Source: Candidatus Kapaibacterium sp. (GTDB lineage Bacteria > Bacteroidota > Ignavibacteria > Kapaibacteriales > UBA2268). Taken from it: a DNA stretch of 64,000 nucleotides. How positions within the stretch are numbered: position 1 is the stretch's first letter; each line of letters opens with the position of its first letter. Shown here piece by piece: positions 1 through 64,000 of this stretch. The notes below the pieces were generated by a model. It saw nothing but the letters and a program-made list of their open reading frames with translations. It did no database searches and was not told where the DNA came from. Position numbers and translations under genes: made by a program. The stretch covers positions 4,896,001 through 4,960,000 of the forward strand of contig OY762428.1 in NCBI GenBank assembly GCA_963665665.1, in the 5' to 3' direction.

Positions 1-580
1 TATCTGATTTATCAAGATATCGGAACATAGCAAGTACTTGCTTGATCACTGTGTATCTTTTATTTACGAGGGCTTTATCATTCAAATTAAATAGTTGAAT
101 AGTTTTTTCAGCTTTTAGAAATTCAATGCTGTCAGAAGAATTGTTTCTTGCAATAATTTTACCTGCTGATGTATAAATAAAGTATTGTTGTGGATTTTCA
201 GTAACAGGATTTATCAAATATTTATAATCACCTTTTCTTATAGTCTTATCTTTATATTTAGCACCATAATATTCGCAGTTGGAAGCAGTAATAAGATTAT
301 TCCAATTAAAAACCCATTCACAATCGGGGAAAAAGCTTCGTTTTAAGAAATGATCGATATGAGAGCGTGAACTGTCGGGAACGATATCTTCTTCAGTATA
401 TCCGCATTGGCTGTTTTGTTCGGAAGTAGATTGGCAATTCCCGTCGGGCAGAACGCCTTCCAGCATATATTGCCTTATATTCAAACCAATCCCGAAACTA
501 ATATCAGACCAGGTATCAGGCCTTGTTTTATTAATGTATTCCGAAAAGAAAGGAGGTTCTGCTTTATGAATAGCTTTCAC
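1..580 (-). CDS. HNH endonuclease, PtuB/retron-associated HNH-like (runs off the window edge; not in the ORF track)
   Basis: Manual translation from GTG at 580 (overlapping the ATPase stop): MKAIHKAEPPFFSEY...EQNSQCGYTEEDI...SHIDHFLKRSFFP...FNWNNLITAS...YGAKYKD...LINPVTENPQQYF...TIQLFNLND; open to position 1. Confidence 0.8.
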   Translation of the reverse strand, partial: MKAIHKAEPPFFSEYINKTRPDTWSDISFGIGLNIRQYMLEGVLPDGNCQSTSEQNSQCGYTEEDIVPDSSRSHIDHFLKRSFFPDCEWVFNWNNLITASNCEYYGAKYKDKTIRKGDYKYLINPVTENPQQYFIYTSAGKIIARNNSSDSIEFLKAEKTIQLFNLNDKALVNKRYTVIKQVLAMFRYLDKSD

Positions 581-1607
581 TTTCTTTTTCCTTTTTTTTT
601 CGTTCCATTCTTATCATTGCCAGATCGCTGTCGTATTTACCAAGTAAATTTTCAAGTTTGGAAAGTAGTTTTTTAAATTCCTGAGTATTATAATTATTAT
701 TTTCCAACATTTCATTCAGTTGATTCAAATCCTCGTCAACTTCAGGTGTTCTCAAAGTCTTTACCCTGAATATGTCAAGCAATATTTCATCTACTTTCTT
801 TCCATAGATGTTCCTGTTTCCGGATATAACTTCAATAATACCGTTGTTTTTTTGCAGAATCCTCAAATTATCATCTTCAACAGCCGAAACAACAAAAGGT
901 GAGTGAGTGGTAATAATTAATTGGTTGTTGTTTTGAATGGCTGCCTGCCTGTATAAATCTGTAATATTGCTTTGCCAGTTCGGATGAAGTGAACTTTCCG
1001 GCTCGTCAATCAGGATGACGCTGTTTTTTATTCCTGATAAATAAAGAGGTAATAATTTTGTAATTAGTTCTTTTTCTCCTCCTGACAGGTCTTCAATCCT
1101 GATTTTATCAGATAGCGTATTACTAAAAAAAATATCCTTTTTTTTGTCAAGCATTTTGAATGATATATCTAGATTTAATCCCTCGGATAATGATTTAATT
1201 TTATCTCTGAGAATTGAATATGCTATGCTGCTTTTAGTATCTTTTTCGTAGATAAGTTCGTCAATGAAATTAACTATTAACTCTCTGGCAGGATGATATT
1301 CTTCGCCGGCACGAAAGTATATTACTTTATCATGGATAATTTTAAATAATTCGCTGTCTGTTTTTAACCATTTTTTATCTATTCTCATGGTTTGAATATT
1401 TTCTTCATTCAGGTTTTCAATATCAATGTAATTTCTTTTATCGTGATTTATAAGCTTATCTTTTGAAAAGAACTGATAAATAAATTCCAACAATGAAGTT
1501 TTACCGCTTCCGTTAATTCCGCAAACAACAGTCAGGGGATAAGTAAAGTCAATTTTGAAGTTTTTCAGAATTTTATAATTCGATGTGTATAAAGATTTTA
1601 GTCTCAT
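564..1607 (-). CDS. ABC/AAA_21-type ATPase, PtuA-like
   Basis: Walker A GINGSGKT, signature LSGGEK, Walker B/D-loop LIDEPESSLHP, H-loop TTHSP; coupled to the HNH gene. Confidence 0.85.
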   Translation of the reverse strand: MRLKSLYTSNYKILKNFKIDFTYPLTVVCGINGSGKTSLLEFIYQFFSKDKLINHDKRNYIDIENLNEENIQTMRIDKKWLKTDSELFKIIHDKVIYFRAGEEYHPARELIVNFIDELIYEKDTKSSIAYSILRDKIKSLSEGLNLDISFKMLDKKKDIFFSNTLSDKIRIEDLSGGEKELITKLLPLYLSGIKNSVILIDEPESSLHPNWQSNITDLYRQAAIQNNNQLIITTHSPFVVSAVEDDNLRILQKNNGIIEVISGNRNIYGKKVDEILLDIFRVKTLRTPEVDEDLNQLNEMLENNNYNTQEFKKLLSKLENLLGKYDSDLAMIRMERKKKEKESESYS

Positions 1608-1829
1608 TTTTAATTATTTACGTTGATTAAATCAAAAAAACAATATAAATAAATTATTGATTACATACTAAATAATTCAGAATTTCTTATTTTTACCGAT
1701 TAAAATTAATAATTTTGGACTTCGTTATTGTATATATTACTTTTAAGTAATACAAATTATATAGTAACGAATAACATGTTTGATGTGTATATACAGAATC
1801 AGATTTAGTAAATTTTATAGGGCGGAAAA

Positions 1830-3977
1830 ATGAAGCAAACCATATTCCCGATCATTTTATTAACAATCTTAATTTTCAAAACCAACAGCACAATATCAGG
1901 TGAAATACCTTTGCAGATGATGCCGGAAGTTCAACACTTGGATGAAGTAAAATCGCAGGTAAGATGCAACTGCTCGAAAAAATACCACGACATGCCTATG
2001 CGGGTGGAGTTTATGCCGATTGAGAAAAGGCCTTACGATGTTTCGAAATTAAATATTTCAATTGACTGGTATCACCTTTTTGCCGGTGATTCAGCTGATG
2101 TTTTTTCCAATCCCTTATGGTATGCAAATGTGATTCTGGATGTGAAAATCCTTGATGAAAGTATTGACAAAATTGTTTTTGATTCGTACAATTTGAATAT
2201 TGACTCTGTTCTTTTTGAAGGAAATACTGTTCAGTTCACTACTTCAATCGATGACCAGGCTTTGGAAATTATACCGGGTAGAGTCCTTGAGGCAAACGAA
2301 GATGTTAGCTTTCAAATATTTTATCATAAAAATATCAGGAATGAAGACGGCTTTTTCCTATTCGAAGAAGGCCGCTATGTTGGCATGGGTGCCAATGGTG
2401 ATACCATCAGGGTTGAGGAAAGGGTTGCTTACACACAAAGCGAACCCAACCTGACAAGAACCTGGGTTCCATGCAACGACAGCCCCTACGACAAATCTTT
2501 TGTGGAACTTAATTTTATTGTACCGGAAGGGTTCACGTCGGCATCGAACGGGCTTTTGAAAAATGATTACGTTTCGGATGGTAAAAGATATCAAAAATGG
2601 GTTCCGAGAGATAAAATGGCCCCATACCTGATGGTGGCAAATGCTTCTAAATTCTATCAATATTCTGACTGGTATAAAAAAGTTACAAATCCTGAAGATT
2701 CCATCGAAGTTCAATATTATGTATGGGAGAAAGATTATCTGAATGAAAAACGTGACGGTACTGTTTACAATCCGCGTTTCGCATTTGATAATACTGTAAT
2801 GATGATAGAAGAATACTCAAAACTATTTGGTGAATACCCTTATGAAAAATATGGTATGGTAACTGTGCAGCCATATTATTATGGCGGTATGGAGCACCAG
2901 ACTTTGTCAACAGTGAACAGGGTATGGCTTCGCGGTTATAGTTATTATGGCATAGCCCATGAACTTGCTCACCAGTGGTTCGGAGATTTGATAACCTGTG
3001 CCTCATGGTATGATATATGGATTAACGAGGGAGCCGCAACATGGGCTGAAGCTCTTTGGGGTGAAAGAAAATGGTATAAGGATATTTATTACGATGTAAT
3101 GATGAATGCCCGGAAAACATACCTTCGCAAAGGTGGCTTAAGTATGCCGCAAATATACGGGCTGCCGGTAGAAACTATTTTCGGATCGAATTATGTTCTT
3201 GTGTATGACAAAGCAAGCTGGATATACCACATGCTCAGGGAAAATCTCGGCGATGATGTATATTTCTCCACTCTTCAAAAAATGCTGAATGATTATAAAT
3301 TCCAGGCAATAGATTCAAAACAGTACCAGGAAGTATTTGAAAAATACGTACCTGATCCCGAGATTGATTTTGAAACATTCTTCGGACAGTGGCTATACAG
3401 TGCCGGGCATCCTGTTTACAGGATTGAATCTGTTAATCATATCCACGAGAACGGCAGCTCTGATGTTGCGCTGACTCTTATGCAGGTTCAGGATGGTGAT
3501 AATGTTCCTGAATTATTTAAAACGCCTTTGTGGATTAACTTCTTTGGGCCTGATTCCACTATTGTTACTCACAGGATTTTAAATGTTGAACAAAACCAGG
3601 TTGAGTATTTTACATTGCCTTTTGTTCCTGATTCACTTCATATTGATATCAGGAAAACTTTATGTGAGGAACATTCCGTGATTACTGATATCAGAGAAAG
3701 CAATGACAATATATCCGATAATGAAATCAGCATTTATCCCAATCCGGTATTGGGTGCAAATGAGTCGATTCTAAAAATAAATACCGGGGCTTCGGCAGTA
3801 AAGGCAGAAATATATGACGAAATGGGAAATAAAATAAGAGATTTATATAATGGAAATGTACCTGCAGGTAATTATGAGATTCCCATAAATGTTGAAGGTA
3901 TGGCGTCTGGCAGGTATTTTATCCGTACAATTATCAACGGAAGTCCGACAGTTAAGCCGTTTACTTATTTTAAATAA
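1830..3977 (+). CDS. M1 family aminopeptidase with T9SS type A C-terminal domain
   Basis: Signal peptide, GGMEH, HELAH-x18-E (INEG) zinc motif, C-terminal ISIYPNP...IYDEMG...SGRYFIR. Confidence 0.9.
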   Translation: MKQTIFPIILLTILIFKTNSTISGEIPLQMMPEVQHLDEVKSQVRCNCSKKYHDMPMRVEFMPIEKRPYDVSKLNISIDWYHLFAGDSADVFSNPLWYANVILDVKILDESIDKIVFDSYNLNIDSVLFEGNTVQFTTSIDDQALEIIPGRVLEANEDVSFQIFYHKNIRNEDGFFLFEEGRYVGMGANGDTIRVEERVAYTQSEPNLTRTWVPCNDSPYDKSFVELNFIVPEGFTSASNGLLKNDYVSDGKRYQKWVPRDKMAPYLMVANASKFYQYSDWYKKVTNPEDSIEVQYYVWEKDYLNEKRDGTVYNPRFAFDNTVMMIEEYSKLFGEYPYEKYGMVTVQPYYYGGMEHQTLSTVNRVWLRGYSYYGIAHELAHQWFGDLITCASWYDIWINEGAATWAEALWGERKWYKDIYYDVMMNARKTYLRKGGLSMPQIYGLPVETIFGSNYVLVYDKASWIYHMLRENLGDDVYFSTLQKMLNDYKFQAIDSKQYQEVFEKYVPDPEIDFETFFGQWLYSAGHPVYRIESVNHIHENGSSDVALTLMQVQDGDNVPELFKTPLWINFFGPDSTIVTHRILNVEQNQVEYFTLPFVPDSLHIDIRKTLCEEHSVITDIRESNDNISDNEISIYPNPVLGANESILKINTGASAVKAEIYDEMGNKIRDLYNGNVPAGNYEIPINVEGMASGRYFIRTIINGSPTVKPFTYFK

Positions 3978-4025
3978 TTTTGATATTGTATAAGACATGC
4001 AATCACTTGTTTCTTTATCTTTACG

Positions 4026-4060
4026 AAATATCCGATACCTCGGTGGTATCGGATATTTTT
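4026..4060. terminator. Bidirectional intrinsic terminator
   Basis: AAATATCCGATACC-TCGGT-GGTATCGGATATTTTT hairpin between convergent genes. Confidence 0.75.
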
Positions 4061-4128
4061 ATCTACAAATAACATCCTTTTCATATTGAAGCTTATTTTT
4101 TATTCTTCCAACCCACTTTGCTTTCCTT

Positions 4129-4512
4129 CTATTTAAACTCCTTGCCGCAGTCCCGGCATTTGTAGTTCGGATTAATATTGCCAATCGGAACGAATGTAAA
4201 AATCGAAAGCAATATCGTTACAATTTTTTTAAACTTATTACTGCCAAGGCCGGATTCAATATTCGACGATCCGCATTCCGGGCATTTCAGTTCAAATTTT
4301 TGGTTCAGCCCGAGAATCTCCACTGCGTTGTCGTAATCTTCGGCATTTATTATTATCTGGGCACCGGAACCCATTAATTTGTAATAATTCGGAAGCATAT
4401 CAGACATATTCCTGTTAGTTATGAAGCATGGAATGCCTTCGCTTTCCAGTTTCCCCCGGATAATATCCGCCTCGACAGAGGATTCGCAGGTCATTAAGCG
4501 CATTGTTTTCAT
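4129..4512 (-). CDS. DUF2007-like protein with zinc ribbon
   Basis: EADIIRGKLESEGIPCFI N-terminal domain; CPECGS...CRDCG pair flanking a hydrophobic segment. Confidence 0.75.
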   Translation of the reverse strand: MKTMRLMTCESSVEADIIRGKLESEGIPCFITNRNMSDMLPNYYKLMGSGAQIIINAEDYDNAVEILGLNQKFELKCPECGSSNIESGLGSNKFKKIVTILLSIFTFVPIGNINPNYKCRDCGKEFK

Positions 4513-4664
4513 ATCTTAACTAATTCAATACTTGAATAATCATCTTTTAAAAATAATATTTTATGTTTGCAATATTAATAAATTCATCTGATGAAAAAAA
4601 TTCGATTTATTTAAAGTTTAAATTATTTATTTTTGCGATAATTATAATTTACTCGGGAAGCGTC

Positions 4665-6554
4665 ATGAGAAAATGGACAATTGAAGATTCGGCGGAACTT
4701 TACAACGTAAAGGGATGGGGCCTAAATTATGTTGGTATAAATAATCAGGGGAACCTGTTTGTAAAGCCAAATTCGGGTAGTCCGGAAATCGATATAAAAG
4801 AGATAATTGACGAGTTGAACCTTACGGATGTAAATACGCCGGTACTTCTCAGGTTTCCGGATATTCTGGACAGCAGGATTGAAACTTTGGCTGAATGTTT
4901 TGCCAAATCCTCTGAAGAATACGAGTACAAGGGAAATTATTTTACGGTCTATCCGATTAAAGTCAACCAGACCAAGCAGGTAGTGGAAGAAATCCTGCGA
5001 TACGGTAAAAAATATAATATCGGCCTGGAAGCCGGATCAAAACCCGAATTACATGCTGTTCTGTCATTCACTGAAAATTCCGATGCTCTGATAGTTTGTA
5101 ACGGATATAAAGATGATGATTTTATCGAGCTTGCACTGCTTGCACAGAAAATGGGCCGGAAGGTTTATATTGTAGTAGAGAAACTCAATGAATTAAGGCT
5201 GATCATAAAAAAATCGAAACAGCTTAATGTTGCTCCCAATATTGGTATCAGGGTGAAACTTTCCAGCGAAGGAAGTGGTAAATGGGAGGATTCCGGCGGA
5301 GACAGGAGTAAATTCGGGCTCAATGCCAGTGAACTTCTCGAGGCAATAGCAATGGCTGAAAAGGCAAAAGTTCTTGACAGGATAAAACTCGTTCATTTTC
5401 ACCTCGGGAGCCAGATTACTAATATTAGAAATATCAAAAATGCACTCAGGGAAGCTTCTCAGTTCTACGTTCAATTATGTAAAATGAATTGTTCGGTTGA
5501 ATTTGTTGATATTGGCGGCGGCCTTGGTGTGGATTATGACGGCTCAAAATCCTCTGGTTCCAGCAGTATGAATTATTATATACAGGAATATAGTAACGAT
5601 GCCGTTGCCACATTCGGGGAAGCTTGCGAGAAACACGGCTTGAAGCACCCTAATATTATTTCCGAGTCAGGAAGGTCACTTACAGCTCATCATACTCTGC
5701 TGGTTTTTGATGTACTTGAAAAAACAACGCTGCCGTCATGGCCGGAAGATGAAGAAACAACTGATAATGATCATGAATTAACCAAAGAGCTTTACGATAT
5801 ATGGGATAATTTTACATTGCAGGGTATGCTTGAGTCCTGGCATGATGCCTTACAGATAAGGGGAGAGGCTTACGATCTGTTTTCACTCGGCCTGCTCGAC
5901 CTTAGCACAAGGGCTAAAATTGAAAGGTTGTTCTGGTCAATAGCCCGGGAAGTTTATCATGCCAGCCAGGAGATGAAACATCCTCCGCCGGAATTGCGAA
6001 AATTATCGAAAATGCTTGCTGATAAATATTTTTGCAATTTCTCTCTGTTCCAGTCTTTGCCGGATTCTTGGGCAATAGACCAGGTATTCCCGATTATGCC
6101 GATTCACAGGCTGAATGAGAAACCGAACAGGGTGGCTACTCTCCAGGATATTACATGTGATTCCGACGGTAAGATTGATAACTTCATTGGTGCACGCGAT
6201 ATAGCTTATTATCTTCCGGTGCATGATTTCAAAAAAGGCAAGCCATATTATATTGGGGTTATGCTAATAGGAGCCTACCAGGAGATACTTGGTGATATGC
6301 ACAATCTTTTCGGAGATACAAATACTGTTCATATTAAAATTAAAGATAATTATTACGTAATTGACCAGGTAATTGACGGGCAGACGGTTACGGAAGTATT
6401 GGAATATGTTCAGTATAATAGCAAAAAGATGGTCCGAACAATGGAAACATGGGTAAGCCGTGCAGTGAAAGAAGGCAGGATAACAGCTGTGGAAGGAAAA
6501 GAATTCCTGTCGAATTATAAATCAGGATTATACGGATATACATACTTGGAATAG
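4665..6554 (+). CDS. speA: Biosynthetic arginine decarboxylase
   Basis: YPIKVNQ PLP-lysine motif, LEAGSKPEL, HFHLGSQ, DITCDSDG, GAYQEILGDMHNLFG; start moved to MRKWTIEDS. Confidence 0.95.
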   Translation: MRKWTIEDSAELYNVKGWGLNYVGINNQGNLFVKPNSGSPEIDIKEIIDELNLTDVNTPVLLRFPDILDSRIETLAECFAKSSEEYEYKGNYFTVYPIKVNQTKQVVEEILRYGKKYNIGLEAGSKPELHAVLSFTENSDALIVCNGYKDDDFIELALLAQKMGRKVYIVVEKLNELRLIIKKSKQLNVAPNIGIRVKLSSEGSGKWEDSGGDRSKFGLNASELLEAIAMAEKAKVLDRIKLVHFHLGSQITNIRNIKNALREASQFYVQLCKMNCSVEFVDIGGGLGVDYDGSKSSGSSSMNYYIQEYSNDAVATFGEACEKHGLKHPNIISESGRSLTAHHTLLVFDVLEKTTLPSWPEDEETTDNDHELTKELYDIWDNFTLQGMLESWHDALQIRGEAYDLFSLGLLDLSTRAKIERLFWSIAREVYHASQEMKHPPPELRKLSKMLADKYFCNFSLFQSLPDSWAIDQVFPIMPIHRLNEKPNRVATLQDITCDSDGKIDNFIGARDIAYYLPVHDFKKGKPYYIGVMLIGAYQEILGDMHNLFGDTNTVHIKIKDNYYVIDQVIDGQTVTEVLEYVQYNSKKMVRTMETWVSRAVKEGRITAVEGKEFLSNYKSGLYGYTYLE

Positions 6555-6558
6555 TTAA

Positions 6559-7347
6559 ATGGCAGAAATGAAATGCAGGTTGTGTGGTGAAGAAAATTCA
6601 AAGTTATTTTACAGGCAGGGGCAGAATTCGGAATATAAATTTTATCTCTGCAGGAATTGCGGGCTGGTTAATTATGATCTGTCATCAGGATTGAATCAGG
6701 AAAAGTTTACCAGAAAGTATGTTCCCGTTGATGTTTTAAATGATAAACAGAACAGAACACAGGCCGAATCATACAGATTTTTCAGAAATTATATTAAGCC
6801 TCCCGGTAAAATACTTGATATTGGCTGTGGTAATGGAAATCTTCTTTACTTAGCACGAAAGGATGGATTTGAAGTTCGCGGGATAGAGTTGTCCGATTAT
6901 TTTGCAAAAGAGATTAAAGACAGATTGTCTATTGCCGTTGATGTAGCTAATTTCCTTGAATACGAATCAGAGGATAGGTTTGATTACATTGTTATACGCC
7001 ACGTATTGGAACATCTGCCGGATTCAGGAAAAGCCCTGAACAAAATTAACTCCCTCCTTAATCCGGGCGGAATTGTCCTGCTGGAATTTCCGAATATAAT
7101 GGGGCTGGAATTCAAGGCAAAAAGGGTAATGGAGAAAACCGGTTTGCACAGGAAAAAATATTCCCGCGATTACAAACCCGGCCATTGCAACGAATTCAGC
7201 ATCAAGCCATTCACATATCTTGCTCATGCCACAGGCTTTGAGTTAATAAAATGGCAGACTTATTCCAATAAGAAACCTGGCTATTTCCTATATAATTATT
7301 TTGATATTGCTTCAAAGGCAAGGGCTGTGATTAAGAAAGTAAAGTAA
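6559..7347 (+). CDS. Class I SAM-dependent methyltransferase with N-terminal Zn-finger
   Basis: CRLC...CRNC; ILDIGCGNG; RHVLEHLPD. Confidence 0.85.
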   Translation: MAEMKCRLCGEENSKLFYRQGQNSEYKFYLCRNCGLVNYDLSSGLNQEKFTRKYVPVDVLNDKQNRTQAESYRFFRNYIKPPGKILDIGCGNGNLLYLARKDGFEVRGIELSDYFAKEIKDRLSIAVDVANFLEYESEDRFDYIVIRHVLEHLPDSGKALNKINSLLNPGGIVLLEFPNIMGLEFKAKRVMEKTGLHRKKYSRDYKPGHCNEFSIKPFTYLAHATGFELIKWQTYSNKKPGYFLYNYFDIASKARAVIKKVK

Positions 7348-7587
7348 AATATTTTAAAGATATTATCACTTCCACGGTAGGATAAATATAAATTTTCCGG
7401 GTCTTTCAATAATTTTATTTGGCTATATCAGTAGACGTTTGTAATTGAATTTCAGCGGAACGTATCATTTTCCTGCATAAATTTGGAGCAATAGTTAATA
7501 AATTATATAATTCATTGATATTACATATCTTAATACAGCTGCTACACCATCCGGAATTGATTTTTTGTGCAATAAATCCTTTGATTT

Positions 7588-7944
7588 GAGCTTTCCGAGC
7601 GTTCCCCCATGCTTTCCGAGCGTTCCCCCGAGCCTGCCGAGCGTTCCCCCGAGCTTCCTGAGCGTTCCCCCGAGCTTTCCGAGCATTCCCTCATGCTTTC
7701 CGAGCGTTCACCCGAGCTTTCCGAGCGTTCACCCGAGCTTTCCGAGCATTCCCTCATGCTTTCCGAGCATTCCCCCCAGCTTTCCGAGCGTTCCCCCGAG
7801 CTTTCCGAGCGTTCCCTCATGCTTTCCGAGCGTTCACCCGAGCTTTCCGAGTATTCTCCCGAGCCTGATTATCGCTGATATATGCCGTCTTAGCGTTGGT
7901 TAGTGCCGTCTTAGCGTTGGTTTGTGCTTTCAAAAACACTTTTC
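7588..7944. repeat. 21-bp tandem array (13 conserved units plus about 4 diverged in-phase units)
   Basis: Unit (GA/AT)GCTTTCCGAGC(G/A)TTC(C/A)C(C/T)C from 7588 at 21-bp steps to 7860, then TGCCGTCTTAGCGTTGGTT x2 in the same phase. Confidence 0.95.
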
Positions 7945-8244
7945 CAGGTAAAATTTTACTAAGATTACACAGAATTTTACTCTTTTGATAAGAAATTTCG
8001 TTCTATTGATCCGTTCGATCCATTTTATCAATTAATATTTTGATCTGATAATGCATCTGTTTGCTTTTGCCGGGTGATTGTTTTATTTATAAATATTGAA
8101 GTTTGCTTTGCCCGGCAATGTTGATAATCCATCGGCACATAATTTCCATCGGATGGAATGTGAAATACTTATCATGCCTGGCCCGAACAGGATTATCGTT
8201 TCAATCTGTCATGTTTTTATAGTTCTGTATTAAATTACTTATGG

Positions 8245-9273
8245 CTATTCCGGTTTATAATTGTAAGGCAATGTGCTCCAAAGCAAATTGTTTCCCCATT
8301 TACCGTTTATAATTAAAGCGTGATTAGGATCGATCAGTTTACCATCCGAATCCAGCCATACCATTTTTCCGAAATACTCAAGAAGAGATACTTCACGGCT
8401 TGCCCAAAAGAGGAATTTCCTGGAATAATATACATTTGTACTGTCAGCAAATCGGATACTATAGTAACCTTCTTCGTTCGTTTTTTCAACCAGCCCGTCT
8501 TTCAGCGGATCCATTTCATCACCATCCTCGCCGTTAATCACCGGGTATAGGGAAAAGCCTTCATCTTCAGTTGTTCCGGCAATCAGAGAGCGGCAGAAGT
8601 GAAGAAAGCCGCCTTCATAAGTACTTTCTCTGTGTTTGCGCCATTTTATTCTTTGTTCGCCGTTTTCAGGTTCCATTTCCTCGAACCATACGTCTTTGTC
8701 GATATAAGCTAATCTTTTTCTTTTAATAAATTGGTGCAGGTTAACTGTCAGCATATAACCGAGATATTTGTTCTCAATTATCAGGGGATTTTTGCTTTCA
8801 GCGTATAAGAATGTTTTTCCTTCAATATTTTTTTCTGAAAGGATAAGTTCTTCCGGATTAAGAATTTTTGCCTTATCGGCATTTTTGTTGTCTCCCCAGA
8901 AATAAAGCTTGAATTCTTCGAAAAGTTCCTGCCAGTTTCTGCCGCTGATCTCAATTCCGTCTGTAACAATTTCTTTTTCAGTCAGTTTGAAATTGAATGT
9001 CAGTATATCATTTTTTTTCAGGTTTATTTCCCTGTTTTCCGGGTTGTAAGACACTCCGGATATTATCAGTTTGTAGTCCCCGTTTTTAATATCCTTTATA
9101 ACGAAAGTGCCGTCGGGTTTTGTTCTTGTGCCAATGGTGGTGCCTGAAAAATAAACAGAAACTGAAGGAATGGGATTTCCCCTGGCATCAGTAACCCTGC
9201 CATTTATTTCTGCTGCAGACAAATTATAATTTGTAAGTAAAATAAAAGATAAAGCAATAAGTAGAATCTTCAT
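8245..9273 (-). CDS. Carboxypeptidase regulatory-like domain protein (exported)
   Basis: Signal peptide; INGRVTD.RGNPIPSVSVYFSGTTIGT.T..DGTF.I. Confidence 0.75.
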   Translation of the reverse strand: MKILLIALSFILLTNYNLSAAEINGRVTDARGNPIPSVSVYFSGTTIGTRTKPDGTFVIKDIKNGDYKLIISGVSYNPENREINLKKNDILTFNFKLTEKEIVTDGIEISGRNWQELFEEFKLYFWGDNKNADKAKILNPEELILSEKNIEGKTFLYAESKNPLIIENKYLGYMLTVNLHQFIKRKRLAYIDKDVWFEEMEPENGEQRIKWRKHRESTYEGGFLHFCRSLIAGTTEDEGFSLYPVINGEDGDEMDPLKDGLVEKTNEEGYYSIRFADSTNVYYSRKFLFWASREVSLLEYFGKMVWLDSDGKLIDPNHALIINGKWGNNLLWSTLPYNYKPE

Positions 9274-9529
9274 GTTCTTACCCCCTGTGAATTAGTTACT
9301 ATGGCACCCGAAATAAAGACTGGTCAAAAGTACAAAAAGTTACAAATCTTATTTAATTTAGAATAATATCCTGCTGAATTTTTTTGTATATTTAAAATTA
9401 TGAAATAGTCAATAACAGAATATTTCATAATTTCTGATGAGGCTGAAAATCGTTCAAAAACTGTTTTGGAATTGTCAGCCCAAATATTGAAATAAATATT
9501 GTAATTAATTGATAATAAATTTAATTAGT

Positions 9530-10867
9530 ATGAACCGTATAATAGCATCTTTTGTTTTGTTTATTGTTTTGTCCTTTGCATCTTATGCCCAGCAGGGCAT
9601 GACTTTCGGAGAATTTGCACAGAAAATTGATCCTTATTTTGACAAAGACCTTATTCTTGACATAAAAAAAGAACTTCCCCAGGGAAGCGACTATTCAATT
9701 TGGGGCTGGGATGTGGGAGATTTCTCCGGTGACGGCTACAATGATGTTGCTTTTGCTCTTAAGCTAAGTTCAGACAAAAGAAGGCTTATGCATGTATATA
9801 TGTTTGCCGATATCGAAGGTTATCTGACAAAGGTGGGGCAGTTTGCCTATGAGTATGTTCAGCTTCCTATTGAAATCGGGTGTGTAATCAGGCATAATGG
9901 CTGCTTTGTTACAAAGAAGAATAAACAATACGACTGGCTAATTATAGGTTATACTTTTGATAACGGGGCGTTGATTAAACTTGATGAGTACCGGACAAGC
10001 AGAATAGGCAGGCTAACCCATGAAAGCTACCGTAATTTCCTGACGCTTCAGGGAACTGAGAAATATCTTGTTACCAGGAACGGGGATGAGGAATTCTTCA
10101 CTAACTTCCTTTCAATTCCAACTTATTACAGGGGAAGGAAAGTTTTTAAAGGCTATTCATACGAACCTTATGCTTATAATATAGATTACGTTCATAAGGG
10201 AGCATATTACTGGGACGGAGAACAGGATGCTTCATTTTCAGTTCAAACGGCTTATAACGATCAGTATTTGTATGTATCCGTGGATGTGAAGGATGATAAA
10301 TTAGTATCGCCACGGTGTGATTCCTGCCCCGGCGATAACATTCAGATATGGATAGATGCTTTATCACCATTTATTGTGGCTGGCGACAGGTTTGTATTCA
10401 ATAACAAGAATAAGTTACGTTTCAGGACAAATTCCGAGTTTGGTATATTCAACATAAATTTCTATCCCGGAAATTTCTATGAAAAGAAACCGTATTTTGC
10501 AATAAGTACAACAGATGAACTGGAATCATATCAAAAAGTTGCAGTAAGTGATATCAAAGTAGCATCTAATTTGAAAGATGACGGTTTCAAGATAAAATTC
10601 AGAATACCATTTAAATTACTCGGTTTTGAAGGCAGCCCACTGGAATCTGATGAGATAACAGAAATCGGCTGCACAATGATTTTCGCAGATATTGATAATC
10701 AGTTCCGTGAGGAAGAAGAAACACAGATAGCCACATCGGCATTTTCTTCGCTGAATCCTTCTTCCTACGGCAGTTTACTAATAATTCCCTCTAATAAATG
10801 GTATGGGGAATCCTATAACATTTATAAGGAAGAGCTCCTGAAAGCATTGCTTGAGAACGGATTTTGA
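9530..10867 (+). CDS. Exported hypothetical protein with CBM9-like C-terminal domain
   Basis: Signal MNRIIASFVLFIVLSFASYA; AYNDQYLYVSVDVKDD...DNIQIWID...KFRIPFKLLG. Confidence 0.55.
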   Translation: MNRIIASFVLFIVLSFASYAQQGMTFGEFAQKIDPYFDKDLILDIKKELPQGSDYSIWGWDVGDFSGDGYNDVAFALKLSSDKRRLMHVYMFADIEGYLTKVGQFAYEYVQLPIEIGCVIRHNGCFVTKKNKQYDWLIIGYTFDNGALIKLDEYRTSRIGRLTHESYRNFLTLQGTEKYLVTRNGDEEFFTNFLSIPTYYRGRKVFKGYSYEPYAYNIDYVHKGAYYWDGEQDASFSVQTAYNDQYLYVSVDVKDDKLVSPRCDSCPGDNIQIWIDALSPFIVAGDRFVFNNKNKLRFRTNSEFGIFNINFYPGNFYEKKPYFAISTTDELESYQKVAVSDIKVASNLKDDGFKIKFRIPFKLLGFEGSPLESDEITEIGCTMIFADIDNQFREEEETQIATSAFSSLNPSSYGSLLIIPSNKWYGESYNIYKEELLKALLENGF

Positions 10868-11054
10868 GATTATGTTGTGAAAAATAGTTTTCCACATAAT
10901 AAAATTTAATGATTCATGGCAATTTTAAATTATTTATTGAAAATTAATCAATTAAGAAAATATGATATGAATAAGAAACAACAATGTGATTATAAAACAT
11001 TTGTTTTGTTGAAATTAAATTTTCAAAAAAGTTGTTTCAATATTATAAAAAAAT

Positions 11055-11062
11055 TATCTTTG
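11055..11062 (+). promoter_or_regulatory. Bacteroidota-type -7 promoter box for the atp operon
   Basis: TATCTTTG matches TAnnTTTG about 30 bp before the first atp gene; similar boxes precede speA and the 26339 gene. Confidence 0.55.
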
Positions 11063-11091
11063 CACACGAATATTGATTATACGCATTATTC

Positions 11092-11358
11092 ATGATTGAT
11101 AAACGAAGGAATAAAGGTGCCGGCAGCAAGGCAATGAGGGAGTTAGCCCCCTATATGAACCTGGGGATTAACCTGGCAGTTACCATAGGGCTGTTTTGCC
11201 TTTTGGGCTGGTGGCTTGACGGAAAGTTTGGAACAAAACCGTTGTTGATAATAATATGTGCTTTTGCGGGGATTGCCTTTGGAATGTATAATTTCTTCAG
11301 GACAATATCCGACCTTGACAAAAAGAAAAAAAGGGGGGCAGGCAATAAGCCGAAATGA
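11092..11358 (+). CDS. atpZ: AtpZ/AtpI family protein
   Basis: LGINLAVTIGLFCLLGWWLDGKFGTKP; first gene of the atp operon. Confidence 0.8.
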   Translation: MIDKRRNKGAGSKAMRELAPYMNLGINLAVTIGLFCLLGWWLDGKFGTKPLLIIICAFAGIAFGMYNFFRTISDLDKKKKRGAGNKPK

Positions 11359-11384
11359 TTCGGCAAAAGGCCCGCCATTTTGCG

Positions 11385-11681
11385 ATGACCGAAGCATTGA
11401 TACTTTCTGCAGTTATTAGTTTTGCCAATTTGGCAGTTGCAGTGGCTGTTTTTAAGAAAGCATTCCAAAAAAAAGAGTTCGGTGAATTCAGCAAAATGGT
11501 TTTTACCTCCATGACCATTCGCTTAGTAATTATGACCTTATTTGCTTGGACTTTTATATTTTTTCTTGAAATTGACAAATTTTACTTTGCGATCGGGTTG
11601 ATAACAATGGTTTTCATCTCGATTATGATTGAAATATTGATTTTTCATTCTTATACGAAAAAGAAAAAAGAAACTAAATAG
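11385..11681 (+). CDS. atpI: ATP synthase protein I-like membrane protein
   Basis: Several TM helices, located between atpZ and atpB; start uncertain (11355 or 11385). Confidence 0.65.
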   Translation: MTEALILSAVISFANLAVAVAVFKKAFQKKEFGEFSKMVFTSMTIRLVIMTLFAWTFIFFLEIDKFYFAIGLITMVFISIMIEILIFHSYTKKKKETK

Positions 11682-11705
11682 CATAAATACTTCTAAGGTT
11701 ATTTT

Positions 11706-12776
11706 ATGGCCGAAAATTCAAACGAAATTCTATTAGCAGAAAACCACGAGGCAGAACATGCTGAAACACACGAAAGCGTAGATGCGCACGAAGCTGTGGA
11801 TTCGCATACCGAAACTGCTCACGATGCCGAACATGAGGCTGGTTCCGAAAATGTATTTCAGGAGCTTTACAAGCAAATGGGTGATCACCATGGTTTTTAC
11901 TGGGGTACTTACCATATAGCCGATCTGCCTATGATAATTTATGACGACGGTTTCCATTTCTATTCTTCGCCTGCTGCCATGGAAGCGGAAGGAAAGTTTG
12001 TAATGGATCATCATACTCATAAACCTGTAAAGGCTTCAACACTTCATTCGGAGCATCCTGAACCACCGGCTTTGGATCTGTCCATAACAAACCTGATAGT
12101 GTTTGAATGGATAGCTTTGTTTATTCTTGGGATTCTCTTTATCAAAGCTGGCAGCAGCGTTAAGAAAAATGCAGGAAGGGCTCCGAAGGGCATTGCAAAT
12201 GTTCTCGAGGTGATGTTCATTTACGTTCGCGACGAAATGATAAGGCCTAATATGCCTCTTCATGTTGCCGACAGGCTTCTTCCTTATTTTATCAGCCTGT
12301 TTTTCTTCATTCTTGTAATGAATCTTACCGGGCTTATACCAGGCGGGCATACCGCAACGGGTACGATAGGCGTAACATGCGGGCTGGCTATAACGGCGTT
12401 CATTGTGATTAACTGGACAGCTATCCGCGAGAGCGGCATAGGTGCATGGTTCAAACACTTACTTGGCGGAGCGCCAATAGGGCTTGCTCCGATTATGATC
12501 CCGATCGAGATACTTTCTTTATTTATCAAACCTTTCGCACTCACCATTCGTTTGTTTGCGAATATGTCGGCAGGGCACATTGTGCTCTTCTCGCTGCTTG
12601 GTTTGCTATTTTACTTCGGATCCTATATTGTGGCAGTACCACTTGTTGGTTTCTCGGTGTTTATTTACCTGCTGGAATTGCTTGTAGCATTTATCCAGGC
12701 TTATGTGTTTACAATGCTAACCGCAATTTTTGTTGGTTTGGCAATTGGCGACCACGCACACGAGGAACACGCATAA
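11706..12776 (+). CDS. atpB: F0F1 ATP synthase subunit a
   Basis: KPFALTIRLFANMSAGH, LLVAFIQAYVFTMLT. Confidence 0.97.
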   Translation: MAENSNEILLAENHEAEHAETHESVDAHEAVDSHTETAHDAEHEAGSENVFQELYKQMGDHHGFYWGTYHIADLPMIIYDDGFHFYSSPAAMEAEGKFVMDHHTHKPVKASTLHSEHPEPPALDLSITNLIVFEWIALFILGILFIKAGSSVKKNAGRAPKGIANVLEVMFIYVRDEMIRPNMPLHVADRLLPYFISLFFFILVMNLTGLIPGGHTATGTIGVTCGLAITAFIVINWTAIRESGIGAWFKHLLGGAPIGLAPIMIPIEILSLFIKPFALTIRLFANMSAGHIVLFSLLGLLFYFGSYIVAVPLVGFSVFIYLLELLVAFIQAYVFTMLTAIFVGLAIGDHAHEEHA

Positions 12777-12855
12777 AATGGATATCAGGTTGAAAAATAA
12801 AATTTTAAATATAATTGTTTTGTCGAATTTTTTCTATTTCATTGGAGGTTTTTAA

Positions 12856-13083
12856 ATGGATGCTTCTTCATTAGCATATTTGGCAGCAGGCCTTGGCGCC
12901 GGTATTACTGTTGTTGGCGCTGGTCTGGGTATCGGTAAATTAGCTTCTTCAGCTCTCGAGGCCACTGGCCGTCAGCCTGAAGCAGGCGGTGATATCAGGA
13001 CAACAATGATCATCGCGGCAGCCCTTATTGAGGGTGTTGCTTTCTTCGCAGCGGTTATTTGCCTGTTGCTCACATTCGTATAA
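12856..13083 (+). CDS. atpE: F0F1 ATP synthase subunit c
   Basis: GAGLGIG, RQPE loop, ALIEG. Confidence 0.97.
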   Translation: MDASSLAYLAAGLGAGITVVGAGLGIGKLASSALEATGRQPEAGGDIRTTMIIAAALIEGVAFFAAVICLLLTFV

Positions 13084-13091
13084 TATTTTGC

Positions 13092-13119
13092 GCCGGCATC
13101 CCCGAAAAAGGATGCCGGC
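13092..13119 (+). other. GC-rich stem-loop after atpE (mRNA stability or attenuation)
   Basis: GCCGGCATCC...GGATGCCGGC with no U-tract. Confidence 0.55.
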
Positions 13120-13174
13120 AGCATTTGGTAAATTAATGCAATTTTGCTGAATTCACATTTTTGAGGAATAGATT

Positions 13175-13669
13175 ATGGATAGTCTGCTTGATGTTAATCC
13201 CGGTGCGATTATTTGGACGATTATCAATTTTCTCGTCTTCTTTTTCATAATCTTTAAAATGGGTGGTAAAGCCATCGTAAAAGGTCTGAAAGAAAGAGAA
13301 GATAATATAAACAAAGAGATCAATGACGCTGAGGCAGCAAATAAAAAAGCTCAGGAAATTCTGGTTCAGGCCCAGGAAAAAATTGACAATGCACAGAAGG
13401 AAATGGCAGAGATAGTGGCTAAAGGCCGCAAGCAGGCCGAAGATATCGTGCATAAAGCTGCAGAAGACGCGGATAAAGTCAAACAGGCCAAGATCGAGGA
13501 ATCCCTCAGGGAAATTGACAGACAGAAAGATGCCGCTATCAGCGAATTACGTACTGAAGTTGCCGGCCTCGTGATTGAAGCCACAGAAAAAATTCTTGAC
13601 GAAAAGCTTGACAAAGATAAACACATAAAGCTCGTTGAGTCATATATTGACAAACTTCCAAAGAACTAA
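13175..13669 (+). CDS. atpF: F0F1 ATP synthase subunit b
   Basis: N-terminal TM (PGAIIWTIINF) followed by a long coiled coil. Confidence 0.95.
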   Translation: MDSLLDVNPGAIIWTIINFLVFFFIIFKMGGKAIVKGLKEREDNINKEINDAEAANKKAQEILVQAQEKIDNAQKEMAEIVAKGRKQAEDIVHKAAEDADKVKQAKIEESLREIDRQKDAAISELRTEVAGLVIEATEKILDEKLDKDKHIKLVESYIDKLPKN

Positions 13670-13682
13670 TTAAAGAATTGTT

Positions 13683-14231
13683 ATGACTGAACAAAGAGTT
13701 TCAAAAAGATATGCCAGGGCGGTTTTTCAGACAGCAAAGGAAATCAATTTGCTTGATGAAATTCGCAAAGACCTTGTTTTTGTAAAAAACACAATCGAGG
13801 ATTCACGCGAGCTGGAAAACCTGTTGAAAAGTCCTGTAGTTCATGTTTTTAAGAAAAAATCAATTCTGGAAGAGGTTTTTAAATCCCATGTCTCCGATCT
13901 GACCATGAATTTTATTTCATTGCTCAGTGAGAAACAAAGGGAGTCGCTGACTATTTCAATTATTGCACAGTTCATGATTCTGTATAACAAAGAAATGAAT
14001 ATCATGCCGATTACTGTTAGTTCGGCAGTTGAACTCAATGATGAAATCAGGGCTAAGATAATAACCAAACTGGAAGAAATTACAAATCAAACAGTGCTAT
14101 CAACTTTCCTGACAGACCCCGATATGAAAGGCGGTATAAAAGTAAGGATTCAGGACTGGGTATACGACGCTTCGATCAGAACCAGGCTGAATACTCTTTA
14201 TCACAGGCTTGCTGAAGGCATTGTTAATTGA
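13683..14231 (+). CDS. atpH: F0F1 ATP synthase subunit delta
   Basis: SKRYARAVF...DPDMKGGIKVRI...YDASI. Confidence 0.95.
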   Translation: MTEQRVSKRYARAVFQTAKEINLLDEIRKDLVFVKNTIEDSRELENLLKSPVVHVFKKKSILEEVFKSHVSDLTMNFISLLSEKQRESLTISIIAQFMILYNKEMNIMPITVSSAVELNDEIRAKIITKLEEITNQTVLSTFLTDPDMKGGIKVRIQDWVYDASIRTRLNTLYHRLAEGIVN

Positions 14232-14268
14232 GAGACTAAATAATATAGTTTAATAAAGGTATTTTATT

Positions 14269-15819
14269 ATGGCAGAAGTTCGTCCAGAAGAAATTTCGGC
14301 GATATTGCGCCGCCAATTATCCGGCTTCGATAATGAAGCCGCGACCTACGAAGTAGGTACCGTTCTTCAGGTGGGTGACGGTGTGGCAAGGGTCTATGGC
14401 CTCGAGAAGGTTATGGCATCCGAGCTCGTTGAATTCCCTAATGATGTTATCGGTATGGTTTTGAACCTTGAAGAGGATAACGTTGGTGTTATGCTTTTCG
14501 GGGATGACAGCCTTGTTAAAGAAGGTGATATTGTAAAAAGAACAAAGAAAATTGCTTCCGTGCCCGTTGGCAGGGAACTGCTCGGCAGGGTTGTAAATCC
14601 TCTTGGCCTTCCTATTGACGGAAAAGGGCCGATTGACACGAAAGACATTTTCCCGATTGAAAGAAAAGCTCCCGGCGTTATGCTTCGTCAGCCGGTGAAA
14701 GAACCGCTTCAGACAGGTATCAAAGCAATTGATGCCCTGATCCCGATCGGACGCGGACAGCGCGAGCTTATAATCGGTGACCGCCAGACAGGTAAAACTG
14801 CCGTGGCCCTTGACACAATTATCAATCAGAAATTTACTCATTCCGAAGAAGCTAAAGCCCTTGGTATAGAACCTGTTTACTGTATTTATGTAGCTGTAGG
14901 CCAGAAGGGTTCAACTGTTGCTAACGTTGTGGCATCACTCGAAGAAAACGGTGCGATGGATTACACGATAGTTGTGGTTGCCAATGCATCAGATCCTGCT
15001 CCTTTGCAGTTTATTGCGCCTTACTGCGGCGCTTCAATGGGTGAGTTTTTCCGTGACAACGGTATGCATGCCCTGACGATCTATGATGATCTTTCTAAAC
15101 AGGCCGCCGCTTACAGGCAGGTGTCACTGCTTCTTCGTCGTCCTCCCGGACGTGAAGCATATCCCGGCGACGTGTTCTATCTTCACTCAAGGCTTCTTGA
15201 AAGGGCTGCTAAATTTTCTGATGAAAAAGGCGGCGGTTCAATGACATCCCTTCCAGTTATCGAAACACAGGCCGGTGACGTTTCGGCTTATATCCCGACA
15301 AACGTGATCTCGATTACAGACGGCCAGATTTATCTGGAACCCAACCTGTTCAATGCAGGTGTAAGGCCGGCTTTGAATGTGGGTATCTCCGTTTCCCGTG
15401 TGGGTGGTAATGCACAGATCAAGGCTATGAAAAAAGTAGCAGGGCCTCTGAAACTTGCTCTCGCTCTCTTCCGTGAGTTGGAAGCTTTTGCAAAATTTGG
15501 ATCAGATCTTGACGAATCTACACAGAAACAGCTTACAAGGGGGCGCGTACTTACCGAGATCCTGAAACAGGGGCAGTTCGTTCCGATAGCTGTTGATAAA
15601 CAGATTGCTTTGATTGTTTGTGCAACAGAAGGTTATCTTGATAATCTTCCCGCTGATTCTCTGACCAGATTTGAGAAAGAATTTTACGAACACCTTGATA
15701 ACGTTCATTCTGAATTACTTCTTGATATTATGAAAGTCAAGGAACTAAATGATGATATTAAATCAAGGTTGATCGCAGTCATTGAAGGTTTTGTTGAGAA
15801 TTTCAAGAAGACTATATAG
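14269..15819 (+). CDS. atpA: F0F1 ATP synthase subunit alpha
   Basis: [32 protein letters not shown]. Confidence 0.99.
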
Positions 15820-15966
15820 TTCTTTAATAATTTGAATGGTAGCGGGCGTATACCTTTACGCCCCGTTACTGCAATATTTATACCTGAAGCCAAAACCTGA
15901 TTGCCGTGAAAGGGATTTTTCTTATATTGAAGTCCGGAAATATGAAAATTAAGTATAGGATATAAT

Positions 15967-16932
15967 ATGATTTTAGTTACAGGTGGTGCCGGATTCATTG
16001 GTTCCTGCTTTGTAAAAAAGCTTAATGATAATGGAATAAAGGATATTTTCGTTGTCGATCATCTTGGGAACGGACAAAAATGGAAAAATCTTGTTGGGAA
16101 GCAGTATCAGGCCTATGAGCATAAAGCTGATTTCAGGAAACTGTTGAATAGCGGTGAGTTTAAAGGCCGGTTTGAAGCAATCTTTCATTTTGGTGCCTGC
16201 TCGGTAACAACCGAGAAAGACGCCGATTACATGATGGATAATAACTTCAATTACAGCCGTGAACTTGCTGAATTTGCCATTGACGAAGATATCAGGTTTA
16301 TTTATGCCAGTTCAGCTGCAACTTATGGGGCGGGTGAAAATGGCTATTCGGACAGATTATTCGATGAGCTTAAACCACTGAACGTTTATGGTTACTCAAA
16401 GCAGCTTTTCGACTTATGGGCAATTGAAAAAGGTTATGACAAAATATTCACGGGACTGAAATTCTTCAATGTTTTCGGGCCTAATGAATACCACAAGGGT
16501 GATATGGCCAGCATGGTTTACAAATCCTATTTCCAGATAAAGGAAACAGGCAGAGTCAACCTGTTCAGGTCTTATTTGCCGGAATATACTGACGGCGGCC
16601 AGAAAAGAGACTTCGTTTACGTGAAAGACGTTTGCGATATTATGTGGCTAATGTATCAGGATAAATCCATAAGCGGGATTTATAATCTCGGGGCCGGTAA
16701 GGCCCAAACATGGAATGAACTGATTAGCGCTGTTTTCAAGGCTTTGGGTAAAGAAACAAATATTGAATATATTGATATGCCGGAATCCCTGAAAGGCCAA
16801 TACCAGTATTATACAAAAGCTGATATGGGCAAAATGCAGGAAATTATTCCGGGGTTAAGTTTTAAAACCCTTGAAGAGAATGTTGCCGACTACGTTTGCA
16901 ATCATCTTGAAAAGGAATGGAAAAACTATTAA
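15967..16932 (+). CDS. hldD: ADP-L-glycero-D-manno-heptose 6-epimerase
   Basis: VTGGAGFIGS, YASSAATYG, PLNVYGYSK, FNVFGPNEYHKGDMAS, YQYYTKAD. Confidence 0.95.
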   Translation: MILVTGGAGFIGSCFVKKLNDNGIKDIFVVDHLGNGQKWKNLVGKQYQAYEHKADFRKLLNSGEFKGRFEAIFHFGACSVTTEKDADYMMDNNFNYSRELAEFAIDEDIRFIYASSAATYGAGENGYSDRLFDELKPLNVYGYSKQLFDLWAIEKGYDKIFTGLKFFNVFGPNEYHKGDMASMVYKSYFQIKETGRVNLFRSYLPEYTDGGQKRDFVYVKDVCDIMWLMYQDKSISGIYNLGAGKAQTWNELISAVFKALGKETNIEYIDMPESLKGQYQYYTKADMGKMQEIIPGLSFKTLEENVADYVCNHLEKEWKNY

Positions 16933-16970
16933 GCCAAAGGAAAATATTTCTAACTAAATAATAGAATACT

Positions 16971-17867
16971 ATGGCTACTTTAAAAGATATTTCCCGCAGG
17001 ATCGGGGCCGTGAAAAGCACGGCAAAAATTACATCTGCCATGAAAATGGTTGCTGCTGCCAAATTGAAAAAGGCTCAGAAATCAATTGAATCGGCAAGGC
17101 CTTACGTTCTGAAACTCGGCGATATGATGTCCGAATTGGTTTCCGCCCTCGGTGGTGAATACTCTCATCCTCTTATTGAGCAGAGAGAAGAAATTAAATC
17201 AATTGCCATTATTGTTATTGCTTCCGACCGTGGCCTTTGCGGAAGTTTCAATAACAGCCTGTTCAGGCAGGTTAAATATCATATTGAAAAAGAATTGAAA
17301 GCTGAAAATCCCGAACTTAAAGTAACGATAATTCCGGTAGGGCAGAGGACATGCGGTTTCTTCAAAAAGGAAACTTATCCTGTTGCCAAAATGTTTCCCG
17401 GAGTATTTAACGACCTTAAGTTTGAAGTTGCTCAGGAAATAGTAGATACTGTGCAGCACGGGTTTATCGGCGGTGAATTTGATAAAGTACTCCTTTATTA
17501 TAACGAGTTCGTTAATGTGATCAAGCAAACTCCTAAGCTGGATACTCTTCTCCCTATCAGCCCGAAAGCCGAGGAAGAAAATGAAGGCGAAAAGAAATTT
17601 AATGTTGATTACATTTTTGAACCCGGACAGGAGGAAATCCTTGAAGTATTACTCCCGAAAATGGTGAATATCAGCGTTTGGAGGGCTTTGCTGGAATCTA
17701 ATGCTGCTGAAAATGCAGCAAGGATGATGGCTATGGATAATGCCACAACAAATGCTAACGATCTTATGAAATACCTTGAGATGGTATTCAACAAAGCACG
17801 CCAGGCTGCGATTACAACTGAAATGCTTGAAATTGTTAGCGGCGCGGAAGCGCTTCGCGGACAGTAA
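16971..17867 (+). CDS. atpG: F0F1 ATP synthase subunit gamma
   Basis: KITSAMKMVAAAK, SDRGLCGSFN, ARMMAMDNAT, RQAAITTE. Confidence 0.98.
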   Translation: MATLKDISRRIGAVKSTAKITSAMKMVAAAKLKKAQKSIESARPYVLKLGDMMSELVSALGGEYSHPLIEQREEIKSIAIIVIASDRGLCGSFNNSLFRQVKYHIEKELKAENPELKVTIIPVGQRTCGFFKKETYPVAKMFPGVFNDLKFEVAQEIVDTVQHGFIGGEFDKVLLYYNEFVNVIKQTPKLDTLLPISPKAEEENEGEKKFNVDYIFEPGQEEILEVLLPKMVNISVWRALLESNAAENAARMMAMDNATTNANDLMKYLEMVFNKARQAAITTEMLEIVSGAEALRGQ

Positions 17868-17891
17868 TTATTTCATTTATTTTTTTATTAT

Positions 17892-17922
17892 AATCCCCTG
17901 GTATCAACTATCAGGGGATTTT
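17892..17922 (+). terminator. Intrinsic terminator after atpG
   Basis: AATCCCCTG...CAGGGGATTTT. Confidence 0.7.
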
Positions 17923-17964
17923 ATGTTTGTACGGATAATTGAATAGATTATCAGGAAGGCAATA

Positions 17965-19236
17965 ATGGACAAATCATACAGTCTTAAAGGGATTTTGAAA
18001 ACTATTGGCCCCGGTATTATATACGCTGGTGCTGCTATAGGTGTTTCGCATCTGGTACAATCCACAAGAGCCGGAGCTTTATATGGTTTTGAAATTATCT
18101 GGGCAATAATACTAATAAATATTTTTAAATACCCGTTTTTTGAGTATGCATATCGCTACACTGCCGCAACCGGGGAGAGCGTTCTGGATGGTTATCGTAA
18201 ACTCGGCAGTTGGGCAATATGGTCATTCTTCGGCTTATCAATTTTTACAGCGATATTCACCTATGCAGCAGTTGCTTTGGTAACATCCGGGCTGGCATCT
18301 TATCTTTTCAGTATAAACCTTACCCAGTTTGAAGTAAATTTTTTGCTTCTGGTAATTGTGTTTGTTATTCTTTTACTGGGAAGTTATTCCAAACTTGATA
18401 AACTGATGAAAATGATGGTTGTGCTGCTTAGCGTAGGGACGATATTCGCATTCTTTATGGCTATCGGAAAAAACCCCGACCCGGTGGATGGATTTACTCC
18501 AACGGAATTATGGAATACCGGCGGAATAATGTTTCTGATTGCCTTAATGGGATGGATGCCTACTCCTATAGAAGTATCAGTCTGGCCCTCGCTATGGTCT
18601 ATTGAACACCAGAAAAACAATAAATATAAACCAACGTTCAAGGAAATATTATTTGATTTCAATATTGGGTTTGTCGGATCAGGATTTCTGGCTGTATTTT
18701 TCCTGGGTCTTGGAGCCCTTGTTATGTACGGAACCGGAGAAGTTTTTTCGAATAGTAATATAAAGTTTTCTGAGCAGCTTGTTTCTCTTTATGCCAACAC
18801 TCTCGGGGAATGGAGCAGGCCAGTGATCTCAACTATTGCAATGCTGACCATGCTGACAACTACAATCACTGTTTTCGACGGCTATCCCAGAACATTGGAA
18901 GCGGCCATGAAGGAGATTTGGCCAAGGTTCAAAAAAGAACCCATGAACTGGGTATCGAAAAATTTATACTGGCTTTGGGCTATATTGCTGTCGATAACAA
19001 CCATGCTTATTGTCGGTTGGTTCACCGACAGCATGAAGCAGCTTGCACAGATGGCAATGATCATTTCATTCATTGCAGCACCGTTTTTCGCTGCAATTAA
19101 TTTCAAAATTGTGACATCGGACTTTATGCCGGAAGATTATAAGCCGGGTGTTAAAATGCGAATTTTAAGCTTTGCAGGCATAATATTTCTTTCAGTATTC
19201 TGCCTGATTTTTTTCTATTATTTCTTTATCGTTTGA
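17965..19236 (+). CDS. NRAMP/APC-superfamily divalent metal transporter-like protein
   Basis: IGPGIIYAGAAIGVSHLVQSTRAGA, MGWMPTP, about 11 TM helices. Confidence 0.8.
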   Translation: MDKSYSLKGILKTIGPGIIYAGAAIGVSHLVQSTRAGALYGFEIIWAIILINIFKYPFFEYAYRYTAATGESVLDGYRKLGSWAIWSFFGLSIFTAIFTYAAVALVTSGLASYLFSINLTQFEVNFLLLVIVFVILLLGSYSKLDKLMKMMVVLLSVGTIFAFFMAIGKNPDPVDGFTPTELWNTGGIMFLIALMGWMPTPIEVSVWPSLWSIEHQKNNKYKPTFKEILFDFNIGFVGSGFLAVFFLGLGALVMYGTGEVFSNSNIKFSEQLVSLYANTLGEWSRPVISTIAMLTMLTTTITVFDGYPRTLEAAMKEIWPRFKKEPMNWVSKNLYWLWAILLSITTMLIVGWFTDSMKQLAQMAMIISFIAAPFFAAINFKIVTSDFMPEDYKPGVKMRILSFAGIIFLSVFCLIFFYYFFIV

Positions 19237-19511
19237 TTAATTGTTTGTAATCAGCTAAGATGATATTATTCTGTTTTGAAAAGAAAAATTGCAAAATTGT
19301 CGTTCTGAATAAGCTTACGACTTAAAAATCCACTTTTTTTTAGCAAGAAAATATGAAGAAGAGACTCTCCACTTCATTCAGTCGGAGGATTTAATTCCCA
19401 ATTTCCTGCGAAAACAATTTCCAAAATTTAACTTTGGTGTTCAAAAAGGAGATTCAGATCAAATTATTTCTGATTAATCCTTAAATCAGGATGAATATTT
19501 TTGATGTATTT

Positions 19512-20204
19512 TTACTCCCTGGATAGGGCTGAGCCTCCTTTTATCAAAAGCCAGAATGTAAGGGATAATTCTCCGATAATGCCCGGAAGGATTACAATTG
19601 CTGAAAATATGTTCTTATATTCTGCATATTCCGGTAGAAGGAAGTTTGCAAAGCTGTCGGTAATATAGCCGGCAGAAGCTATCAATAGCAGCCACCCGAT
19701 AAAAGAGGGTATCTGTGTGGATTTAATTATCAGGTATCCGAGGAACGCAAGATGAATACCAAAGAATATCAGCCCGATAAGCCATGTATTATTAAAAGAT
19801 TGAATATCTGTCATTATAAAAATCTGAATAAGCCCGGCATCAGCTGATTCGATTGAATTCGAAACAAAACCGAGAATGTTTACCAGATTGAATAGCGCCG
19901 CTGCAAATATCACTCCGTTTACCAGCCGTAACCAGGCAGAAAGAAGAGATATGCTTTGATTAACTGGCTTAAGCAGAATGTATAGCGCCCAGGCAAGAAT
20001 GATATCGAAAACTACCATTAATATAAAGCCTACAATCCCAAGCCTGAAAAGAAACATATTCTCTGTCAGATTTTGAAAACTTAATGCCGGATTGTTGTAG
20101 TCGAATATCCCTTCCAATACGTAAAAATTCGAGAAGAATCCGGTTATGAAAATTACCAGGTATCCAATTCCTGCAATTTTTGCTACGTTATTGATATTGT
20201 TCAT
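19512..20204 (-). CDS. DUF4386-like membrane protein
   Basis: AKIAGIGYL...LYILLKPVN...GLIFFGIHL...GELSLTFWLLIKG. Confidence 0.75.
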   Translation of the reverse strand: MNNINNVAKIAGIGYLVIFITGFFSNFYVLEGIFDYNNPALSFQNLTENMFLFRLGIVGFILMVVFDIILAWALYILLKPVNQSISLLSAWLRLVNGVIFAAALFNLVNILGFVSNSIESADAGLIQIFIMTDIQSFNNTWLIGLIFFGIHLAFLGYLIIKSTQIPSFIGWLLLIASAGYITDSFANFLLPEYAEYKNIFSAIVILPGIIGELSLTFWLLIKGGSALSRE

Positions 20205-20371
20205 TTATTTTTTCCTTGGTTCCTAATAATATTAGTTGTGTTAAAATAAAAATTAGTTAAGACTAATATTTGCAAATTACGAAAGGAATTGAAAAAAGTT
20301 GTAACTATTTTTAAAATATTTGTTATTTTAGTTAACTAATATTTATTGTTTCAAAATCATTTTGTTCCCTG

Positions 20372-21217
20372 ATGAGAATGGCAAAGATTTATAAAATTCT
20401 GATACTAATAATTATTCTTACTTTTTCAAATTCCTGCATGAATTTTAAATATGCAAAAGAAAAGCGTTTAAATCCATCATGCCCCACTTCAATTAGTGGT
20501 AAACTTGTTTATAATATTCCAAAAGTTCATATCGAAGAAGATATCCTGTTTCTGAAAGGCAGAAAAGAAAAAAACATACTATTCGGAAAGATCACAGGTA
20601 AAACTGATAAAGGTTTTTTGTTTGATCCTTCTGCTACCTACAGGTCTGACCGGCCTGAAAAAGAATTTGAATTTGATGAAATTGAATGCCTTATGGATAC
20701 AACAAGAGAATGTGTTTTTGGTGAAGTCCCGGAAAAATATAAGAAAAAGTTAGAATCATTTGATCCGGAAAAATTTGGCTGGAATGTAAAATTATTTGTA
20801 AAGCCATTTGACGATCCCGATTCGAAACAAATAATTATTACAATGAAAAGCGGTGAAGAGTTCGCCTATTGTTTGCCGGCAGGAAAATATTTTATCGAGA
20901 AAGTCAAATTTGACCGAAAGGCAAAATACTTTTCTGATGTTTGTGATTATGTACCGAGAATTACTTTAGATGTAAGAGAAGGTGTCGACAATTATATTGG
21001 GCATCTTGTATTGGATGATGACGATAGGTTCGATTCAAATACATATCATTTCCACTGCAAAATACTGAGTCGTCCCGATGATTATTCCGGCTATAAATTG
21101 TTCGGATTGTTTTACGCAGTATATCGTGATACACGTAGCCCTTTTCACACTATTACTATTGATGACAGCCTGGATATAGATGATAGCAGAACAAAATCCA
21201 TACTACAACTCAGATAG
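20372..21217 (+). CDS. Hypothetical lipoprotein
   Basis: Lipobox-like FSNSC after a hydrophobic stretch; long clean ORF. Confidence 0.6.
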   Translation: MRMAKIYKILILIIILTFSNSCMNFKYAKEKRLNPSCPTSISGKLVYNIPKVHIEEDILFLKGRKEKNILFGKITGKTDKGFLFDPSATYRSDRPEKEFEFDEIECLMDTTRECVFGEVPEKYKKKLESFDPEKFGWNVKLFVKPFDDPDSKQIIITMKSGEEFAYCLPAGKYFIEKVKFDRKAKYFSDVCDYVPRITLDVREGVDNYIGHLVLDDDDRFDSNTYHFHCKILSRPDDYSGYKLFGLFYAVYRDTRSPFHTITIDDSLDIDDSRTKSILQLR

Positions 21218-21312
21218 AGTGTGCATAATTATTGAACAATGAATTATAAGCATTGATTGTAAATACCAGTAAATTTTAAATTATAATCAGGATAACCAAA
21301 TAATCTGATTAT

Positions 21313-22623
21313 TTATAAATTCAATTCTCTTAGTAATGCCTGCTTTTCAATTTCCAATTGCCTTATTTTTCTTTCCACGGCATTTAATTCGTCCGGCATA
21401 CTGGCTATTTCTATCCTTCTCTTACTGGCGGCTTCGTCTATAAGGTCAATTGCTTTGTCCGGCAGGAACCTGTCGGTTATATATCTGTTGGATAGCTCTG
21501 CGGCAGATACTATTGCCGAATCCTGAATCCTTACACCGTGGTGAACTTCATATTTTTCTTTCAGGCCCCTTAATATTGATATTGTATCATCAACTGTCGG
21601 TTCCCGGATAATTACTTTTTGGAACCGTCTTTCGAGCGCGGCATCTTTTTCAATATGTTTCTGGTATTCATCCAGGGTAGTGGCCCCGATACAGTGCAAT
21701 TCTCCACGGGCAAGTGCAGGTTTTAATATATTGGCAGCATCCATTGATCCGCTTGTAGCTCCTGCACCGATCAGGGTATGCAGTTCATCAATGAATAGTA
21801 TAAATTCACCGTTGGATTCTTCAACTTCTTTAAGTATTGCCTTAAGCCTTTCTTCAAATTGTCCCCGGAAGCTTGTTCCGGCAACAAGGGTTGCCATATC
21901 AAGAGCAACGAGTGATTTTGATTTCAGGTTTTCCGGTACATCCTCGTTTACTATTCTCTGGGCAATACCCTCGACAATAGCAGTTTTCCCAACTCCCGGT
22001 TCGCCAATCAAAACAGGGTTGTTCTTTGTTCTGCGGGAAAGAACCTGCATCACCCGGCGAATTTCATCTTCGCGGCCTATAACCGGGTCGATCTTGCCTG
22101 CTTTTACCTCGTCATTAATTAAACGTCCGAATTTTTTCAATGCCTGGTATTTATCTTCCGGATTATTATCAGTTACCCTCTGATTACCGCGAATTTTTGC
22201 CAGAACTTTTAAAATCCGATTTCTGTCAATTCCATTTTGTTTCAGGTATTTTCCAATTCTGTCAGGTGAATCTGCAATAGATATGAAGATATGTTCAACA
22301 GATACATATTCGTCCTTTAATTGAGTGGCTTCATTTTGTGCATTATTCAGAACTTTCCTGAGTTCATTTGATAAATACAACCCTACATTTACAGCATCCT
22401 TTACCTTGGGGAGGCTTTCCATGAATTCATTAATTTTAATTTTTATATTCGAAATATTTGCGCCAAGCTGATTTATTATTTCAGGCACTACCCCGTCGCT
22501 GTCCTGAATTAGCGCTGCAAAAAGATGTATTGGTTCTATACCCTGATTTTCATACCCGGCAGCAATTTCCTGAGCATTTTGTATTGCTTCCTGTGACTTT
22601 AACGTGAATTTCTGAAAATTCAT
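21313..22623 (-). CDS. clpB: ClpB, truncated (N-domain + NBD1 + start of middle domain only)
   Basis: [44 protein letters not shown]; stops at [13 protein letters not shown] (436 aa). Confidence 0.85.
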
Positions 22624-22773
22624 TTTCTGATCTCCCTAAATATTCAACATCGGAAATTCCCGGTTATTCCAACATGAATATTAAAGTAAATAGGATGATT
22701 TTATTTTAAATTATTGCCTTTTACTCAGATGGTTTGAATTTATTGTATAATTTATATGAAAAAATAAAAAAAA

Positions 22774-22864
22774 TGTTATTCCGTGCGAGCCTGCAAGCGA
22801 AGAATCCATCTTTATCTTTAATATTCATTGAAAGATGCTCTCTTTGCTGTAGCTCAGTGTGACA
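22774..22864. repeat. Degenerate GTCAT...ATGAC palindromic (REP/MITE-like) element
   Basis: TGTTATTCC...GCGAAGAATCC...GCTCAGTGTGACA; same family as 51685 and 54789. Confidence 0.55.
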
Positions 22865-23033
22865 TTTGGCTCTGATTTTTTCTGTATCCAACATAATTTT
22901 CTTTTATAGCTGTGTAGTTACAATGATTGTTATGAGAAAAAAATTTTTAAAATCAGGTAACCGCTATCAAATGCCCTGCGTCTAACCCGGTAAGAAACGA
23001 AAATGATTATTGAAAAATTATAAGAGGTAAAGA

Positions 23034-23384
23034 ATGCCTGAAGAATTAATACCCCTGGCCGGGATACTTTCGATGTTCGGAACTCTTTTTGGAGTAGTAT
23101 ATTTATTTTTAACAACTCGCAACAGGGAGCGCCTTGCAATGATAGAAAAGGGAATCGATGCTAAGATATTTTATGAGAAAAAACCAAAATCCTATCTTGT
23201 AATTAAAATTGGTATGGCTGCAATCGGTATTGGTATTGGTATTTTCTTTGGCAAATTACTTGTTTCGGCAGGTATGGGTGAAGAAATGATTGCTGCCATG
23301 ATGTTTGTATTTGGCGGTATCGGGCTGGTAATTGCATATTTCATCGAAAGCAAACTCAGAGCCGGTGAGAAAAAAGAAGATTAA
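23034..23384 (+). CDS. DUF6249-like small membrane protein
   Basis: TRNRERLAMIEKGID; three TM helices. Confidence 0.75.
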   Translation: MPEELIPLAGILSMFGTLFGVVYLFLTTRNRERLAMIEKGIDAKIFYEKKPKSYLVIKIGMAAIGIGIGIFFGKLLVSAGMGEEMIAAMMFVFGGIGLVIAYFIESKLRAGEKKED

Positions 23385-23415
23385 TGTTTACGGCTAACAT
23401 CCTGATATATCCTTC

Positions 23416-23448
23416 GCCCGGTTTAGATAAGCCGGGCTTGTTTTTTTT
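23416..23448. terminator. Intrinsic terminator
   Basis: GCCCGG...CCGGGC followed by TTGTTTTTTT between convergent genes. Confidence 0.65.
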
Positions 23449-24166
23449 ATTGAAAATTCAAGGTCCTGATGTATTTGTCCTGTTTCGTGAAAATTATACC
23501 CCAACCTTCCCGAAATGATATCTGCATGCTGATCGGGCTGAGGCTTCTTGTTTTCAATCCATTAGGGAAATTATATATCGAGCTGTCAGGAATGCTTTCT
23601 GTCCTTACAACATCAATAATACAGTGAAAATCATTTTCTTCAATATCGCTAAGTTCTTCGGGAGGAGAAGAGAGGCGGTTAGCGCTGACCCTGATATCCC
23701 GAAGTACATCAATCACAATAACTTTTGATTCGTGAATTATATTGGCCTTAGCATTTTTCGTGTATGATTCATTCCATTCCTGATTAGAAAAATCGGCAAG
23801 AATATGCCAGTCAGGAGCGAAATCCGTGCAGCTGATTTTCATGAATGGTTCAAGTATCCTGCCGTGAAGAAGTATTTTATTATCTTCAAAGGATAAGCAA
23901 AAAAGCGAGGGGGCATAAGTGGGAATAGAATATTGCATCAGGTAAACATGTTTCCCAAGGCTGTCCTTTTCCTCAATAAACGATAATGTATCGATTCTGT
24001 TTGTTGATTCATAGCTGTAAGTATATAGATATCGGGTTTGTTGAGAAAAATTGTAAATATCATCTGCAACAACTGTTTCTGTTGGTTCTTCGCTGCTACT
24101 GCATGAAGCCAGGATAGCAGATATTAAAATAAACAGGCTGAATATGTGAAATTTGTTTATAAGCAT
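23447..24166 (-). CDS. Hypothetical lipoprotein
   Basis: Lipobox LASC. Confidence 0.65.
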   Translation of the reverse strand: MLINKFHIFSLFILISAILASCSSSEEPTETVVADDIYNFSQQTRYLYTYSYESTNRIDTLSFIEEKDSLGKHVYLMQYSIPTYAPSLFCLSFEDNKILLHGRILEPFMKISCTDFAPDWHILADFSNQEWNESYTKNAKANIIHESKVIVIDVLRDIRVSANRLSSPPEELSDIEENDFHCIIDVVRTESIPDSSIYNFPNGLKTRSLSPISMQISFREGWGIIFTKQDKYIRTLNFQ

Positions 24167-24232
24167 GGTTAATCATTTTAAAATATAATAAAAAAACTGA
24201 AATGTAGAGATTACAACTTAGTCTGATACAAT

Positions 24233-24970
24233 TTATTCTTCCAATTCTTCCAAAAGATATTCATCATCATCTTCATAAGTTTCTTCATTTTCAACTATCT
24301 CGCTGCCCTTCTTTTTCAAGGTTCTGTAAATGCATACCTGGAAAGCTTCTTTCGCTTTCGAAGGTGAATTTGCCATGTAATTGACAAGTTCGGCGCTGAT
24401 ACCTCCTAAGAATAGTAAAAAACTTAAACTGGTTTCACTATAACTACGGGATGATGGAGGTATTGTAACAATGGCTCCCAAGGTTCCGATTTCGAAGTAC
24501 ATACCAAAAGATCTTGATATGCAATAGCTTCCTATAACACGGGATACTATTTTACCTGTTTTAACATCCAAAACCTGAATCTCGATATTTGCAGTTTCCT
24601 TCTTCCGTGTTACAAGTAGGAAATCCGAATAATCCGAATACAAATAGTATGTTGGCAAAAGGAGATAATCCAAATTAAATTCATTACCTGTTTTTGTTAA
24701 TTCAGAAATTTCATTTGACGGAAGAATCTGGGAAAGTTCAACGACCATTGATGGATTATGTGTCTTGATTGCTTCAGATATATGGTTAGAATTATTACTT
24801 ACAAAACTTTTAAATTCAGGCAATGAAGCAGCGTTATAGTTTTCAACTATGCCAATTTTTTTTCCTTCTAAATCAGGAAATTTTTCTGTTCTGGCTGTTT
24901 GGAAAGATGTTGAGCAAGATGTAATTAAAGCAGCAAAAACCAAAATTAGCGGGCAGATAAATTTTTTCAT
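24233..24970 (-). CDS. Hypothetical lipoprotein with acidic tail
   Basis: MKKFICPLILVFAALITSC lipobox; start moved to 24970. Confidence 0.65.
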   Translation of the reverse strand: MKKFICPLILVFAALITSCSTSFQTARTEKFPDLEGKKIGIVENYNAASLPEFKSFVSNNSNHISEAIKTHNPSMVVELSQILPSNEISELTKTGNEFNLDYLLLPTYYLYSDYSDFLLVTRKKETANIEIQVLDVKTGKIVSRVIGSYCISRSFGMYFEIGTLGAIVTIPPSSRSYSETSLSFLLFLGGISAELVNYMANSPSKAKEAFQVCIYRTLKKKGSEIVENEETYEDDDEYLLEELEE

Positions 24971-25109
24971 AATTTCCCCAAAAGTTAAATTGAAAAACAA
25001 ATTGAAAATCAAATTTAAGAAAGGAATGGCAATTAAACAATCCATTTGAAATTATATTCATCAGATTTATGTAAATTTGATTTTTTTTAAATTGATATTT
25101 GTAAATTCT

Positions 25110-26195
25110 ATGCTAATATTTAGTCGTTTGTCTGTGTTTCTGATATTATTATTTCCGTTGCTTTTGAAAGCTGATGATAGTATCAACGTTGCCGATAATT
25201 ATTTTTACCATGCTTATGATTACGGGTCCGAAGCTGTTTATAATCCTGTTAATCTGATATTAAATTGTAGTTATGATGTGATTCAGCTTGACAATCGAAG
25301 CAGAAACATATTTGATTATCCTTATTCAAAATCTGCAAAAAATTTGTGGAAAAATCTGAAGGATCCAATAAATGTAATCAATAAATTCGGTTGGTATGAA
25401 TTTATTGAAAGCGAAATTTTCCCTTTTACATTGAAATCAAAAAAAGGACAATGGTGGCCAAACTACCAGTTACACCTGATAGGCGGCGGTATGACGTATA
25501 CTGCCCTAAAGGAATGGTATGAATATCATGGCTGTGAATATCCCTGGATACCATCTGTTGTAACTACCGCTACTTATCATATTCTGAACGAACTTGTTGA
25601 AAATCAGGATCATGTGGGTAGAAACGTTGACCCGATAGCTGATATTTATTTCTTTGATATACTTGGAATATGGCTTTTCAGTTATGATAACGTAAATAAA
25701 TTCTTTAGTGAAGAACTGAACATGGCTGATTGGTCCATGCAGCCTTCCTTTGTTCTGCCGTCAGGTGAACTGCATAATAACGGGCAGTATTTTTCTGTTA
25801 AATGGTATTTGCCATTCTATGATAAGGCAGCAATTTTCTATTATTTTGGTATGAATGCCCTTATCGGAGCTTCTTACCGTCTGAATGAAGAATATAATAT
25901 ATCTTTCGGAGCAGGCCTGCGTGCCAGGAATAATTTTCTTGTAAAGGAGGAAGGCCGGCAATTATCTGTTTCAATGGTATGGAATGCCGGGCTTTTCTAC
26001 GACAGAAATAATTCGCTCCTGGCATCATTGCATCTTAGCGGGCTTACCGACAATTTTGTAACACTGAACATTTATCCCGGAGTGGTAAAATTTGGTAAAT
26101 TTTCTCCTGGTTTGTGGGGCGCGTATCGCAGGGGCGGTAACTTTATTTTCGGACTAACTACTGTTTATACTCCGGGAATTGGTTATGGAAGATAA
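25110..26195 (+). CDS. Hypothetical exported, probably outer-membrane protein
   Basis: Signal peptide; aromatic/Gly beta-strand pattern in the C-terminal half. Confidence 0.6.
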   Translation: MLIFSRLSVFLILLFPLLLKADDSINVADNYFYHAYDYGSEAVYNPVNLILNCSYDVIQLDNRSRNIFDYPYSKSAKNLWKNLKDPINVINKFGWYEFIESEIFPFTLKSKKGQWWPNYQLHLIGGGMTYTALKEWYEYHGCEYPWIPSVVTTATYHILNELVENQDHVGRNVDPIADIYFFDILGIWLFSYDNVNKFFSEELNMADWSMQPSFVLPSGELHNNGQYFSVKWYLPFYDKAAIFYYFGMNALIGASYRLNEEYNISFGAGLRARNNFLVKEEGRQLSVSMVWNAGLFYDRNNSLLASLHLSGLTDNFVTLNIYPGVVKFGKFSPGLWGAYRRGGNFIFGLTTVYTPGIGYGR

Positions 26196-26338
26196 TGATC
26201 AGGAATTATATGGCAAATTTGAAAAATTGGGAATTTACAACTTTTATTATCATAAAAGCATCTGATTTGTTATATTTGCCCTGTTATTAATACATTTAAT
26301 CTGAAGCAGAAAACTTTTATTTTTTAAGGGAGAGCCAC

Positions 26339-27463
26339 ATGTATTTTTCAGGCACAATAGAGATTGACCCCTCGCAATTGACTCATATCAAAAGAGTAAA
26401 GCCTACAAAACTTTTTGGAAAACTTTTGAACGCATTGACATTCGGTTCGATGAGCGATAAGCAGGAACACGAAACTTTTACTGCTATATCAATCCTTCAG
26501 CAAATGAACATGGGATTACGTTCTCTGAATATTCAAAATGTAATTCGCCTTGCTGTGGACGATTACGATTTTTACCTTGACGAAAAAGGTGTTGATGATG
26601 ATATGAGCCAGGCAATGTTTGAATTCAAAGCCAAAATTGACCCGCTGGAATCGGAAGTCTTTGATTCAATATATCTTGTGCTGGAACATCTTGAAGACAA
26701 CCTGAAGTATGTTCTGGAAATTTCTATTGACAGGAAACATAAGGTAGGGGAATACCCCATACAAATTTCTGTAAACGGTGTGCTTTCGGATTTCAAACGC
26801 CTGGAAGGTGAATCTGCCGAGGATCTGGAAAAACGCCTTGAACCGGTTTTCAGCGACCAGCAGACTTATGATACTTATATTACAAAGCACTGGGCTGTTT
26901 TCGAGCGTTTCCTTGATAATCTTTCCCTTGCTATCAGAAAAGTGATGAAAGTTGATGATGTTATCAAAAAATCCAACAAACAGATGGTAAGGCCAAAACA
27001 ACCTGTCAGGGATGTTAATGACATGCAAAGGCATACCGGCGGGCAGCCCGTTTATCATGGATATTACGGTTTCCAGGATTATTTCTTCTACTCGATGCTT
27101 TGGTCCATGAGCATGCACAGCCACGGAATGTATGTTAATAATGTGACTATAGTTGATGACAACGGCCAGAACGTTATGGATGTGGGCGAGGAAGGCTTCA
27201 ATGCCGGGGAAACAGATACATTGAATCCCGAAGCTGATTTCGTTGCCCCCGAGGGTGGCGATATTGATTATTACGGTGACAATCAGTTCGAATCCGAGAT
27301 CAGCGATGCTGATGTACTCAGCTCCCAAACCGGCGGCAGCGATATGGTGGACGACAGCGGATGGATGGATTCAGGGGATGCAGGCGGCGATTCCGCTTCG
27401 TGTTCTTCCTGTTCATCATGCAGTTCCTGCTCATCCTGCGGCGGTTGCGGCGGTTGCAATTAA
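26339..27463 (+). CDS. Hypothetical protein with acidic linker and Cys-rich C-terminal tail
   Basis: GGGAG SD; ends ASCSSCSSCSSCSSCGGCGGCN. Confidence 0.75.
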   Translation: MYFSGTIEIDPSQLTHIKRVKPTKLFGKLLNALTFGSMSDKQEHETFTAISILQQMNMGLRSLNIQNVIRLAVDDYDFYLDEKGVDDDMSQAMFEFKAKIDPLESEVFDSIYLVLEHLEDNLKYVLEISIDRKHKVGEYPIQISVNGVLSDFKRLEGESAEDLEKRLEPVFSDQQTYDTYITKHWAVFERFLDNLSLAIRKVMKVDDVIKKSNKQMVRPKQPVRDVNDMQRHTGGQPVYHGYYGFQDYFFYSMLWSMSMHSHGMYVNNVTIVDDNGQNVMDVGEEGFNAGETDTLNPEADFVAPEGGDIDYYGDNQFESEISDADVLSSQTGGSDMVDDSGWMDSGDAGGDSASCSSCSSCSSCSSCGGCGGCN

Positions 27464-27570
27464 TAAAATATGAATACATTAGGGGAAGGCTTATACATGT
27501 TAAAACAGCTGGCCTTCCCCAGACTTATTCCCAATCTTTGATTTCACCTGTCCCACGCCGGCGCATGGAT

Positions 27571-27822
27571 TGTCATACTGAGCGAAGCGAAGTATCCATT
27601 CTTTATACATTATCTGCAAAGTAAATGTGGACTTCCTCTGTTGCAAGAGCAGCGAAATCATATAAAAAAGCTCCGTAGGAGCGGAATTTTTGTAGATAAT
27701 ATTTGCATAATCTTCATTCAAAGCTCCGTAGGAGCGACATCTGAAATGTAAATGCCGCCCCGACGGGGCTGTTATTCATCCCGGGATCGATTTACTACAA
27801 AAATGTCGCGGCTACGCCGCTA
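27571..27822. repeat. Cluster of REP/MITE-like palindromes
   Basis: GTCATACTGAGCGAAGCGAAGTATCC; AGCTCCGTAGGAGCG x2; GCCCCGACGGGGCT; GCGGCTACGCCGC. Confidence 0.8.
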
Positions 27823-27873
27823 TCCTTCATTCCGATGAATAGGGGGATGACGGATAGGAATATCTTCCTGGGA

Positions 27874-28083
27874 CAGATTTGCCATTATTTACCACAAAAT
27901 ATCAATCATATATCCCACAATTCTGATTTTTTATATCAAAATAGTGATCCTATTGCTGAGAAAATCAATTCTTTATCTCATAATATTGATTCTTACTTTC
28001 AAAATTGTGAATCAATATCATAAAAATCTGATCATTTGAACTATAATTCCGATTCTTTATTTCAAAATAATAAATACACGGAT
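27874..28083 (+). repeat. Degenerate 21-bp periodic array (about 10 units)
   Basis: CA(A/C/T)AAT recurs at 27895, 27916, 27937, 27979, 28000, 28063; (A/G)AT at +9 in most units. Confidence 0.7.
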
Positions 28084-28662
28084 TATTTGAATGAAGCCTA
28101 ATCCTGTAAATGATTTGATGTGTGCAATTGGTTAGTATCGGATAATCGGGTTAATATTTAGTAAGTGTAATCTATTATATATTTTATTTATCAGAGTATA
28201 TAATCATCATAAATTTATATTTTATCGGTATATTTTATTAAAATTTTAATCTATTTTATGCTTGATATAGTTTATCTAACTAAATTCCTTATTTATATTA
28301 TTGATTAATTTATGTATATGATAAAATAATGAGTTATGCTAATTGTATATTATATTTGTCCTATTATATAATAAAGTGTTATAATTTATTAGGCTAATCT
28401 GTTTTTTACTAAATAAGGATGCTTATTTAATATGAAATGAAATGGAATTAATATTATGAGTTAATTATTTACTAATATGAATATGTTATTTAATATTTTT
28501 GATTGATTATTTATGGTTTTTGGTTAGGGAATTACTAAATTATTTAATATAAATATTAATTGTTATTATTTTAATTGTTGTATAAGTAGATTATTTCTTT
28601 GAACTTATAATTTAATTACTTATATTAATATTAGTAATCATATTATATATCGGGGAGATATA

Positions 28663-29577
28663 ATGTCTGTAATACTAAACAATAATTTCTCGCAGGATAC
28701 TCATGATATCAGGGCTGAAAGGCTTAGGAAAATCCAGGATAATCATGATTTTATTCGTGATGAGCTTCATGCGCCGGAGGAGATTTGTATTTGGGCTGAG
28801 GACTGCTATGATATATTCATGGATAAGATTAGTTCGTCGGCGGTGGACACTGCGCAGTGGCATTCACAGACCTTTTCGGTGCAGAACATGCTTAGGGAGC
28901 TGACGGAATGTTATCAGATTGTGCGGGCGTTGGGTATTCCGATTTACGCGGATGATCAGAAGCATCTGAAAGATTTTGATTTTGGTCTGAGGTTCCCAAA
29001 GTCGCGCCTGGAGATGCTTTCGAGGGCCGAGCTGATTATTGAAGTGCACAACCGGCACGTTCAGGAGGGGCTGCCGAAAACTATTCCGCAGCTGATGATC
29101 GACAGGCTGGCTGCGGCGATTGCCGAAACGGAGCTGGCGATGGAGGAACAGGAGCAGAAAAAGAAGCGCGCGATGCACAGCACTGCGGAGCTGAAGGAGC
29201 TGATGAAGGCCGACGAGTGGCTGCTGACCTTGCTGAAGGGCTGGTGGCGCGGGGTGATGGGCAAGGATTCGGTGCTGATACAGAAAATCGGGATGGTGAA
29301 CCTGAAAAGGCGCGGAAACCCGCACAGGCCCGAGGCTCCGGCGGATTTTGACTATGATGCCGCGCAGGAAGTTTTTTCCTGGCCGGAGGTGGAGGGCGCG
29401 ACAAGCTACGAGATTGTGACGCGGAGCGCAAAAAAGGGTAAAAAATGGCGGAAAGCCTGGCGGGGACGCGTTCTGAGCGCTATGCTGCCGCCACCGGAGA
29501 GTCCGTCCGAGTACGCCGTGCGCGCGCGCAACCATAATGGCTACGGGCTGATAAGCGCTGTGGTGGCGGTGGGATAG
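28663..29577 (+). CDS. Helical protein with C-terminal fibronectin type III-like domain (copy A)
   Basis: GGGGAG SD; no signal peptide; C-terminal PEAPADF...FSWPEVEGATSYEI...EYAVRARNHNGYG..S. Confidence 0.8.
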   Translation: MSVILNNNFSQDTHDIRAERLRKIQDNHDFIRDELHAPEEICIWAEDCYDIFMDKISSSAVDTAQWHSQTFSVQNMLRELTECYQIVRALGIPIYADDQKHLKDFDFGLRFPKSRLEMLSRAELIIEVHNRHVQEGLPKTIPQLMIDRLAAAIAETELAMEEQEQKKKRAMHSTAELKELMKADEWLLTLLKGWWRGVMGKDSVLIQKIGMVNLKRRGNPHRPEAPADFDYDAAQEVFSWPEVEGATSYEIVTRSAKKGKKWRKAWRGRVLSAMLPPPESPSEYAVRARNHNGYGLISAVVAVG

Positions 29578-29738
29578 GCGGAAGGGGAAATATGTGTCGG
29601 TATTTTTAAATAATAACGAAGAAGTTGCACCTGAATATTGTTAGTTCTCAAATGAAAAATAAAAATCCCGTTTTAAAAAAACGGGAAATTAAAAATTGAC
29701 ATCAAATATTGATCTTCAGCCCTGAATGAACTTTGAAA

Positions 29739-30173
29739 TCATACTTTTGCTTCAACCAGTTCATTTATTGAACTTACAATAATTCCTTTATCCACACTGC
29801 CGTTCAGAGCAACAAACACTGTGTCATCGCCTGCTATAGTACCGACAACCCCGGGTAGTTCTTTGGTATCGATACTCACCGCCAGGCTGCTGGCCGAGCC
29901 GGGTTTGGTCCGAATAACATATACAAGTGACGAAAACATTTTTTCATTCAGGCCTACATGCTCATCGGAACTATTGGGAAAATAATATTTATATTTTCCT
30001 GAATTTGTCATTATGCGGGCTGTTTTTAGGTCTTTAAGATCTCTTGAAATGGTTGCCTGGGTTGCTTTAATTCCTAACTCTTTCAATTCCGTATTCAGAT
30101 GTTCCTGATTGTAAATATCTTTCGAAAGAATTAGTTTCCTGATTATTCCCTGTCTTTTTCTTTTGTTTTTCAT
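29739..30173 (-). CDS. argR: Arginine repressor
   Basis: ATQATISRDLKDL HTH; GTIAGDDT arginine-binding motif. Confidence 0.92.
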   Translation of the reverse strand: MKNKRKRQGIIRKLILSKDIYNQEHLNTELKELGIKATQATISRDLKDLKTARIMTNSGKYKYYFPNSSDEHVGLNEKMFSSLVYVIRTKPGSASSLAVSIDTKELPGVVGTIAGDDTVFVALNGSVDKGIIVSSINELVEAKV

Positions 30174-30183
30174 ACTCTCATGA

Positions 30184-30197
30184 TGTATAAACATACA
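30184..30197. promoter_or_regulatory. Putative ARG box (argR autoregulation)
   Basis: TGTATAAACATACA palindrome 10 bp upstream of the argR start, resembling TG.AT....AT.CA. Confidence 0.5.
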
Positions 30198-30553
30198 AAC
30201 TCTCTGCAAAAATATCCAATTATTATTAATTTTCAAAAAAATTTGTTTAATAATTGTAATTCAGTGTTATTGAAATCACGTATACCCTCACCAATAAACT
30301 TTAGAAGCGGATAATGCAGCATTCTGTAGGGTATCTACACTGCGGCTTCTACTCTGCTTGTAACAGAACTTTCAAATTTCATTTCAATTCGCTCATGAAT
30401 TTTGTGTCTCATAAATAAAACATACGATAATGGTTTAAACCTGATATACAGTTAATTTCAGGTAATAATGCAGGAAAATAATCTCTGCCTTTTTTGATTT
30501 GTACCCATTTTACTATTTTTGAAAATGATTAATTGATAATTGTAGAGAATAGA

Positions 30554-31135
30554 ATGAAAAAAGTTGCTGTTTATTGCGCATCCAGTCAGAAAATTGATAA
30601 TCTTTATCTTGAAGAAGCAGCCAGGCTGGGAAAACTGCTTAGTGAAAAGGATTTTGGTATTGTATATGGCGGAGGTAAGGTCGGGCTTATGGGAACAGTT
30701 GCCGATGCTGCAATGAAGGCTGGCGGGCATGTTAGCGGGGTTATTCCGGAATTTATGATAAACCTTGAATTAGCCCATAAATCAATAAGCGAGTTAAACA
30801 TTGTTGAGGATATGCATACCAGGCAAAAAATGATGCTTGAAAAATCTGATTATATTATCGCCTTGCCGGGTGGAAGCGGCACATTCATGGAATTTTTCGA
30901 AGCTGTATCCTGGAAGCGGCTCGGATTGATAGTATCTCCGATAATTCTACTTAATATCAACGGCTATTATGACAATATGATAGCAATGCTGAACAGAGCT
31001 GTTGATGATAAATTTATGGCCGGAGATTACAGCAGACTTTGGAATGTATTTTCATCGGTCAGCGAGGCAGTTGATTTCTTAACAGAATGCCGGGATAATG
31101 CTGGTTGTAAGAAAATCTCGATCTCCGGTTTATAA
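30554..31135 (+). CDS. LOG family phosphoribohydrolase
   Basis: VAVYCASS, VYGGGKVGLMG, ALPGGSGTFMEF. Confidence 0.9.
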   Translation: MKKVAVYCASSQKIDNLYLEEAARLGKLLSEKDFGIVYGGGKVGLMGTVADAAMKAGGHVSGVIPEFMINLELAHKSISELNIVEDMHTRQKMMLEKSDYIIALPGGSGTFMEFFEAVSWKRLGLIVSPIILLNINGYYDNMIAMLNRAVDDKFMAGDYSRLWNVFSSVSEAVDFLTECRDNAGCKKISISGL

Positions 31136-31202
31136 CTGTTTTTAAGATTAATATTATTCTCCACTGCTAAACTTTTTCTATATATTGCCGAATATTGGCA
31201 AT

Positions 31203-32174
31203 ATGGTTATCGCATCCTCAAATATTGGGTTTGAGGCTACTCATTATAGTGCCTCCCGTGTTACAGAGTCTCTGTCCTTCAGGATAGTGAACGATAGTAA
31301 TAGTGATAACCGTGATATTCTGGATATAAAATCCGCCGGATCTTCCCAAATGATTCCCAAAACCGATGATAACGACAATATGCTTTCAGCAGAAATGAGA
31401 GCGATAAAAATGTTGTTCAGAGAAATTTTCGGCGATAAATTTGATATTCATCTGTCTGATTATTCCAAAGCCGAGTCATCTGTCAATTCAATGAATGAAG
31501 AGATCAGAGAAAGAACAGGCGCTGATAACTTCGAGTTATCCAGGGCTGTCAGCGTTTATGAATCAGAAAAGATCAGCCTGAATGCCTCAGGAATAATTAA
31601 AACATCCGACGGTCAGGAAATTGATTTTAAAATTTCCTTCAGTCTCGGCAGGGAATTTTATATGGAAAATGTTCAGCAGATAAGGTCGGCAAGGAAGTCA
31701 GATCCTCTTGTATTAAATCTTGATACTACTGCGGCAGATCTTAGTAGCCAAAAAGTTGCATTTGACATAAACTCGGACGGAACTGATGAAAATATCAGTA
31801 TTCCTTCCAGTGGCAGCGCATTTTTATTTATCGACAAGGATGACGATGGCAGAGCCACGGACGGCTCGGAATTATTCGGCCCGTCGTCAGGCAGCGGATT
31901 CAACGAACTTCGCCTGCATGACATTGACGGCAACAACTGGATTGATGAAAACGATGAAGTATTTAACAGGCTCAAACTTTGGAACGCAGCAACAGGAAGC
32001 ATATCAAACCTCATGGACAGAGGCATAGGAGCTATTTACTTAAACTCGACTAACACCCCGTTTTCATACAAACCTGATTATGAAACGGAAAACGGATTTC
32101 TACGAAGGACCGGCATTTACGTCAGGGAGGACGGATCCGTTTCAACTATCCAGGAATTAGACCTTAGCATTTAA
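31203..32174 (+). CDS. Hypothetical protein with Ca-binding DxDxDG-type repeats
   Basis: DPLVLNLD...FDINSDG...DKDDDG..TDGSELFG...DIDGNNWIDEND. Confidence 0.65.
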   Translation: MVIASSNIGFEATHYSASRVTESLSFRIVNDSNSDNRDILDIKSAGSSQMIPKTDDNDNMLSAEMRAIKMLFREIFGDKFDIHLSDYSKAESSVNSMNEEIRERTGADNFELSRAVSVYESEKISLNASGIIKTSDGQEIDFKISFSLGREFYMENVQQIRSARKSDPLVLNLDTTAADLSSQKVAFDINSDGTDENISIPSSGSAFLFIDKDDDGRATDGSELFGPSSGSGFNELRLHDIDGNNWIDENDEVFNRLKLWNAATGSISNLMDRGIGAIYLNSTNTPFSYKPDYETENGFLRRTGIYVREDGSVSTIQELDLSI

Positions 32175-32253
32175 CACTATTTTTCTTGTATAGATTCGGA
32201 CAAAAAGATAATTTGCAGCAAATTATTTCTAATTATTAAAAAAAAGAAATATC

Positions 32254-32727
32254 ATGAGTGATTTAATTATCAGACAGTTCGAAGCACTATTAGACGGCGA
32301 AAGTGATTTTATAGCCAATGCCGCAAATTGCTCGGCGTTTATAATGGATATGTTCGAAGAGCTAAACTGGGCGGGATTTTATTTTGTAACAGGCGACGAA
32401 CTTCTTCTCGGGCCTTTCTGCGGCAAGCCGGCCTGCGTTAGAATAAAAATCGGCAAAGGCGTTTGCGGCGCTTCAGCTTCACGTAAAGAAACAATAGTAG
32501 TTGACGATGTTCATGAATTTCCCGGACACATAGCCTGCGATGCCGCTTCAAATTCCGAGATTGTTGTGCCGCTTATTCACAAGGGCGAGATTTTCGGAGT
32601 TCTGGATATTGACAGTCCTGTAAAAAACCGGTTTTCAAATAAGGACAAAGAGATTATCGAAGAGATGGCCGGAATCATTGTTAATATCTCGGATATAGAA
32701 AAGCTAACAAAGTATTATAAATTTTGA
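32254..32727 (+). CDS. msrC: Free methionine-R-sulfoxide reductase (GAF domain)
   Basis: LNWAGFY, LGPFCGKPAC, GKGVCG, FPGHIACDAASNSEIVVP, LDIDSP. Confidence 0.9.
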   Translation: MSDLIIRQFEALLDGESDFIANAANCSAFIMDMFEELNWAGFYFVTGDELLLGPFCGKPACVRIKIGKGVCGASASRKETIVVDDVHEFPGHIACDAASNSEIVVPLIHKGEIFGVLDIDSPVKNRFSNKDKEIIEEMAGIIVNISDIEKLTKYYKF

Positions 32728-32918
32728 TTACATGAAATATTTGGAATTTGGATAGTATTTCTTAAATTATAACATGACATGATTTTATTTAAAAATTAAT
32801 TGACCGGTATATACTCGAATCCGACTTATTATTTAAGTAAATATAATTATTTTATTATCTTTACTTAAATATTTTTATTAAATTCGGAAAAATATAAACC
32901 CCTGATCCGAGTGATATT

Positions 32919-34559
32919 ATGAGGTCGATAATTATTATTCTGACGATTATTTTATCCATATTGCGGTTAAATTCGCAGATCGTAATAAATGAAATAATGC
33001 CAGCCCCGGAAGGCGGCGAGCCTGAATGGATAGAGATATTCAACAATTCAGATATAGAGAAAAAAATTGAATCAATTACTCTGTCCGACGCTGCAGTACC
33101 AAAACTGCTGCCTGATTTAGTTCTTCCTTCCGGAGAATATGTTGTTCTGTGCCGTGATACTACTGAATTAATAAAAGTAAGAAACATTCCGGAAACATGT
33201 CAATTAATTGAAACAACATTGCCGCAATTCAACAATACTAATGATATGGCTATCCTAAGGGATGCACAAGGAAAAACAATAGATACCATGTTCTATGATA
33301 TGTCAGATTTCGAGAACGGAAAAAGTATAGAAAGAAAAAATTCTTCAAAGCAGGGTTATTCAAAAGATAACTGGGGAGTAGCAATTGACAAAACAGGGGC
33401 TACTCCGGGCAGGAAAAATAGTATCAGCGCTCCGGATACCTCTCTGACTATCGAAATGTCTGTTGAATATAACAGCCAAATTCCGAAATTCAGGATTGAA
33501 ATAAATAACACAGGGCTTATAAGTATTTCAAATCTGATCCTTGAATTAACAATTGATACAAGCTTTACAGGAACAAACTCACTTTTATTGGTAAAAGATA
33601 TTGTTGATATTGAATCCGGGGATAATACAATCAAAGAATATATTTTCGACCTGGCCGATCTAATCGGCGGACTTTATAAATGCCATGCTGCGCTAAAGTC
33701 TTCAGTATCTGCTTTTTGCAGCGCCACAGCCGATGTATATTTCCCAATTAAGGAACATTCCTTAAAAATTAATGAAATAATGTATGATACCGATCGTGCC
33801 GAGTTTTTTGAACTAATCAATATTTCATCATCTAAAATCAACCTGAGAAATTGCAGTTTTGCAGATGAATCAAAATCCGAAAATCCTGTAAATATTGATA
33901 CAAACCTTATCCTGTATCCGAAGAGTTACGGCCTGATTTGCTGGGATCAGGCAGTATTTGATATTATCCCGGAATTTTCAGGATCATCCTCGGTATATTG
34001 TTCAGGTGAAGCAGTTACACTTAATAATTCAGGCGATGAAATAATTATCAGAGATTATTTTGATACCATTATTGATTCAGTTGAGTATTCGGATAAATGG
34101 CATACCGGCGACTTTATTGATACCAAAAATATAAGCCTGGAAAGGGTCAATACCGATTCAGACGCCAATATCCCGGAATCATGGGCAAGCTGTGCTGATG
34201 CCGCCGGCCATACCGCTTTAAGAAAAAATAGCTGCGCTTATAATCCTTCTGCTAAATTTAGTTTGGAAATATCTCCAAATCCGTTTTCCGCCAATATTGA
34301 CGGAAGATGTGAAATCAAATATTCAACAAATTCAAAGGCATGTAATCTTTCGGTCAAGATTTTTAACAGGGCCGGGCAGTGTATGGCAAACCTGAAAAGA
34401 GGTGAATTTTCATCCGGAACCGGCATCCTGGAATGGAACGGGAAAAACGACCAGGGTTATCTTTTGGAGCCTGATGCCTATGTATTATTCTTTGAAATTA
34501 CACCGGAAAATTCAGAAGAAACAAAATTATTCAAGAAAATAATCGTTCTTGCAGAATAA
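32919..34559 (+). CDS. Lamin-tail domain protein with FlgD/T9SS-type C-terminus
   Basis: Two VINEIM...EWIEI/EFFEL domains, TPGRKNS, SPNPFS...WNGKNDQG. Confidence 0.8.
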   Translation: MRSIIIILTIILSILRLNSQIVINEIMPAPEGGEPEWIEIFNNSDIEKKIESITLSDAAVPKLLPDLVLPSGEYVVLCRDTTELIKVRNIPETCQLIETTLPQFNNTNDMAILRDAQGKTIDTMFYDMSDFENGKSIERKNSSKQGYSKDNWGVAIDKTGATPGRKNSISAPDTSLTIEMSVEYNSQIPKFRIEINNTGLISISNLILELTIDTSFTGTNSLLLVKDIVDIESGDNTIKEYIFDLADLIGGLYKCHAALKSSVSAFCSATADVYFPIKEHSLKINEIMYDTDRAEFFELINISSSKINLRNCSFADESKSENPVNIDTNLILYPKSYGLICWDQAVFDIIPEFSGSSSVYCSGEAVTLNNSGDEIIIRDYFDTIIDSVEYSDKWHTGDFIDTKNISLERVNTDSDANIPESWASCADAAGHTALRKNSCAYNPSAKFSLEISPNPFSANIDGRCEIKYSTNSKACNLSVKIFNRAGQCMANLKRGEFSSGTGILEWNGKNDQGYLLEPDAYVLFFEITPENSEETKLFKKIIVLAE

Positions 34560-34738
34560 ACACATTTATGAAATAACAATTAACATCTATTAATACTAAT
34601 GAATATTCAATATCATATTATATATAGTAGGCCTGTTCACAACCTAATCCAAACGGCTTCTGATGCGAATTTCAGGTATATCGAAATTATTTTTTACTTT
34701 ATATAATATAGCTATTTATAGAGTCAGTGCAGCCTTAT

Positions 34739-34753
34739 TGGCACAGAAATTGT
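34739..34753 (+). promoter_or_regulatory. Putative sigma54 -24/-12 promoter
   Basis: TGGCAC-AGAAA-TTGT with correct spacing, about 55 bp upstream of the kinase gene. Confidence 0.5.
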
Positions 34754-34807
34754 TAATTATCGGGCAGTGAAAATAAATAAATTTCAGATTGAAACAGGAA
34801 AAACTTG

Positions 34808-35758
34808 ATGGCTGAAAATAATGATTACACTTTCATAGGTATTGATGGCGGCGGAACACATACGCGCGGAATATTGAAAAGAGGCGGGGAAGTTATATCA
34901 ACATCACAAGCAGGAACAACAAGAATCGGAGCAGTCGGGGTGGGCGAATCATGCGAACGAGTGCTCAACATGATAGATGATCTTTGCAGAAAAGCAGAAA
35001 TTGAATCTAATGAAATTGACGCGACAGTTGTAGGCCTTGCCGGCGTCTGGCTTGAAGAAGAGAAAAAAAGATCACAGCACCTTATCCGTACACTTGCTCG
35101 GGGACAGGATATAACATTATCCGATATAATGGTAACCAGTGATGCTGAAATCGCTATCGAGGGCGCTTTTGAAGGTGGCCCGGGGCTGATTATGATAGTT
35201 GGCACCGGATCAATAGCACTCGGTAAAGTTGGAAGAAAGAAAAATCTTGTTCGTTGCGGCGGATGGGGTATTGAACTTGATGACGAAGGCAGTGGTGCCT
35301 GGATAGGTAAGGAAGGCCTGACAGCCATTGTTCGATCACTTGACGGCAGGGGCAAAAAAACTATCCTGACTGACAGATTTGCAGAGATGTACCAGAATAT
35401 TGATATAAAACAACCAAGAACAATTGTAAAAGCTTATGCAGAACGTTCATTTGAATACCATTTGCTTACTCCTACTGTAATGAAATGCGCTGTTGAAGGA
35501 GACGCGGTTTGCCTTGAGATAATTGACAGGGCATCTTTCCACCTGATGGAACTTCTTGAAGCAATCAAACCAAACTTCGATATCCAGAAAATCCCGGTGG
35601 CTATGATGGGCGGCATAATTGATGCCAATACCCTTCTTGCTGATAAACTGAGGGAAAGGATTAACAATCATAAAAAATTCAAGCTTATTGCTCCCAAGGG
35701 TACTCCGCTCGACGGGGCAATTTCAATTGCTCAGCAAAGGTTAGAGGCAAGCCTTTAA
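34808..35758 (+). CDS. BadF/BadG/BcrA/BcrD family sugar kinase (GlcNAc/MurNAc kinase-like)
   Basis: GIDGGGTHT, IVGTGS, CGGWGIELDDEGSGAWIG. Confidence 0.88.
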   Translation: MAENNDYTFIGIDGGGTHTRGILKRGGEVISTSQAGTTRIGAVGVGESCERVLNMIDDLCRKAEIESNEIDATVVGLAGVWLEEEKKRSQHLIRTLARGQDITLSDIMVTSDAEIAIEGAFEGGPGLIMIVGTGSIALGKVGRKKNLVRCGGWGIELDDEGSGAWIGKEGLTAIVRSLDGRGKKTILTDRFAEMYQNIDIKQPRTIVKAYAERSFEYHLLTPTVMKCAVEGDAVCLEIIDRASFHLMELLEAIKPNFDIQKIPVAMMGGIIDANTLLADKLRERINNHKKFKLIAPKGTPLDGAISIAQQRLEASL

Positions 35759-35981
35759 TAGCAGATAAAAGATTTATTCGGGGCTTTATCATAATGATAA
35801 GGCCTTTTTTGTTATATAATTAGTAGATTCCGGATATAACAAAGAATAGTTTGAGGCATTATTTACTGAACAGATTCGTAATAAGAAGGAATGATATGGA
35901 TTTTTTTCACTTTTTAGAGTGAATTTGCTTATAATTTCTTAATTTTGAATCTATTGATAACAGATTGGACACGGCAATAAG

Positions 35982-36356
35982 ATGTATGGATATATAGTAC
36001 CGGAAAATCAGCTGGAACTGCTGGATAAAGTAATCAATCAGATGGATGAACTGATAGATTTGATAGTGACTGCCGAGGAATTTGATCCGGTTATTCACCA
36101 AACTGCCGGAAGGGTTATTACTTTTCTTAACAAAATTATTAAACTGATCCCTGAATCAGTTATTATAAATGATATAAATTTTAGGTCTGAAATGATCAAA
36201 GATTATGAGAAAATTGTAAATTCATGGCCCGAAAACAGCTTTCCCGATCCTGCATTTATGGAACTATGGAAAAAATTCAGATATTCATGGGAAAGTTACC
36301 GGGCTCAGGTGGGATCTATGGATGATCCTGACAACATAATAATTTCAATGAATTAG
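35982..36356 (+). CDS. Hypothetical protein
   Basis: Clean ORF with typical codon usage, co-oriented with neighbours. Confidence 0.6.
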   Translation: MYGYIVPENQLELLDKVINQMDELIDLIVTAEEFDPVIHQTAGRVITFLNKIIKLIPESVIINDINFRSEMIKDYEKIVNSWPENSFPDPAFMELWKKFRYSWESYRAQVGSMDDPDNIIISMN

Positions 36357-36434
36357 TATGCCAAACCCAATTGAAGTATTGATAAATCGTCTTAGTTTTG
36401 GATTTGTAAGAATTAGATAAAACGGAATAAAAAT

Positions 36435-37430
36435 ATGAATAATTTTAACAGAAGGCCCGGATTGGGTATATCATTATTGCCTCCGGTATTAAAAACTTTA
36501 ATTATAATAAATGTGGCAGTATTTTTACTTCAATACATTTTCCTTGATTTTTTCACTATTGGCGGTGCAAATCTTGGGAATATATTTTTTAAATATTTTG
36601 CTCTGTGGCCTGTTTCTGACGGAAGTAATTTTGCCTTGTGGGGCAGTGATACTTACTTTTATGTTTGGCAATTAGTCAGCTATCAGTTCATGCACGGAGG
36701 ATTGTGGCACATTTTACTCAATATGTTCATCCTATGGATGTTCGGTTCAGAGCTGGAAAATCTTTGGGGTTCTGCTAAATTCCTGGGGTATTACCTTATT
36801 GCAGGAATAGGAGCAGGACTTGCACAGTTATTTATTGCACCGATTTTTGCAAGCGCCGGCCCTACAGTGGGGGCTTCCGGTTCTGTTTACGGATTGTTAC
36901 TTGCATTTGGCTTGACTTTTCCGGACAGGCCGGTATTCATGTTTCCTTTCTTTATACCGATACCGGCAAAATTCCTGATACTGATTTTCCTGGGAATGGA
37001 ACTTCTTCTTGGATTTTCAGGTGGTGACGGTGTAGCCCATCTCGCGCACCTTGGCGGCGCTGCAACAGGTTTTCTGTTATTGAAGTTCGGGGATAAACTC
37101 GGAATATATGAACTCATTGAAAAAATATTTAAAAAATCACAAAGCAGGTCTGGTGATAACAAGTGGAGAAAAACAAATTACAGCGAACCCGAAGAGAGAT
37201 ATGACAGTGGTGCAAGGGTTTATAAAGTAAACTGGCAAAAGAAGGAAGAATCTTCACGTTCGTACCAAAATGAACAAAACACAAACTATTCCAAGATGAA
37301 TATTGACGGTGAGGAAATAACACAGGCTAAGATAGATGAGATTCTGGATAAAATTTCTGAAACTGGCTATCAGAACCTGAATGAACACGAAAAGAAGATA
37401 CTATTTGAACTTTCAAAGAAATTGAAATAA
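36435..37430 (+). CDS. Rhomboid intramembrane serine protease with DUF6576-like C-terminus
   Basis: FMHGGLWHILLNM, VGASG, AHLAHLGG, IDEILDKISETGYQNL. Confidence 0.92.
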   Translation: MNNFNRRPGLGISLLPPVLKTLIIINVAVFLLQYIFLDFFTIGGANLGNIFFKYFALWPVSDGSNFALWGSDTYFYVWQLVSYQFMHGGLWHILLNMFILWMFGSELENLWGSAKFLGYYLIAGIGAGLAQLFIAPIFASAGPTVGASGSVYGLLLAFGLTFPDRPVFMFPFFIPIPAKFLILIFLGMELLLGFSGGDGVAHLAHLGGAATGFLLLKFGDKLGIYELIEKIFKKSQSRSGDNKWRKTNYSEPEERYDSGARVYKVNWQKKEESSRSYQNEQNTNYSKMNIDGEEITQAKIDEILDKISETGYQNLNEHEKKILFELSKKLK

Positions 37431-37497
37431 AATACTTCATTAATAGTTTTATAAGACTATTAAAGTGGCATTTTGTTTACTTCTTTTCAGGAAAAAT

Positions 37498-38616
37498 ATG
37501 AATTTATATAATAGATCGATTGAAAATAACGGTATTGAATTGAATCCTTTAAAAAAACTCAGAAAAAACACACGCCAGATAAATGTTGGCGGTATATTAA
37601 TTGGTGGCGGAGCACCTGTTTCCGTCCAGACCATGACGAAAACCAAAACAGCAAATATTGCTGCTACTGTAGCTCAGATCAAACGCTGCGAAGAAGCAGG
37701 TGCTGATATCGTCCGTGTTACGGTTAATGACAAAGAAGCAGCAGATGCTATAGGGGATATTGTAAGGCAAAGCAATGTTCCGATAGTTGCCGACATTCAT
37801 TTCAACCATGTGTTCGCTATCAAGGCTATTGAATCCGGCGTGGCAAAATGCAGGATAAATCCTGGAAACATCGGAACACGTGACAGAATTGAACAAGTAT
37901 TAAGCAAAGCGAAAGAAATGAAAACGCCTATCAGAATCGGCGTTAATTCCGGCTCCCTGGAAAAAGATATTCTGGAAAAACATGGAATGCCAACAGCCGA
38001 AGCGCTATTCGAAAGCGCTATGCGGCACGTTAAAATTGCTGAGGAATTTGGCTTTGAAGATATGGCTATTTCTGTAAAATCAACAAGTGTCCCCATGATG
38101 ATCAGCGCCTACAGGCTGCTGTCCGAAAGAACTGATTTCCCTTTGCACCTTGGTGTTACCGAAGCAGGTACAATAACCCAGGGAGCAATTAAATCCGCTG
38201 TTGGTGTGGGAACTTTATTAGCTGAAGGCATCGGAGATACTATCAGGATTTCGCTTACAGACGAACCCGAAAGAGAAGTTGAACTCGGCAGGGATATATT
38301 GAAATCTCTTGGCCTCTCTAAACCCGGACTTGAAATAATATCATGCCCAACCTGCGGAAGGCTTGAAGTAAATCTTTTCGAGATAACAAGAAAACTTGAA
38401 GCGGCCCTGAAAGGTATCAAGAAACCTGTACAAATAGCAATTTTAGGATGTGCTGTGAACGGCCCGGGAGAAGCCAAAGAAGCAGATATTGGACTGGCAT
38501 GTTTCAAGGGAGGAGCAATCCTGTTTAAAAAGGGTGTTAAGGTAGGCAAAGTACCTGAAGATGAAATTGTAAGCAGAGTATTGAAAGAAGTTGAAGATTT
38601 CCAGGTTCCCGCTTAA
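37498..38616 (+). CDS. ispG: HMBPP synthase (start uncertain)
   Basis: VADIHF, RINPGN, IRIGVNSGSL, HLGVTEAG, SCPTCGR, GCAVNGPGE. Confidence 0.97.
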   Translation: MNLYNRSIENNGIELNPLKKLRKNTRQINVGGILIGGGAPVSVQTMTKTKTANIAATVAQIKRCEEAGADIVRVTVNDKEAADAIGDIVRQSNVPIVADIHFNHVFAIKAIESGVAKCRINPGNIGTRDRIEQVLSKAKEMKTPIRIGVNSGSLEKDILEKHGMPTAEALFESAMRHVKIAEEFGFEDMAISVKSTSVPMMISAYRLLSERTDFPLHLGVTEAGTITQGAIKSAVGVGTLLAEGIGDTIRISLTDEPEREVELGRDILKSLGLSKPGLEIISCPTCGRLEVNLFEITRKLEAALKGIKKPVQIAILGCAVNGPGEAKEADIGLACFKGGAILFKKGVKVGKVPEDEIVSRVLKEVEDFQVPA

Positions 38617-38618
38617 TT

Positions 38619-39452
38619 ATGAAATTTATTTTTATAATTGTAAGTTCAATAATTTTAATATCCCCGGTTCCAGAATTATCAGCAGCCGGGGATAGCTGTA
38701 ACGTGGCAGACAGCAGCTACGGCTGGTTTGATACTGTTGGTGAGGATATTAAATCATTTGGTGAAGATGCAGAGTTTGTATGGAATTCATTGGGTGAAAC
38801 CGGGAATAAAGAGTTAATGATTGGCATTGGTGTTAGCGGTGCAGCTTTTGTTACTTATTTACTCGATAGCGAATTTAGTAAAATGCTTGAACGAAATAAA
38901 ACAAGCTGGGCTGATGATTTAACTTCCTACGGAAATGATTACGGACTTAAAGCCAATACCATGATAATAAGCCAGGCTGTTTATATTGGCGGGCTTGCCA
39001 GTGGATGGGACGATCTTAGAGAAACCGGCAGACTATTATATGAATCAATAATCTTAACAGGAATGGTTACTCAAACATTAAAGTTCATTGTTGGACGTGC
39101 CAGGCCCTACGAAGAAAGGGGTGATCACTATTTTACACCTTTTGTATCAAATGGAGATTATCATTCATTCCCTTCGGGGCATACTACCCTTGCTTTCGCA
39201 TTGTCAACCGTAATATCTCATCAGATCGACAGCTGGTGGGCTTATGCCGGATTTTATGGCCTAAGTACTTTAACAGGAATTTCAAGAGTATATACAAATA
39301 AGCACTGGCTTTCTGATATTGTTGTTGGAGCTGCTATTGGAACTGCCGGCGCTTATCTGATAATCAAAGCTAATGAAAAGAACAGCATCCTGCCTAAAAG
39401 CATCGTAGTTGCTCCTACATTAAGCGGGATAAATTTGTCGGCACAGTTCTGA
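38619..39452 (+). CDS. PAP2 family phosphatase
   Basis: KFIVGRARP, SFPSGH, SRVYTNKHWLSD. Confidence 0.9.
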   Translation: MKFIFIIVSSIILISPVPELSAAGDSCNVADSSYGWFDTVGEDIKSFGEDAEFVWNSLGETGNKELMIGIGVSGAAFVTYLLDSEFSKMLERNKTSWADDLTSYGNDYGLKANTMIISQAVYIGGLASGWDDLRETGRLLYESIILTGMVTQTLKFIVGRARPYEERGDHYFTPFVSNGDYHSFPSGHTTLAFALSTVISHQIDSWWAYAGFYGLSTLTGISRVYTNKHWLSDIVVGAAIGTAGAYLIIKANEKNSILPKSIVVAPTLSGINLSAQF

Positions 39453-39459
39453 AATTAAG

Positions 39460-39496
39460 AAACCCCGATCATTACAATTGTAATTGTCGGGGTTTT
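39460..39496. terminator. Bidirectional terminator
   Basis: AAACCCCGA...TCGGGGTTTT between convergent genes. Confidence 0.7.
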
Positions 39497-39584
39497 CAGA
39501 TTTTTTTCGACCGGAAGAATTTTACATTTATGGCAGGGAACTAACTCTTCCGAAAAAAAAATTTCAAAATCTAGTCAAATGATA

Positions 39585-39863
39585 TTAATATCTGTTGCGG
39601 AAGTTATTTCTGCCGCCGCGATCATTTTTCTGTCTTGCTTCGTTAACAACGATGTTGCGTGAATTCAGTTCATACTCGTTCAATGCTTCAATGGCCTGAA
39701 CTCCGCCGTCCTGTTCCATTTCAACAAATCCAAAGCCTTTCATTCTTCCTGTTTCGCGGTCAGAGATCAATTTTACAGAATAAACTTCCCCGTATTCTTC
39801 AAAAAGTTCTGTCAGTTCGTCTTCGTTTGTGCTGTAAGGCAAGTTGCCTACATAAATATTCAT
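39585..39863 (-). CDS. RRM RNA-binding protein
   Basis: IYVGNL (RNP2), KGFGFVEM (RNP1). Confidence 0.95.
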   Translation of the reverse strand: MNIYVGNLPYSTNEDELTELFEEYGEVYSVKLISDRETGRMKGFGFVEMEQDGGVQAIEALNEYELNSRNIVVNEARQKNDRGGRNNFRNRY

Positions 39864-40406
39864 GTTAAATCCTTAGAAAATAAAATAGAGAAATAAATTT
39901 CCCTGCCAACTGTATGCAATTTAACGAACAAATTGTTAATATCTTGTATTTTTTTTTAAAATTGATAAATTTTTTAATATTTTCTTAAAAATTCGGTAGT
40001 GAATATTTTATCCATATTCAATATAAATATTTATAATGCAAGTAATTAGAGTGATTGCCATGGGAAACAGAGTTGTTTTCCCGGCAATTATTGTTTATTG
40101 AAAGAAAACATTAGGAAGCATACCGAAGCAAAACCATGGAAATTTACCACCGGACTTCTCACCGGTTTGTAGTAAATGAATTATTTAATATCCTTTGCTT
40201 CCGAAAATTGGATTTAGTAAATAACAACAAAACAAGGCAAGAATATTTATATTATCTTCATCTTATTAAAAATGAAATATTTATATAAATGTATCGTAGA
40301 TTGTAAATAAGTGTAAACGAAATTAATATTACTATTCAGCAATATTATTCAAATCGATCGTCTATACACGAAAAGAAAATTTATTTAAATAACACGAGGT
40401 ATTGAG

Positions 40407-40766
40407 ATGGCAGAGCATCTGACAAAACAGACATTTTTAGAAAAAGTATTTAATTACGAACAGAACAACGAGTGGAAATTCGAGGGAGACCTCCCCTGTG
40501 TAATAGATTTCTATGCTGACTGGTGCGGACCTTGCAAAATGGTGGCACCTATAATGGAAGAACTTTCAGAAGATTATGCCGGTAAAGTAAACATCTTTAA
40601 GATCAATACTGAACAGGAACAGGAGCTTGCAGGAGCTTTTGGAATTACAAGCATACCCTCTGTACTTTTCTGCCCGAAAGACGACAAACCGCGTATGGCA
40701 GTTGGCGCACTTCCGAAAGAAGGCTATGAAAAAGCTATTGAAGACGTACTTGGCGTGAAAAAATAA
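40407..40766 (+). CDS. trxA: Thioredoxin
   Basis: DFYADWCGPCK. Confidence 0.95.
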   Translation: MAEHLTKQTFLEKVFNYEQNNEWKFEGDLPCVIDFYADWCGPCKMVAPIMEELSEDYAGKVNIFKINTEQEQELAGAFGITSIPSVLFCPKDDKPRMAVGALPKEGYEKAIEDVLGVKK

Positions 40767-40767
40767 T

Positions 40768-40977
40768 ATGGCAGTCCTGAAAATATCTTTGGGAATAATA
40801 CTCGGCGCCATAGCCGGATATGCATACTATTACTACATTGGATGCAACGGTGGTTCGTGTCCGCTTACATCCAACTGGATGATTACAACTGCTTACGGCG
40901 CTGCTGCAGGGCTTATTTTGGCCCTTCCCGGAAAGAAGAAAAACAAAGACAATACCGTGGGTAAACAAAATGATTGA
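40768..40977 (+). CDS. DUF6132-like small membrane protein
   Basis: GYAYYYYIGCNGGSCPLTSN. Confidence 0.75.
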   Translation: MAVLKISLGIILGAIAGYAYYYYIGCNGGSCPLTSNWMITTAYGAAAGLILALPGKKKNKDNTVGKQND

Positions 40978-41167
40978 CAGAAAAGTAGAAATAGAAGACC
41001 TGGTTACTGATATACCGGATTCGGTAACATATCTGATGCAGGAAGGTATTCGCTGCCTTCGGTGTGGCGAGCCAATCTGGGGCACACTTGAATCAGCAGC
41101 ACGCGAAAAAGGTTTTTCCGAAGAAGATATTGACAGATTCGTCAAAGAAATAAACGATTTGATTTAA
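40970..41167 (+). CDS. DUF1858-like protein
   Basis: GIRCLRCGEPIWGTLESAAREKG. Confidence 0.75.
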   Translation: MIDRKVEIEDLVTDIPDSVTYLMQEGIRCLRCGEPIWGTLESAAREKGFSEEDIDRFVKEINDLI

Positions 41168-41188
41168 CTCCTGAATAGTGTGAATGAT

Positions 41189-41216
41189 AAAGGCCTCCGT
41201 TCGCGGGGGCTTTTTT
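41189..41216. terminator. Bidirectional terminator
   Basis: AAGGCCTCCG...CGGGGGCTTTTTT. Confidence 0.6.
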
Positions 41217-41229
41217 ATTTTCGACAGCA

Positions 41230-43140
41230 TTATTGCCCTATAAGCAGTTCAAAGAATAAGTAATCATTTGGAATGATCAGTTCTCCCGGAATATTCTTAA
41301 TACCGGATTTGAGTTCAATATCCGGCGAAATGTCAGTTGCTGATTTAAGTATATCAGCAATTTCACCCGCGTCGGATATATCATCATCAGCACGGTAGTT
41401 AAGTATAATATTCCCCGAAACATGAGGTATTATATTGGACTTAAAATAGTCTCCAAGATCGGCTCTCTTATAATCATTTGGAAGCAAAAGCAGGTATCTG
41501 TGGTATTTTTTCCGGTTAATAATGAGAGGTTTTATGCTGAAAGCGCTGTTTTTAATCAGAGTCAAACTGAAATCACCAATAATATTTCCCGAAGATTCAA
41601 GCTGAAAAACAAGTTCATCCAGATCGGTCAGGTAAGAACCAAAATTCGAAATATCAATCGACATCTCTTCAGGCAACAGGCCATTACCCTGCTTCAATAT
41701 AAGCATATCAATATCATTTTTTAGTAAAAGGCGCCATTGGCCATTTATTGCTTTTTCTCCGGTATTGATAAACAAATCAAGAACAGGCGGTACAGGTTCA
41801 ACTAATTCAACACCGCTGGCAAAAGGGGAGGTCAGTTCAGTCGAGTTTGATTTTATCTGGCCATCAGCCAGCCTTTCATCAGCAACAAGCCTGTGCTTTT
41901 CTATTTTATTTTGAACACAGAGATAATCCCATAGTTGAGGAAAAATCTTATTTCCGCAAATCAGAATGGAATTTTTATTTTCCTTCATCCTGGAACTTAA
42001 AGTTTTCAATATCCTTGAATTCAACTGTTCCGCAAAATAGTTCCTATTCATATCAGGATCAATAAGGCGGTCGATATAAGGAGCGATAACCTGGTATTCA
42101 ACTGTCATATCATACTTTAATCGCAGGCTGGTAATAAGGGATTCGATTAAAATTTCGGGCTTTTCCGAATTGTTTTCAGCCCCGTTTTCATCTTGAATTC
42201 TGATTGAATATATGTCAAGTCCGCCAAGCCCACCTGGCCGGTCACTTGCGAACAGCAAAGTATTATTTATAATCGAAGGATCAGATTCATCAAATTCAGT
42301 ATTTACAGCCGTTAAAGGTTCAGGGCGCGACCAGCTGCCATTCACACGTAAGGAATAGTATAGATCATATCCTCCTCTGCCTTCGTACCCGTTCGTGGCA
42401 AATATCAATGTATCATCCCCTTTTAGGAAAGGGGTTATTTCATTACCTGCCGAATTCAGTTCATCAAGGCTCATCAAATTGCCCCATGAGCCATTATTAA
42501 GCCTGGAACACATCCATAAGTCGGTATCGGAACTTTCATTATATCCCATATTCGACGAAAAGATCATTATCCTGCCACCCGGACTTACTGCCGGGTGAGC
42601 ACAAAAGGCATTGCTTATCAGGCTGTCAACAGGTACGGGCTTTGTCCACTGCATTTTTTTATAAAAAGTTTTAAATATATTCATTACAGGCCTGCCCTCA
42701 TCCATCCTGTATGTTGACAGATATGCCTCGTTAGCTGAATAAAATGTAACATATGACTGGTTATTCCCGGAGATATTAATCGGAGAAGCAGATTTGGAAA
42801 TATTCCGAAAGATAAGTGAATCTCCGGCATTTGCCGAATAAAAGTATGAACGCCCGTCTCTTTCGGAATTGAAATATAATTTATTCTCAAAGTTGTTCCA
42901 GACAGCAGCAAAATCATCTGCATCTGAGTTTAATTCCTCGCAATTCCTCAAAGACTGCTCATAAAAATTGATTCCGTTGGCAAATACAGAAAAGTGTATT
43001 GATGTCATAAATATAAAGATCAGTAATATTATTCCCTTCCGAAGGTTTGCCACCTTTGGTAAACTTAACAAATGGATATTAAATATTTTTTCCGTGTAAT
43101 TGGAAATACTATCAAATAGTTTCATAATTGAAATTTTCAT
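41230..43140 (-). CDS. Exported PD40 (WD40-like) beta-propeller protein (start uncertain)
   Basis: LYFNSERDG, GRGGYDLY, LFASDRPGGLGGLDIY repeats. Confidence 0.75.
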   Translation of the reverse strand: MKISIMKLFDSISNYTEKIFNIHLLSLPKVANLRKGIILLIFIFMTSIHFSVFANGINFYEQSLRNCEELNSDADDFAAVWNNFENKLYFNSERDGRSYFYSANAGDSLIFRNISKSASPINISGNNQSYVTFYSANEAYLSTYRMDEGRPVMNIFKTFYKKMQWTKPVPVDSLISNAFCAHPAVSPGGRIMIFSSNMGYNESSDTDLWMCSRLNNGSWGNLMSLDELNSAGNEITPFLKGDDTLIFATNGYEGRGGYDLYYSLRVNGSWSRPEPLTAVNTEFDESDPSIINNTLLFASDRPGGLGGLDIYSIRIQDENGAENNSEKPEILIESLITSLRLKYDMTVEYQVIAPYIDRLIDPDMNRNYFAEQLNSRILKTLSSRMKENKNSILICGNKIFPQLWDYLCVQNKIEKHRLVADERLADGQIKSNSTELTSPFASGVELVEPVPPVLDLFINTGEKAINGQWRLLLKNDIDMLILKQGNGLLPEEMSIDISNFGSYLTDLDELVFQLESSGNIIGDFSLTLIKNSAFSIKPLIINRKKYHRYLLLLPNDYKRADLGDYFKSNIIPHVSGNIILNYRADDDISDAGEIADILKSATDISPDIELKSGIKNIPGELIIPNDYLFFELLIGQ

Positions 43141-43180
43141 AATTCCTGACTTATGTTTTCATCAAATTAAAAATTATATT

Positions 43181-43876
43181 CTACTCGCCGAGCAGATTCT
43201 GAACATCTTTATTTTTTCCGAAAAGCACCATCACATCATCCTTCTGAATAACTGTATCAGGCTCCGGCACGCCAATAATATTTATCCCAAGAGTATTAGC
43301 AAATTTCAGCAATGCTTTGTTACCGGATTGTCTTTTGATTGTTACCAGGTTCAACTTGTAATCTTTTCTTAGGTTTATCTCAATAAGATTTTTACCGATA
43401 AAGTATTCCGGCGCTGTAATTTCATAAATTCCAAAACCGTTTCCGATATCAAAGAATTCAATAAGCCCCGGCATCATAAGCCTGTTTGCGAGGTGTGCAG
43501 CCGAATCTGCTTCAGGAACAAGGAGCTCTTCCACACCCATTTGCTTCAGAATTTTCTCATGAATCGGGCTGATAACCCGGTTCATAATTCTTTTTACACC
43601 AATTTCCTGAAGCATCGCAGTTGTCAGCATTGATGATTCGAAGCCCTCGCCAATAGCAACTACTACAATATCCATATCCTGCAATCCTAAGCTTTTAAGC
43701 CCCGTGGAATCGGTGGAATCCAGGCATACAGCATAAGAGATTTTATCGCTTATCCTGTCGATTTTATCCTGATGGTTGTCCACTGCCATAACTTCAGCTC
43801 CAATCTCGGAAAGTCTGAGTGCCAGGTTATACCCAAAATGGCCAAGCCCGATAATACATATTTTTTTTGGTTTCAT
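43181..43876 (-). CDS. ktrA: KtrA/TrkA potassium uptake regulatory subunit
   Basis: IIGLGHFG RCK_N plus RCK_C. Confidence 0.9.
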   Translation of the reverse strand: MKPKKICIIGLGHFGYNLALRLSEIGAEVMAVDNHQDKIDRISDKISYAVCLDSTDSTGLKSLGLQDMDIVVVAIGEGFESSMLTTAMLQEIGVKRIMNRVISPIHEKILKQMGVEELLVPEADSAAHLANRLMMPGLIEFFDIGNGFGIYEITAPEYFIGKNLIEINLRKDYKLNLVTIKRQSGNKALLKFANTLGINIIGVPEPDTVIQKDDVMVLFGKNKDVQNLLGE

Positions 43877-43890
43877 AATAATTCAATAAA

Positions 43891-45666
43891 TCAGCCAACA
43901 AGAATATTCTCTCTCGGAAGGGTATATCTCGGGGATTTCCCGGGGCGGTAAAATGACATGAAAAATGTCAGCACGCCAATCCTTCCAATAAACATCATAA
44001 ATATAATCAATATTTTACCGCCGTCGCCAAGAAATCCTGTTATATTTCTGGACAGCCCGACTGTACCAACAGCCGATATAACCTCGAAAACGAGATCAAC
44101 TGGGTTTTTCGAAGGCTCGATAAGTATCAAAATAAATACCCCTACAAATAATACAATGATCGATGCCGAAATAACCATAAAGGCCCGCCTGATACTGTCC
44201 GGGTTGATTTCCCGGCGAAATAAATTCAAACGTCCCCTTCCTTTTATCAGGTTCAGCATATTAAGAAAACTAATGGAAATAGTTGTCGTTTTTATTCCGC
44301 CGCCAGTCGATCCGGGCGAAGCTCCTATCCACATCAGCAGCAGCATGATTATGAGCGCCGGCGCCGGGATCATGTCCACTGGTACGGTATTGAAACCGGC
44401 AGTCCTGCTTGTTACTGACAGGAACAGGCTGTGAAACAGTTTATCACCAGTGCCCATACCAGCATCAGGAATACCCGAAATATAAATAAGTAATGCGCCC
44501 CCAAATGTAAATACGGCTGAACTTACAAGCACAAGTTTTGTAAGCGGCCGCAGACGGTTGCTAAACTTTTCAGCAAGTGAAAAGAATACGAAACGATTCC
44601 CGTATCGGAACATATTACTTAAAGGAACAAAACCAAGCCCGCCAAGGGTTATCAGCAGCATAATTATTACAAGGAAAGGATAATTGCCGAGAACCAGGCC
44701 GTCCATCAATCCGTCTGAATAAATTGAAAATCCCGCATTGCAAAAAGCAGATACGGAATGGAATACAGACGAATACAGATATTCTGGATTCAAACTGCTA
44801 AGATTTCCGTTAAGGCATACATAAAGCGATGCGGCTCCCAATGCTTCCAGGATAAATGTAAATACGGCAATCTTCAGCAGAAGCCCCCTTACCTCGGAAA
44901 TATTATCCTCGCTAAGTAAGTCTTTCATAAGTACCCTGACACGAAAACTCATTCCACCACTCAGAAAAACAGCGAAGAAAGTTGTAAGGGTCATTATTCC
45001 GAGCCCTCCAACCTGAATTAGTGTCAGTATTACAAATTTTCCGAAAAAAGTAAATGTTGTAGCGGTATCGGTAACGATAAGGCCGGTAACACATACAGCA
45101 CTTGTTGACGTAAACAGTGCATCGAGAAAACCAAAATCTGCGCTGCTTACAGTTGCCCGGGGCATCAGCAGAACAAGAGTACCGCCAAGGATTATTATAA
45201 GGAAACTTATTGACAGAATAGCGCCGGGGTGCAGGTTTATTTTGGATATCAGGTAATTATACCTTAGCAGTTTGGTAACAAACGCCAGGAAAAGAATAAA
45301 GCTTACAACGGCTAAATACAGTAGGGAAAGCTGCTTAATACTCAGGTTTGGAAAGAGAGTGGAACTGATGTTATAAATTATATCGCCAATCACGATATTT
45401 GCAATCAGAATAACCGAGAGCAGGGTTTCAAGTTTCCTTTCCTTCACGTGGTCTTTAACTTTGTCCGACAGCATTATTCTGACAATTTCCTGCAGAACAT
45501 AAATTACGACAATAATATCTATGGCAACGCGCGAATGATCGACGAAACTTTCCGGCAGGTAAAACCCTGCGTTAGCAATGATAAGCGCAAGCGAGACAAA
45601 GCCAATAAAAGTCAGGAACCAGTCCAGCCTTTTTTTTATCAACTTTTTTTTCTCGGGAACAAGCAC
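43891..45666 (-). CDS. ktrB: KtrB/TrkH potassium uptake membrane subunit
   Basis: SAVCVTGL, SAFCNAGFS, SRTAGFN, PGSTGGGIK, SAVGTVGLS. Confidence 0.92.
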   Translation of the reverse strand: MLVPEKKKLIKKRLDWFLTFIGFVSLALIIANAGFYLPESFVDHSRVAIDIIVVIYVLQEIVRIMLSDKVKDHVKERKLETLLSVILIANIVIGDIIYNISSTLFPNLSIKQLSLLYLAVVSFILFLAFVTKLLRYNYLISKINLHPGAILSISFLIIILGGTLVLLMPRATVSSADFGFLDALFTSTSAVCVTGLIVTDTATTFTFFGKFVILTLIQVGGLGIMTLTTFFAVFLSGGMSFRVRVLMKDLLSEDNISEVRGLLLKIAVFTFILEALGAASLYVCLNGNLSSLNPEYLYSSVFHSVSAFCNAGFSIYSDGLMDGLVLGNYPFLVIIMLLITLGGLGFVPLSNMFRYGNRFVFFSLAEKFSNRLRPLTKLVLVSSAVFTFGGALLIYISGIPDAGMGTGDKLFHSLFLSVTSRTAGFNTVPVDMIPAPALIIMLLLMWIGASPGSTGGGIKTTTISISFLNMLNLIKGRGRLNLFRREINPDSIRRAFMVISASIIVLFVGVFILILIEPSKNPVDLVFEVISAVGTVGLSRNITGFLGDGGKILIIFMMFIGRIGVLTFFMSFYRPGKSPRYTLPRENILVG

Positions 45667-45834
45667 AAAAGCTCCAAAGCATTGTGAAATATATATTCAG
45701 GCAAATTATAAAAAGAGAAGTATAAATACAAATTGGATGTTTGGGCTGCATCAGGAAAGATCACACCTATTCATCTTTACTCAGATGGCCAACACCTTTA
45801 GGCGATGTCCCATTATTCTGAATTTTTACTATTT

Positions 45835-46080
45835 GTAATTCTGAACGCAGCGAAGAATCCAGTATTCATGCAAGCTATGGATCCTTTGATTCTCTCAGGA
45901 TGACATCCCCCAACTTCTTCGCAAAATTCAATAGCCACGTGCTCTATCTCGTGGATAAGGGAGGCTAAGAAAAAGAAACCACCCCTGTATTCCCCTCTAC
46001 TTTAGGAGGGGATAAGAAGTTAAATAACATAGAATTAACTCCCCCTCCTTTCGAAGGAGGGGGCCGGGGGGAGGTAGGAA
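45835..46080. repeat. Cluster of REP/MITE-like palindromes
   Basis: GTAATTCTGAACGCAGCGAAGAATCC...CAGGATGAC; AATAGCCACGTGCTCTATCTCGTGGAT; CCCCTCCTTTCGAAGGAGGGG. Confidence 0.75.
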
Positions 46081-46091
46081 GGGTCTATGGT

Positions 46092-46931
46092 AATGCACCG
46101 ATGGTCGACACTATTGAACCAATGTTTTGCTTTATTGCCGCCTTGTTTTGCTTCAAAGACCTCCCCTTCGGGGAGGGTTTGGGAGGGGTCAGAAGAAATG
46201 CACCGATGTTTGATGATATTTCCGCCTTGTTCGACACTATTGCAGCAATGTTTTGCTTTATTGCTGCCTTGGTCCAAATCGATGCACCGATGGTTGAAGA
46301 TAATGAATTCTTGGTCGACACTATTGCACCGATGTTTGGAGTCATTGCACCGATGTTCTAAGCTATTGCACCGATGTTTGGAGTCATTGCTGCCTTGTTC
46401 CAAATCGATGCACCGATGTTTGATGATAATGAACTCTTGTTTGAAGGCATTGAACTCTTGTTCGGAGGCAAAGAACATGTTCAGTAAGGTCAAACAAGCG
46501 TGGGATGAGGCCAAACAAGCGTGGGATGAGGCTAAACAAGCGTGGGATGAGGCCAAACAAGTGTGGGATAATGTCAAACAAGCGTGGGATAATGTCAAAC
46601 AAGCGTGGGATAATGTCAAACAAGCGTGGGATGAAGTCAAACAAGCGTGGGATGAGGCCAAACAAGCGTGGGATGAAGTCAAACAAGCGTGGGATGAGGC
46701 CAAACAAGCGTGAGATGAAGTCAAACAAGCGTGGGATGAGGCCAAATTTCACTACAATAAGGCCAAACAGTAGTTCAATAACTCCGGCCAAGGCAGTTTA
46801 AAGCCCTGCAATCCAAGCAATTAGCCCAAACATCAGGATTTTGATTAAAAACAGCATTGAATTAAGGGAATTATCCGGTTCATTGAAACCACAGGATGGG
46901 GAATTAAGGGCGGTGCTTGGTTCATTGGGGT
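46092..46931. repeat. Composite 21-bp tandem array, about 40 units in one phase
   Basis: Degenerate ATTGCACCGATGTTTGGAGTC-type units 46092-46490; 12 conserved CAAACAAGCGTGGGATGAGGC units 46491-46742; degenerate tail with 42-bp repeats to about 46930. Confidence 0.92.
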
Positions 46932-46971
46932 GGAAGAACGGGGGGTAAGGGCAGGAGAAGGAGGTATTATG

Positions 46972-47200
46972 TTGTCATTCCCCGACACGTCACCGAAAAA
47001 TCGGTGCAGGCAGGGGCAGGCTTCCGGAGCTTGCGACTGAAGAATCCATCTTCTTTAGCCAGATAATGTATAGGAATGGATACTTCGCTCCGCTCAGTAT
47101 GACATCCGCCCAGAGCATCGCAAAATTCAATAGCCAGGTGCTTTAGCTCGTGGATAAAGGAAGCTAAGAAAAAGAAACCACCCCGCCCTTCGGGTATCCT
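46972..47200. repeat. Cluster of REP/MITE-like palindromes
   Basis: GAAGAATCC...GGATACTTCGCTCCGCTCAGTATGAC; AATAGCCAGGTGCTTTAGCTCGTGGAT...AAGAAACCACCCC. Confidence 0.75.
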
Positions 47201-47205
47201 TCGAG

Positions 47206-49675
47206 CTTCCGCCTATCCCACCGCCACCACAGCGCTTATCAGCCCGTAACCATTATGGTTGCGCGCGCGCACGGCGTACTCGGACGGACTCTCCGGTGGT
47301 GGCAGCATAGCGCTCAGATCGCGGCCCCGCCAGGCTTTCCGCCATTTTTTACCCTTTTTTGCGCTCCGCGTCACAATCTCGTAACTCGTCGCGCCCTCCA
47401 CCTCCGGCCATGAAAAAATTTCCTGCGTGGCATCATAGTCAAAATCCGCCGGAGCCTCCGGCCTGTGCGGGTTTCCGCGCCTTTTCAGGTTCACCATCCC
47501 GATTTTCTGTATCAGCACCGAATCCTTGCCCATCACCCCGCGCCACCAGCCCTTCAGCAAGGTCAGCAGCCACTCGTCGGCCTTCATCAGCTCCTTCAGC
47601 TCCGCAGTACTGTGCATCGCGCGCTTCTTTTTCTGCTCCTGTTCCTCCAGCGCCAGCTCCGTATCGGCAATCGCCGCAGCCAGCCTGTCTATCATCAGCT
47701 GCGGAATAGTTTTCGGCAGCCCCTCCTGAACGTGCCGGTTGTGCACTTCAATAATCAGCTCGGCCCTCGAAAGCATCTCCAGGCGCGACTTTGGGAACCT
47801 CAGCCCAAAATCAAAATCCTTCAGATGCTTCTGATCATCCGCGTAAATCGGAATACCCAACGCCCGCACAATCTGATAACATTCCGTCAGCTCCCTAAGC
47901 ATGTTCTGCACCGAAAAGGTCTGTGAATGCCACTGCGCAGTGTCCACCGCCGACGAACTAATCTTATTCATGAATATATCATAACAGTCCTCAGCCCAAA
48001 TACAGATTTCCTCCGGCGCATGAAGCTCGTCACGAATAAAATCATGATTATCCTGGATTTTTCTAAGCCTTTCAGCCCTTATATCATGAGTATCCTGCGA
48101 GAAATTATTGTTTAGTATTACAGACATTATATCTCCCCGATATATAATATGATTACTAATATTAATATAAGTAATTAAATTATAAATTCAAAGAAATAAT
48201 CTACTTATACAACAAATAAAATAATAACAATTAATATTTATCTAAAATAATTTAGTAATTCTCATGTTAAAAACCATAAATAATCAATCAGAAATATTAA
48301 ATAGTGTATCTATATTGGTAAATAATTAATTCATAATATCACTTCAAATTCATTTCATATTAAATAAGCATCCTGATTTAGTAAAAAACAGATTAGCCTA
48401 ATAAATTATAATACTTTATTATATAATTGGAAAAATAATATATACAATTAGTATAACTTATTATTTTATCATATACATAAATTAATCAATAATATATATA
48501 AGGAATTTAGTTAGATAAACTATATCAAGCATAAAATAGATTATATATTTAATAAATTATACCAATAAAATATGAAATTATGATGATTATATATTCTGAT
48601 AAATGAAATATATAATAGATTACACTTACTAAATATTAATCTGATTATCCGATACTAACCAATTGCACACACCAAATCATTTACAGGATTAGGCTTCATT
48701 CAAATAATCCGGATATTAATTATTTTGAAATAAAGAATCAGAATTATAGTACAAATATTCAGACTTTCCCGATATTGATTCACAATATTGAAAGTAAGAA
48801 TCAAAATACTAAGATAAAGAATTGATATTTTCAGCAATCAGATCACTATTTTGATATAAATTATTGGAATTGTGGGGTATATGATTGATATTTTGTGGTA
48901 AATAATGACAAATCCGCCGCAGGAGGACATTCTTATCCCTCATCCCCCTGTTTATCGGAATGAAGGATAGCGGCGTAGCCGCGACATTTTTGTAGTAAAT
49001 CGATCCCGGGATGAATAACAGCCCCGTCGGGGCGGCATTTACATTTCAGATGTCGCTCCTACGGAGCTTTTTTATATTATTCCGATGCTCTTGCGACTGA
49101 AGAATCCATCTTAATTTGCCAGATTATATATGAAGAATGGATACTTCGCTCCGCTCAGTATGACATTCCATGCAGAGCATCGCAAAATTCAATAGCCACG
49201 TGCTCTATCTCGTGGATAAATGTGCAAGGTGCGAAGGCAAAGAAAAAGAATCCACCCCGTCTCGCTGCGCTCGCCACCCCTCGAGAGGGGAATTTTTCGG
49301 AATCCACCCCAGCCTGCTATGCCGCCACCCCCTGCCTGTCCCGATATATCTGGAATAAATCGGGGACGGTTGGGAAAATTTTATTGGTATGAAGGATAGC
49401 GGCGTAGCCGCGACATTTTTGTAGTAAATCGATCCCGAAAAGAACAACAGCCCCGTCGGGGCGGCATTTACATTTCAGATGTCGCTCCTACGGAGCTTCG
49501 AATGAAGATTATGCAAATATTTTCTACAAAAATTCCGCTCCTACGGAGCTTTTTTATATGATTTCGCTGCTCTTGCAACAGAGGAAGTCCACATTTACTT
49601 TGCAGATAATGTATAAAGAATGGATACTTCGCTTCGCTCAGTATGACAATCCATGCGCCAGCGGGGGACAGGTGA
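47206..49675 (-). repeat. Copy B of the duplicated cassette (429 bp longer than copy A)
   Basis: Reverse complement of 27544-29584; an ~110-bp module is present twice, at 48960 and 49389. Confidence 0.95.
47213..48127 (-). CDS. Helical protein with C-terminal FN3-like domain (copy B)
   Basis: 298/304 aa identical to 28663-29577. Confidence 0.8.
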   Translation of the reverse strand: MSVILNNNFSQDTHDIRAERLRKIQDNHDFIRDELHAPEEICIWAEDCYDIFMNKISSSAVDTAQWHSQTFSVQNMLRELTECYQIVRALGIPIYADDQKHLKDFDFGLRFPKSRLEMLSRAELIIEVHNRHVQEGLPKTIPQLMIDRLAAAIADTELALEEQEQKKKRAMHSTAELKELMKADEWLLTLLKGWWRGVMGKDSVLIQKIGMVNLKRRGNPHRPEAPADFDYDATQEIFSWPEVEGATSYEIVTRSAKKGKKWRKAWRGRDLSAMLPPPESPSEYAVRARNHNGYGLISAVVAVG

Positions 49676-49682
49676 TTTCCTC

Positions 49683-49792
49683 TCCTTCCCAAGCCCCTGC
49701 TTGGGAAGGAATATTTCCTGCAAAGTTCTACTTTGAAATAGAGAAGCTCAGTTTCAGGAAAAATGCATTACGAAGTACAACTTCGTAATGAG
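49683..49792. repeat. Palindromic element (CCCAAG...CTTGGG / TTACGAAG...CTTCGTAA type)
   Basis: TCCTTCCCAAGCCCCTGCTTGGGAAGGA and CATTACGAAGTACAACTTCGTAATG hairpins. Confidence 0.65.
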
Positions 49793-49888
49793 GGGGGTAG
49801 GAAGGGGCAGCAGGATATTTTCAATTTCATTTTCTTGATAAAAACCTTTGTTTTCTCATTTCATTCAGCTAATTTTGTACTGATAGTT

Positions 49889-50060
49889 TATGGGTGTTCT
49901 CCGTGAACCCACGGCAAACTTAAAAGGGAAGCATGTGAAAATCATGCACGGTTGCGCCGCTGTAACGGGGGACGAGCTTTTCAGGCCGAGAGGCAGCCAC
50001 TGCGGAAACGCGGGAAGGCGAAAAGCAAGAACGATCCCGGAGTCAGAAGACCTGCCCATG
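49889..50060 (+). ncRNA. Cobalamin riboswitch
   Basis: AAAAGGGAA, CCGCTGTAA, GCCACTG, GGGAAGGC, B12 box GAGTCAGAAGACCTGCC; P1 ATGGG/CCCAT; upstream of B12 uptake genes. Confidence 0.92.
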
Positions 50061-50208
50061 AATCTCATTGGCCGCCATTTGTGGCGACATCCGCGCTAAC
50101 GGATGCAGTGAAGAGATTTGATGATAAAACACTCGCACATCACTCCCGCTCATTGTACATACTCGTTAGCAAACAGTTTTGTTTGTTGAATTATCTTTTT
50201 CGAGGTTT

Positions 50209-51555
50209 ATGATGAAAAAACTTTTACTTACTTTCGCGATAGCTTTTGTTTTTTGCATGGCAAATGTTTCCGCACAGCTTAACGAGGTAATGGAAATTCA
50301 GGTTGGCACACAACCTATGGCTATTATTACCGACGAGGCAAACCAGTGCTATCATGTTTTCTGTAACGGCCAGGATATTAACTGGGACGGCATCCAGGAT
50401 GAGGGAGACGAAACACAGTCATGGTGGAAAATCCCTTTCTTACCTGAAAATTTTGACCCCGGAGCAGCTATAAAAGCAGAAAAAGTAAGGGATTTTGATT
50501 TCATGCGCATGGTATTTCCGTTCCGTCCGGGTTATAATGCTGAAGAAGGAATTGTCTATCTTTCTGATATTTCCGGCGCTACAAAGGCATATAATACAAG
50601 TAACGGCGAGTTGATAAATGATCTGAATCTGCCAACAGATTTATCCTCAACTGATGGTTTAAACAATTTTATCTTTGGAACTTCTACAACAGCTGAAGGC
50701 GACGGCATTCTTGAGATAATTGACGGAGTCGGTGGCCTTATAGAAAGTTACGAGGTCAACAAGAATCCATTCATGACATTGGCGTTTGAATACAATGGCA
50801 AAATTCATATAGTAGTGGCAAGCTATGGCGATTACAACTCTGATGATTCTGCTGTTGAAATTTTTATTGAAGATAATGTTGGTTTTACATTGGCTGCTAA
50901 GTTTGAACATTTGGGCAATACGCTGAACTATCTTACATTTTTTGAAGGTAAAATTGCCGCTGTTTCTAATGGATCGCACAAAATTGATATTATTGATTTG
51001 GAATCACTAACTATCGAAAAATCCATCAATTTGCCAACAACAGGTTATGATGGCCCGCGGGAATGCGTTTACTCTAAGGCTCACGAGCTTTTATTCGTTT
51101 CGGCTTACGATGGAAATATTTATTCTGTAAACCCTGAAACAGGAGAAGTTCTTACAGCAGTTGAAGCAGGCTGCAAAACGGAAGGCATGGCTTTCCAAAG
51201 CCCCAAATATGTGCTTGGAACGGCTATTATGGAAAAAGGCGCTTATACTTATATGGACAAGATAATCGTTTACGAAGTGAAATATACATCCGTTGATGAT
51301 AATAATTATAACTACAGCGTTTATCCGCTTCCGGCAATCAACGCTATTACAATTCAGTTCAATGAAGATATTATTTCTGCAGATAATCTCGTTGTTTACA
51401 CTCAGAACGGTGGCAAAGTAAATATCAACAACTCGTCAATAAATGCAAATAAACTAAACCTTGAACTGGCAAATTCCATTTCAAACGGTTTATACATTGT
51501 TAGTTTTACATCAAACGGTGTTGAATATAAAGTTCCGTTTGTTGTTAATAAATAA
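50209..51555 (+). CDS. YncE/BtuG-like beta-propeller with T9SS C-terminal domain
   Basis: Signal peptide, propeller-like repeats, SVYPLPA...NGLYIV...KVPFVVNK; first gene after the riboswitch. Confidence 0.7.
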   Translation: MMKKLLLTFAIAFVFCMANVSAQLNEVMEIQVGTQPMAIITDEANQCYHVFCNGQDINWDGIQDEGDETQSWWKIPFLPENFDPGAAIKAEKVRDFDFMRMVFPFRPGYNAEEGIVYLSDISGATKAYNTSNGELINDLNLPTDLSSTDGLNNFIFGTSTTAEGDGILEIIDGVGGLIESYEVNKNPFMTLAFEYNGKIHIVVASYGDYNSDDSAVEIFIEDNVGFTLAAKFEHLGNTLNYLTFFEGKIAAVSNGSHKIDIIDLESLTIEKSINLPTTGYDGPRECVYSKAHELLFVSAYDGNIYSVNPETGEVLTAVEAGCKTEGMAFQSPKYVLGTAIMEKGAYTYMDKIIVYEVKYTSVDDNNYNYSVYPLPAINAITIQFNEDIISADNLVVYTQNGGKVNINNSSINANKLNLELANSISNGLYIVSFTSNGVEYKVPFVVNK

Positions 51556-51672
51556 ATTTTCAGACATAGCATCTGCTCCCGGGCTTCGGTCCGGGGGCTC
51601 CTTTTTCGGATTGGAAATTTTGAGATTTGCACATTATCATATCAGTAATATTATCATATAGAAAATAAAAAA

Positions 51673-53793
51673 ATGATAAAGAAAGTCATTCAGAGCGAAG
51701 CGAAGAATCCGGTATCGCAAACGGGCTTTATTTCCTTATGGATTCTTCCGTTGATTCGCTCCATCAGAATGATTCTAAAAAACGTTAATAGTATTCATAC
51801 AAAACCGTTTGTTTTCAACTCCATTGGAAATCAAATTAGTTACTGTACACCAAAATTGTATTCTTCATTTTTTTCAGCTTTAATCGTTATTACATTTACT
51901 CCATTCAATTTATTATCCCAACAGCCCGATACGCTTAGCAAAACCACAGATGAGATTAACGTAAGCGCTGACAAACCGGTAAGCTCTCCTGCTATGAAAT
52001 ATAACTCCCTTGTCAATATTGATACGGAAACAATAGAGCGCAAAGCTCCGCTGCAGGTGAATGAAATCCTGGAGCAGATACCCGGCCTGCATATCAAAAA
52101 TTACGGGGGGCTGGGAGGATTGAAAACTATTTCTTTGCGCGGAACTTCATCACGTCAAAGCCTTGTACTTCTGAATGGTATGAAACTGAATTCATCGCAG
52201 AACGGCAGCCTTGATTTAAGCTCGCTGCCGGTTATATTAATTGAAAGTATTGAAGTAATGAAAGGCGGAGGCTCTTCGCTTTTCGGTAGTTCTGCTATGG
52301 GAGGCGCAGTTAATATTCAGTCGGGCAATATCACAGACAACTTTTTACTACTTAATATCAGCGCGGCATCTTTCAGACAGTACTATTTTGGCATTAAAAA
52401 GGGCTGGGATTCCGACAATTATTCAACCGGAATATTGGCGGAATATGTGAACGGAAAGGGTAATTATCCTTTCATCATTAACGAATACGGCAAGGAAACT
52501 GAGCTAATTAGAAAAAACGGGGATTTCAGCAATCTGTCACTTGGTTCGACTTTCAATTATAAAAATACCGGAACATCAATAAACGCTTTGCTGCTGTTCC
52601 GGGATAGCAAACGAGGCGTTCCGGGCGCTGTAATCCCTGGAAACGCTATCCTTTCTGATTCAAGAATGACAGAACAGGAAGTATTGTTCAATACAAACAT
52701 AAAAAATGATATTGGAAACGGAGTATGGTCCGAATTATCAGCATTAACACGATTAAATGAAATGCAATACTGCGATCCGTCGCAACTTCAATACGATCCG
52801 GTGACCGGACTTGACAACCTGTTTACAAACAGGGAAGTATTAATTAAACCCGGGCTATATTATATCGGGGATTCTTTCCGTATAGACCTGAATTTGGAAG
52901 GCTCCTACTCGGATTTGCGCGGAGATATGCTCCAGGAAAACACCGGCAACATGGTTTCAAGGCGCTCGTTTGCCATTGCCTCCGGTTTCGAGAATTATTT
53001 CATTGATGATTCTGCTCAGGCACTGTCATTTCAAACCAGTGTCAGGTTCGACGCCGTCAGCGATGCGGGAAATGCTTTCTCGCCAACAGCCGGGTTGATC
53101 TATTCTTGGAAAACAATTCCTGTTAATTTCAGGGCTGCTTTTTCCGGCAGTTTCCGCGCCCCGAGTTTTAATGAAATGTATTACCTGAACTTCGGAAATG
53201 ACGATTTGAAACCGGAAAAGTCAAATTCCTTCAACTTTGGAGTTGATATTGTTCCGTTTGAATTTATCCAAATCAGCTCGGATGCTTTCCTGATAACAAC
53301 AAAGGACAGGATTATTTCAATTCCGATCAGCCCTATCCAGTGGAGTTCAAAAAACCTCGGAGAGACAAGATCAATTGGATTTGAAGTGAGTTCTTCAATA
53401 GATATTATGGATATGCTGAATATAAATCTTTCATATACCAGGCAGGAAGCCACAAACGAAACCGACGGCGACAGAGACAAAGGGAAAATACTGGTTTATA
53501 CCCCGCAGGAATTACTGGCGATAAGGCCGGAATTCAATGTATTTGATATTACAATTATCGGAGAAATAAACTACACCGGATTTACATATTTCCAGACTGA
53601 TAATTCAATAAATTCACTTATTCATTCCTATACCCTGGTAAATATATCTGTAAATTATGATTTTCAACTTCTGGGAATGAATACTTCGCTTAAGTTATTA
53701 GCTGACAATATTTTTAACAAACAGTATTCTGTAATTGCAAATTATCCCATGCCTGGCAGGTTATTCAGGCTGGCGATGGGATTTAAGATATAG
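51673..53793 (+). CDS. btuB: TonB-dependent cobalamin receptor (start uncertain)
   Basis: Plug YGGLGGLKTISLRG...LVLLNG, FRAPSFNEMYY..GN.DLKPE, C-terminal YPMPGR; under a B12 riboswitch. Confidence 0.85.
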   Translation: MIKKVIQSEAKNPVSQTGFISLWILPLIRSIRMILKNVNSIHTKPFVFNSIGNQISYCTPKLYSSFFSALIVITFTPFNLLSQQPDTLSKTTDEINVSADKPVSSPAMKYNSLVNIDTETIERKAPLQVNEILEQIPGLHIKNYGGLGGLKTISLRGTSSRQSLVLLNGMKLNSSQNGSLDLSSLPVILIESIEVMKGGGSSLFGSSAMGGAVNIQSGNITDNFLLLNISAASFRQYYFGIKKGWDSDNYSTGILAEYVNGKGNYPFIINEYGKETELIRKNGDFSNLSLGSTFNYKNTGTSINALLLFRDSKRGVPGAVIPGNAILSDSRMTEQEVLFNTNIKNDIGNGVWSELSALTRLNEMQYCDPSQLQYDPVTGLDNLFTNREVLIKPGLYYIGDSFRIDLNLEGSYSDLRGDMLQENTGNMVSRRSFAIASGFENYFIDDSAQALSFQTSVRFDAVSDAGNAFSPTAGLIYSWKTIPVNFRAAFSGSFRAPSFNEMYYLNFGNDDLKPEKSNSFNFGVDIVPFEFIQISSDAFLITTKDRIISIPISPIQWSSKNLGETRSIGFEVSSSIDIMDMLNINLSYTRQEATNETDGDRDKGKILVYTPQELLAIRPEFNVFDITIIGEINYTGFTYFQTDNSINSLIHSYTLVNISVNYDFQLLGMNTSLKLLADNIFNKQYSVIANYPMPGRLFRLAMGFKI
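51685..51773. repeat. 89-bp GTCATTC...GAATGA palindromic element inside the btuB 5' ORF
   Basis: GTCATTCAGAGCGAAGCGAAGAATCC...GGATTCTTC...TCAGAATGAT. Confidence 0.8.
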
Positions 53794-53802
53794 AGGTGTA
53801 AA

Positions 53803-54687
53803 ATGAAGATTTTAATAAATATATTTCTGATTTTTCTTCTTTCCAATGTTTTAATGGCGAATCAGCCCAGGCCTCTGGATTCGCTTGTATCGTATAATTG
53901 GGGAGAGGGACAGAATTTTGGGCAGGACGAAGAATATTTTCCTGAAAATGTTCTCGGGATGCCTGATACGACTGCGAGCGAACAGAAAGCCTGCAATCTG
54001 CCGGAGCAGGTATGCTCTTTGGGAGTGGGGGGGGAGATTGTCCTGGCTCTGAAAAATTTCACTATCAAAGACAACTCCGGGCCTGATTTCATTGTATTCG
54101 AGAACGCTTTCCTTAATCCTGTAACCAATAAAGTATTTGCCGAACCCGGAATCGTTTCCGTAAGCAAAGACGGTATTAACTTTGTTGAATTCCCCTGGGA
54201 TACTGCAACACTGATTGGTTGCGCCGGCCTTGAGCCAACTCTCGGAAGTAAAGTTTATTCTGATTTTTTGAACAGCGGCGGTGATAAATTCGACCTTGAG
54301 GACATTGGCATTGATGAGATTAAATATATCAAAATAAAAGACAATACCGAATTTCTGAAAAACCATCCGGAGCACAAATATTACGACCCGATATTGACGG
54401 GTTTTGACCTTGATGCTATTGTGGCATTGAATTACCGCCCGGATATTTCCGATGTTGAGGATAGAAATCAAACAGATATAGCAGTCTATTCGAAAAATAA
54501 CCGGATTATTATTGAAAATAAACAGGAATGCAGGGTTGCGATATACAACGTAACAGGCATGATGATCTCTGAATCAGATATTCAATCAGGAATTTCTTAT
54601 ATCAGTAGCGAACTTGCAACCGGAGCCTACTTTATTGTTTTTCAAACCGGCGCTGCTATATTCACCCGGAAAGTTCTGGTTTATTGA
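53803..54687 (+). CDS. BtuH-like cell-surface protein with T9SS C-terminal domain
   Basis: SLGVGGEIV...GPDFIVFENAF...EPGIVSVSKDG...GGDKFDL...GFDLDA; IYNVTG...GAYFI...TRKVLV. Confidence 0.65.
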   Translation: MKILINIFLIFLLSNVLMANQPRPLDSLVSYNWGEGQNFGQDEEYFPENVLGMPDTTASEQKACNLPEQVCSLGVGGEIVLALKNFTIKDNSGPDFIVFENAFLNPVTNKVFAEPGIVSVSKDGINFVEFPWDTATLIGCAGLEPTLGSKVYSDFLNSGGDKFDLEDIGIDEIKYIKIKDNTEFLKNHPEHKYYDPILTGFDLDAIVALNYRPDISDVEDRNQTDIAVYSKNNRIIIENKQECRVAIYNVTGMMISESDIQSGISYISSELATGAYFIVFQTGAAIFTRKVLVY

Positions 54688-54788
54688 TATGAAGATAATT
54701 GCTGATAACATGGTAAAATATTCGTCGAAAAAGAAGTGTTGCTTTCTTAGGCAGGAACTTAGGAAAGAGAGCATGAATTTTCAATTCT

Positions 54789-54877
54789 GTCATTCTGAAC
54801 GAAGTGAAGAATCCATTCTTCAAAAACATCTGAAAAGAAAGATGGATTCTTCAGTCACTTCGCTCCATCAGAATGAC
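54789..54877. repeat. 89-bp GTCATTC...GAATGAC palindromic element
   Basis: GTCATTCTGAACGAAGTGAAGAATCC...GGATTCTTC...TCAGAATGAC. Confidence 0.85.
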
Positions 54878-54937
54878 ATCTGCGGTAAGTATTCTTCCCT
54901 CATGGGTAAAGCCTTTCTTTTTTTTGAACTCCTTGGA

Positions 54938-56017
54938 ATGACAATAAAAAATTGGAAAACCGGAATTTTTATTTCAATTCTGCTCAGCCTCGCACTGGCC
55001 TCATGTGTACAAGAGCCCACGGATCCTGCGGCAACGGATCAGAATATATATGACAACGCCATGGTATTGTGCGAGGGTATGTGGTATCATAATAATGCCA
55101 GTATTACAAAAATCGACCGTGAAAATTCTGAGATAGTAAACCATTTCTATTCCGCATCAAACAGCGGGCTGAATCTTGGTGACCTGGGAAACAGTTTCGT
55201 TAAATACGGCGATACTGTTTTTGTAGCGGTTACAACATCCAAAACAATTGAAGCTTTCCGTATTTCAGACGGGGCGCACGTTGGCAGGATAGAGTTCAGC
55301 GGGCATAATGCGCCTCGTGATATTTGCCTTGGCCCTGAATTTGGTTATGTTACAGATCTTTACGGCCACAGCATTCACCAGTTTGATCCCAAAAAAATTG
55401 AATATATCAAAACTGTTAAAACCGGCGGCCCTGCCCCTGAGGGATGTGTCTATGCCAATGGTATGATTATTACTGCCAATTCGGGATACGGCGATTACCT
55501 CGCGGAGGAACCCGGTGCCGGAACGATAAGCATATTTGATGACCACCTGAACCTGCGGGATATATTATTTGTAGGGCCAAATGTTGTTGAACTTGCTTAC
55601 AATACCCGAACATATAAACTTTACGCAATGTATTATAATACTCCGTCAGCCAGGGAAAAAGGCGAAAAGGGCGGTATTGTTGAATATAATATCGGCAGCA
55701 TGGAAAAGCTGCGCGAATGGACAGTTGACGCCACTTCCATGGCATTCAGCGCAGGAGGGGATTCGCTGCTGTTTATTTCAGATAAAAATGCGGGGTTTAT
55801 TGATCTGGTCAGCAACAGCGAAGTTAAAATATTAATTGAGAACCCGGATGAAAACGAGAACTGGTATTCCGTTCACCATTCTCCGACAGGCGATTTCTGG
55901 GTTTGCAATGCACTGAACCACCAGCGGGACGGCATTCTTCATATTTATTCTATAGATAAGGTATTGAAGGAATCAATTAACACCGGAGTAAATCCGAGAC
56001 GAGTAATTTTTTATTAG
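54938..56017 (+). CDS. BtuG-like beta-propeller lipoprotein
   Basis: Lipobox LASC; CEG....NASIT...LGDLGNS...APRDI...GYVTDLY; an in-frame upstream ATG also exists at 54689. Confidence 0.75.
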   Translation: MTIKNWKTGIFISILLSLALASCVQEPTDPAATDQNIYDNAMVLCEGMWYHNNASITKIDRENSEIVNHFYSASNSGLNLGDLGNSFVKYGDTVFVAVTTSKTIEAFRISDGAHVGRIEFSGHNAPRDICLGPEFGYVTDLYGHSIHQFDPKKIEYIKTVKTGGPAPEGCVYANGMIITANSGYGDYLAEEPGAGTISIFDDHLNLRDILFVGPNVVELAYNTRTYKLYAMYYNTPSAREKGEKGGIVEYNIGSMEKLREWTVDATSMAFSAGGDSLLFISDKNAGFIDLVSNSEVKILIENPDENENWYSVHHSPTGDFWVCNALNHQRDGILHIYSIDKVLKESINTGVNPRRVIFY

Positions 56018-56022
56018 TGGTG

Positions 56023-56355
56023 TTATCTTAATAGAACTTCAGGTATATTAATTTCAATTCCGGTTTTCAAAATTTCATTTGCCAAAGGGTTTCCGGAATT
56101 AAATTCAAATTTAGTAAACGGGTGCGGTTCAATCCTGATATCCACTTCCCTTCGTAACTTCATAAGTTGCATCTGTAATTCAAATATATTTTCAATATTA
56201 TCAAAAATTATTGCAATATCAATATCGCTGCTCTCGGTTTCAATACCTTTAGAATACGAACCAAATATATAGGCCTCCCTGATTTGCAAATTATCGGAAA
56301 CTTTGCTTATATAAGAGTCCGCAATTTTCAATATTGACTTTTTAACCATTGCCAT
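56023..56355 (-). CDS. Minimal nucleotidyltransferase (MNT antitoxin-like)
   Basis: YIFGSYSKG...SDIDIAII...RIEPHP. Confidence 0.85.
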   Translation of the reverse strand: MAMVKKSILKIADSYISKVSDNLQIREAYIFGSYSKGIETESSDIDIAIIFDNIENIFELQMQLMKLRREVDIRIEPHPFTKFEFNSGNPLANEILKTGIEINIPEVLLR

Positions 56356-56585
56356 AATATTTTAACTTTCTTCCTGTATATTTCTAATATACGAAATAAT
56401 CTGATATTGAGGTAAATATTTAAATATCAACAATATTTACATCCTTCTCTGATTGTATCAGGTATTAAATATTACTGTATAGTATTCATTATAGATTTAT
56501 TCTCTCTTTACCAAGTTGTACCTGGTAATGTAGTTTTCCTATGATTCTGTGCTTAAAAATCCCAAATCGTAACTTTGCGATTCAC

Positions 56586-56621
56586 AAAAAAGCAGGGAAC
56601 ATGAATATTTGTTCCCTGCTA
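56586..56621 (-). terminator. Intrinsic terminator downstream of the Cys-rich peptide gene
   Basis: On the minus strand AGCAGGGAACA...TGTTCCCTGCTTTTTT. Confidence 0.75.
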
Positions 56622-56714
56622 AATCTCTAAATTTTATCGGATGATTCATTATAAATATTATAAAGAAAAGTTGCTTATGTAAAAATCATCTACTCAAAAT
56701 AAAAATAATTTACA

Positions 56715-57017
56715 TTATGAAGCACTGTTTCCCGTGTCGCATGCCGTTCCATAAGTTGAACCATCACCGCAACCCAAAAAGCCTGCTGCGCTGAAACCAG
56801 TATTACAATATCCGGAGTTGGGACTACTGCCAGGATCGCAACGACTCAAAGAGACAAAACCGCCTGTTTCACAATATCCGCCGGCAGAGTTCCCAATATC
56901 ACAGGCGTCTGAAGCTCCGCCCGAACTTGCTGCAGAACCGGTAGAACAATATCCAATTGCCGTTTCAGAATCAAAGCTGCGAAGTTTAGGCGCCGAGTAG
57001 GATAGTATTTTTCTTAT
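56715..57017 (-). CDS. Putative RiPP precursor: YxxPxL leader + seven CxxG repeats
   Basis: GGAG SD 5 nt before an ATA codon at 57017; YSAPKL leader; Gly/Ser-rich core. Confidence 0.6.
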   Translation of the reverse strand: MRKILSYSAPKLRSFDSETAIGYCSTGSAASSGGASDACDIGNSAGGYCETGGFVSLSRCDPGSSPNSGYCNTGFSAAGFLGCGDGSTYGTACDTGNSAS

Positions 57018-57176
57018 AAATACTCCATTATTTATTACTAAAACCAATGTATTATAAACAATAATCTGCAATTAAATTTTACTTAATTATGCATAAGCTT
57101 CATAAACCAGATAGTCTTTATCCCTATTTTTCAGATATACCTTTTATCTTGTGTTAAAAATATATTATTTGATATA

Positions 57177-60100
57177 TTAGAAAGCCATTGCTTTCTTTAT
57201 TTCAGCCAGGAACTGTTCCAGAACTAATGGCTTGTCAATTCTTCCAACGAAACCATAGTCCTGATAATTTGAAACTACCGGTTTGTCAAAATGCCCGCTG
57301 AATACTAATGCCCTGACATTATGATCAATTTTCCTTAGTTGCCTGAGTACATCAAGGCCATCAACGTTATACCCGATCAAAGTAAGATCCAGAATAACCA
57401 GGTCGTATTTTCTGCTGTCAAGAGAATTTTGATATTCCTCGACAAGTAATTCCGGATCAGAAAATCCAGTTATTGAAATATTATATTCAAGAAACAGATC
57501 TTCAATATTTTCAAGAATTTCCCTATTATCATCAAGCATCAGGATGGTAACTAAATTTTTGAATTTAAAATTCTTAGAATCTTTTAAAATGTTGTCTTTT
57601 TCAGGAACATTGACAGGTAAAAAGATTGAAAATGTAGTTCCATTGCCAGGTGTTGAATAGACCTTAATTTCACCATTATGTTTTTTGATAATATTATATA
57701 CTGTTGCTAATCCGAGTCCGTGCCCGCCTTCTTTTGTTGTAAAAAACGGCGTAAAAATTTCATTTATTTTATCGGAGGGAATACCAATACCTGTATCTTC
57801 AATATCAATTTGTATGCTATTGCCGTTCAATAACTGATCTTTTCCTTCGTTGATGAGAGACCTGATATAGATATTTCCACCTTTGGGCATAGCCTGGCTG
57901 GCATTAAGTAATAGATTGGTCAGTACCTCATTTATCCTCTTGGCATCAAGAAGTATTTTTGGAATATCATTATAAAGTTCAAATTTCGGTACTATACTTG
58001 TTCCTGTTAATGCCATTTCTGTAGCCTCCAGGATAATTGAATTAATATCAACTGGCTCAAGAACAGGCTGGTCGGTTTTGGAGAATGTCTGGAACCTTGT
58101 TGCAAGTGCTGATGCCTGATCAATAGCTCTGATTATCTTTGCAAGGTGTTTTTCAGACTTTTCAGGCCTGGCTTTTGCGATTTCGGCGCTCAATGCCATT
58201 GCAGTCAGTATGTTTTTAAAGTTATGTGCTATCCCGCCAGCTATTACACCGAGTGATTCCATTTTCGATATTCTTTGGAGTTCTTCTTCATGACGCTTCT
58301 GGTTCAACACCGAATTGAGCATGGGAGAAATATAACTACAGATATCCTCCAAAAAATTCAGATGTTTATCATCAAAACCATTCTTGATGTCAGCAACACC
58401 TATCTGGCCGATCAATTTTTCCCTATAAATTATGGGTACTGCTAAAGCATTCCTTAGCTGAACGTGTCCATCCGGTAGTGATAATCCTTCATTTTGGAAA
58501 ATGCTTTTTTTCGTTTTCAAACTTTCTCCCCAAATTCCACCCCAAACTTCAATTGGAAATTCAATTGATTTGTCAGACATCCGGCATTTATCCCAGATAT
58601 CGGAAGTCATTGACGGGCAAATAAGACTTTGCTGCTCGGTTATATAGCCAAAGTATCCGAATTTACAGTTTAGAAAATCTAAAACAATTTTCAGGATCTT
58701 GTTGAAGACCATTTCTTCTGATCTCAGTACGAATGCATTAGAAATTTTATTTTTGAGAAGGATTTCATCTCTGGATCGTCTGATTTCTTCTTCAGCTTTT
58801 ATGCGGTCGCTAATATCCTGAACAGTACCAACAATATTTGTAATATTTCCTTTATCATCCTGTACGGGCTTACCTATGATATGGAGAGTTTTCTGTTTAC
58901 CAGAAGGCATCACTGCCATTAAGTCCAGATCATAGTCCCTGGCATTCTGTAACGCTTCGATAACGGCAGTTTCCAATCTCTTTGCATCTTCTTCAGTATG
59001 CAATTTCATAATTTCCTCATAGCCCGGAACATCAAGTTCTGGCTCACGCTCGTATATTCTGAAAACTTCATCAGACCAGTAGGAACGCTGCTCTGCCACG
59101 ACCCAATCTACATGACCAAGTTTACCAATTTTTTCGGCTCGCTGAAGTTTCTGTTCTCTTTCCTGCAGCGCATCCTGTGTTTTTTTCAAATCTGTAATAT
59201 CCGTAGAGAAAACAATTATTCCTATAATATTCTCATTTTCATCTTTTACCGGAACTTTATCGGTTAGAAGCCATTTGACAGAACCATCAGACGTAGGAAG
59301 CTGCTCAATATATCCCATTTTGGGAACGCCGCTTTCCAATACTTCTTTATCGTCCTCATAATATTGATCAGCCATGGTGGGGTAAATCTCTGCTGATGGC
59401 TTTCCTTCGATCTCTTCCTTTGGAAGATTGGTCATCTTGGCTACTGTATCGGTGATTTTAATAATATTGTTTTCTGTATCTTTATAAATAATAAAAGATG
59501 GGTCATTGTCTAATAGTATTTTCTGATCGCTGAGCAATTTTTTCATTTTGCTTTCTGCATTCTTGCTATCAGTAATATCTCTGGAAATTACAACTGTTCT
59601 TTTTTCATCTTCAGAATACTGATAAACTCTTCCTTTCGACTCAATATACCTATATGAGCCATCCTTATGTAAGAATCTCCAGACATCTTCACTTACACCT
59701 GAATTATTTGTAAGTTTCTCATATTTTTTTAAACTCGCTTCAAGATCTTCAGGGTGTATTAAATCACTTACCGGCTTTCCTAATAAATCATCAGGTTCAT
59801 ATCCTAATACTTCTTTGTAATTTTGGCTAAGATAGGTATAATTTCCATTTATATCAATTTCACAGATTAAATCATTAATATTATCAACCAGCAGTCTATA
59901 TTGTTGTTCACTTTCTTTCAGCTTTTCTTCTGCTTTTTTTCTTTCGGTAATATCCATAATGATTGAATGTAGCATATCTTTTCCTGCGTATTTCACATTA
60001 GATGAATAGACAGACACATCTCTGACGGAACCATCTGAAAGTTTGTGCTTAAACTCCATATTTTTGATGTCCCTTTTTCTTACCTTTTGTAGTTCCTTAT

Positions 60101-63100
60101 CAATCTCTACCTTGGAAAGTGTATTGATTTCAGAAATTTTCATTTTACGAAGTTCTGTCTGTGACCAGCCATAATATTCAGCAGCCGCTTCATTTGCGTC
60201 CACAATCCGGCCATCATCAGGATCAATCAGCAGTTTTACTGCACTATGTTTTTGGAATAAATTTCGAAATAATGTTTCACTTTCAATCAGCCGTGCTTGA
60301 ACTTTATTTTTCTCAGTAATATCATCTACAATAGCAAGACCAAGGGTAGGATTGCCTTCGGAATCGCGAATAGAACCTGCATGGAGCAGAACATCGATCA
60401 AGCTGCCGTCTTTTCTTATATATTTTTTTTGGATCTCAAATCTATTATTCATACCCTCAGTCATTTTATTGAACTTAGAGCGATTAGTAGTGTGATAATC
60501 AGGATGGGTAATATCAAAGAATGATAAATCAGATAATTCTTCTTTTGTGTAGCCCAGCATATTTTCATAAGCAGGATTTGTAAGTATGAAATTTCCTTCT
60601 AAATCATTGATACATATTCCAAGTGGAGAATTATCGATTAGCAGACGCAGTTTTTCTTCACTTTCTCGAATAATATTTTCCGCTTTTTTTCTTTCAGTTA
60701 TATCATGAATTACTCCGGAAACTTTGCTGGGATCACCCTTTTCGTCTTTTTCTAAAATTGCAATTGAGTGGACTATTCTGGACTCACCTTTAGTTTTGGT
60801 AATTATCTCAAATTCAAGATTATAAGGTTTATCCTTTTCTATCAAATCCATCAAGGCACGATGCACATTTTCTCTTTCCGGAATACATTCTTCTACTTCA
60901 TCTGTAGTAAAATTCTTTGCTCCGGGATCGAATCCATAGATTTTTTTTGCTTCATCAGACCCCCAGAAATGTGTGGTTTTCAGGTTGTATTCCCAATTTC
61001 CAACATGTCCAATCTCCTGAGCTGTTCTATAGCGTTGTTCATTTATTTTAATTTCTTCCTGTATTTTTCTGCGAGCAGTAATATCTTTTACAAAACCCAG
61101 AAAAAGAATATCAGAAAGCTTAACAGCATCTATTTCCCAGAAACGGTTCTTACCCGATTTAGTAACATAACCTATTTCAGCCTGGGCAAATCCCTCTGCC
61201 TTAACTTTTTTGAAATGCTGGATTCCTTTTTCTATCTCGGACTTCTGTAACAGATCGGGAATATATTTTTGAAGTAGTTCTTGTTCAGTATATCCCGTAA
61301 TATCGCAGGCGGCTTTGTTCACTTCAAGATATTTGCCGTTTTCATTGGCGATAAAAATTCCATCTGGAGCATTATCTATATAAGAACGGAATTTAGCTTC
61401 ACTTTCCCGAATTTTATCTTCAGCTTCTTTTCTTTCCGAAATATCAGTCAGTGACCCAACAATCGATATAACATTTCCATTTTCTGAAACCGGAGATTCT
61501 CTAACTTCCACAATGATCTTTTTACCATCTTTCCTTAGCATTTCAAGCTCATAAGTAGGTTGTCGCTTACCAGTTGATAATGCATTTTCCGTGAATTTTA
61601 TTGCTTTATCATTTATTGGATTATCAGTAATGAAATCTTTCCATTTCTGCATAACTTCTTCTGGTTCATATCCAAGTAGTTCTTTAACCTGCGGACTGAT
61701 GAAGGTTAATTCTCCAGCTGCATTGTGTATATAAAAAAGATTGGTGCTGTTTTCAATTATGTTTTTAAGTTTTGTTTCACTTTTCTTTAGTGCTTCTTCT
61801 GCTTTTTTTCTTTCTGTTATATTAATAAAATTAATGATGAAGTAATCGTCGATAAGCGGAAAAGCAGTTACTTCCAGAATTCTATCATATACATCAAAAT
61901 GCCGTTCGTAATTAATTGTTTTCGAGTCAGATATGACGTTACCGTATAAGTCCACCATCTGTTTTAAAGTTGCCTCATCAATAAGTTCAGATGCTTTTTT
62001 ACCTCTTAAGAGATCCAGATCAACCCCTGTATGAGCTTTTACTGATTCATTTAACTGTATGTGTATAAAATCTTCAAACTCATTTTTATCATTTTTTATC
62101 ATCTGGCAAATTGCGATGCCAAATGGTGATTTTTCATAAAGATTTCTAAATTTTTCTTCACTGGTTTTAATTTGTGCTTCCGCTTTCTTTTTTTCTGTAA
62201 TATCTGTACCTACAGCTGTTACAATTCCATTTTTATCTGCTTTTGTTCCAAACCAGGCAATCCATTTATATGTGCCATCTTTACATAAATAGCGATTTTC
62301 AAAGGAAACAACTTCCTTTCCTTTGATCTGCTCATCTTTTTCCTCTGCTGATTCATGCCGATCATCGGGATGAATCAATTCCATAAAGGGCGTTGAAGTA
62401 AATTCTTCAACTGAGTAACCTAAAAATTTTGTTACTGCTTTATTCGCTTCAATAAAATGCCCTGATTGTAAATCTGCTTTTGCTATGATACTCGGTGATA
62501 GATCAAACGTATTTTGCAGCCTCTCCTGGCTAAGTCTGAGTTTTTCTTCTGCTTGCTTCCGATCTGTAATATCTATCCATTGGCAAATCACATTTATCAA
62601 TTCACCATCGGCATTCTGAATTGGAAACAATGATACATCAATCCAGAAAGTTGCAGCCTCTTCAAGGCTTTCAACTTCTGATTTTTCACCTGACCATTCA
62701 ACTTCAAATCTTGCGGGTTCAAAATCTGTAATTACCTTTTTTATTTTTTCCTTTATATCGGGCTTGCTAAGGTTTTTATCATCAAATACATTGTACTTCC
62801 CAACAATTTGTTCATCACTCAGTTTTAATGTATCCCTTAACGCTTTATTAGTTCTTAAAACAGTTCCTTTTGCGTCCGCAATCCACATAGCAAATGGACT
62901 ATACTCCATTGAATTATTAAGAAATGTAGTATGTTTCTTGATCTCCTGTTCCGCTTTCTTACGATCGGTAATATCTGTCATGGTTCCAACCATTCTGACT
63001 GGATTTTTTTCAGAATCCCATTCCATGACTTTACCTTTGCCTTTCACCCATATCCAATTGCCGTCGCCAGTTCTTAAACGGTGGTCCATCTCCCAAAATT

Positions 63101-63563
63101 CTGTTTTGTTCTCTAAATGCAGGTTAAGAGTTTTTAATACTTCATCTCTATCATCCGGATGGAGTCGGGTTTTCCAAAGGTCAAATGAATTTGATTCTTC
63201 ATCAATATTTAAAATTTTTTTCCATGCATGACTGTAAAACACTTTGTTTTTGGAAATATTCCAGTCCCAAATGCCATCCTGAGATGCTTTCATTGCATAA
63301 TCGAAGCGCTGTTCGCTTTCTTTTAATTCTTTTTCATTAGCCAGTAATTGGCGGTTGGCAGCCCGTAATTGCTGTTCATTTGCCTGTAATTGCTGATTAG
63401 CAGCCCGTAATTGCTGTTCATTTGCCTGTAATTGCTGATTGGCAGCCCGTAATTGCTGTTCATTTGCTGCAAGCTGTTGATTGGCTGCTCTTAGCTGCTG
63501 CTCATTGGCTGACAACTGTTGATTGGCTGCTCGTAATTTAGAATCTGACGAATTTTTTCCCAT
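57177..63563 (-). CDS. Cytoplasmic hybrid histidine kinase: Gln-rich coiled coil, about 12 PAS, GAF, HisKA, HATPase, REC
   Basis: 12 D(N)I(T/S)xRK-type PAS-terminal motifs; H-box IAHNFKN; N box NASQAM; DTGIGI, FFTTK, GLGL; REC LMLDD...ILDL...KP. Confidence 0.93.
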   Translation of the reverse strand: MGKNSSDSKLRAANQQLSANEQQLRAANQQLAANEQQLRAANQQLQANEQQLRAANQQLQANEQQLRAANRQLLANEKELKESEQRFDYAMKASQDGIWDWNISKNKVFYSHAWKKILNIDEESNSFDLWKTRLHPDDRDEVLKTLNLHLENKTEFWEMDHRLRTGDGNWIWVKGKGKVMEWDSEKNPVRMVGTMTDITDRKKAEQEIKKHTTFLNNSMEYSPFAMWIADAKGTVLRTNKALRDTLKLSDEQIVGKYNVFDDKNLSKPDIKEKIKKVITDFEPARFEVEWSGEKSEVESLEEAATFWIDVSLFPIQNADGELINVICQWIDITDRKQAEEKLRLSQERLQNTFDLSPSIIAKADLQSGHFIEANKAVTKFLGYSVEEFTSTPFMELIHPDDRHESAEEKDEQIKGKEVVSFENRYLCKDGTYKWIAWFGTKADKNGIVTAVGTDITEKKKAEAQIKTSEEKFRNLYEKSPFGIAICQMIKNDKNEFEDFIHIQLNESVKAHTGVDLDLLRGKKASELIDEATLKQMVDLYGNVISDSKTINYERHFDVYDRILEVTAFPLIDDYFIINFINITERKKAEEALKKSETKLKNIIENSTNLFYIHNAAGELTFISPQVKELLGYEPEEVMQKWKDFITDNPINDKAIKFTENALSTGKRQPTYELEMLRKDGKKIIVEVRESPVSENGNVISIVGSLTDISERKEAEDKIRESEAKFRSYIDNAPDGIFIANENGKYLEVNKAACDITGYTEQELLQKYIPDLLQKSEIEKGIQHFKKVKAEGFAQAEIGYVTKSGKNRFWEIDAVKLSDILFLGFVKDITARRKIQEEIKINEQRYRTAQEIGHVGNWEYNLKTTHFWGSDEAKKIYGFDPGAKNFTTDEVEECIPERENVHRALMDLIEKDKPYNLEFEIITKTKGESRIVHSIAILEKDEKGDPSKVSGVIHDITERKKAENIIRESEEKLRLLIDNSPLGICINDLEGNFILTNPAYENMLGYTKEELSDLSFFDITHPDYHTTNRSKFNKMTEGMNNRFEIQKKYIRKDGSLIDVLLHAGSIRDSEGNPTLGLAIVDDITEKNKVQARLIESETLFRNLFQKHSAVKLLIDPDDGRIVDANEAAAEYYGWSQTELRKMKISEINTLSKVEIDKELQKVRKRDIKNMEFKHKLSDGSVRDVSVYSSNVKYAGKDMLHSIIMDITERKKAEEKLKESEQQYRLLVDNINDLICEIDINGNYTYLSQNYKEVLGYEPDDLLGKPVSDLIHPEDLEASLKKYEKLTNNSGVSEDVWRFLHKDGSYRYIESKGRVYQYSEDEKRTVVISRDITDSKNAESKMKKLLSDQKILLDNDPSFIIYKDTENNIIKITDTVAKMTNLPKEEIEGKPSAEIYPTMADQYYEDDKEVLESGVPKMGYIEQLPTSDGSVKWLLTDKVPVKDENENIIGIIVFSTDITDLKKTQDALQEREQKLQRAEKIGKLGHVDWVVAEQRSYWSDEVFRIYEREPELDVPGYEEIMKLHTEEDAKRLETAVIEALQNARDYDLDLMAVMPSGKQKTLHIIGKPVQDDKGNITNIVGTVQDISDRIKAEEEIRRSRDEILLKNKISNAFVLRSEEMVFNKILKIVLDFLNCKFGYFGYITEQQSLICPSMTSDIWDKCRMSDKSIEFPIEVWGGIWGESLKTKKSIFQNEGLSLPDGHVQLRNALAVPIIYREKLIGQIGVADIKNGFDDKHLNFLEDICSYISPMLNSVLNQKRHEEELQRISKMESLGVIAGGIAHNFKNILTAMALSAEIAKARPEKSEKHLAKIIRAIDQASALATRFQTFSKTDQPVLEPVDINSIILEATEMALTGTSIVPKFELYNDIPKILLDAKRINEVLTNLLLNASQAMPKGGNIYIRSLINEGKDQLLNGNSIQIDIEDTGIGIPSDKINEIFTPFFTTKEGGHGLGLATVYNIIKKHNGEIKVYSTPGNGTTFSIFLPVNVPEKDNILKDSKNFKFKNLVTILMLDDNREILENIEDLFLEYNISITGFSDPELLVEEYQNSLDSRKYDLVILDLTLIGYNVDGLDVLRQLRKIDHNVRALVFSGHFDKPVVSNYQDYGFVGRIDKPLVLEQFLAEIKKAMAF
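63327..63536 (-). repeat. Coding 42-bp tandem repeat, (LRAANQQLxANEQQ) x5
   Basis: Residues 10-79 of the kinase. Confidence 0.92.
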
Positions 63564-63584
63564 GATATCTTTTCAGTTTTTTTC

Positions 63585-64000
63585 TTAATTCCAACGTTTT
63601 AATAAAGTTAATTTTGAGTCCCCTTCAGTGTAGAAAATTTCACCGGTTTCAATATTGAAACGGACTGTTCTTCTTAAATACCCGCCTAATGATGTTGCGG
63701 AAACTTTTATTTTCAATTTTTTAAGTAGAGCAATAATAGAGATAGTGTTGTTTTTGCAGATTGTATCATCTGGTTTTTTTAGAACATTTCCTGCTCCAAT
63801 CAGGCATACTTCTATATTGGAAAATTCATCCCTGTTAATTGCCATAAATTGTAGTAATTTTTCAATTGCATCTTCGGCATATTTTGTCTTATTCTGATTT
63901 TCTGTAATAGGTGCTTTTCCAGGCAGCATAACATGAGCCATAGCACCAATTCGCTTTTCAATATTAAATGCAGCAATAACAATGCAGGAGCCAATCCCGT
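63585..64000 (-). CDS. cheD: Chemoreceptor glutamine deamidase CheD (5' end outside the window)
   Basis: Extended translation GIGSCIVIAAFNIEKRIGAMAHVMLPG (catalytic Cys/His), KYA..AI, GAGNV, GGYLRRTV.F. Confidence 0.88.
   Translation of the reverse strand, partial: GIGSCIVIAAFNIEKRIGAMAHVMLPGKAPITENQNKTKYAEDAIEKLLQFMAINRDEFSNIEVCLIGAGNVLKKPDDTICKNNTISIIALLKKLKIKVSATSLGGYLRRTVRFNIETGEIFYTEGDSKLTLLKRWN

Follow-up and report, generated by a model that had tools for sequence, protein, structure and literature searches.

The cassette described here, found twice in the window (the whole stretch analysed, 64,000 nt of contig OY762428.1 of Candidatus Kapaibacterium sp.), appears on balance to be a self-contained transcription unit, specific to its lineage, whose amplification has left six dispersed copies in the genome. 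Three layers make up this unit. Its head consists of REP/REPIN-type hairpins, which would be the non-autonomous partners of a transposase of IS200-like (RAYT-type) kind whose gene lies elsewhere in the genome. This head is followed by an AT-rich non-coding leader of ~780 nt with a 21-bp period, ending in a highly conserved promoter-like and ribosome-binding block, and then by a GC-rich gene of an uncharacterised family that combines a long-helix N-domain with an FN3 domain. The unit may have spread by duplication at the DNA level at or near hairpin-repeat clusters, via recombination or mobilisation in trans, its copies later swapping patches by gene conversion, and several intact copies may have been kept for protein function or dosage.

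The cassette pair in the window

An inverted duplication of ~2 kb had been reported in the first-pass annotation, and both pairs of arms were recovered: 27720–29584 matches 47206–49070 in inverted orientation (1865 nt, 95%), and 27544–27839 matches 49380–49675 (296 nt, 96%). Copy B carries ~309 additional nucleotides (49071–49379), which are other hairpin-repeat modules. The features are as follows.

27544–27839, plus strand: copy A, hairpin-repeat (REP-type) modules of the left part (repeat comparison, BLAST)
27840–28110, plus strand: copy A, degenerate AT-rich array of 21-bp period with ATC..N8-10..GAT-like units (autocorrelation, repeat finder)
28111–28662, plus strand: copy A, AT-rich leader, 16–18% GC, with 21-bp periodicity (composition, periodicity)
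28135–29184, no strand: coherent 21-bp A/T lattice crossing the start codon (Fourier, codon counts)
28663–29577, plus strand: copy A gene, 304 aa, helical N-domain and C-terminal FN3 (ORF, fold prediction)
29578–29584, plus strand: final 7 nt after the stop codon, common to six of six copies; right end of the repeat
46199–46746, no strand: two adjoining overt 21-bp tandem arrays just past the 3′ end of copy B, outside the shared cassette
47206–48127, minus strand: copy B gene (47213–48127, 304 aa) and the 7 shared nt past its stop codon
48128–48950, minus strand: copy B, AT-rich leader and degenerate 21-bp array
48951–49675, minus strand: copy B, hairpin-repeat modules, with the ~309 nt set between two partial copies of the left part

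The GC content is 53–60% in the gene and ~20% in the leader, the genome standing at 38.6%. The two proteins differ at the same six of 304 residues that had been counted before (D54N, E155D, M160L, A234T, V237I, V270D), the genes by 6.0 non-synonymous and 17.0 synonymous changes (Nei–Gojobori), and the earlier tally for the first ~180 nt, six synonymous changes and one non-synonymous, was reproduced. The 17.6 kb between the copies does hold the housekeeping genes attributed to it, among them those for ArgR, a LOG-type protein, GAF, a BadF-type ATPase, rhomboid, IspG (GcpE), PAP2, thioredoxin, TrkA and TrkH.

Six copies and their state

The genome, 5.46 Mb in one contig, contains six copies of the cassette and two paralogues that are 40% identical. 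The proposal of a dispersed multicopy module was thus sound, although the module had been described from two copies, and the non-coding 5′ region that was said to move with the gene is present in all six. Three copies are intact: A and B in the window and C at 3.45 Mb (93%, full length). Copy D, at 0.86 Mb, has lost residues ~176–294 in frame. Copy E is interrupted at codon 5 by an IS3-family element, and in copy F such an element lies just ahead of the ATG and cuts the gene from its leader. The insertions in E and F are one 1.44-kb IS3-family element, 99.8% identical and in opposite orientations.

The occurrence of two copies in the window is the only observation in favour of a simple segmental duplication into two copies or of an artefact of assembly, a reading that we regard as practically untenable. 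Six copies and two paralogues in a genome assembled as one contig speak against it, and so does the summed depth of contigs (not of reads) in two runs of one sample, which reaches 206–310 over the cassette against 49–51 in the flanks in run X1 and 117–180 against 24–35 in run X3, that is, 4–6 times (~5 times) the flanks. In strain X4, which is ~1% diverged, the cassette ends coincide with contig breaks (27573 and 29554). Moreover, five further members of the 90% protein cluster lie on five other contigs, and the copies diverge by 3–14% depending on the part. The number of copies, the contig depth and the second strain together rule out duplication and artefact. No empty site was found, site A being apparently occupied in the second strain.

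The hairpin head

The left part of the cassette contains the hairpins GCTCCgtaGGAGC, GCCCCgacGGGGC and GCGGCtacGCCGC. Two hairpin units in inverted orientation form a REPIN-like doublet at 27668–27822, in which the inverted pair (27669–27700 and 27790–27821) has 32-nt arms with 75% complementarity; a complete doublet is found at the left of all six copies. The 155-nt doublet unit gave 49 BLAST hits in the genome, of which 38 reach 100 nt or more and 22 reach 140 nt or more, and the whole cassette used as query gave 56 matches, mostly to query positions 1–281. The same three types of hairpin occur on both sides of a Y1_Tnp gene at genome positions 1821805–1822270 (1.82 Mb; Pfam E 6.5e-21), which is the only short stand-alone gene of the two Y1_Tnp matches in the genome.

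An inverted GC-rich hairpin doublet, many dispersed copies and a Y1_Tnp gene flanked by the same units are the traits of REP/REPIN elements. The palindromes noticed at first are real hairpin repeats and, judged by these sequence features, are REP/REPIN-type modules with a cognate IS200-like (RAYT-type) gene elsewhere in the genome. Matching hairpins on both sides of the cassette are not present, its right end being without one. Likewise, the description of the cassette as transposase-free is accurate for its interior and its surroundings, since no transposase or recombinase was found inside it or in the 5 kb around each of the six copies, except for the IS3-family element inserted in two of them; it does not extend to the genome, where the cognate gene resides. 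As far as the available excerpts on REP/REPINs and RAYTs go (Bertels and Rainey 2011, PMC3116915; PMC3337134), the present modules resemble those systems in their short GC-rich hairpins, inverted doublet, ~40–50 genomic copies and flanked Y1_Tnp gene, but differ in that the doublet, rather than forming a ~100-nt REPIN with no cargo, stands at the front of a 1.8-kb unit that includes leader and gene.

Cassette ends and mode of spread

The right end is sharp: homology stops 7 nt past the TAG, as had been noted for A and B, in all six copies. The right flanks beyond it fall into two unrelated types, and the sequence left of the doublet differs between copies, leaving no common left terminus. Neither terminal inverted repeats nor target-site duplications were seen when the ends of the six copies were compared and left flanks were matched to right flanks by BLAST. 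Copy B, alone among the six, is bordered on both sides by a long direct repeat (170 nt, 82%), and D and E gave only short matches of chance size.

It is possible, if tentative, that the cassette is a non-autonomous mobile element moved in trans by the IS200-like/RAYT-type tyrosine transposase, with leader and gene as cargo. The complete doublet left of every copy, the cognate Y1_Tnp gene flanked by the same units, the sharp right end and the insertion sites between unrelated housekeeping genes would all agree with this. So would the lack of visible target-site duplications, as single-strand transposition of the IS200/IS605 type leaves none. A stem of ~12 bp that closes the 3′ end of the gene would also agree with it; however, this stem does not resemble the left hairpins and is no better than those of shuffled sequences (z −0.6 to −0.9). 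The variable sequence left of the doublet and the failure to find an empty site also weigh against mobilisation. Finally, RAYTs are described as movers of short REPINs, and a cargo of 1.8 kb is not reported in the portions of the literature available (PMC3116915; PMC3337134).

The suggestion that the inverted pair could flip the intervening segment deserves comment here. Two inverted arms of 1.9 kb, 95% alike and 17.6 kb apart, are a sufficient substrate for homologous recombination, and the patchwork similarity of the copies shows that they recombine: the right flanks and an indel in the leader place A beside E, and B together with C, D and F, and gene distances do not match this grouping. 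Yet the other four copies are scattered singly, so that the pairing of A and B looks incidental, and no invertase gene lies nearby. A recombination switch acting on the 17.6-kb housekeeping segment is therefore improbable.

Mobile insertion cassettes, reportedly described originally in Bacillus cereus, offer a further comparison. In the excerpts available, these MITE-like elements with passenger genes and no transposase share with our cassette the dispersed, transposase-free unit of ~2 kb in which one passenger gene is accompanied by its own upstream region (PMC5444012). Unlike them, however, the present cassette showed no terminal inverted repeats or target-site duplications, and its left boundary is variable. 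Integron gene cassettes are typically promoterless, in contrast to the long upstream region found here, and no integrase family occurred among the 69 flanking ORFs of eight loci.

The AT-rich leader and its array

Autocorrelation of 27860–28110 ranked lags 63, 42 and 21 as the three best, with none of 500 shuffles reaching the lag-21 value, and a repeat finder (family D1) returned spacings of 42, 21 and 63 for copy A. The 21-bp array proposed earlier is real by this measure, though TRF missed it in copy A and called a 21-bp array in copy D only. The genome contains more than 200 arrays with a period of 21 bp, and their unit sequences are of several unrelated kinds; those at 46199–46746 belong to genome-wide array families, with 32 matches in the genome itself and none in 40 relatives. 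The leader is related to ~30 AT-rich modules of 21-bp period in the genome, and its core (28174–28405) is common to other AT-rich modules at 62–78 bits, against a shuffled maximum of 48. By contrast with the idea that homologues are generally flanked by arrays and leader, an AT-rich leader was present at none of 13 homologous loci elsewhere for which 400 nt or more of upstream sequence was available. The leader is specific to this lineage, and arrays and leader alike belong to this genome rather than to the gene family.

Among A, B and C, divergence amounts to 0.6% in the hairpin head, 14% in the array (the least conserved part), 6.9% in the leader and 3.1% in the gene, and falls to 0.7% in the 100 nt around the ATG (28599–28698). 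This conserved block includes a promoter-like TTGAAC-16-TATATT at 28599–28626, a consensus match from a promoter scan, and GGGGAG at 28652–28657, upstream of the ATG. The leader may thus be a putative promoter or regulatory region. Its divergence is below the dS of the gene, although AT-rich DNA may simply mutate less readily, in which case no constraint need be invoked. In F, where leader and gene are separated, the leader has diverged by 12–14.5%, as compared with 5.7–8.5% among the other copies; this speaks for selection on the leader but could also mean that F is an older copy whose gene was homogenised later.

Origins of the iteron type have a repeat array beside an AT-rich unwinding region, followed by an initiator gene, and the layout of the cassette recalls this arrangement. 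In addition, some family members lie beside T4CP-like, DnaB-like, restriction-modification or DUF1353 genes. Nevertheless, a replication origin, or the remnant of a plasmid or phage replicon with its initiator gene, is very unlikely. The adjacent gene encodes a helical bundle and an FN3 domain, with no replication-family match, whereas iterons would be accompanied by a Rep gene. The array is the least conserved part; the six copies sit among housekeeping genes; homologues elsewhere are devoid of array and leader; and among 91 candidate stretches of viral contigs none proved to be a relative.

A 21-bp lattice across the start codon

Among 260 periods scanned, the A/T Fourier amplitude of 28135–29184 peaks at period 21.0, with a value of 3.77 that none of 2000 shuffles attained (maximum 2.88). 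Leader and coding sequence add in phase, because the combined value exceeds those of the leader alone (2.07) and of the coding sequence alone (3.38), and the phase stays constant between 28240 and 29184. In the coding sequence the lattice is written at synonymous sites, as T at the third position of every seventh codon. The signal resides at third codon positions (z 5.2), whereas second positions (z 1.2) and the hydrophobic heptad pattern (z 0.7, not significant) do not show it. T ends 18 of 20 seventh codons against 33 of 120 others in codons 1–140 (p 1.4e-7), a limit set after viewing the data; all 215 codons of the N-domain give p 2.1e-5. At four-fold codons, T occurs in 8 of 10 cases at phase 7 and in 6 of 39 elsewhere (p 2.3e-4). 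Among 2975 ORFs, ranks 1–3 are array pseudo-ORFs, the cassette genes hold ranks 4–7 and the next real gene reaches p 1e-4. The codon-end lattice is therefore unique to the cassette genes among real genes of this genome, and it is absent from the two paralogues and five homologues tested (z 0.3–1.3).

These observations could be taken to mean that the leader and the 5′ part of the gene form a phased platform, on which a DNA- or RNA-binding protein contacts every 21 bp (two helical turns) and builds a filament that silences or activates the cassette. Tandem ARG boxes and plasmid iterons are spaced by ~21–22 bp. The cassette resembles such phased operators and iterons in its two-helical-turn, partly palindromic units (ATC..GAT) beside AT-rich DNA upstream of a gene; it differs in that the period is sustained over ~1 kb, reaching past the start codon to occupy silent sites of the gene, that the array part is the least conserved and that the many other 21-bp arrays have unrelated units. 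The best-ranked period, the common phase of leader and gene, the confinement to third positions, the rank of the cassette genes and the missing signal in paralogues and homologues favour a platform, as does the absence of variable third positions from phase 7 (0 of 19), a depletion that is marginal (~p 0.05). Several points make us regard it as doubtful all the same. A candidate binding protein was not identified, one protein cannot read all the unrelated units of the overt arrays, and the array region (27820–28134) is out of phase with the remainder. Furthermore, a mutational origin, such as short templated conversions between 21-bp units spilling into the coding sequence, would give the same pattern without function. 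A simple reading of the cassette as an amplified gene would not lead one to expect the lattice.

The encoded protein

The 304-aa protein, in which no signal peptide was seen by eye, is predicted to fold (pLDDT 85.6) into a helical N-domain (~1–215) and an FN3 domain (~220–304). The FN3-like fold assigned earlier to the C-terminal part is confirmed on the structural model, as a seven-strand beta sandwich: VIA-align superposed 83 residues of 221–304 with Z 12.0 and rmsd 1.9, and the top ones of 15 Foldseek matches at E ≤ 0.001 are all FN3 domains. The family profile matches titin at 4e-29. Pfam fn3 is detected in 14 of 60 relatives, some relatives carrying more than one FN3 domain; the protein itself has no Pfam hit, fn3 included, at E ≤ 1. 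The N-domain matched nothing in Pfam, NCBIfam or PDB sequences and may be regarded as a long-helix domain of no known family; searches by fold were dominated by FN3 hits. The gene family, which comprises 164 cluster representatives at E ≤ 0.001, most spanning residues 1–300, is unnamed and uncharacterised, with a new helical N-domain joined to FN3. It occurs sporadically, sometimes beside mobile-element genes. We would expect a non-enzymatic structural or adaptor role.

A loose likeness to HagB/DUF6261 proteins had also been put forward. The hagB and hagC genes of Porphyromonas gingivalis are reportedly near-identical genes for helical proteins at separate loci, in a genome of the Bacteroidota group, and the cassette resembles them in this arrangement; the cassette family, however, carries one or more FN3 domains. 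The kinship found no support: the PF19775 profile matched neither the protein nor any of 60 relatives, and gave no matches in the genome and 40 relatives, although control genomes likewise gave none. The lone trace is a language-model score of 0.84 to a cluster with 32% DUF6261 members.

The purifying selection proposed for A and B is borne out by dN/dS, which, as computed from the sequences, ranges over 0.09–0.25: 0.09–0.13 among A, B, C and F, and 0.17–0.25 for pairs with the IS-disrupted copy E, the dS among copies being 0.085–0.138. As a separate observation, the gene has a GC3 of 0.67 in a genome of 38.6% GC, a trait common to the two old paralogues; neither a recently imported gene nor a native one with ordinary codon use would be expected to look like this.

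Structure and copy number of the cassette

Our results show that the cassette is a multicopy, selected and self-contained unit headed by a known type of repeat. Its parts, in the coordinates of copy A, are as follows.

Parts of the cassette (copy A)
27544–27839 (+): hairpin head, made of GC-rich hairpins
27840–28110 (+): degenerate array of 21-bp period, from autocorrelation
28111–28662 (+): AT-rich leader, 16–18% GC (or about 20%)
28599–28626 (+): promoter-like TTGAAC-16-TATATT, a consensus match only
28663–29577 (+): cassette gene, 53–60% GC

The inverted pair reported in the first-pass annotation was recovered as a repeat with long arms at 27720–29584 and 47206–49070 (1865 nt, 95% identity) and outer arms at 27544–27839 and 49380–49675 (296 nt, 96% identity), the two matching pieces being separated in copy B by ~309 nt of other repeat modules. 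Both copies carry the 304-aa ORF, and the count of 6 residue differences between the proteins proved correct; by the Nei–Gojobori method the two genes show 17.0 synonymous and 6.0 non-synonymous differences. The end of homology 7 nt past the stop codon, first noticed in this pair, holds for all copies. The host genome, one contig of 5,458,198 bases with 38.6% GC, contains six cassettes, together with two ~40%-identical paralogues of the cassette gene at 2.12 and 1.35 Mb.

Copies of the cassette in the genome
Copy A, window (27544–29584, +): intact
Copy B, window (47206–49675, –): intact
Copy C, 3.45 Mb: 93% identical, full length
Copy D, 0.86 Mb: residues ~176–294 deleted in frame, leaving a 179-aa N-domain protein
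Copy E, 0.16 Mb: interrupted at codon 5 by a 1.44-kb insertion
Copy F, 4.63 Mb: the insertion element of copy E, immediately before the ATG

The inserts of copies E and F are one IS3-family element (rve, HTH_21), 99.8% identical between the two sites and oppositely oriented with respect to the cassette.

In Logan contigs from two sequencing runs of one sample, the summed depth of the cassette-specific part was 206–310, as compared with 49–51 for the unique flanks, in run X1, and 117–180, as compared with 24–35, in run X3, which places the cassette at roughly 4–6×. In X4, a run from another study of a ~1%-diverged strain, a contig stops at 27573 and its successor begins at 29554; since these breaks represent repeat ends joined to the flanks of site A, the site seems to be occupied in that strain as well. 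Moreover, of the 11 proteins in the 90% cluster, six belong to this genome and the remaining five come one each from five other contigs (22–90 kb); the source names listed all read 'hypothetical protein'. Six copies on a one-contig genome, the contig depth, the X4 strain and the five further cluster members therefore exclude an artefact of assembly as well as a simple duplication into two copies. The purifying selection that had been deduced from the pair in the window was borne out by dN/dS values of 0.09–0.13 among copies A, B, C and F (dS for pairs of A, B and C, 0.09–0.12), while pairs with the disrupted copy E gave 0.17–0.25. The cassette represents a clean instance in which an entire transcription unit, from repeat head through leader to gene, has been multiplied to six copies and maintained under purifying selection without a transposase of its own.

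Genomic setting

The flanks were surveyed with Pfam on 69 ORFs, taken from up to 5 kb around each of the six copies and both paralogues. Unrelated housekeeping genes surround the cassettes: ArgR; TrkH; IspH and cytidylate kinase; NADH dehydrogenase subunits; an ABC transporter; thiolase. The description of the cassette as transposase-free stands to the extent that, in these 69 ORFs, no other integrase or transposase lies by any cassette; the exception is the IS3 element itself. As first described, the 17.6 kb between copies A and B are occupied by housekeeping genes (ArgR, LOG, GAF, BadF-type ATPase, rhomboid, GcpE, PAP2, thioredoxin, TrkA and TrkH).

Several neighbours deserve mention in their own right. 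A cobalamin riboswitch (RF00174, 97 bits; 49875–50073, +) lies directly past copy B and is followed by genes for a protein with a T9SS sorting domain and for a TonB-dependent receptor. Beside copy C, a 133-aa ORF (L038:2775–3173, +) matches PF00240 (E 6e-30), the ubiquitin family of eukaryotic type, with a cysteinyl-tRNA synthetase gene on one side and a WD40-type beta-propeller gene on the other. Three DUF559 (endonuclease-like) ORFs of 132 aa each, identical to one another, are found in tandem near paralogue P2 at ~840-nt spacing (L043:8482–10563, –).

Hairpin head and multiplication of the cassette

The palindromes noted at the head of the cassette are indeed hairpins, and their identity is that of REP/REPIN-type repeats. 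The head includes a doublet with inverted arms of 32 nt, and a 155-nt hairpin unit has 49 matches in the genome. A Y1_Tnp (IS200-like) gene of 153 aa, located elsewhere in the genome at 1.82 Mb, is bordered by the three hairpin types of the cassette head; head and gene together form a REP/REPIN–RAYT arrangement. Hairpin pieces were present in 15 of the 40 related genomes searched.

The cassette probably multiplied through duplication at the DNA level, in hairpin-repeat clusters or adjacent to them, with gene conversion between the copies afterwards. The parts of the cassette diverge to different extents among copies A, B and C (head 0.6%, array 14%, AT-rich leader 6.9%, gene 3.1%), the 100 nt around the ATG showing only 0.7%. 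In copy F, where the IS separates the leader from the gene, the leader is 12–14.5% diverged as compared with 5.7–8.5% among the other copies, and the divergence of the gene is no higher than that of the other copies' genes. By the type of right flank and by an indel in the leader, A goes with E, and B with C, D and F, a grouping that the gene distances do not match. Alternatively, the cassette might have been mobilised in trans by the Y1 transposase. This is possible but unsupported: the right end lacks a matching hairpin, the left terminus is not common to the copies, and no empty site was found in the contigs examined. Integration of a circle, with a direct repeat-chain on both sides, was also considered and rejected, such a chain being seen in just one of the six copies. 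Duplication at or near hairpin-repeat clusters is the reading that we retain, and amplification of the cassette bears on how REP-type clusters and their tyrosine transposases may aid gene multiplication.

Leader and 21-bp arrays

The 21-bp array announced for copy A is a degenerate one: none is reported there by TRF, and it was revealed by autocorrelation. The leader that follows is the most likely source of the promoter and of regulation. GGGGAG is located 6 nt ahead of the ATG. The sole Rfam match in the whole window is the cobalamin riboswitch, outside the cassette, and the leader therefore contains no known RNA family. The suggestion that arrays and leader might accompany homologues generally did not survive: in none of 13 loci with at least 400 nt upstream did the upstream 600 nt fall below 28% GC, whereas the corresponding stretch of the cassette has 18%. 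The AT-rich leader and the arrays are features of this genome and not of the gene family.

Within this genome, 21-bp periodicity is widespread. Period 21 accounts for 288 of the 833 TRF rows and dominates the repeats; 203 arrays have at least 3 copies and total ~45 kb, an upper figure given that TRF rows overlap. The 21-bp array sequences gave no match in 40 relatives, a result to be read with the frequent loss of repeats from short-read assemblies. Overt arrays, exemplified in the window by 7588–7927, 46199–46746 and 63333–63538, comprise several unit families, often paired in fixed combinations. Their translations are heptad-like, but frames are broken and start codons are missing in several of 16 inspected copies; for this reason the arrays were rejected as genes and treated as non-coding. 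Our literature searches returned nothing relevant on tandem repeats in Kapabacteria or on intergenic 21-bp tandem repeats in bacterial genomes.

The genome also holds 102 segments below 20% GC, ~30 of which measure 590–840 nt. One AT-rich family consists of 16 members, 85–94% identical and each flanked by two overt arrays; seven further modules are ~70% like each other and the cassette leader. The kinship of leader and modules was assessed by BLAST with a shuffle control, in which the leader core (28174–28405) scored 62–78 bits against the modules, the maximum for 60 shuffled leaders being 48 bits; nhmmer with a leader profile returned the six copies and one marginal match. Lags of 21, 42, 63 and 84 ranked top in all eight AT-rich modules tested and were not on top in three unrelated AT-rich segments.

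The 16-copy composite repeat (e.g. genome positions 1026004–1026670) is built of a 21-bp array, an AT-rich core of ~520 nt (10–20% GC, itself 21-periodic) and a second 21-bp array, with hairpin-repeat borders. Upstream of paralogue P2 the core is absent and the two array types abut directly; because of this arrangement, the core looks like an insertion. Upstream of paralogue P1 (L042, ~5000–5450), a short ORF resembling, by its translation, an IS21-type helix-turn-helix fragment lies between C7A7-like runs, and an overt 21-bp array is found 170–450 nt upstream of the gene.

The 21-bp lattice in the coding sequence

The 21-bp rhythm crosses the start codon. The part of the gene encoding the N-domain shows 21-nt periodicity (z 5.1; none of 1000 codon shuffles as high), which was absent from the FN3 part (z 0.5), the two paralogues, five homologues (z 0.3–1.3) and six neighbouring genes. 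The signal resides in third codon positions (z 5.2), being weaker at first (z 2.7) and absent at second positions (z 1.2), and the hydrophobic heptad pattern of the protein is not significant (z 0.7). In codons 1–140, T is the last base of 18/20 seventh-position codons as against 33/120 elsewhere (p 1.4e-7); for codons 1–215 the figures are 18/30 and 38/185 (p 2.1e-5). Four-fold codons end in T in 8/10 cases at this phase (phase 7) and 6/39 elsewhere (p 2.3e-4), and two-fold pyrimidine-ending codons show T:C ratios of 8:0 (phase 7), 7:0 (phase 1) and 12:12 (other phases). Among 2975 ORFs of at least 200 aa, the four full-length cassette genes occupied ranks 4–7; the top three are pseudo-ORFs spanning arrays, and p is about 1e-4 for the real gene that ranks next. 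Over 28135–29184, the A/T Fourier amplitude at period 21.0 is 3.77, the best of 260 periods and reached in none of 2000 shuffles, and the leader and coding signals sum in phase.

Two candidate explanations may be put forward. The lattice may be a selected phased binding signal; none of 19 variable third positions in codons 1–140 falls at phase 7, a marginal result. Alternatively, short templated conversions between neighbouring 21-bp units may leak into the coding sequence where they are silent. In its boldest form, the first explanation would imply an undescribed DNA system of 21-bp period, comprising the more than 200 overt arrays, the ~30 AT-rich modules and the cassette leader, that is read by an architectural protein at a spacing of two helical turns; written across ~170 codons of a conserved gene purely by the choice of silent sites, the lattice would let one stretch of DNA encode a protein together with a phased code for binding, in register with the promoter region. 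We regard this as an improbable reading. If true, it would be akin to positioned chromatin, in bacterial form, spanning a multicopy gene. Selection on the silent-site lattice would mean a phased DNA-level code overlapping a protein code, and would make the many 21-bp-period arrays of the genome experimentally approachable via one well-defined locus. Should the lattice be only a mutational by-product of nearby tandem repeats, it would still usefully illustrate how repeat homogenisation can spill over into coding DNA.

As separate observations, paralogue P1 has a weak T bias at seventh codons (14/30, p 0.014), and the strongest 21-periodic real-looking ORF in the genome below the array pseudo-ORFs is one of 2128 aa (57180–63563, –), which contains a 21/42-bp tandem repeat in its 5′ part (63333–63538).

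The protein and its family

Neither Pfam nor NCBIfam gave the cassette protein a match at E<=1. A word-index search gave 6 proteins, among them the cluster of the window itself, and HMMER, run in full against 1.84 billion representatives, retrieved 164 at E<=0.001, a count that falls to 84 at 1e-10 and to 19 at 1e-30. Most of the family align over residues 1–300, some carrying one or two extra FN3 domains, and N7, D12 and R20 are invariant across 60 relatives. In the AlphaFold model (8-sequence alignment, pLDDT 85.6), two ~55-residue helices amid shorter ones precede a beta sandwich, which matches FN3 (Z 12.0, rmsd 1.9, 83 residues aligned), as the first-pass annotation had proposed for the C-terminus. 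The N-domain has no sequence match in PDB or Pfam, a 12-sequence profile included, and gave a pLDDT of 39 when modelled alone without an alignment. Fold searches with the whole model return nearly all FN3 rows; the sole helical one, LemA (Z 10.4), was rejected as within the chance range for helical bundles. The top BFVD row, an uncharacterised phage protein of 262 aa, is only a lead, since its TM is 0.23–0.27. PADLOC gave no match for the cassette protein and two single weak ones among 60 relatives; PHROG 'major tail' or 'tail fibre' matches, found in up to 25 of the 60, are most likely due to FN3. We lean towards a putative non-enzymatic structural or adaptor protein.

The distribution is patchy: 5 of 40 related genomes have matches, one of them via FN3 only. 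With the 8-sequence alignment, relatives were found at 7 loci in metagenome contigs and 5 in genome contigs, and in none of 91 viral stretches. No conserved gene neighbourhood emerged among 11 homologue loci; some members adjoin T4CP-like, DnaB-like, restriction–modification or DUF1353 genes. The family, with its conserved N-terminus, long-helix domain and FN3, is unstudied, and it is widespread yet rare in any one genome. The GC3 of the cassette gene is 0.67. In nearly all loci and genomes, the helical–FN3 genes are GC-richer than their surroundings: 0.54 versus 0.386 here, and, at two other loci, 0.52 versus 0.38 (L027) and 0.43 versus 0.35 (L045).

Follow-up and report, generated by a model that had tools for sequence, protein, structure and literature searches.

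At positions 46092–46931 of the 64 000-nucleotide stretch of Candidatus Kapaibacterium DNA analysed here (the window), a tandem array of 21 bp units raises the question of what holds its period constant while its sequence drifts. An earlier note had described it as about 40 units that change sequence family but never lose phase, even across an inserted palindrome, and had proposed that selection acts on the period itself, either as two helical turns of a phased protein-binding array or as a heptad peptide. The whole two-armed element spans 46092–46968 and is best read as a non-coding, length-constrained 21 bp satellite.

Period, extent and contents

Autocorrelation, the check proposed for the period, was run on 46092–46931 and gave peaks solely at multiples of 21 (21, 42, 63, 84, 105 and 126; 0.53–0.59), and TRF returned periods of 21, 42, 63 and 126. 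The array consists of about 41 slots of 21 nt with contiguous units and no spacers, so that the exact period and the estimate of some 40 units were both borne out. No lag-7 signal was present in its lag spectrum, which leaves an origin from heptamers without support. The right-hand end, formerly placed at 46931, lies 37 bp further on, at about 46968, as judged with the left-arm profile. The element is made up as follows.

46092–46477, plus strand: left arm; degenerate, 18 slots of 21 bp (two of them held by the palindrome block) and then the junction unit's first half
46155–46196, no strand assigned: hairpin block of 42 bp, a hairpin followed by a G-rich run (core 46160–46188), register unchanged
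46473–46482, no strand assigned: orientation-switch palindrome; perfect, 10 bp, symmetry axis at 46477.5, from the sequence and the dyad scan
46478–46737, minus strand: core of the right arm; 12 near-identical units (6 distinct) of the same family as the left arm
46738–46968, minus strand: degenerate tail of the right arm; 11 further units by the left-arm profile, in the best of 42 registers

Degenerate left units do begin at 46092, the 12 conserved units are near-identical (46491–46742) and two tail motifs each recur at 42 bp, all as first described. The core, with 6 distinct units and 7 substitution steps, is probably a recent local expansion. The TG dinucleotide that had been called conserved was found at unit positions 11–12 in 16 of 16 left units (block slots left out; the junction unit reads TT) and in 12 of 12 core units, but in only one of nine tail units; it is common to left arm and core because a CA..TG pair inside the unit is swapped by the inversion. 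Self-BLAST revealed no second copy of the unit family within the 64 kb window, and the array DNA had no match in plasmid and phage collections.

Orientation of the units

The supposed change of sequence family is a change of strand: left arm and core share a single family of units, read in opposite directions. Arms across 46470 emerged from an inverted-repeat scan, and a dyad scan gave a Watson–Crick complementarity of 0.52–0.53 at in-phase centres near 46467–46478 against 0.24 ± 0.05 off phase. When the left and core profiles were compared, the reverse complement was best (11.2 versus a null of 8.3 ± 0.7, p = 0.003); the comparison of left arm and tail gave p = 0.001. The same-strand register used in the earlier note ranked third of 21 shifts for left versus core (6.8 versus 8.7). 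A weight matrix trained on the left units alone placed all 23 minus-strand units at 46486–46968 in the top 5% of the background, 18 of them in the top 1%, and the 11 tail units all fell in the top 5% by the left-arm profile; on the plus strand the 12 core units scored at background level. The reading of the core as a second family was ruled out by the profile comparison and the left-arm matrix. The element thus has two arms, of about 18 and 23 units, which face each other head to head and meet at 46473–46482, and a same-strand phase maintained across this junction is without support. An explanation of the junction by an internal dyad of the unit was dropped, since the axis ranked only 3–5 of 21 in the left, core and core-plus-tail profiles and 9 in the tail alone.

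The palindrome block

The block at 46155–46196 fills exactly two slots, as had been claimed, and the units on either side of it are in register: the same strand with a shift of 0 was the best of 42 strand and shift combinations (12.7 versus a null of 7.9 ± 0.6, p = 0.001), where a block of random length would keep register in 1 of 21 cases. Its net shift is therefore 0 modulo 21, while its description as an insertion is uncertain. The first slot keeps an identity of 11–12 of 21 with the units at 46428 and 46449, and a shorter hairpin may therefore have replaced part of a unit. We take the block to be REP-like; no further copy was found in the window at up to three mismatches.

Coding potential

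Both strands are indeed open for more than 200 codons (211 codons on the plus strand, 46078–46713; 237 codons on the minus strand, 46035–46748), and these two frames run through the junction and the block. The array might accordingly encode, or once have encoded, a heptad peptide in the minus SHACL/HRCN frame, the plus KQAWD frame or an IxxLFGL-type frame of both arms, and a GGAGG-like run lies upstream of the plus ORF. Against this, four of the six frames are free of stops in the consensus anyway, and the stop counts in the two long frames match those of column-shuffled arrays (P about 0.3). The right arm contains 1–20 stops in every frame, no single open frame spans the whole array, and no third-position excess of variation was seen by entropy. 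The synonymous-change test, a weak one with an underpowered positive control (7 differences), gave no excess in the named frames (HRCN, 7.5 observed versus 11.9 expected; KQAWD, P = 0.61; SHACL, P = 0.08). In each arm the IxxLFGL-type frame had the strongest synonymous excess of the six (uncorrected P = 0.04 and 0.125), and it contains one stop per arm; after correction for six frames no bias was significant.

A search for protein homologues with three array frames as a joint profile gave a single weak, unrelated-looking match among 8000 scored candidates. The array upstream of gene copy A (below) is closed in all six frames, with 16–36 stops in each, and in the same weak test 0 of 10 and 2 of 11 changes were synonymous in the open frames of the array at a related locus, L002. 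Coding of the target array is thus not supported by the stop, entropy, synonymous (of limited power) and homologue tests, and the array is treated as non-coding; the heptad peptide proposed for it fails on its named frames, its missing homologues and the stops in the upstream arrays, and we regard it as very unlikely. Elsewhere in the window, a 21/42 bp coding heptad repeat lies at 63333–63538, at the start of a 2128-residue multi-PAS gene.

Folding and a possible RNA role

The inverted arms can form a long hairpin, and the array could work as RNA: transcribed as a gene leader or by read-through, it would present a protein, perhaps the helical-bundle protein described below, with either 21 nt modules or a long, interrupted hairpin. 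Each strand was more stable when folded than all 20 of its dinucleotide shuffles (z = −3.4 and −2.75), which do not preserve the repeat structure; turning the right arm round cost 65 kcal/mol on the plus strand and 16 on the minus strand. Arm order is non-random, since only 1 of 200 unit-order shuffles reached the observed dyad. The array upstream of gene copy B has a weaker dyad (3 of 200 shuffles; 14 of 200 for that upstream of copy A), which is suggestive only of two arms in these arrays as well.

Mirror partners, however, paired no better than random units of the other arm (P = 0.50–0.94, five centres; tail diagonal P = 0.06). On this evidence the hairpin follows from the inversion and shows no trace of selection for a particular register, and a selected specific hairpin was rejected for want of mirror covariation. 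Nor is a long hairpin common to the 21 bp arrays: the arrays of L002, L003 and 7589–8150 have no inverted arm, shuffles reaching the observed dyad in 117, 67 and 134 of 200 cases, respectively, and the array upstream of copy A folds at a z of only −1.3. A terminator-like hairpin follows gene B, and the array had no Rfam match; the only Rfam match of the window is a cobalamin riboswitch elsewhere. Some S23/Avd-type four-helix bundles bind RNA, and the helical domain of the adjacent protein matches this type weakly in fold (Z 7.3–8.5, rmsd 2.8–5.4, 87–105 residues aligned), at values of Z that are uninformative for helical bundles below 13; unrelated bundles gave 9.0–9.5. Taken together, a role as RNA appears distinctly unlikely. 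The cobalamin riboswitch (49875–50073; RF00174, 97 bits) lies upstream of genes for a T9SS-sorted protein and a TonB-dependent receptor.

Flanking repeats and the adjacent gene

The neighbours of the target array are trkH/trkA and an uncharacterized gene. Its flanking elements and the two copies of the gene are as follows.

45877–45985, no strand assigned: first copy of a compound non-coding repeat, to the left of the array; 84% to 47076–47184 and 75% to 49137–49258 by self-BLAST
46041–46063, minus strand: terminator-like or REP-like hairpin just outside the left arm, a consensus match only
47076–47184, no strand assigned: compound repeat, copy 2, between the array and gene B, overlapping a terminator-like hairpin (47179–47196) past the gene B stop codon
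47213–48127, minus strand: gene copy B; 304 residues, a long-helix bundle (1–215, internally duplicated) and an FN3 domain (220–304)
49137–49258, no strand assigned: compound repeat, copy 3, at the far flank of the gene B cassette
28663–29577, plus strand: gene copy A; 98% protein identity to B, with no array downstream

Target and gene B cassette are each bracketed by copies of one compound repeat, an arrangement suggestive of tandem modules. Palindromic repeats, presumably REP-like, form dense clusters that gather mostly around the two gene cassettes (27544–27839, 45819–45985, 47030–47185, 48951–49675 and 54774–54876). No transposase was found among the 47 window proteins scanned.

The array does lie about 280 bp downstream of the FN3 gene (282 bp to the stop codon of copy B). 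The two copies differ by 17 synonymous and 6 non-synonymous codon changes, and on this comparison the gene is under purifying selection. No Pfam or NCBIfam family reached its cut-off for the 304-residue protein. Its predicted structure (pLDDT 96) contains a bundle with two helices of 56 residues each and an internal duplication, which HHalign detected at 95.5%, and the C-terminal domain matches FN3 with Z about 12 and rmsd about 2. Foldseek returned no match for the helical domain at E ≤ 0.001 and VIA-align gave generic bundles only; the missing fold match is no evidence of a new fold.

The family was assembled as 61 rows, comprising 55 of 150 listed representatives that match the N-terminal domain, five of six further matches and the window protein. 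Most members are acidic, with a median pI of 4.8 and a net positive helical domain in 6 of 61, a property that speaks against direct binding to DNA, and fold searches revealed no recognizable DNA-binding fold. The FN3 domain of gene B (47213–47480) carries a basic loop, KKGKKWRK, without counterpart in the mostly acidic relatives. NCBIfam NF052641 (PQLLE) was matched by 30 of the 61 members at E ≤ 0.05 (best 1e-9, over most of its 211-position profile), with a cut-off of 80 bits against at most 33.7 bits for seven members scanned singly; the window protein and the L002 protein gave no match. The adjacent protein differs from PQLLE by its extra FN3 domain, and no relevant paper on NF052641 was found. 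Look-alike clusters in the Atlas are hypothetical proteins, commonest in Verrucomicrobiota. In plasmid and phage collections P0004 had no match and P0026 had two weak, FN3-only matches. The genes A and B are GC-rich (55% at 47001–48000) and abut arrays of 20% GC in a window of about 38% GC.

Arrays upstream of the family genes

Three further 21 bp arrays were found in the window.

48140–48930, no strand assigned: AT-rich (20% GC), degenerate array directly upstream of gene B; z = 7.0–7.2 at lags 21, 42 and 63, missed by TRF and by the earlier note
27861–28650, plus strand: paralogous AT-rich array upstream of gene A; z = 7.3–8.2
7589–8150, no strand assigned: array of an unrelated sequence family between convergent genes, its GC-rich core grading into an AT-rich tail

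The two AT-rich arrays, both missed by TRF, are possibly compound (periodicity dips near 28000–28130) and possibly two-armed at about 28390. A GTDB scan with nine close relatives as queries gave 128 pattern matches and four confirmed loci (L001–L004), two of them from one Candidatus Kapaibacterium genome (Bacteroidota). Each of L002, L003 and L004 has a 21 bp array in a single orientation that ends about 100–130 bp before the start codon, and these three show significant mutual similarity (p = 0.003); L001, with only 105 bp upstream, is outside the five assessable genes. In L003 and L004 truncated family genes lie beside persisting arrays (5332–5721, about 112 matching residues, and 6001–6216, 48 residues). 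Heptamer-based repeats, a class distinct from the 21 bp arrays, lie directly past stop codons in L001 (1285–1367) and L004 (5473–5520).

A 21 bp array stands directly upstream of all five assessable family genes (A, B and L002–L004) and occurs in 2 of the remaining 25 ORF-free stretches (Fisher p = 1.5e-4), in a small sample of 30 stretches of at least 150 bp from the window and the four loci. Because A and B are paralogues and L002–L004 one family, only about two independent lineages are represented, for which p = 0.017. With a threshold picked after seeing the data, z > 6 was reached in 7 of the 30 stretches, namely the five upstream of family genes, the target and the 7589 array, and four others reached 3.1–3.6.

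The link of arrays to the FN3 gene is thus real, but not in the form first noted: the arrays of the family sit upstream of the gene, whereas the target lies downstream of it and outside the A/B duplication. The latter (27720–29584 versus 49070–47206, 94.6%) ends seven bases past the stop codon and excludes the target, and gene copy A has no downstream array. The target units show no significant similarity to the upstream arrays (p = 0.08–0.9). Nor are they significantly similar to the L002–L004 units (best p = 0.076), so that an orientation of the target relative to a gene is not assignable. With a family HMM and in six frames, no gene remnant was found between or beside the target arms or beside the 7589 array (a coiled-coil-like array-ORF match had E = 0.08).

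Constancy of the period

All eight array segments, with GC contents of 20–48%, peak at 21, 42 and 63. The families represented, none related to another, number at least four: those of the target, of the 7589 array, of the AT-rich upstream arrays and of L002–L004. The arrays upstream of A and B differ by 74 substitutions and no indel over 798 bp. Seven control pairs of non-coding window repeats, which are palindromic and may be indel-prone, have 7 indels per 78 substitutions (Fisher p = 0.015 versus the upstream arrays), and a less redundant set of five pairs has 5 per 50 (p = 0.013). The short leaders of L002–L004 show 4–7 gaps per pair. Two-unit windows fitted best at an offset of 0 modulo 21 in 17 of 17 cases in the left arm, 17 of 20 in the right arm and 25 of 25 in the 7589 array; in the AT-rich array, with 18 of 37, degeneracy is too great for the check to apply. 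Since arrays are recognized by their phase, the sample is biased towards cases that keep it. With that reservation, the proposal that selection acts on the period itself is supported indirectly, by the eight segments, by the absence of indels among 74 substitutions and by the register across the block.

The same data can be set against a neutral minisatellite, in which slippage and conversion by whole units maintain an ancestral period of 21 bp, the inversion is accidental and the gene linkage reflects co-duplication of one ancestral cassette. The core resembles a recent expansion, pairing is not mirror-specific, the A and B upstream arrays have diverged by 9.3% and third codon positions by less, 5.9% (18 of 305), and the lineages number about two, all of which agree with it. 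It accounts poorly for unrelated families at 20% and 43–48% GC that are all exactly 21, for a register kept across the 42 bp block and for AT-rich arrays that are too diverged for active homogenization and yet carry 74 substitutions without an indel. We consider neutrality unlikely.

Comparison with known systems

Iterons of plasmids and phages and centromere-like arrays have sites spaced by whole helical turns beside the gene for their binder (Rep or partition protein). The target shares the whole-turn spacing, here 21 bp, and an adjoining gene for a candidate binder, but it has far more and far more degenerate units, chromosomal housekeeping neighbours and a binder that is a candidate only; no Rep, Par or replication gene was found by Pfam among the 47 window proteins scanned. 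In CRISPR arrays constant repeats are parted by unique spacers and accompanied by cas genes. A CRISPR array was rejected here, as the units are contiguous without spacers, no Cas family occurs among the 47 proteins and there is no Rfam match.

Constant-length, non-coding tandem repeats of 20–21 nt have been described in bacteria (Subirana and Messeguer, 2021; PMC8161180), and in the available part of that paper two helical turns and a polymerizing protein are proposed for them, as a hypothesis. Intergenic, non-coding repeats with a fixed 21 nt unit and several unrelated families per genome are common to that class and the present arrays. The target has at least four units of constant 20–21 nt, lies outside protein-coding genes as far as coding tests of limited power tell, and belongs to one of three unrelated families of equal length within 64 kb; of a shared short signal, another trait of that class, there are conserved columns inside the target family but no significant similarity across families. 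Families of that class are, further, specific to a species and numerous across its genome; for the target, 64 kb of the genome and one collection scan were covered. On the features that could be tested the element belongs to this class, which is the closest to it. The arrays here, found in Bacteroidota, are longer, reaching about 42 units, and some are AT-rich and so degenerate that TRF misses them; the available part of PMC8161180 reports no linked gene family, inverted arms or register-keeping insertion. The accessible text of PMC6749651 makes no mention of 21 nt, inverted or fibronectin features. Neither the gene–array link nor head-to-head arms were found described in the literature covered, which takes in few subscription journals; the same authors' 2020 survey and supplements, with their lists of repeat families, may bear on novelty.

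BrickBuilt, a minisatellite-MITE of Porphyromonas gingivalis, has according to the portion consulted a 23 nt direct unit, a conserved leader and tail and 19 copies of one family (Klein et al., 2015; PMC4596501). It resembles the target in belonging to Bacteroidota, in being an intergenic tandem array with a predicted long stem-loop and flanking terminators, and in lacking an Rfam match. It differs from the present arrays, whose unit is 21 nt, which have two inverted arms and a link to a gene family and whose families are single- or two-copy in 64 kb. The ends of BrickBuilt are inverted and its many copies dispersed; the target has direct compound repeats on its flanks, and its family has one copy in the 64 kb window. 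As far as that account of BrickBuilt extends, the 23 nt direct unit is absent here and identity was rejected, leaving an analogue rather than a match.

Proposed role of the array

The target is read as one of a set of 21 bp arrays placed ahead of the multicopy helical-bundle–FN3 genes of Kapaibacterium-like Bacteroidota. Twenty-one base pairs correspond to two turns of B-DNA, so that each unit presents the same face. We tentatively propose, at slightly less than an even chance, that the satellite is a scaffold for putative phased protein binding in which the spacing of two turns is selected. Loose sites would then all point to the same side of the helix, and a protein would polymerize along the array with one protomer or dimer per unit; drift in sequence at a fixed length would fit a polymerizing binder that reads shape or loose motifs. 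The sequence would drift and be re-homogenized by unit-wise slippage, and shifts that are not multiples of 21 would be removed. The inversion would be old, produced by a fold-back or by the head-to-head joining of two arrays, and the arms would since have diverged to about 52% complementarity.

The binder could be a host nucleoid protein. In the most speculative version it would be the adjacent rod-shaped protein, a candidate by linkage only, encoded in a cassette with its own binding array and serving orphan arrays in trans. Several observations count against the scaffold. The target lies outside the A/B duplicated unit and copy A has no downstream array, the 7589 array is without a family gene, and the family is mostly acidic and without a recognizable DNA-binding fold. 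A single protein would need to recognize unrelated sequences, given that the target units have no significant similarity to the upstream arrays, and only four related loci are at hand, two from one genome.

It is doubtful, though conceivable, that the helical-bundle–FN3 gene and the 21 bp arrays form an undescribed two-part mobile module, in which the rod-shaped protein would polymerize on arrays spaced by two turns, largely independently of sequence, and arrays without a gene would serve in trans, either as sites at which DNA is looped, condensed or segregated or as an RNA scaffold.

The feature described in the earlier note is real, is re-interpreted here and provides a testable lead to a protein partner. 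Bacterial repeats of fixed length (20–21 nt) and variable sequence are a described class that is unexplained, and their very degenerate AT-rich members escape standard repeat finders. The locus gives three testable handles: a linked gene family, a pair of arrays with substitutions and no indels, and an inversion together with a 42 bp interruption, the last of which allows spacing to be told apart from sequence and orientation. The gene–array link offers a first candidate protein partner for constant-length 20–21 nt bacterial repeats, and the two-part module, if true, would name the missing protein behind the constant-length 21 nt satellites of bacteria.

Follow-up and report, generated by a model that had tools for sequence, protein, structure and literature searches.

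A CheD-family protein paired with a sensor kinase that carries a Gln-rich coiled coil: a candidate Gln-type variant of the predicted methyl-accepting coiled-coil kinases

Described systems and the paired genes

The minimal modification motif of chemoreceptors is A-x-x-Q-Q-x-x-A, and to our knowledge chemoreceptors are the only known deamidation targets of CheD. Helical linkers of sensor kinases constitute a separate class, the S-helix, reportedly described by Anantharaman, Balaji and Aravind in 2006. For B. subtilis, a review (PMC7289035) states that CheD converts receptor Gln to Glu. Kinases with a coiled coil modified by Che enzymes, the MAC proteins (for methyl-accepting coiled coil), were predicted in 2010 and, according to a 2022 preprint, have never been characterised in any respect. 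The principle of such kinases is not new and is already in print as a prediction.

The locus described here lies at one end of a 64-kb window (the whole stretch of DNA that was analysed) and consists of the following features.

57177..63563, minus strand: hybrid sensor histidine kinase, 2128 aa (open reading frame and Pfam: coil, about 12 PAS, GAF, HisKA, HATPase_c, REC)
57198..57545, minus strand: C-terminal receiver domain, residues 2007-2122 (Pfam Response_reg, 49.1 bits)
57612..57947, minus strand: HATPase_c catalytic domain, residues 1873-1984 (Pfam, 96.6 bits)
58068..58241, minus strand: HisKA (DHp) region, residues 1775-1832 (Pfam HisKA, 24 bits, slightly below the cut-off of 26.9)
58317..58721, minus strand: GAF domain, residues 1615-1749 (Pfam GAF_2, 53.5 bits)
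58779..63302, minus strand: PAS array, about residues 88-1595 (Pfam PAS_9, PAS_3, PAS and PAS_4; up to nine stretches over threshold)
63324..63536, minus strand: Gln-rich heptad coil, residues L10-L80, read directly (four perfect and one degenerate 14-residue units)
63564..63584: spacer of 21 nt that separates the cheD stop from the kinase ATG, read directly
63585..64000, minus strand, cut by the window end: cheD1, 3' part, 137 codons within the window (PF03975)

The earlier note had described a hybrid kinase of 2128 aa with 12 PAS domains on the cheD strand, and both points are borne out. The open reading frame is confirmed, and the presence of DHp, HATPase_c and receiver regions in one chain, with the HisKA region immediately preceding HATPase_c, makes the protein a hybrid sensor histidine kinase. 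Twelve PAS-end linkers of the 'DIT-x-RK' type were counted by eye, so that the figure of 12 is fair beside the nine or fewer stretches that pass the Pfam threshold. The absence of transmembrane segments is a judgement by eye, and a Pfam scan found no MCPsignal hairpin (PF00015) in the chain.

At the N-terminus, four perfect LRAANQQLxANEQQ units occupy residues L10-Q65 and are followed by a degenerate unit (LRAANRQLLANEKE); the repeat, given in the earlier note as five copies, is real, with four copies perfect and the fifth degenerate. By direct reading, eight A-x-x-Q-Q-x-x-A sites follow one another from Q15/16 to Q64/65, in a register that places Leu at heptad position 'a' and Ala at intervals of seven residues. 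Tandem Repeats Finder reports a period of 42 nt in the coil DNA (4.9 copies, 85% matches), and the predicted structure is a single unbroken helix over residues 5-95 (pLDDT 93-98 over residues 11-80). The repeat is beyond chance, because all five matches of the NQQLxxNEQQL DNA pattern in the 5.46-Mb genome fall in the two cheD-adjacent genes and the reversed-pattern control gave 0 matches. The sole Pfam matches on such coils are spurious coiled-coil ones.

The start of cheD1 lies beyond the window, at about window-equivalent 64070-64079, giving a full gene of 161-164 aa. CheD1 scores 58.9-59.4 bits against Pfam CheD (PF03975, cut-off 25), and a genome-wide scan with the same model finds two CheD copies, at 59.7 and 61.3 bits. 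The best PDB match of its AF2 model (pLDDT 94.7) is T. maritima CheD, 2f9z_C (E 2.8e-15, TM 0.83/0.88, rmsd 2.1 A), with the Cys and His of the two proteins aligned. This alignment and the sequence uphold the earlier observation that the GSC and AH motifs are intact, and G30-S31-C32 and A48-H49 are invariant across 42 members of the CheD1 clade. At the position aligned with the Thr of the T. maritima catalytic triad, which we take to be Cys27/His44/Thr21, CheD1 has Ser, a conservative replacement under that presumed numbering. Judged by these features, CheD1 is a CheD-family protein that retains the Cys/His amidohydrolase centre and is predicted to be a deamidase. It falls outside the chemoreceptor-CheD equivalog of NCBIfam: the best model, NF041119, reaches 80.6 bits where its cut-off is 240, and all nine NCBIfam CheD models score it far under their cut-offs. 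The cheD stop does precede the kinase ATG by 21 nt on the same strand, as had been noted. A promoter and terminator scan found no terminator-like site in this spacer and showed no excess of promoter-like sites (27, with 34.2 in shuffled sequence). The two genes, cheD1 and the kinase gene, are presumably co-transcribed.

Compared with the MAC proteins, the window kinase shares the replacement of the MCP/CheA pair by a receptor-like modifiable coil that is served by a chemotaxis adaptation enzyme. Its coiled coil carries heptads resembling the receptor modification consensus, and the kinase function (HisKA, HATPase_c, REC) resides in the same protein. It differs in that CheB and CheR are neither fused to it, as in MAC1, nor associated with it, as in MAC2; its partner is CheD and its sites are Gln-Gln instead of Glu-Glu, a comparison with published descriptions of MAC proteins. 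With no methylation enzyme adjacent, the predicted chemistry would be one-way deamidation, in contrast to the reversible methylation given for MAC proteins. The module is best read as a variant of the predicted MAC kinases that is of Gln type and served by CheD.

CheD1 likewise resembles the chemoreceptor CheD proteins of T. maritima (2F9Z) and B. subtilis in Pfam domain, fold and Cys plus His, and its predicted substrate would be a helix of the same A-x-x-Q-Q-x-x-A type. Unlike them, it has only about 26% identity to 2F9Z, stands outside a che cluster with no cheC neighbour in the loci read, and adjoins a kinase instead of an MCP, in a module that also occurs in genomes where MCP was not found. 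The Gln coil in turn resembles signalling-helix linkers in being a predicted continuous helix between an input (TM, HAMP-like, REC or PAS) and a downstream PAS or DHp, but is distinguished from them as a tandem array of modification motifs, variable in number (1 to >16 units), that is co-inherited with an enzyme. No pairing of cheD with a Gln-coil kinase was described in the literature searched, supplements aside, whether on MAC, on orphan CheD, on Gln-rich coils or on CheD together with kinases.

Reciprocal linkage of cheD and the coil

The linkage of cheD and the coil is reciprocal and crosses phyla: of the 111 stretches with a coil, at least 54 have a CheD gene within 8 kb, and of the 80 loci with a CheD of the CheD1 clade, 48 have the coil. 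These counts come from hand comparison of motif-scan tables, in which the metagenome-assembled genomes are of unmeasured completeness and related genomes are not independent. The enrichment of cheD near repeat-bearing kinases, proposed in the earlier note as a check, is therefore heavy, and the pairing spans at least eight phylum-level labels, varied domain architectures and varied gene orientations.

The coil stretches were obtained with the NQQLxxNEQQL pattern over 185,579 species genomes, where by our own estimate about 0.5 would be expected by chance. The motif A-H-[VIM]-M-L-P accounts for 52 of the CheD neighbours, a second motif adds L061, and reading adds L058, whose CheD has the variant motif AHILLP. 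All 52 motif matches are on the coil strand; in 48 of these stretches CheD is upstream of the coil, and in the other four it is downstream. Two coil kinases without an adjacent cheD are those of L050 and L054; of five genomes in which a coil locus lacks an adjacent CheD, all have CheD elsewhere, in one case beside another coil.

In the opposite direction, the coil pattern QQLxxxNQQL was sought in metagenome loci whose CheD belongs to the CheD1 clade (45-66% identity). The coil is downstream on the same strand in 38, convergent in seven, divergent in one and upstream in two. Among loci with at least 2.4 kb of sequence downstream of the clade gene, 27 of 32 are coil-positive. Four of the five long-flank negatives were read: L218 has a short NQQLRASEQQL coil despite the negative pattern match, L172 retains a one-unit remnant, and no coil was found beside the clade CheD in L170 and L184. 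More distant CheD relatives within the phylum, at about 40% identity (L032, L033 and L035), adjoin REC and PAS/GAF kinases, and no NQQL coil was seen in these short loci.

The partners are diverse in architecture. They include REC-coil-PAS-HisKA_3 (L074), TM sensor-coil-HisKA (L044, L058 and L218), TM-coil-x-coil-PAS-HisKA_3 (L067), a multi-PAS protein with an internal coil (L046) and a convergent hybrid kinase with a coil of about 230 residues (L204). The domains thus differ among loci (REC, TM sensor, PAS, two DHp types), the repeat number of the coil varies from one to more than 16 units, and the only constant parts are cheD and the coil; in the neighbourhoods read, no gene besides cheD and its coil partner was common.

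Genomic context and chemoreceptors

A second pair, of cheD and a coil sensor, was located just beyond the window. Upstream of cheD1, a gap of 1.25 kb is followed by the 3' end of this sensor 2, which is paired with a cheD of its own, cheD2. The gene upstream of cheD2 is unrelated and divergent. The first gene of both pairs is cheD, which disposes of the suggestion that cheD is simply the tail of a che operon, and the neighbours of cheD1 are coil sensors and unrelated genes only, instead of a chemotaxis cluster (MCP/CheA/CheW/CheC). Sensor 2 has three coil segments together with PAS, GAF and PocR, and no kinase domain was found in it, so that it lacks this feature of MAC proteins. With 93% DNA identity over their cheD-coil junctions, the two pairs are products of one duplication.

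The statement that no MCP or cheW gene lies in the window also holds. The genome has eight MCPsignal and eight CheW matches, all outside the window; the nearest CheW/CheA-like matches lie some 52 kb ahead of where the window begins. No CheD lies inside any che cluster of this genome; given the eight MCPs, CheD1 and CheD2 could therefore serve MCPs too. Receptor independence, as put forward in the earlier note, is supported outside this genome: MCPsignal was not found in four of five module-bearing genomes searched (their completeness is unmeasured) and was found in one, and the window genome itself has its eight MCPs.

Proposed mechanism and alternative readings

We consider it rather probable that cheD and the kinase gene make up a two-gene module, with the Gln-rich coiled coil as the dedicated target of CheD, and we infer that the target is deamidated. 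The proposal that the coil is a CheD substrate gains support, as a reading, from the linkage in both directions and from the position of cheD outside a che operon. CheD would turn the Gln pairs of the coil into Glu, as many as 16 in each chain of the window kinase. Each heptad of the helix (a = Leu, c = Ala, f/g = Gln-Gln) repeats A-x-x-Q-Q-x-x-A. Conversion of Gln to Glu would make a neutral zipper negatively charged at positions f and g. The signalling helix would then change in stability or in register, and the output of the PAS, DHp and kinase regions behind it would alter too. Deamidation would be one-way for each molecule, since there is no methyltransferase or esterase beside the pair. 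That CheD deamidates the coil, and that the kinase is affected by this, are both predictions, whose readout would be a shift of +0.984 Da per site and a changed autophosphorylation. A complex prediction with two copies of kinase residues 1-95 and CheD scored 0.04 against a mark of 0.32, which weighs neither for nor against the module.

A more far-reaching version of this mechanism can be put forward only tentatively, as we hold it to be somewhat less than an even prospect. In what would be a widespread class of two-component regulation, and one not met in the literature searched, a stand-alone CheD clade might irreversibly 'burn' the tandem Gln-Gln sites that its partner kinase carries in the signalling helix. 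The coil might serve as a counter of charge that is graded and one-way (a fuse or timer), with a capacity set by the repeat number, from one to more than 16 units. Such a device would operate without chemoreceptor, CheA, CheR or CheB in at least eight phyla, including lineages where MCP was not found.

The linkage data fit binding equally well as catalysis, and a reading that we regard as unlikely, if worth serious attention, is that CheD is a non-catalytic or incidentally catalytic subunit that docks on the receptor-like sites and modulates the kinase by binding, the many sites providing avidity. In B. subtilis, according to the review cited above (PMC7289035), the enzymatic activities are less important than the interaction of CheC with CheD, and receptor-bound CheD activates CheA; since binding there outweighs catalysis, conserved linkage proves partnership and not turnover. 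The active-site Cys and His are nevertheless invariant in their G-S-C and A-H contexts throughout the 42 clade members, which argues for retained chemistry, and the sites stay Gln-Gln, neither Glu nor mixed, as for the substrate of a Gln-specific enzyme. We also consider, at low probability, a full MAC-type adaptation system in which CheD does no more than mature the coil by turning its Gln into Glu, after which CheR and CheB encoded elsewhere methylate and demethylate it reversibly, as happens on chemoreceptors. Published work predicts MAC proteins that Che methylation enzymes serve, the window genome has five CheR-domain genes including a CheB-CheR fusion, and CheR was found in three of the five module-bearing genomes searched. 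The other two show neither CheR nor MCP, and no CheR or CheB gene was found in or beside the window kinase or in the neighbourhoods of eight relatives that were read. The CheR motif CSTGEExY was found in 0 of 111 coil loci, a weak scan, as the motif detects two of the five CheR genes of the window genome. The aside in the earlier note that CheR/CheB might perhaps modify the coil is thus not borne out, with the Glu-type coil belonging to the separate CheB-CheR fusion.

That the coil is instead a decoy, a CheC-like mimic of the receptor site that sequesters CheD so that the sensor sets the supply of CheD to chemoreceptors, seems to us very improbable. The eight MCPs of the window genome, with no CheD in a che cluster, would suit such a sponge, as would sensor 2 with its three coil segments and no kinase domain, but the scarcity of MCPsignal among module-bearing genomes opposes it, and in most relatives the coil occupies the signalling-helix place that joins the sensor to the kinase DHp. 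We give scarcely any weight to the absence of a functional link, in which case PAS kinases would have the coil as a generic Gln-rich linker, with cheD travelling along through shared ancestry or mobility. The duplication behind the two pairs of the window genome agrees with this, and the CheD clade occurs in 11 of 401 genomes of the phylum, a patchiness consistent with its lateral spread as a unit. The linkage, however, persists across at least eight phylum-level labels even where domain architecture, DHp type, gene order or orientation differs; the neighbourhoods read share no further gene, and the coil was found in no gene of the window genome other than the two cheD neighbours. At this stage the no-link reading is already disfavoured.

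If the CheD-target module is confirmed, it would give CheD a second class of target and carry covalent 'adaptation' chemistry beyond chemotaxis into ordinary two-component signalling. The module also offers a tractable entry to the MAC idea, as the small partner kinases (about 580 aa for the TM sensor-coil-DHp relatives and about 600 aa for the REC-coil-PAS relatives) and the 160-aa enzyme should be easily expressed. The varying repeat number suggests a tunable element, possibly useful in synthetic signalling.

The window genome further holds a natural comparison, with Gln (CheD) and Glu (CheB-CheR) forms of one heptad. Among 241 loci, EELxxxNEEL matched the CheB-CheR fusion locus only and no CheD or coil locus, and a pattern with N at each seventh residue matches, in the window genome, the NEEL coil of the fusion and one other site. 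The MAC1-like fusion has the Glu heptad L-Q-S-T-N-E-E and the window kinase L-R-A-A-N-Q-Q, the same heptad save for the modified pair.

CheD1 and the coil of the window kinase

The cheD gene at the end of the window (cheD1) and the kinase gene that follows it are arranged on one strand:

57177..63563, minus strand: kinase ORF, 2128 aa, within the last 6.8 kb of the window
63585..>64000, minus strand: 3' part of cheD1, the gene being cut by the window end

The 21 nt between the cheD1 stop and the kinase ATG, the kinase length and the shared strand are as the earlier note had claimed. Complete cheD1, read from the 17 kb beyond the window (L005), encodes 161-164 aa. Pfam identifies PAS (with up to nine stretches exceeding the threshold), GAF, HisKA, HATPase_c and REC in the kinase, and no MCPsignal domain; 12 PAS-end 'DIT-x-RK' linkers were counted by eye. 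At the N-terminus, L10-Q65 comprise four perfect LRAANQQLxANEQQ units followed by one degenerate unit, encoded by a 42-nt tandem repeat (4.9 copies), and residues 5-95 are modelled as one continuous helix (single-sequence AlphaFold2, pLDDT 93-98 over 11-80). In the heptad register position a is Leu, c is Ala, d is Ala or Asn, e is Asn or Glu and f/g are Gln-Gln, so that each heptad reproduces A-x-x-Q-Q-x-x-A, eight consecutive times; this we take to be the chemoreceptor (MCP) consensus. The ten-residue matches AANEQQLRAA and SANEQQLRAA noted earlier are present, and the coil consists solely of receptor-type Gln-Gln sites, at the position typical of signalling helices. At the DNA level, NQQLxxNEQQL matches five times in the 5.46-Mb genome, four times in the window kinase and once in a second sensor described below, while the reversed control gave no match in the same genome.

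This hybrid kinase has neither a cognate response regulator gene nor an Hpt gene beside it. On its 3' side lie a 110-aa Polbeta/NTP_transf_2 nucleotidyltransferase (56023-56355, minus strand) and a 118-aa ORF lacking any Pfam match (56715-57071, minus strand).

CheD1 aligns with Thermotoga maritima CheD (2f9z_C, E 6e-15). Both Cys and His are retained, and what is presumably the triad Thr position is occupied by Ser. G-S-C and A-H are invariant throughout an alignment of 42 CheD sequences (both copies from this genome, 35 of 120 listed homologues and five from loci), and the active site is intact. The AlphaFold2 model (pLDDT 94.7) superposes on 2f9z_C with TM scores of 0.83/0.88, the next structural matches being the Cys-His amidohydrolases NTAN1 and CNF-type deamidase domains. 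CheD1 scores far under each NCBIfam CheD equivalog cut-off (80.6 versus 240 bits) and, judged by its sequence, represents a divergent clade distinct from standard receptor CheD. Among 209 candidates, at least 135 homologues reach E <= 1e-10 (44-69% identity, all PF03975); where named by their source, they are merely 'chemotaxis protein CheD'.

Other CheD and Che genes of the genome

With the window at G000:C1:4896001-4960000, three further loci are relevant:

G000:C1:4961329-4965927 (L005 4329..8927), strand of the first pair: cheD2, 161 aa, and sensor 2, 1363 aa
G000:C1:4252651-4253601 (L017 9651..10601): REC-CheD fusion, 316 aa
G000:C1:3791891-3794530 (L020 613..3252): CheB-CheR-PAS fusion, 879 aa, with coil ...LQSTNEELQSTNEEL...

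A non-coding gap of 1.25 kb separates cheD1 from the second pair. CheD2 is 96% identical to CheD1, and sensor 2 has the N-terminal coil of the window kinase and two internal NQQL-type segments (three in all), together with PAS, GAF and a C-terminal PocR domain. A kinase domain was not found in its 1363 residues; it is a coil-bearing CheD partner unable to phosphorylate by itself. The earlier note had considered that cheD might simply be the last gene of a che operon; what lies upstream is the gap and the second pair, and a divergently transcribed 1479-aa gene precedes cheD2. By the order of both pairs and this divergent gene, cheD heads a two-gene unit, twice, and is not at the end of a che operon. 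The gap contains a 21-nt tandem repeat (84-nt super-period, 9.5 copies; L005 3610..3808, window-equivalent 64610-64808).

The genome's eight MCPsignal, eight CheW and five CheR matches all lie outside the window, in agreement with the earlier observation that the window holds no MCP or cheW, and none of its three CheD genes is among these chemotaxis genes. The REC-CheD fusion is flanked by a D-Ala-D-Ala carboxypeptidase gene and multihaem cytochrome genes, with no che cluster; over its receiver and linker it is similar to CheB's N-terminal half (NCBIfam PRK00742 positions 2-186), and on this likeness it may be a phospho-regulated deamidase. The CheB-CheR-PAS fusion resembles MAC1 of the predicted methyl-accepting coiled-coil (MAC) kinases but is without a kinase domain. 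Its coil has the heptad of the cheD-linked coil with Glu-Glu replacing Gln-Gln; within one genome, the Gln-acting enzyme thus goes with a Gln coil and the enzymes acting on Glu or methyl-Glu go with a Glu coil. Across 241 loci scanned, the E-type pattern EELxxxNEEL matched this fusion only, and no CheD or coil locus.

Conservation of the cheD-coil module

The association of cheD with a coil-bearing sensor gene is conserved and reciprocal. Scanning NQQLxxNEQQL over 185,579 species (one genome each) gave 111 coil stretches (L043-L153), where ∼0.5 is expected by chance by our own estimate for even base composition. The CheD motif A-H-[VIM]-M-L-P, scanned as a pattern with 14 bases specified, is present at 66/153 loci and at 52/111 coil loci; L061 was gained through a second CheD motif and L058 carries a variant motif seen on reading. 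A CheD gene is thereby present at at least 54 of the 111, several loci ending too near the coil to reveal the upstream gene. By hand comparison, motif and coil share a strand in all 52, with CheD 0.4-2.8 kb upstream in 48 and the coil upstream in four (L124, L137, L146, L151). Record titles of the positive loci name Bacteroidales, Marinilabiliales, Prolixibacteraceae, Lentimicrobiaceae, Ignavibacteriales, Planctomycetota (Sedimentisphaerales, Pirellulales), Omnitrophota, Cloacimonadota, Fibrobacterota, Spirochaetales and Firestonebacteria, and two positive MAGs are labelled Actinomycetes, all labels being as given in the records. Three motif-negative coil loci were read; L058 had cheD, and L050 and L054 had none adjoining. 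Five genomes were picked, from ∼57 whose coil locus had no adjacent CheD motif, for sufficient upstream sequence; all five encode PF03975 elsewhere. In one, the sole CheD adjoins another coil, and for two others no coil turned up within 1.5 kb of CheD under the strict pattern.

From the enzyme side, the 42-sequence alignment retrieved 461 relatives from metagenome contigs, the best 80 of which (L154-L233) were retained. The pattern QQLxxxNQQL is present at 155/233 loci and at 48 of these 80, with the coil downstream and on the strand of cheD in 38, convergent in seven (2.2-2.6 kb from cheD), divergent in one and upstream in two. The convergent loci are L204 (2473..4887), L178, L180, L186, L191, L194 and L210. 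In the majority of coil-negative loci the contig stops less than 2 kb from cheD; with at least 2.4 kb downstream, 27/32 are coil-positive. Four of the five long-flank negatives (all but L171) were read: L218 has a short NQQLRASEQQL coil directly before the DHp that escaped the strict pattern, L172 a 103-aa remnant with a single LQAANQQL unit, and L170 and L184 no coil gene. Since L058 and L218 were both missed, the motif scans undercount. On these counts, all hand tallies of motif scans, the coil repeats are enriched for neighbouring cheD, as had been proposed. Unit number ranges from 1 to >16 over all relatives. In the phylum to which this genome belongs, the CheD1 type is seldom present (11/401 genomes including this one; 0/6 in the same family).

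Partner architectures vary:

L074: REC-coil-PAS-HisKA_3-HATPase, with an adjoining NarL-type regulator
L044, L058, L218: two-TM sensor-coil-HisKA-HATPase
L067: TM-coil-x-coil-PAS-HisKA_3
L046: multi-PAS protein with internal coil
L204: hybrid kinase, 804 aa, coil of ∼230 residues (∼16 units), convergent with cheD

The sole elements common to the loci read are cheD and the Gln heptads, and no further neighbour gene recurs in those neighbourhoods.

The proposal that the module operates without MCPs is consistent with five module-bearing genomes, selected from the 54 positive loci for phylum spread: MCPsignal was found in one and CheR in three, and neither in two genomes of 4.5 and 2.1 Mb (completeness is not reported, so this reads as 'not found' rather than 'absent'). 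CheD relatives of 36-40% identity in small genomes of the same phylum (L032, L033, L034-L036) adjoin a single-domain receiver and PAS/GAF histidine kinases; the NQQL coil was not seen at these short loci, which may represent another receptor-independent CheD arrangement.

Proposed mechanism and relation to MAC kinases

CheD would deamidate the f/g Gln pairs of the coil, and the extra charge, up to 16 Glu per chain in the window kinase, would change the coil and hence the kinase, with each g-position Glu opposite a Glu or Asn at position e' of the partner helix. As esterase and methyltransferase are missing from the unit, modification would be one-way per molecule. PMC7289035 supports the Gln-to-Glu chemistry of CheD; it also indicates that binding can outweigh catalysis, which raises the alternative that CheD works on the coil kinase more by binding. 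We regard this as unlikely, and favour deamidation of the coil.

MAC kinases, as described in the literature, have a methyl-accepting coiled coil on which Che adaptation enzymes act, CheB/CheR being fused in MAC1 and separate in MAC2; in 2022 these kinases were still 'not experimentally characterized in any respect'. The general idea of a coiled-coil kinase served by Che enzymes is thus already predicted in print. The logic of the CheD-coil module is alike, but the module is without the CheB/CheR association that defines MAC, and a search of the main texts of papers found no account of a Gln-type coil linked to CheD; the CheD-linked Gln version is, on these grounds, a variant of that idea.

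Elsewhere in the window, positions 46001-48000 have a GC content of 0.507 (versus 0.31-0.44 in the rest) and, being without an Rfam match, are not rRNA. A cobalamin riboswitch (RF00174, 97.2 bits; 49875-50073, plus strand) precedes the ORFs 50179..51555 and 51673..53793.
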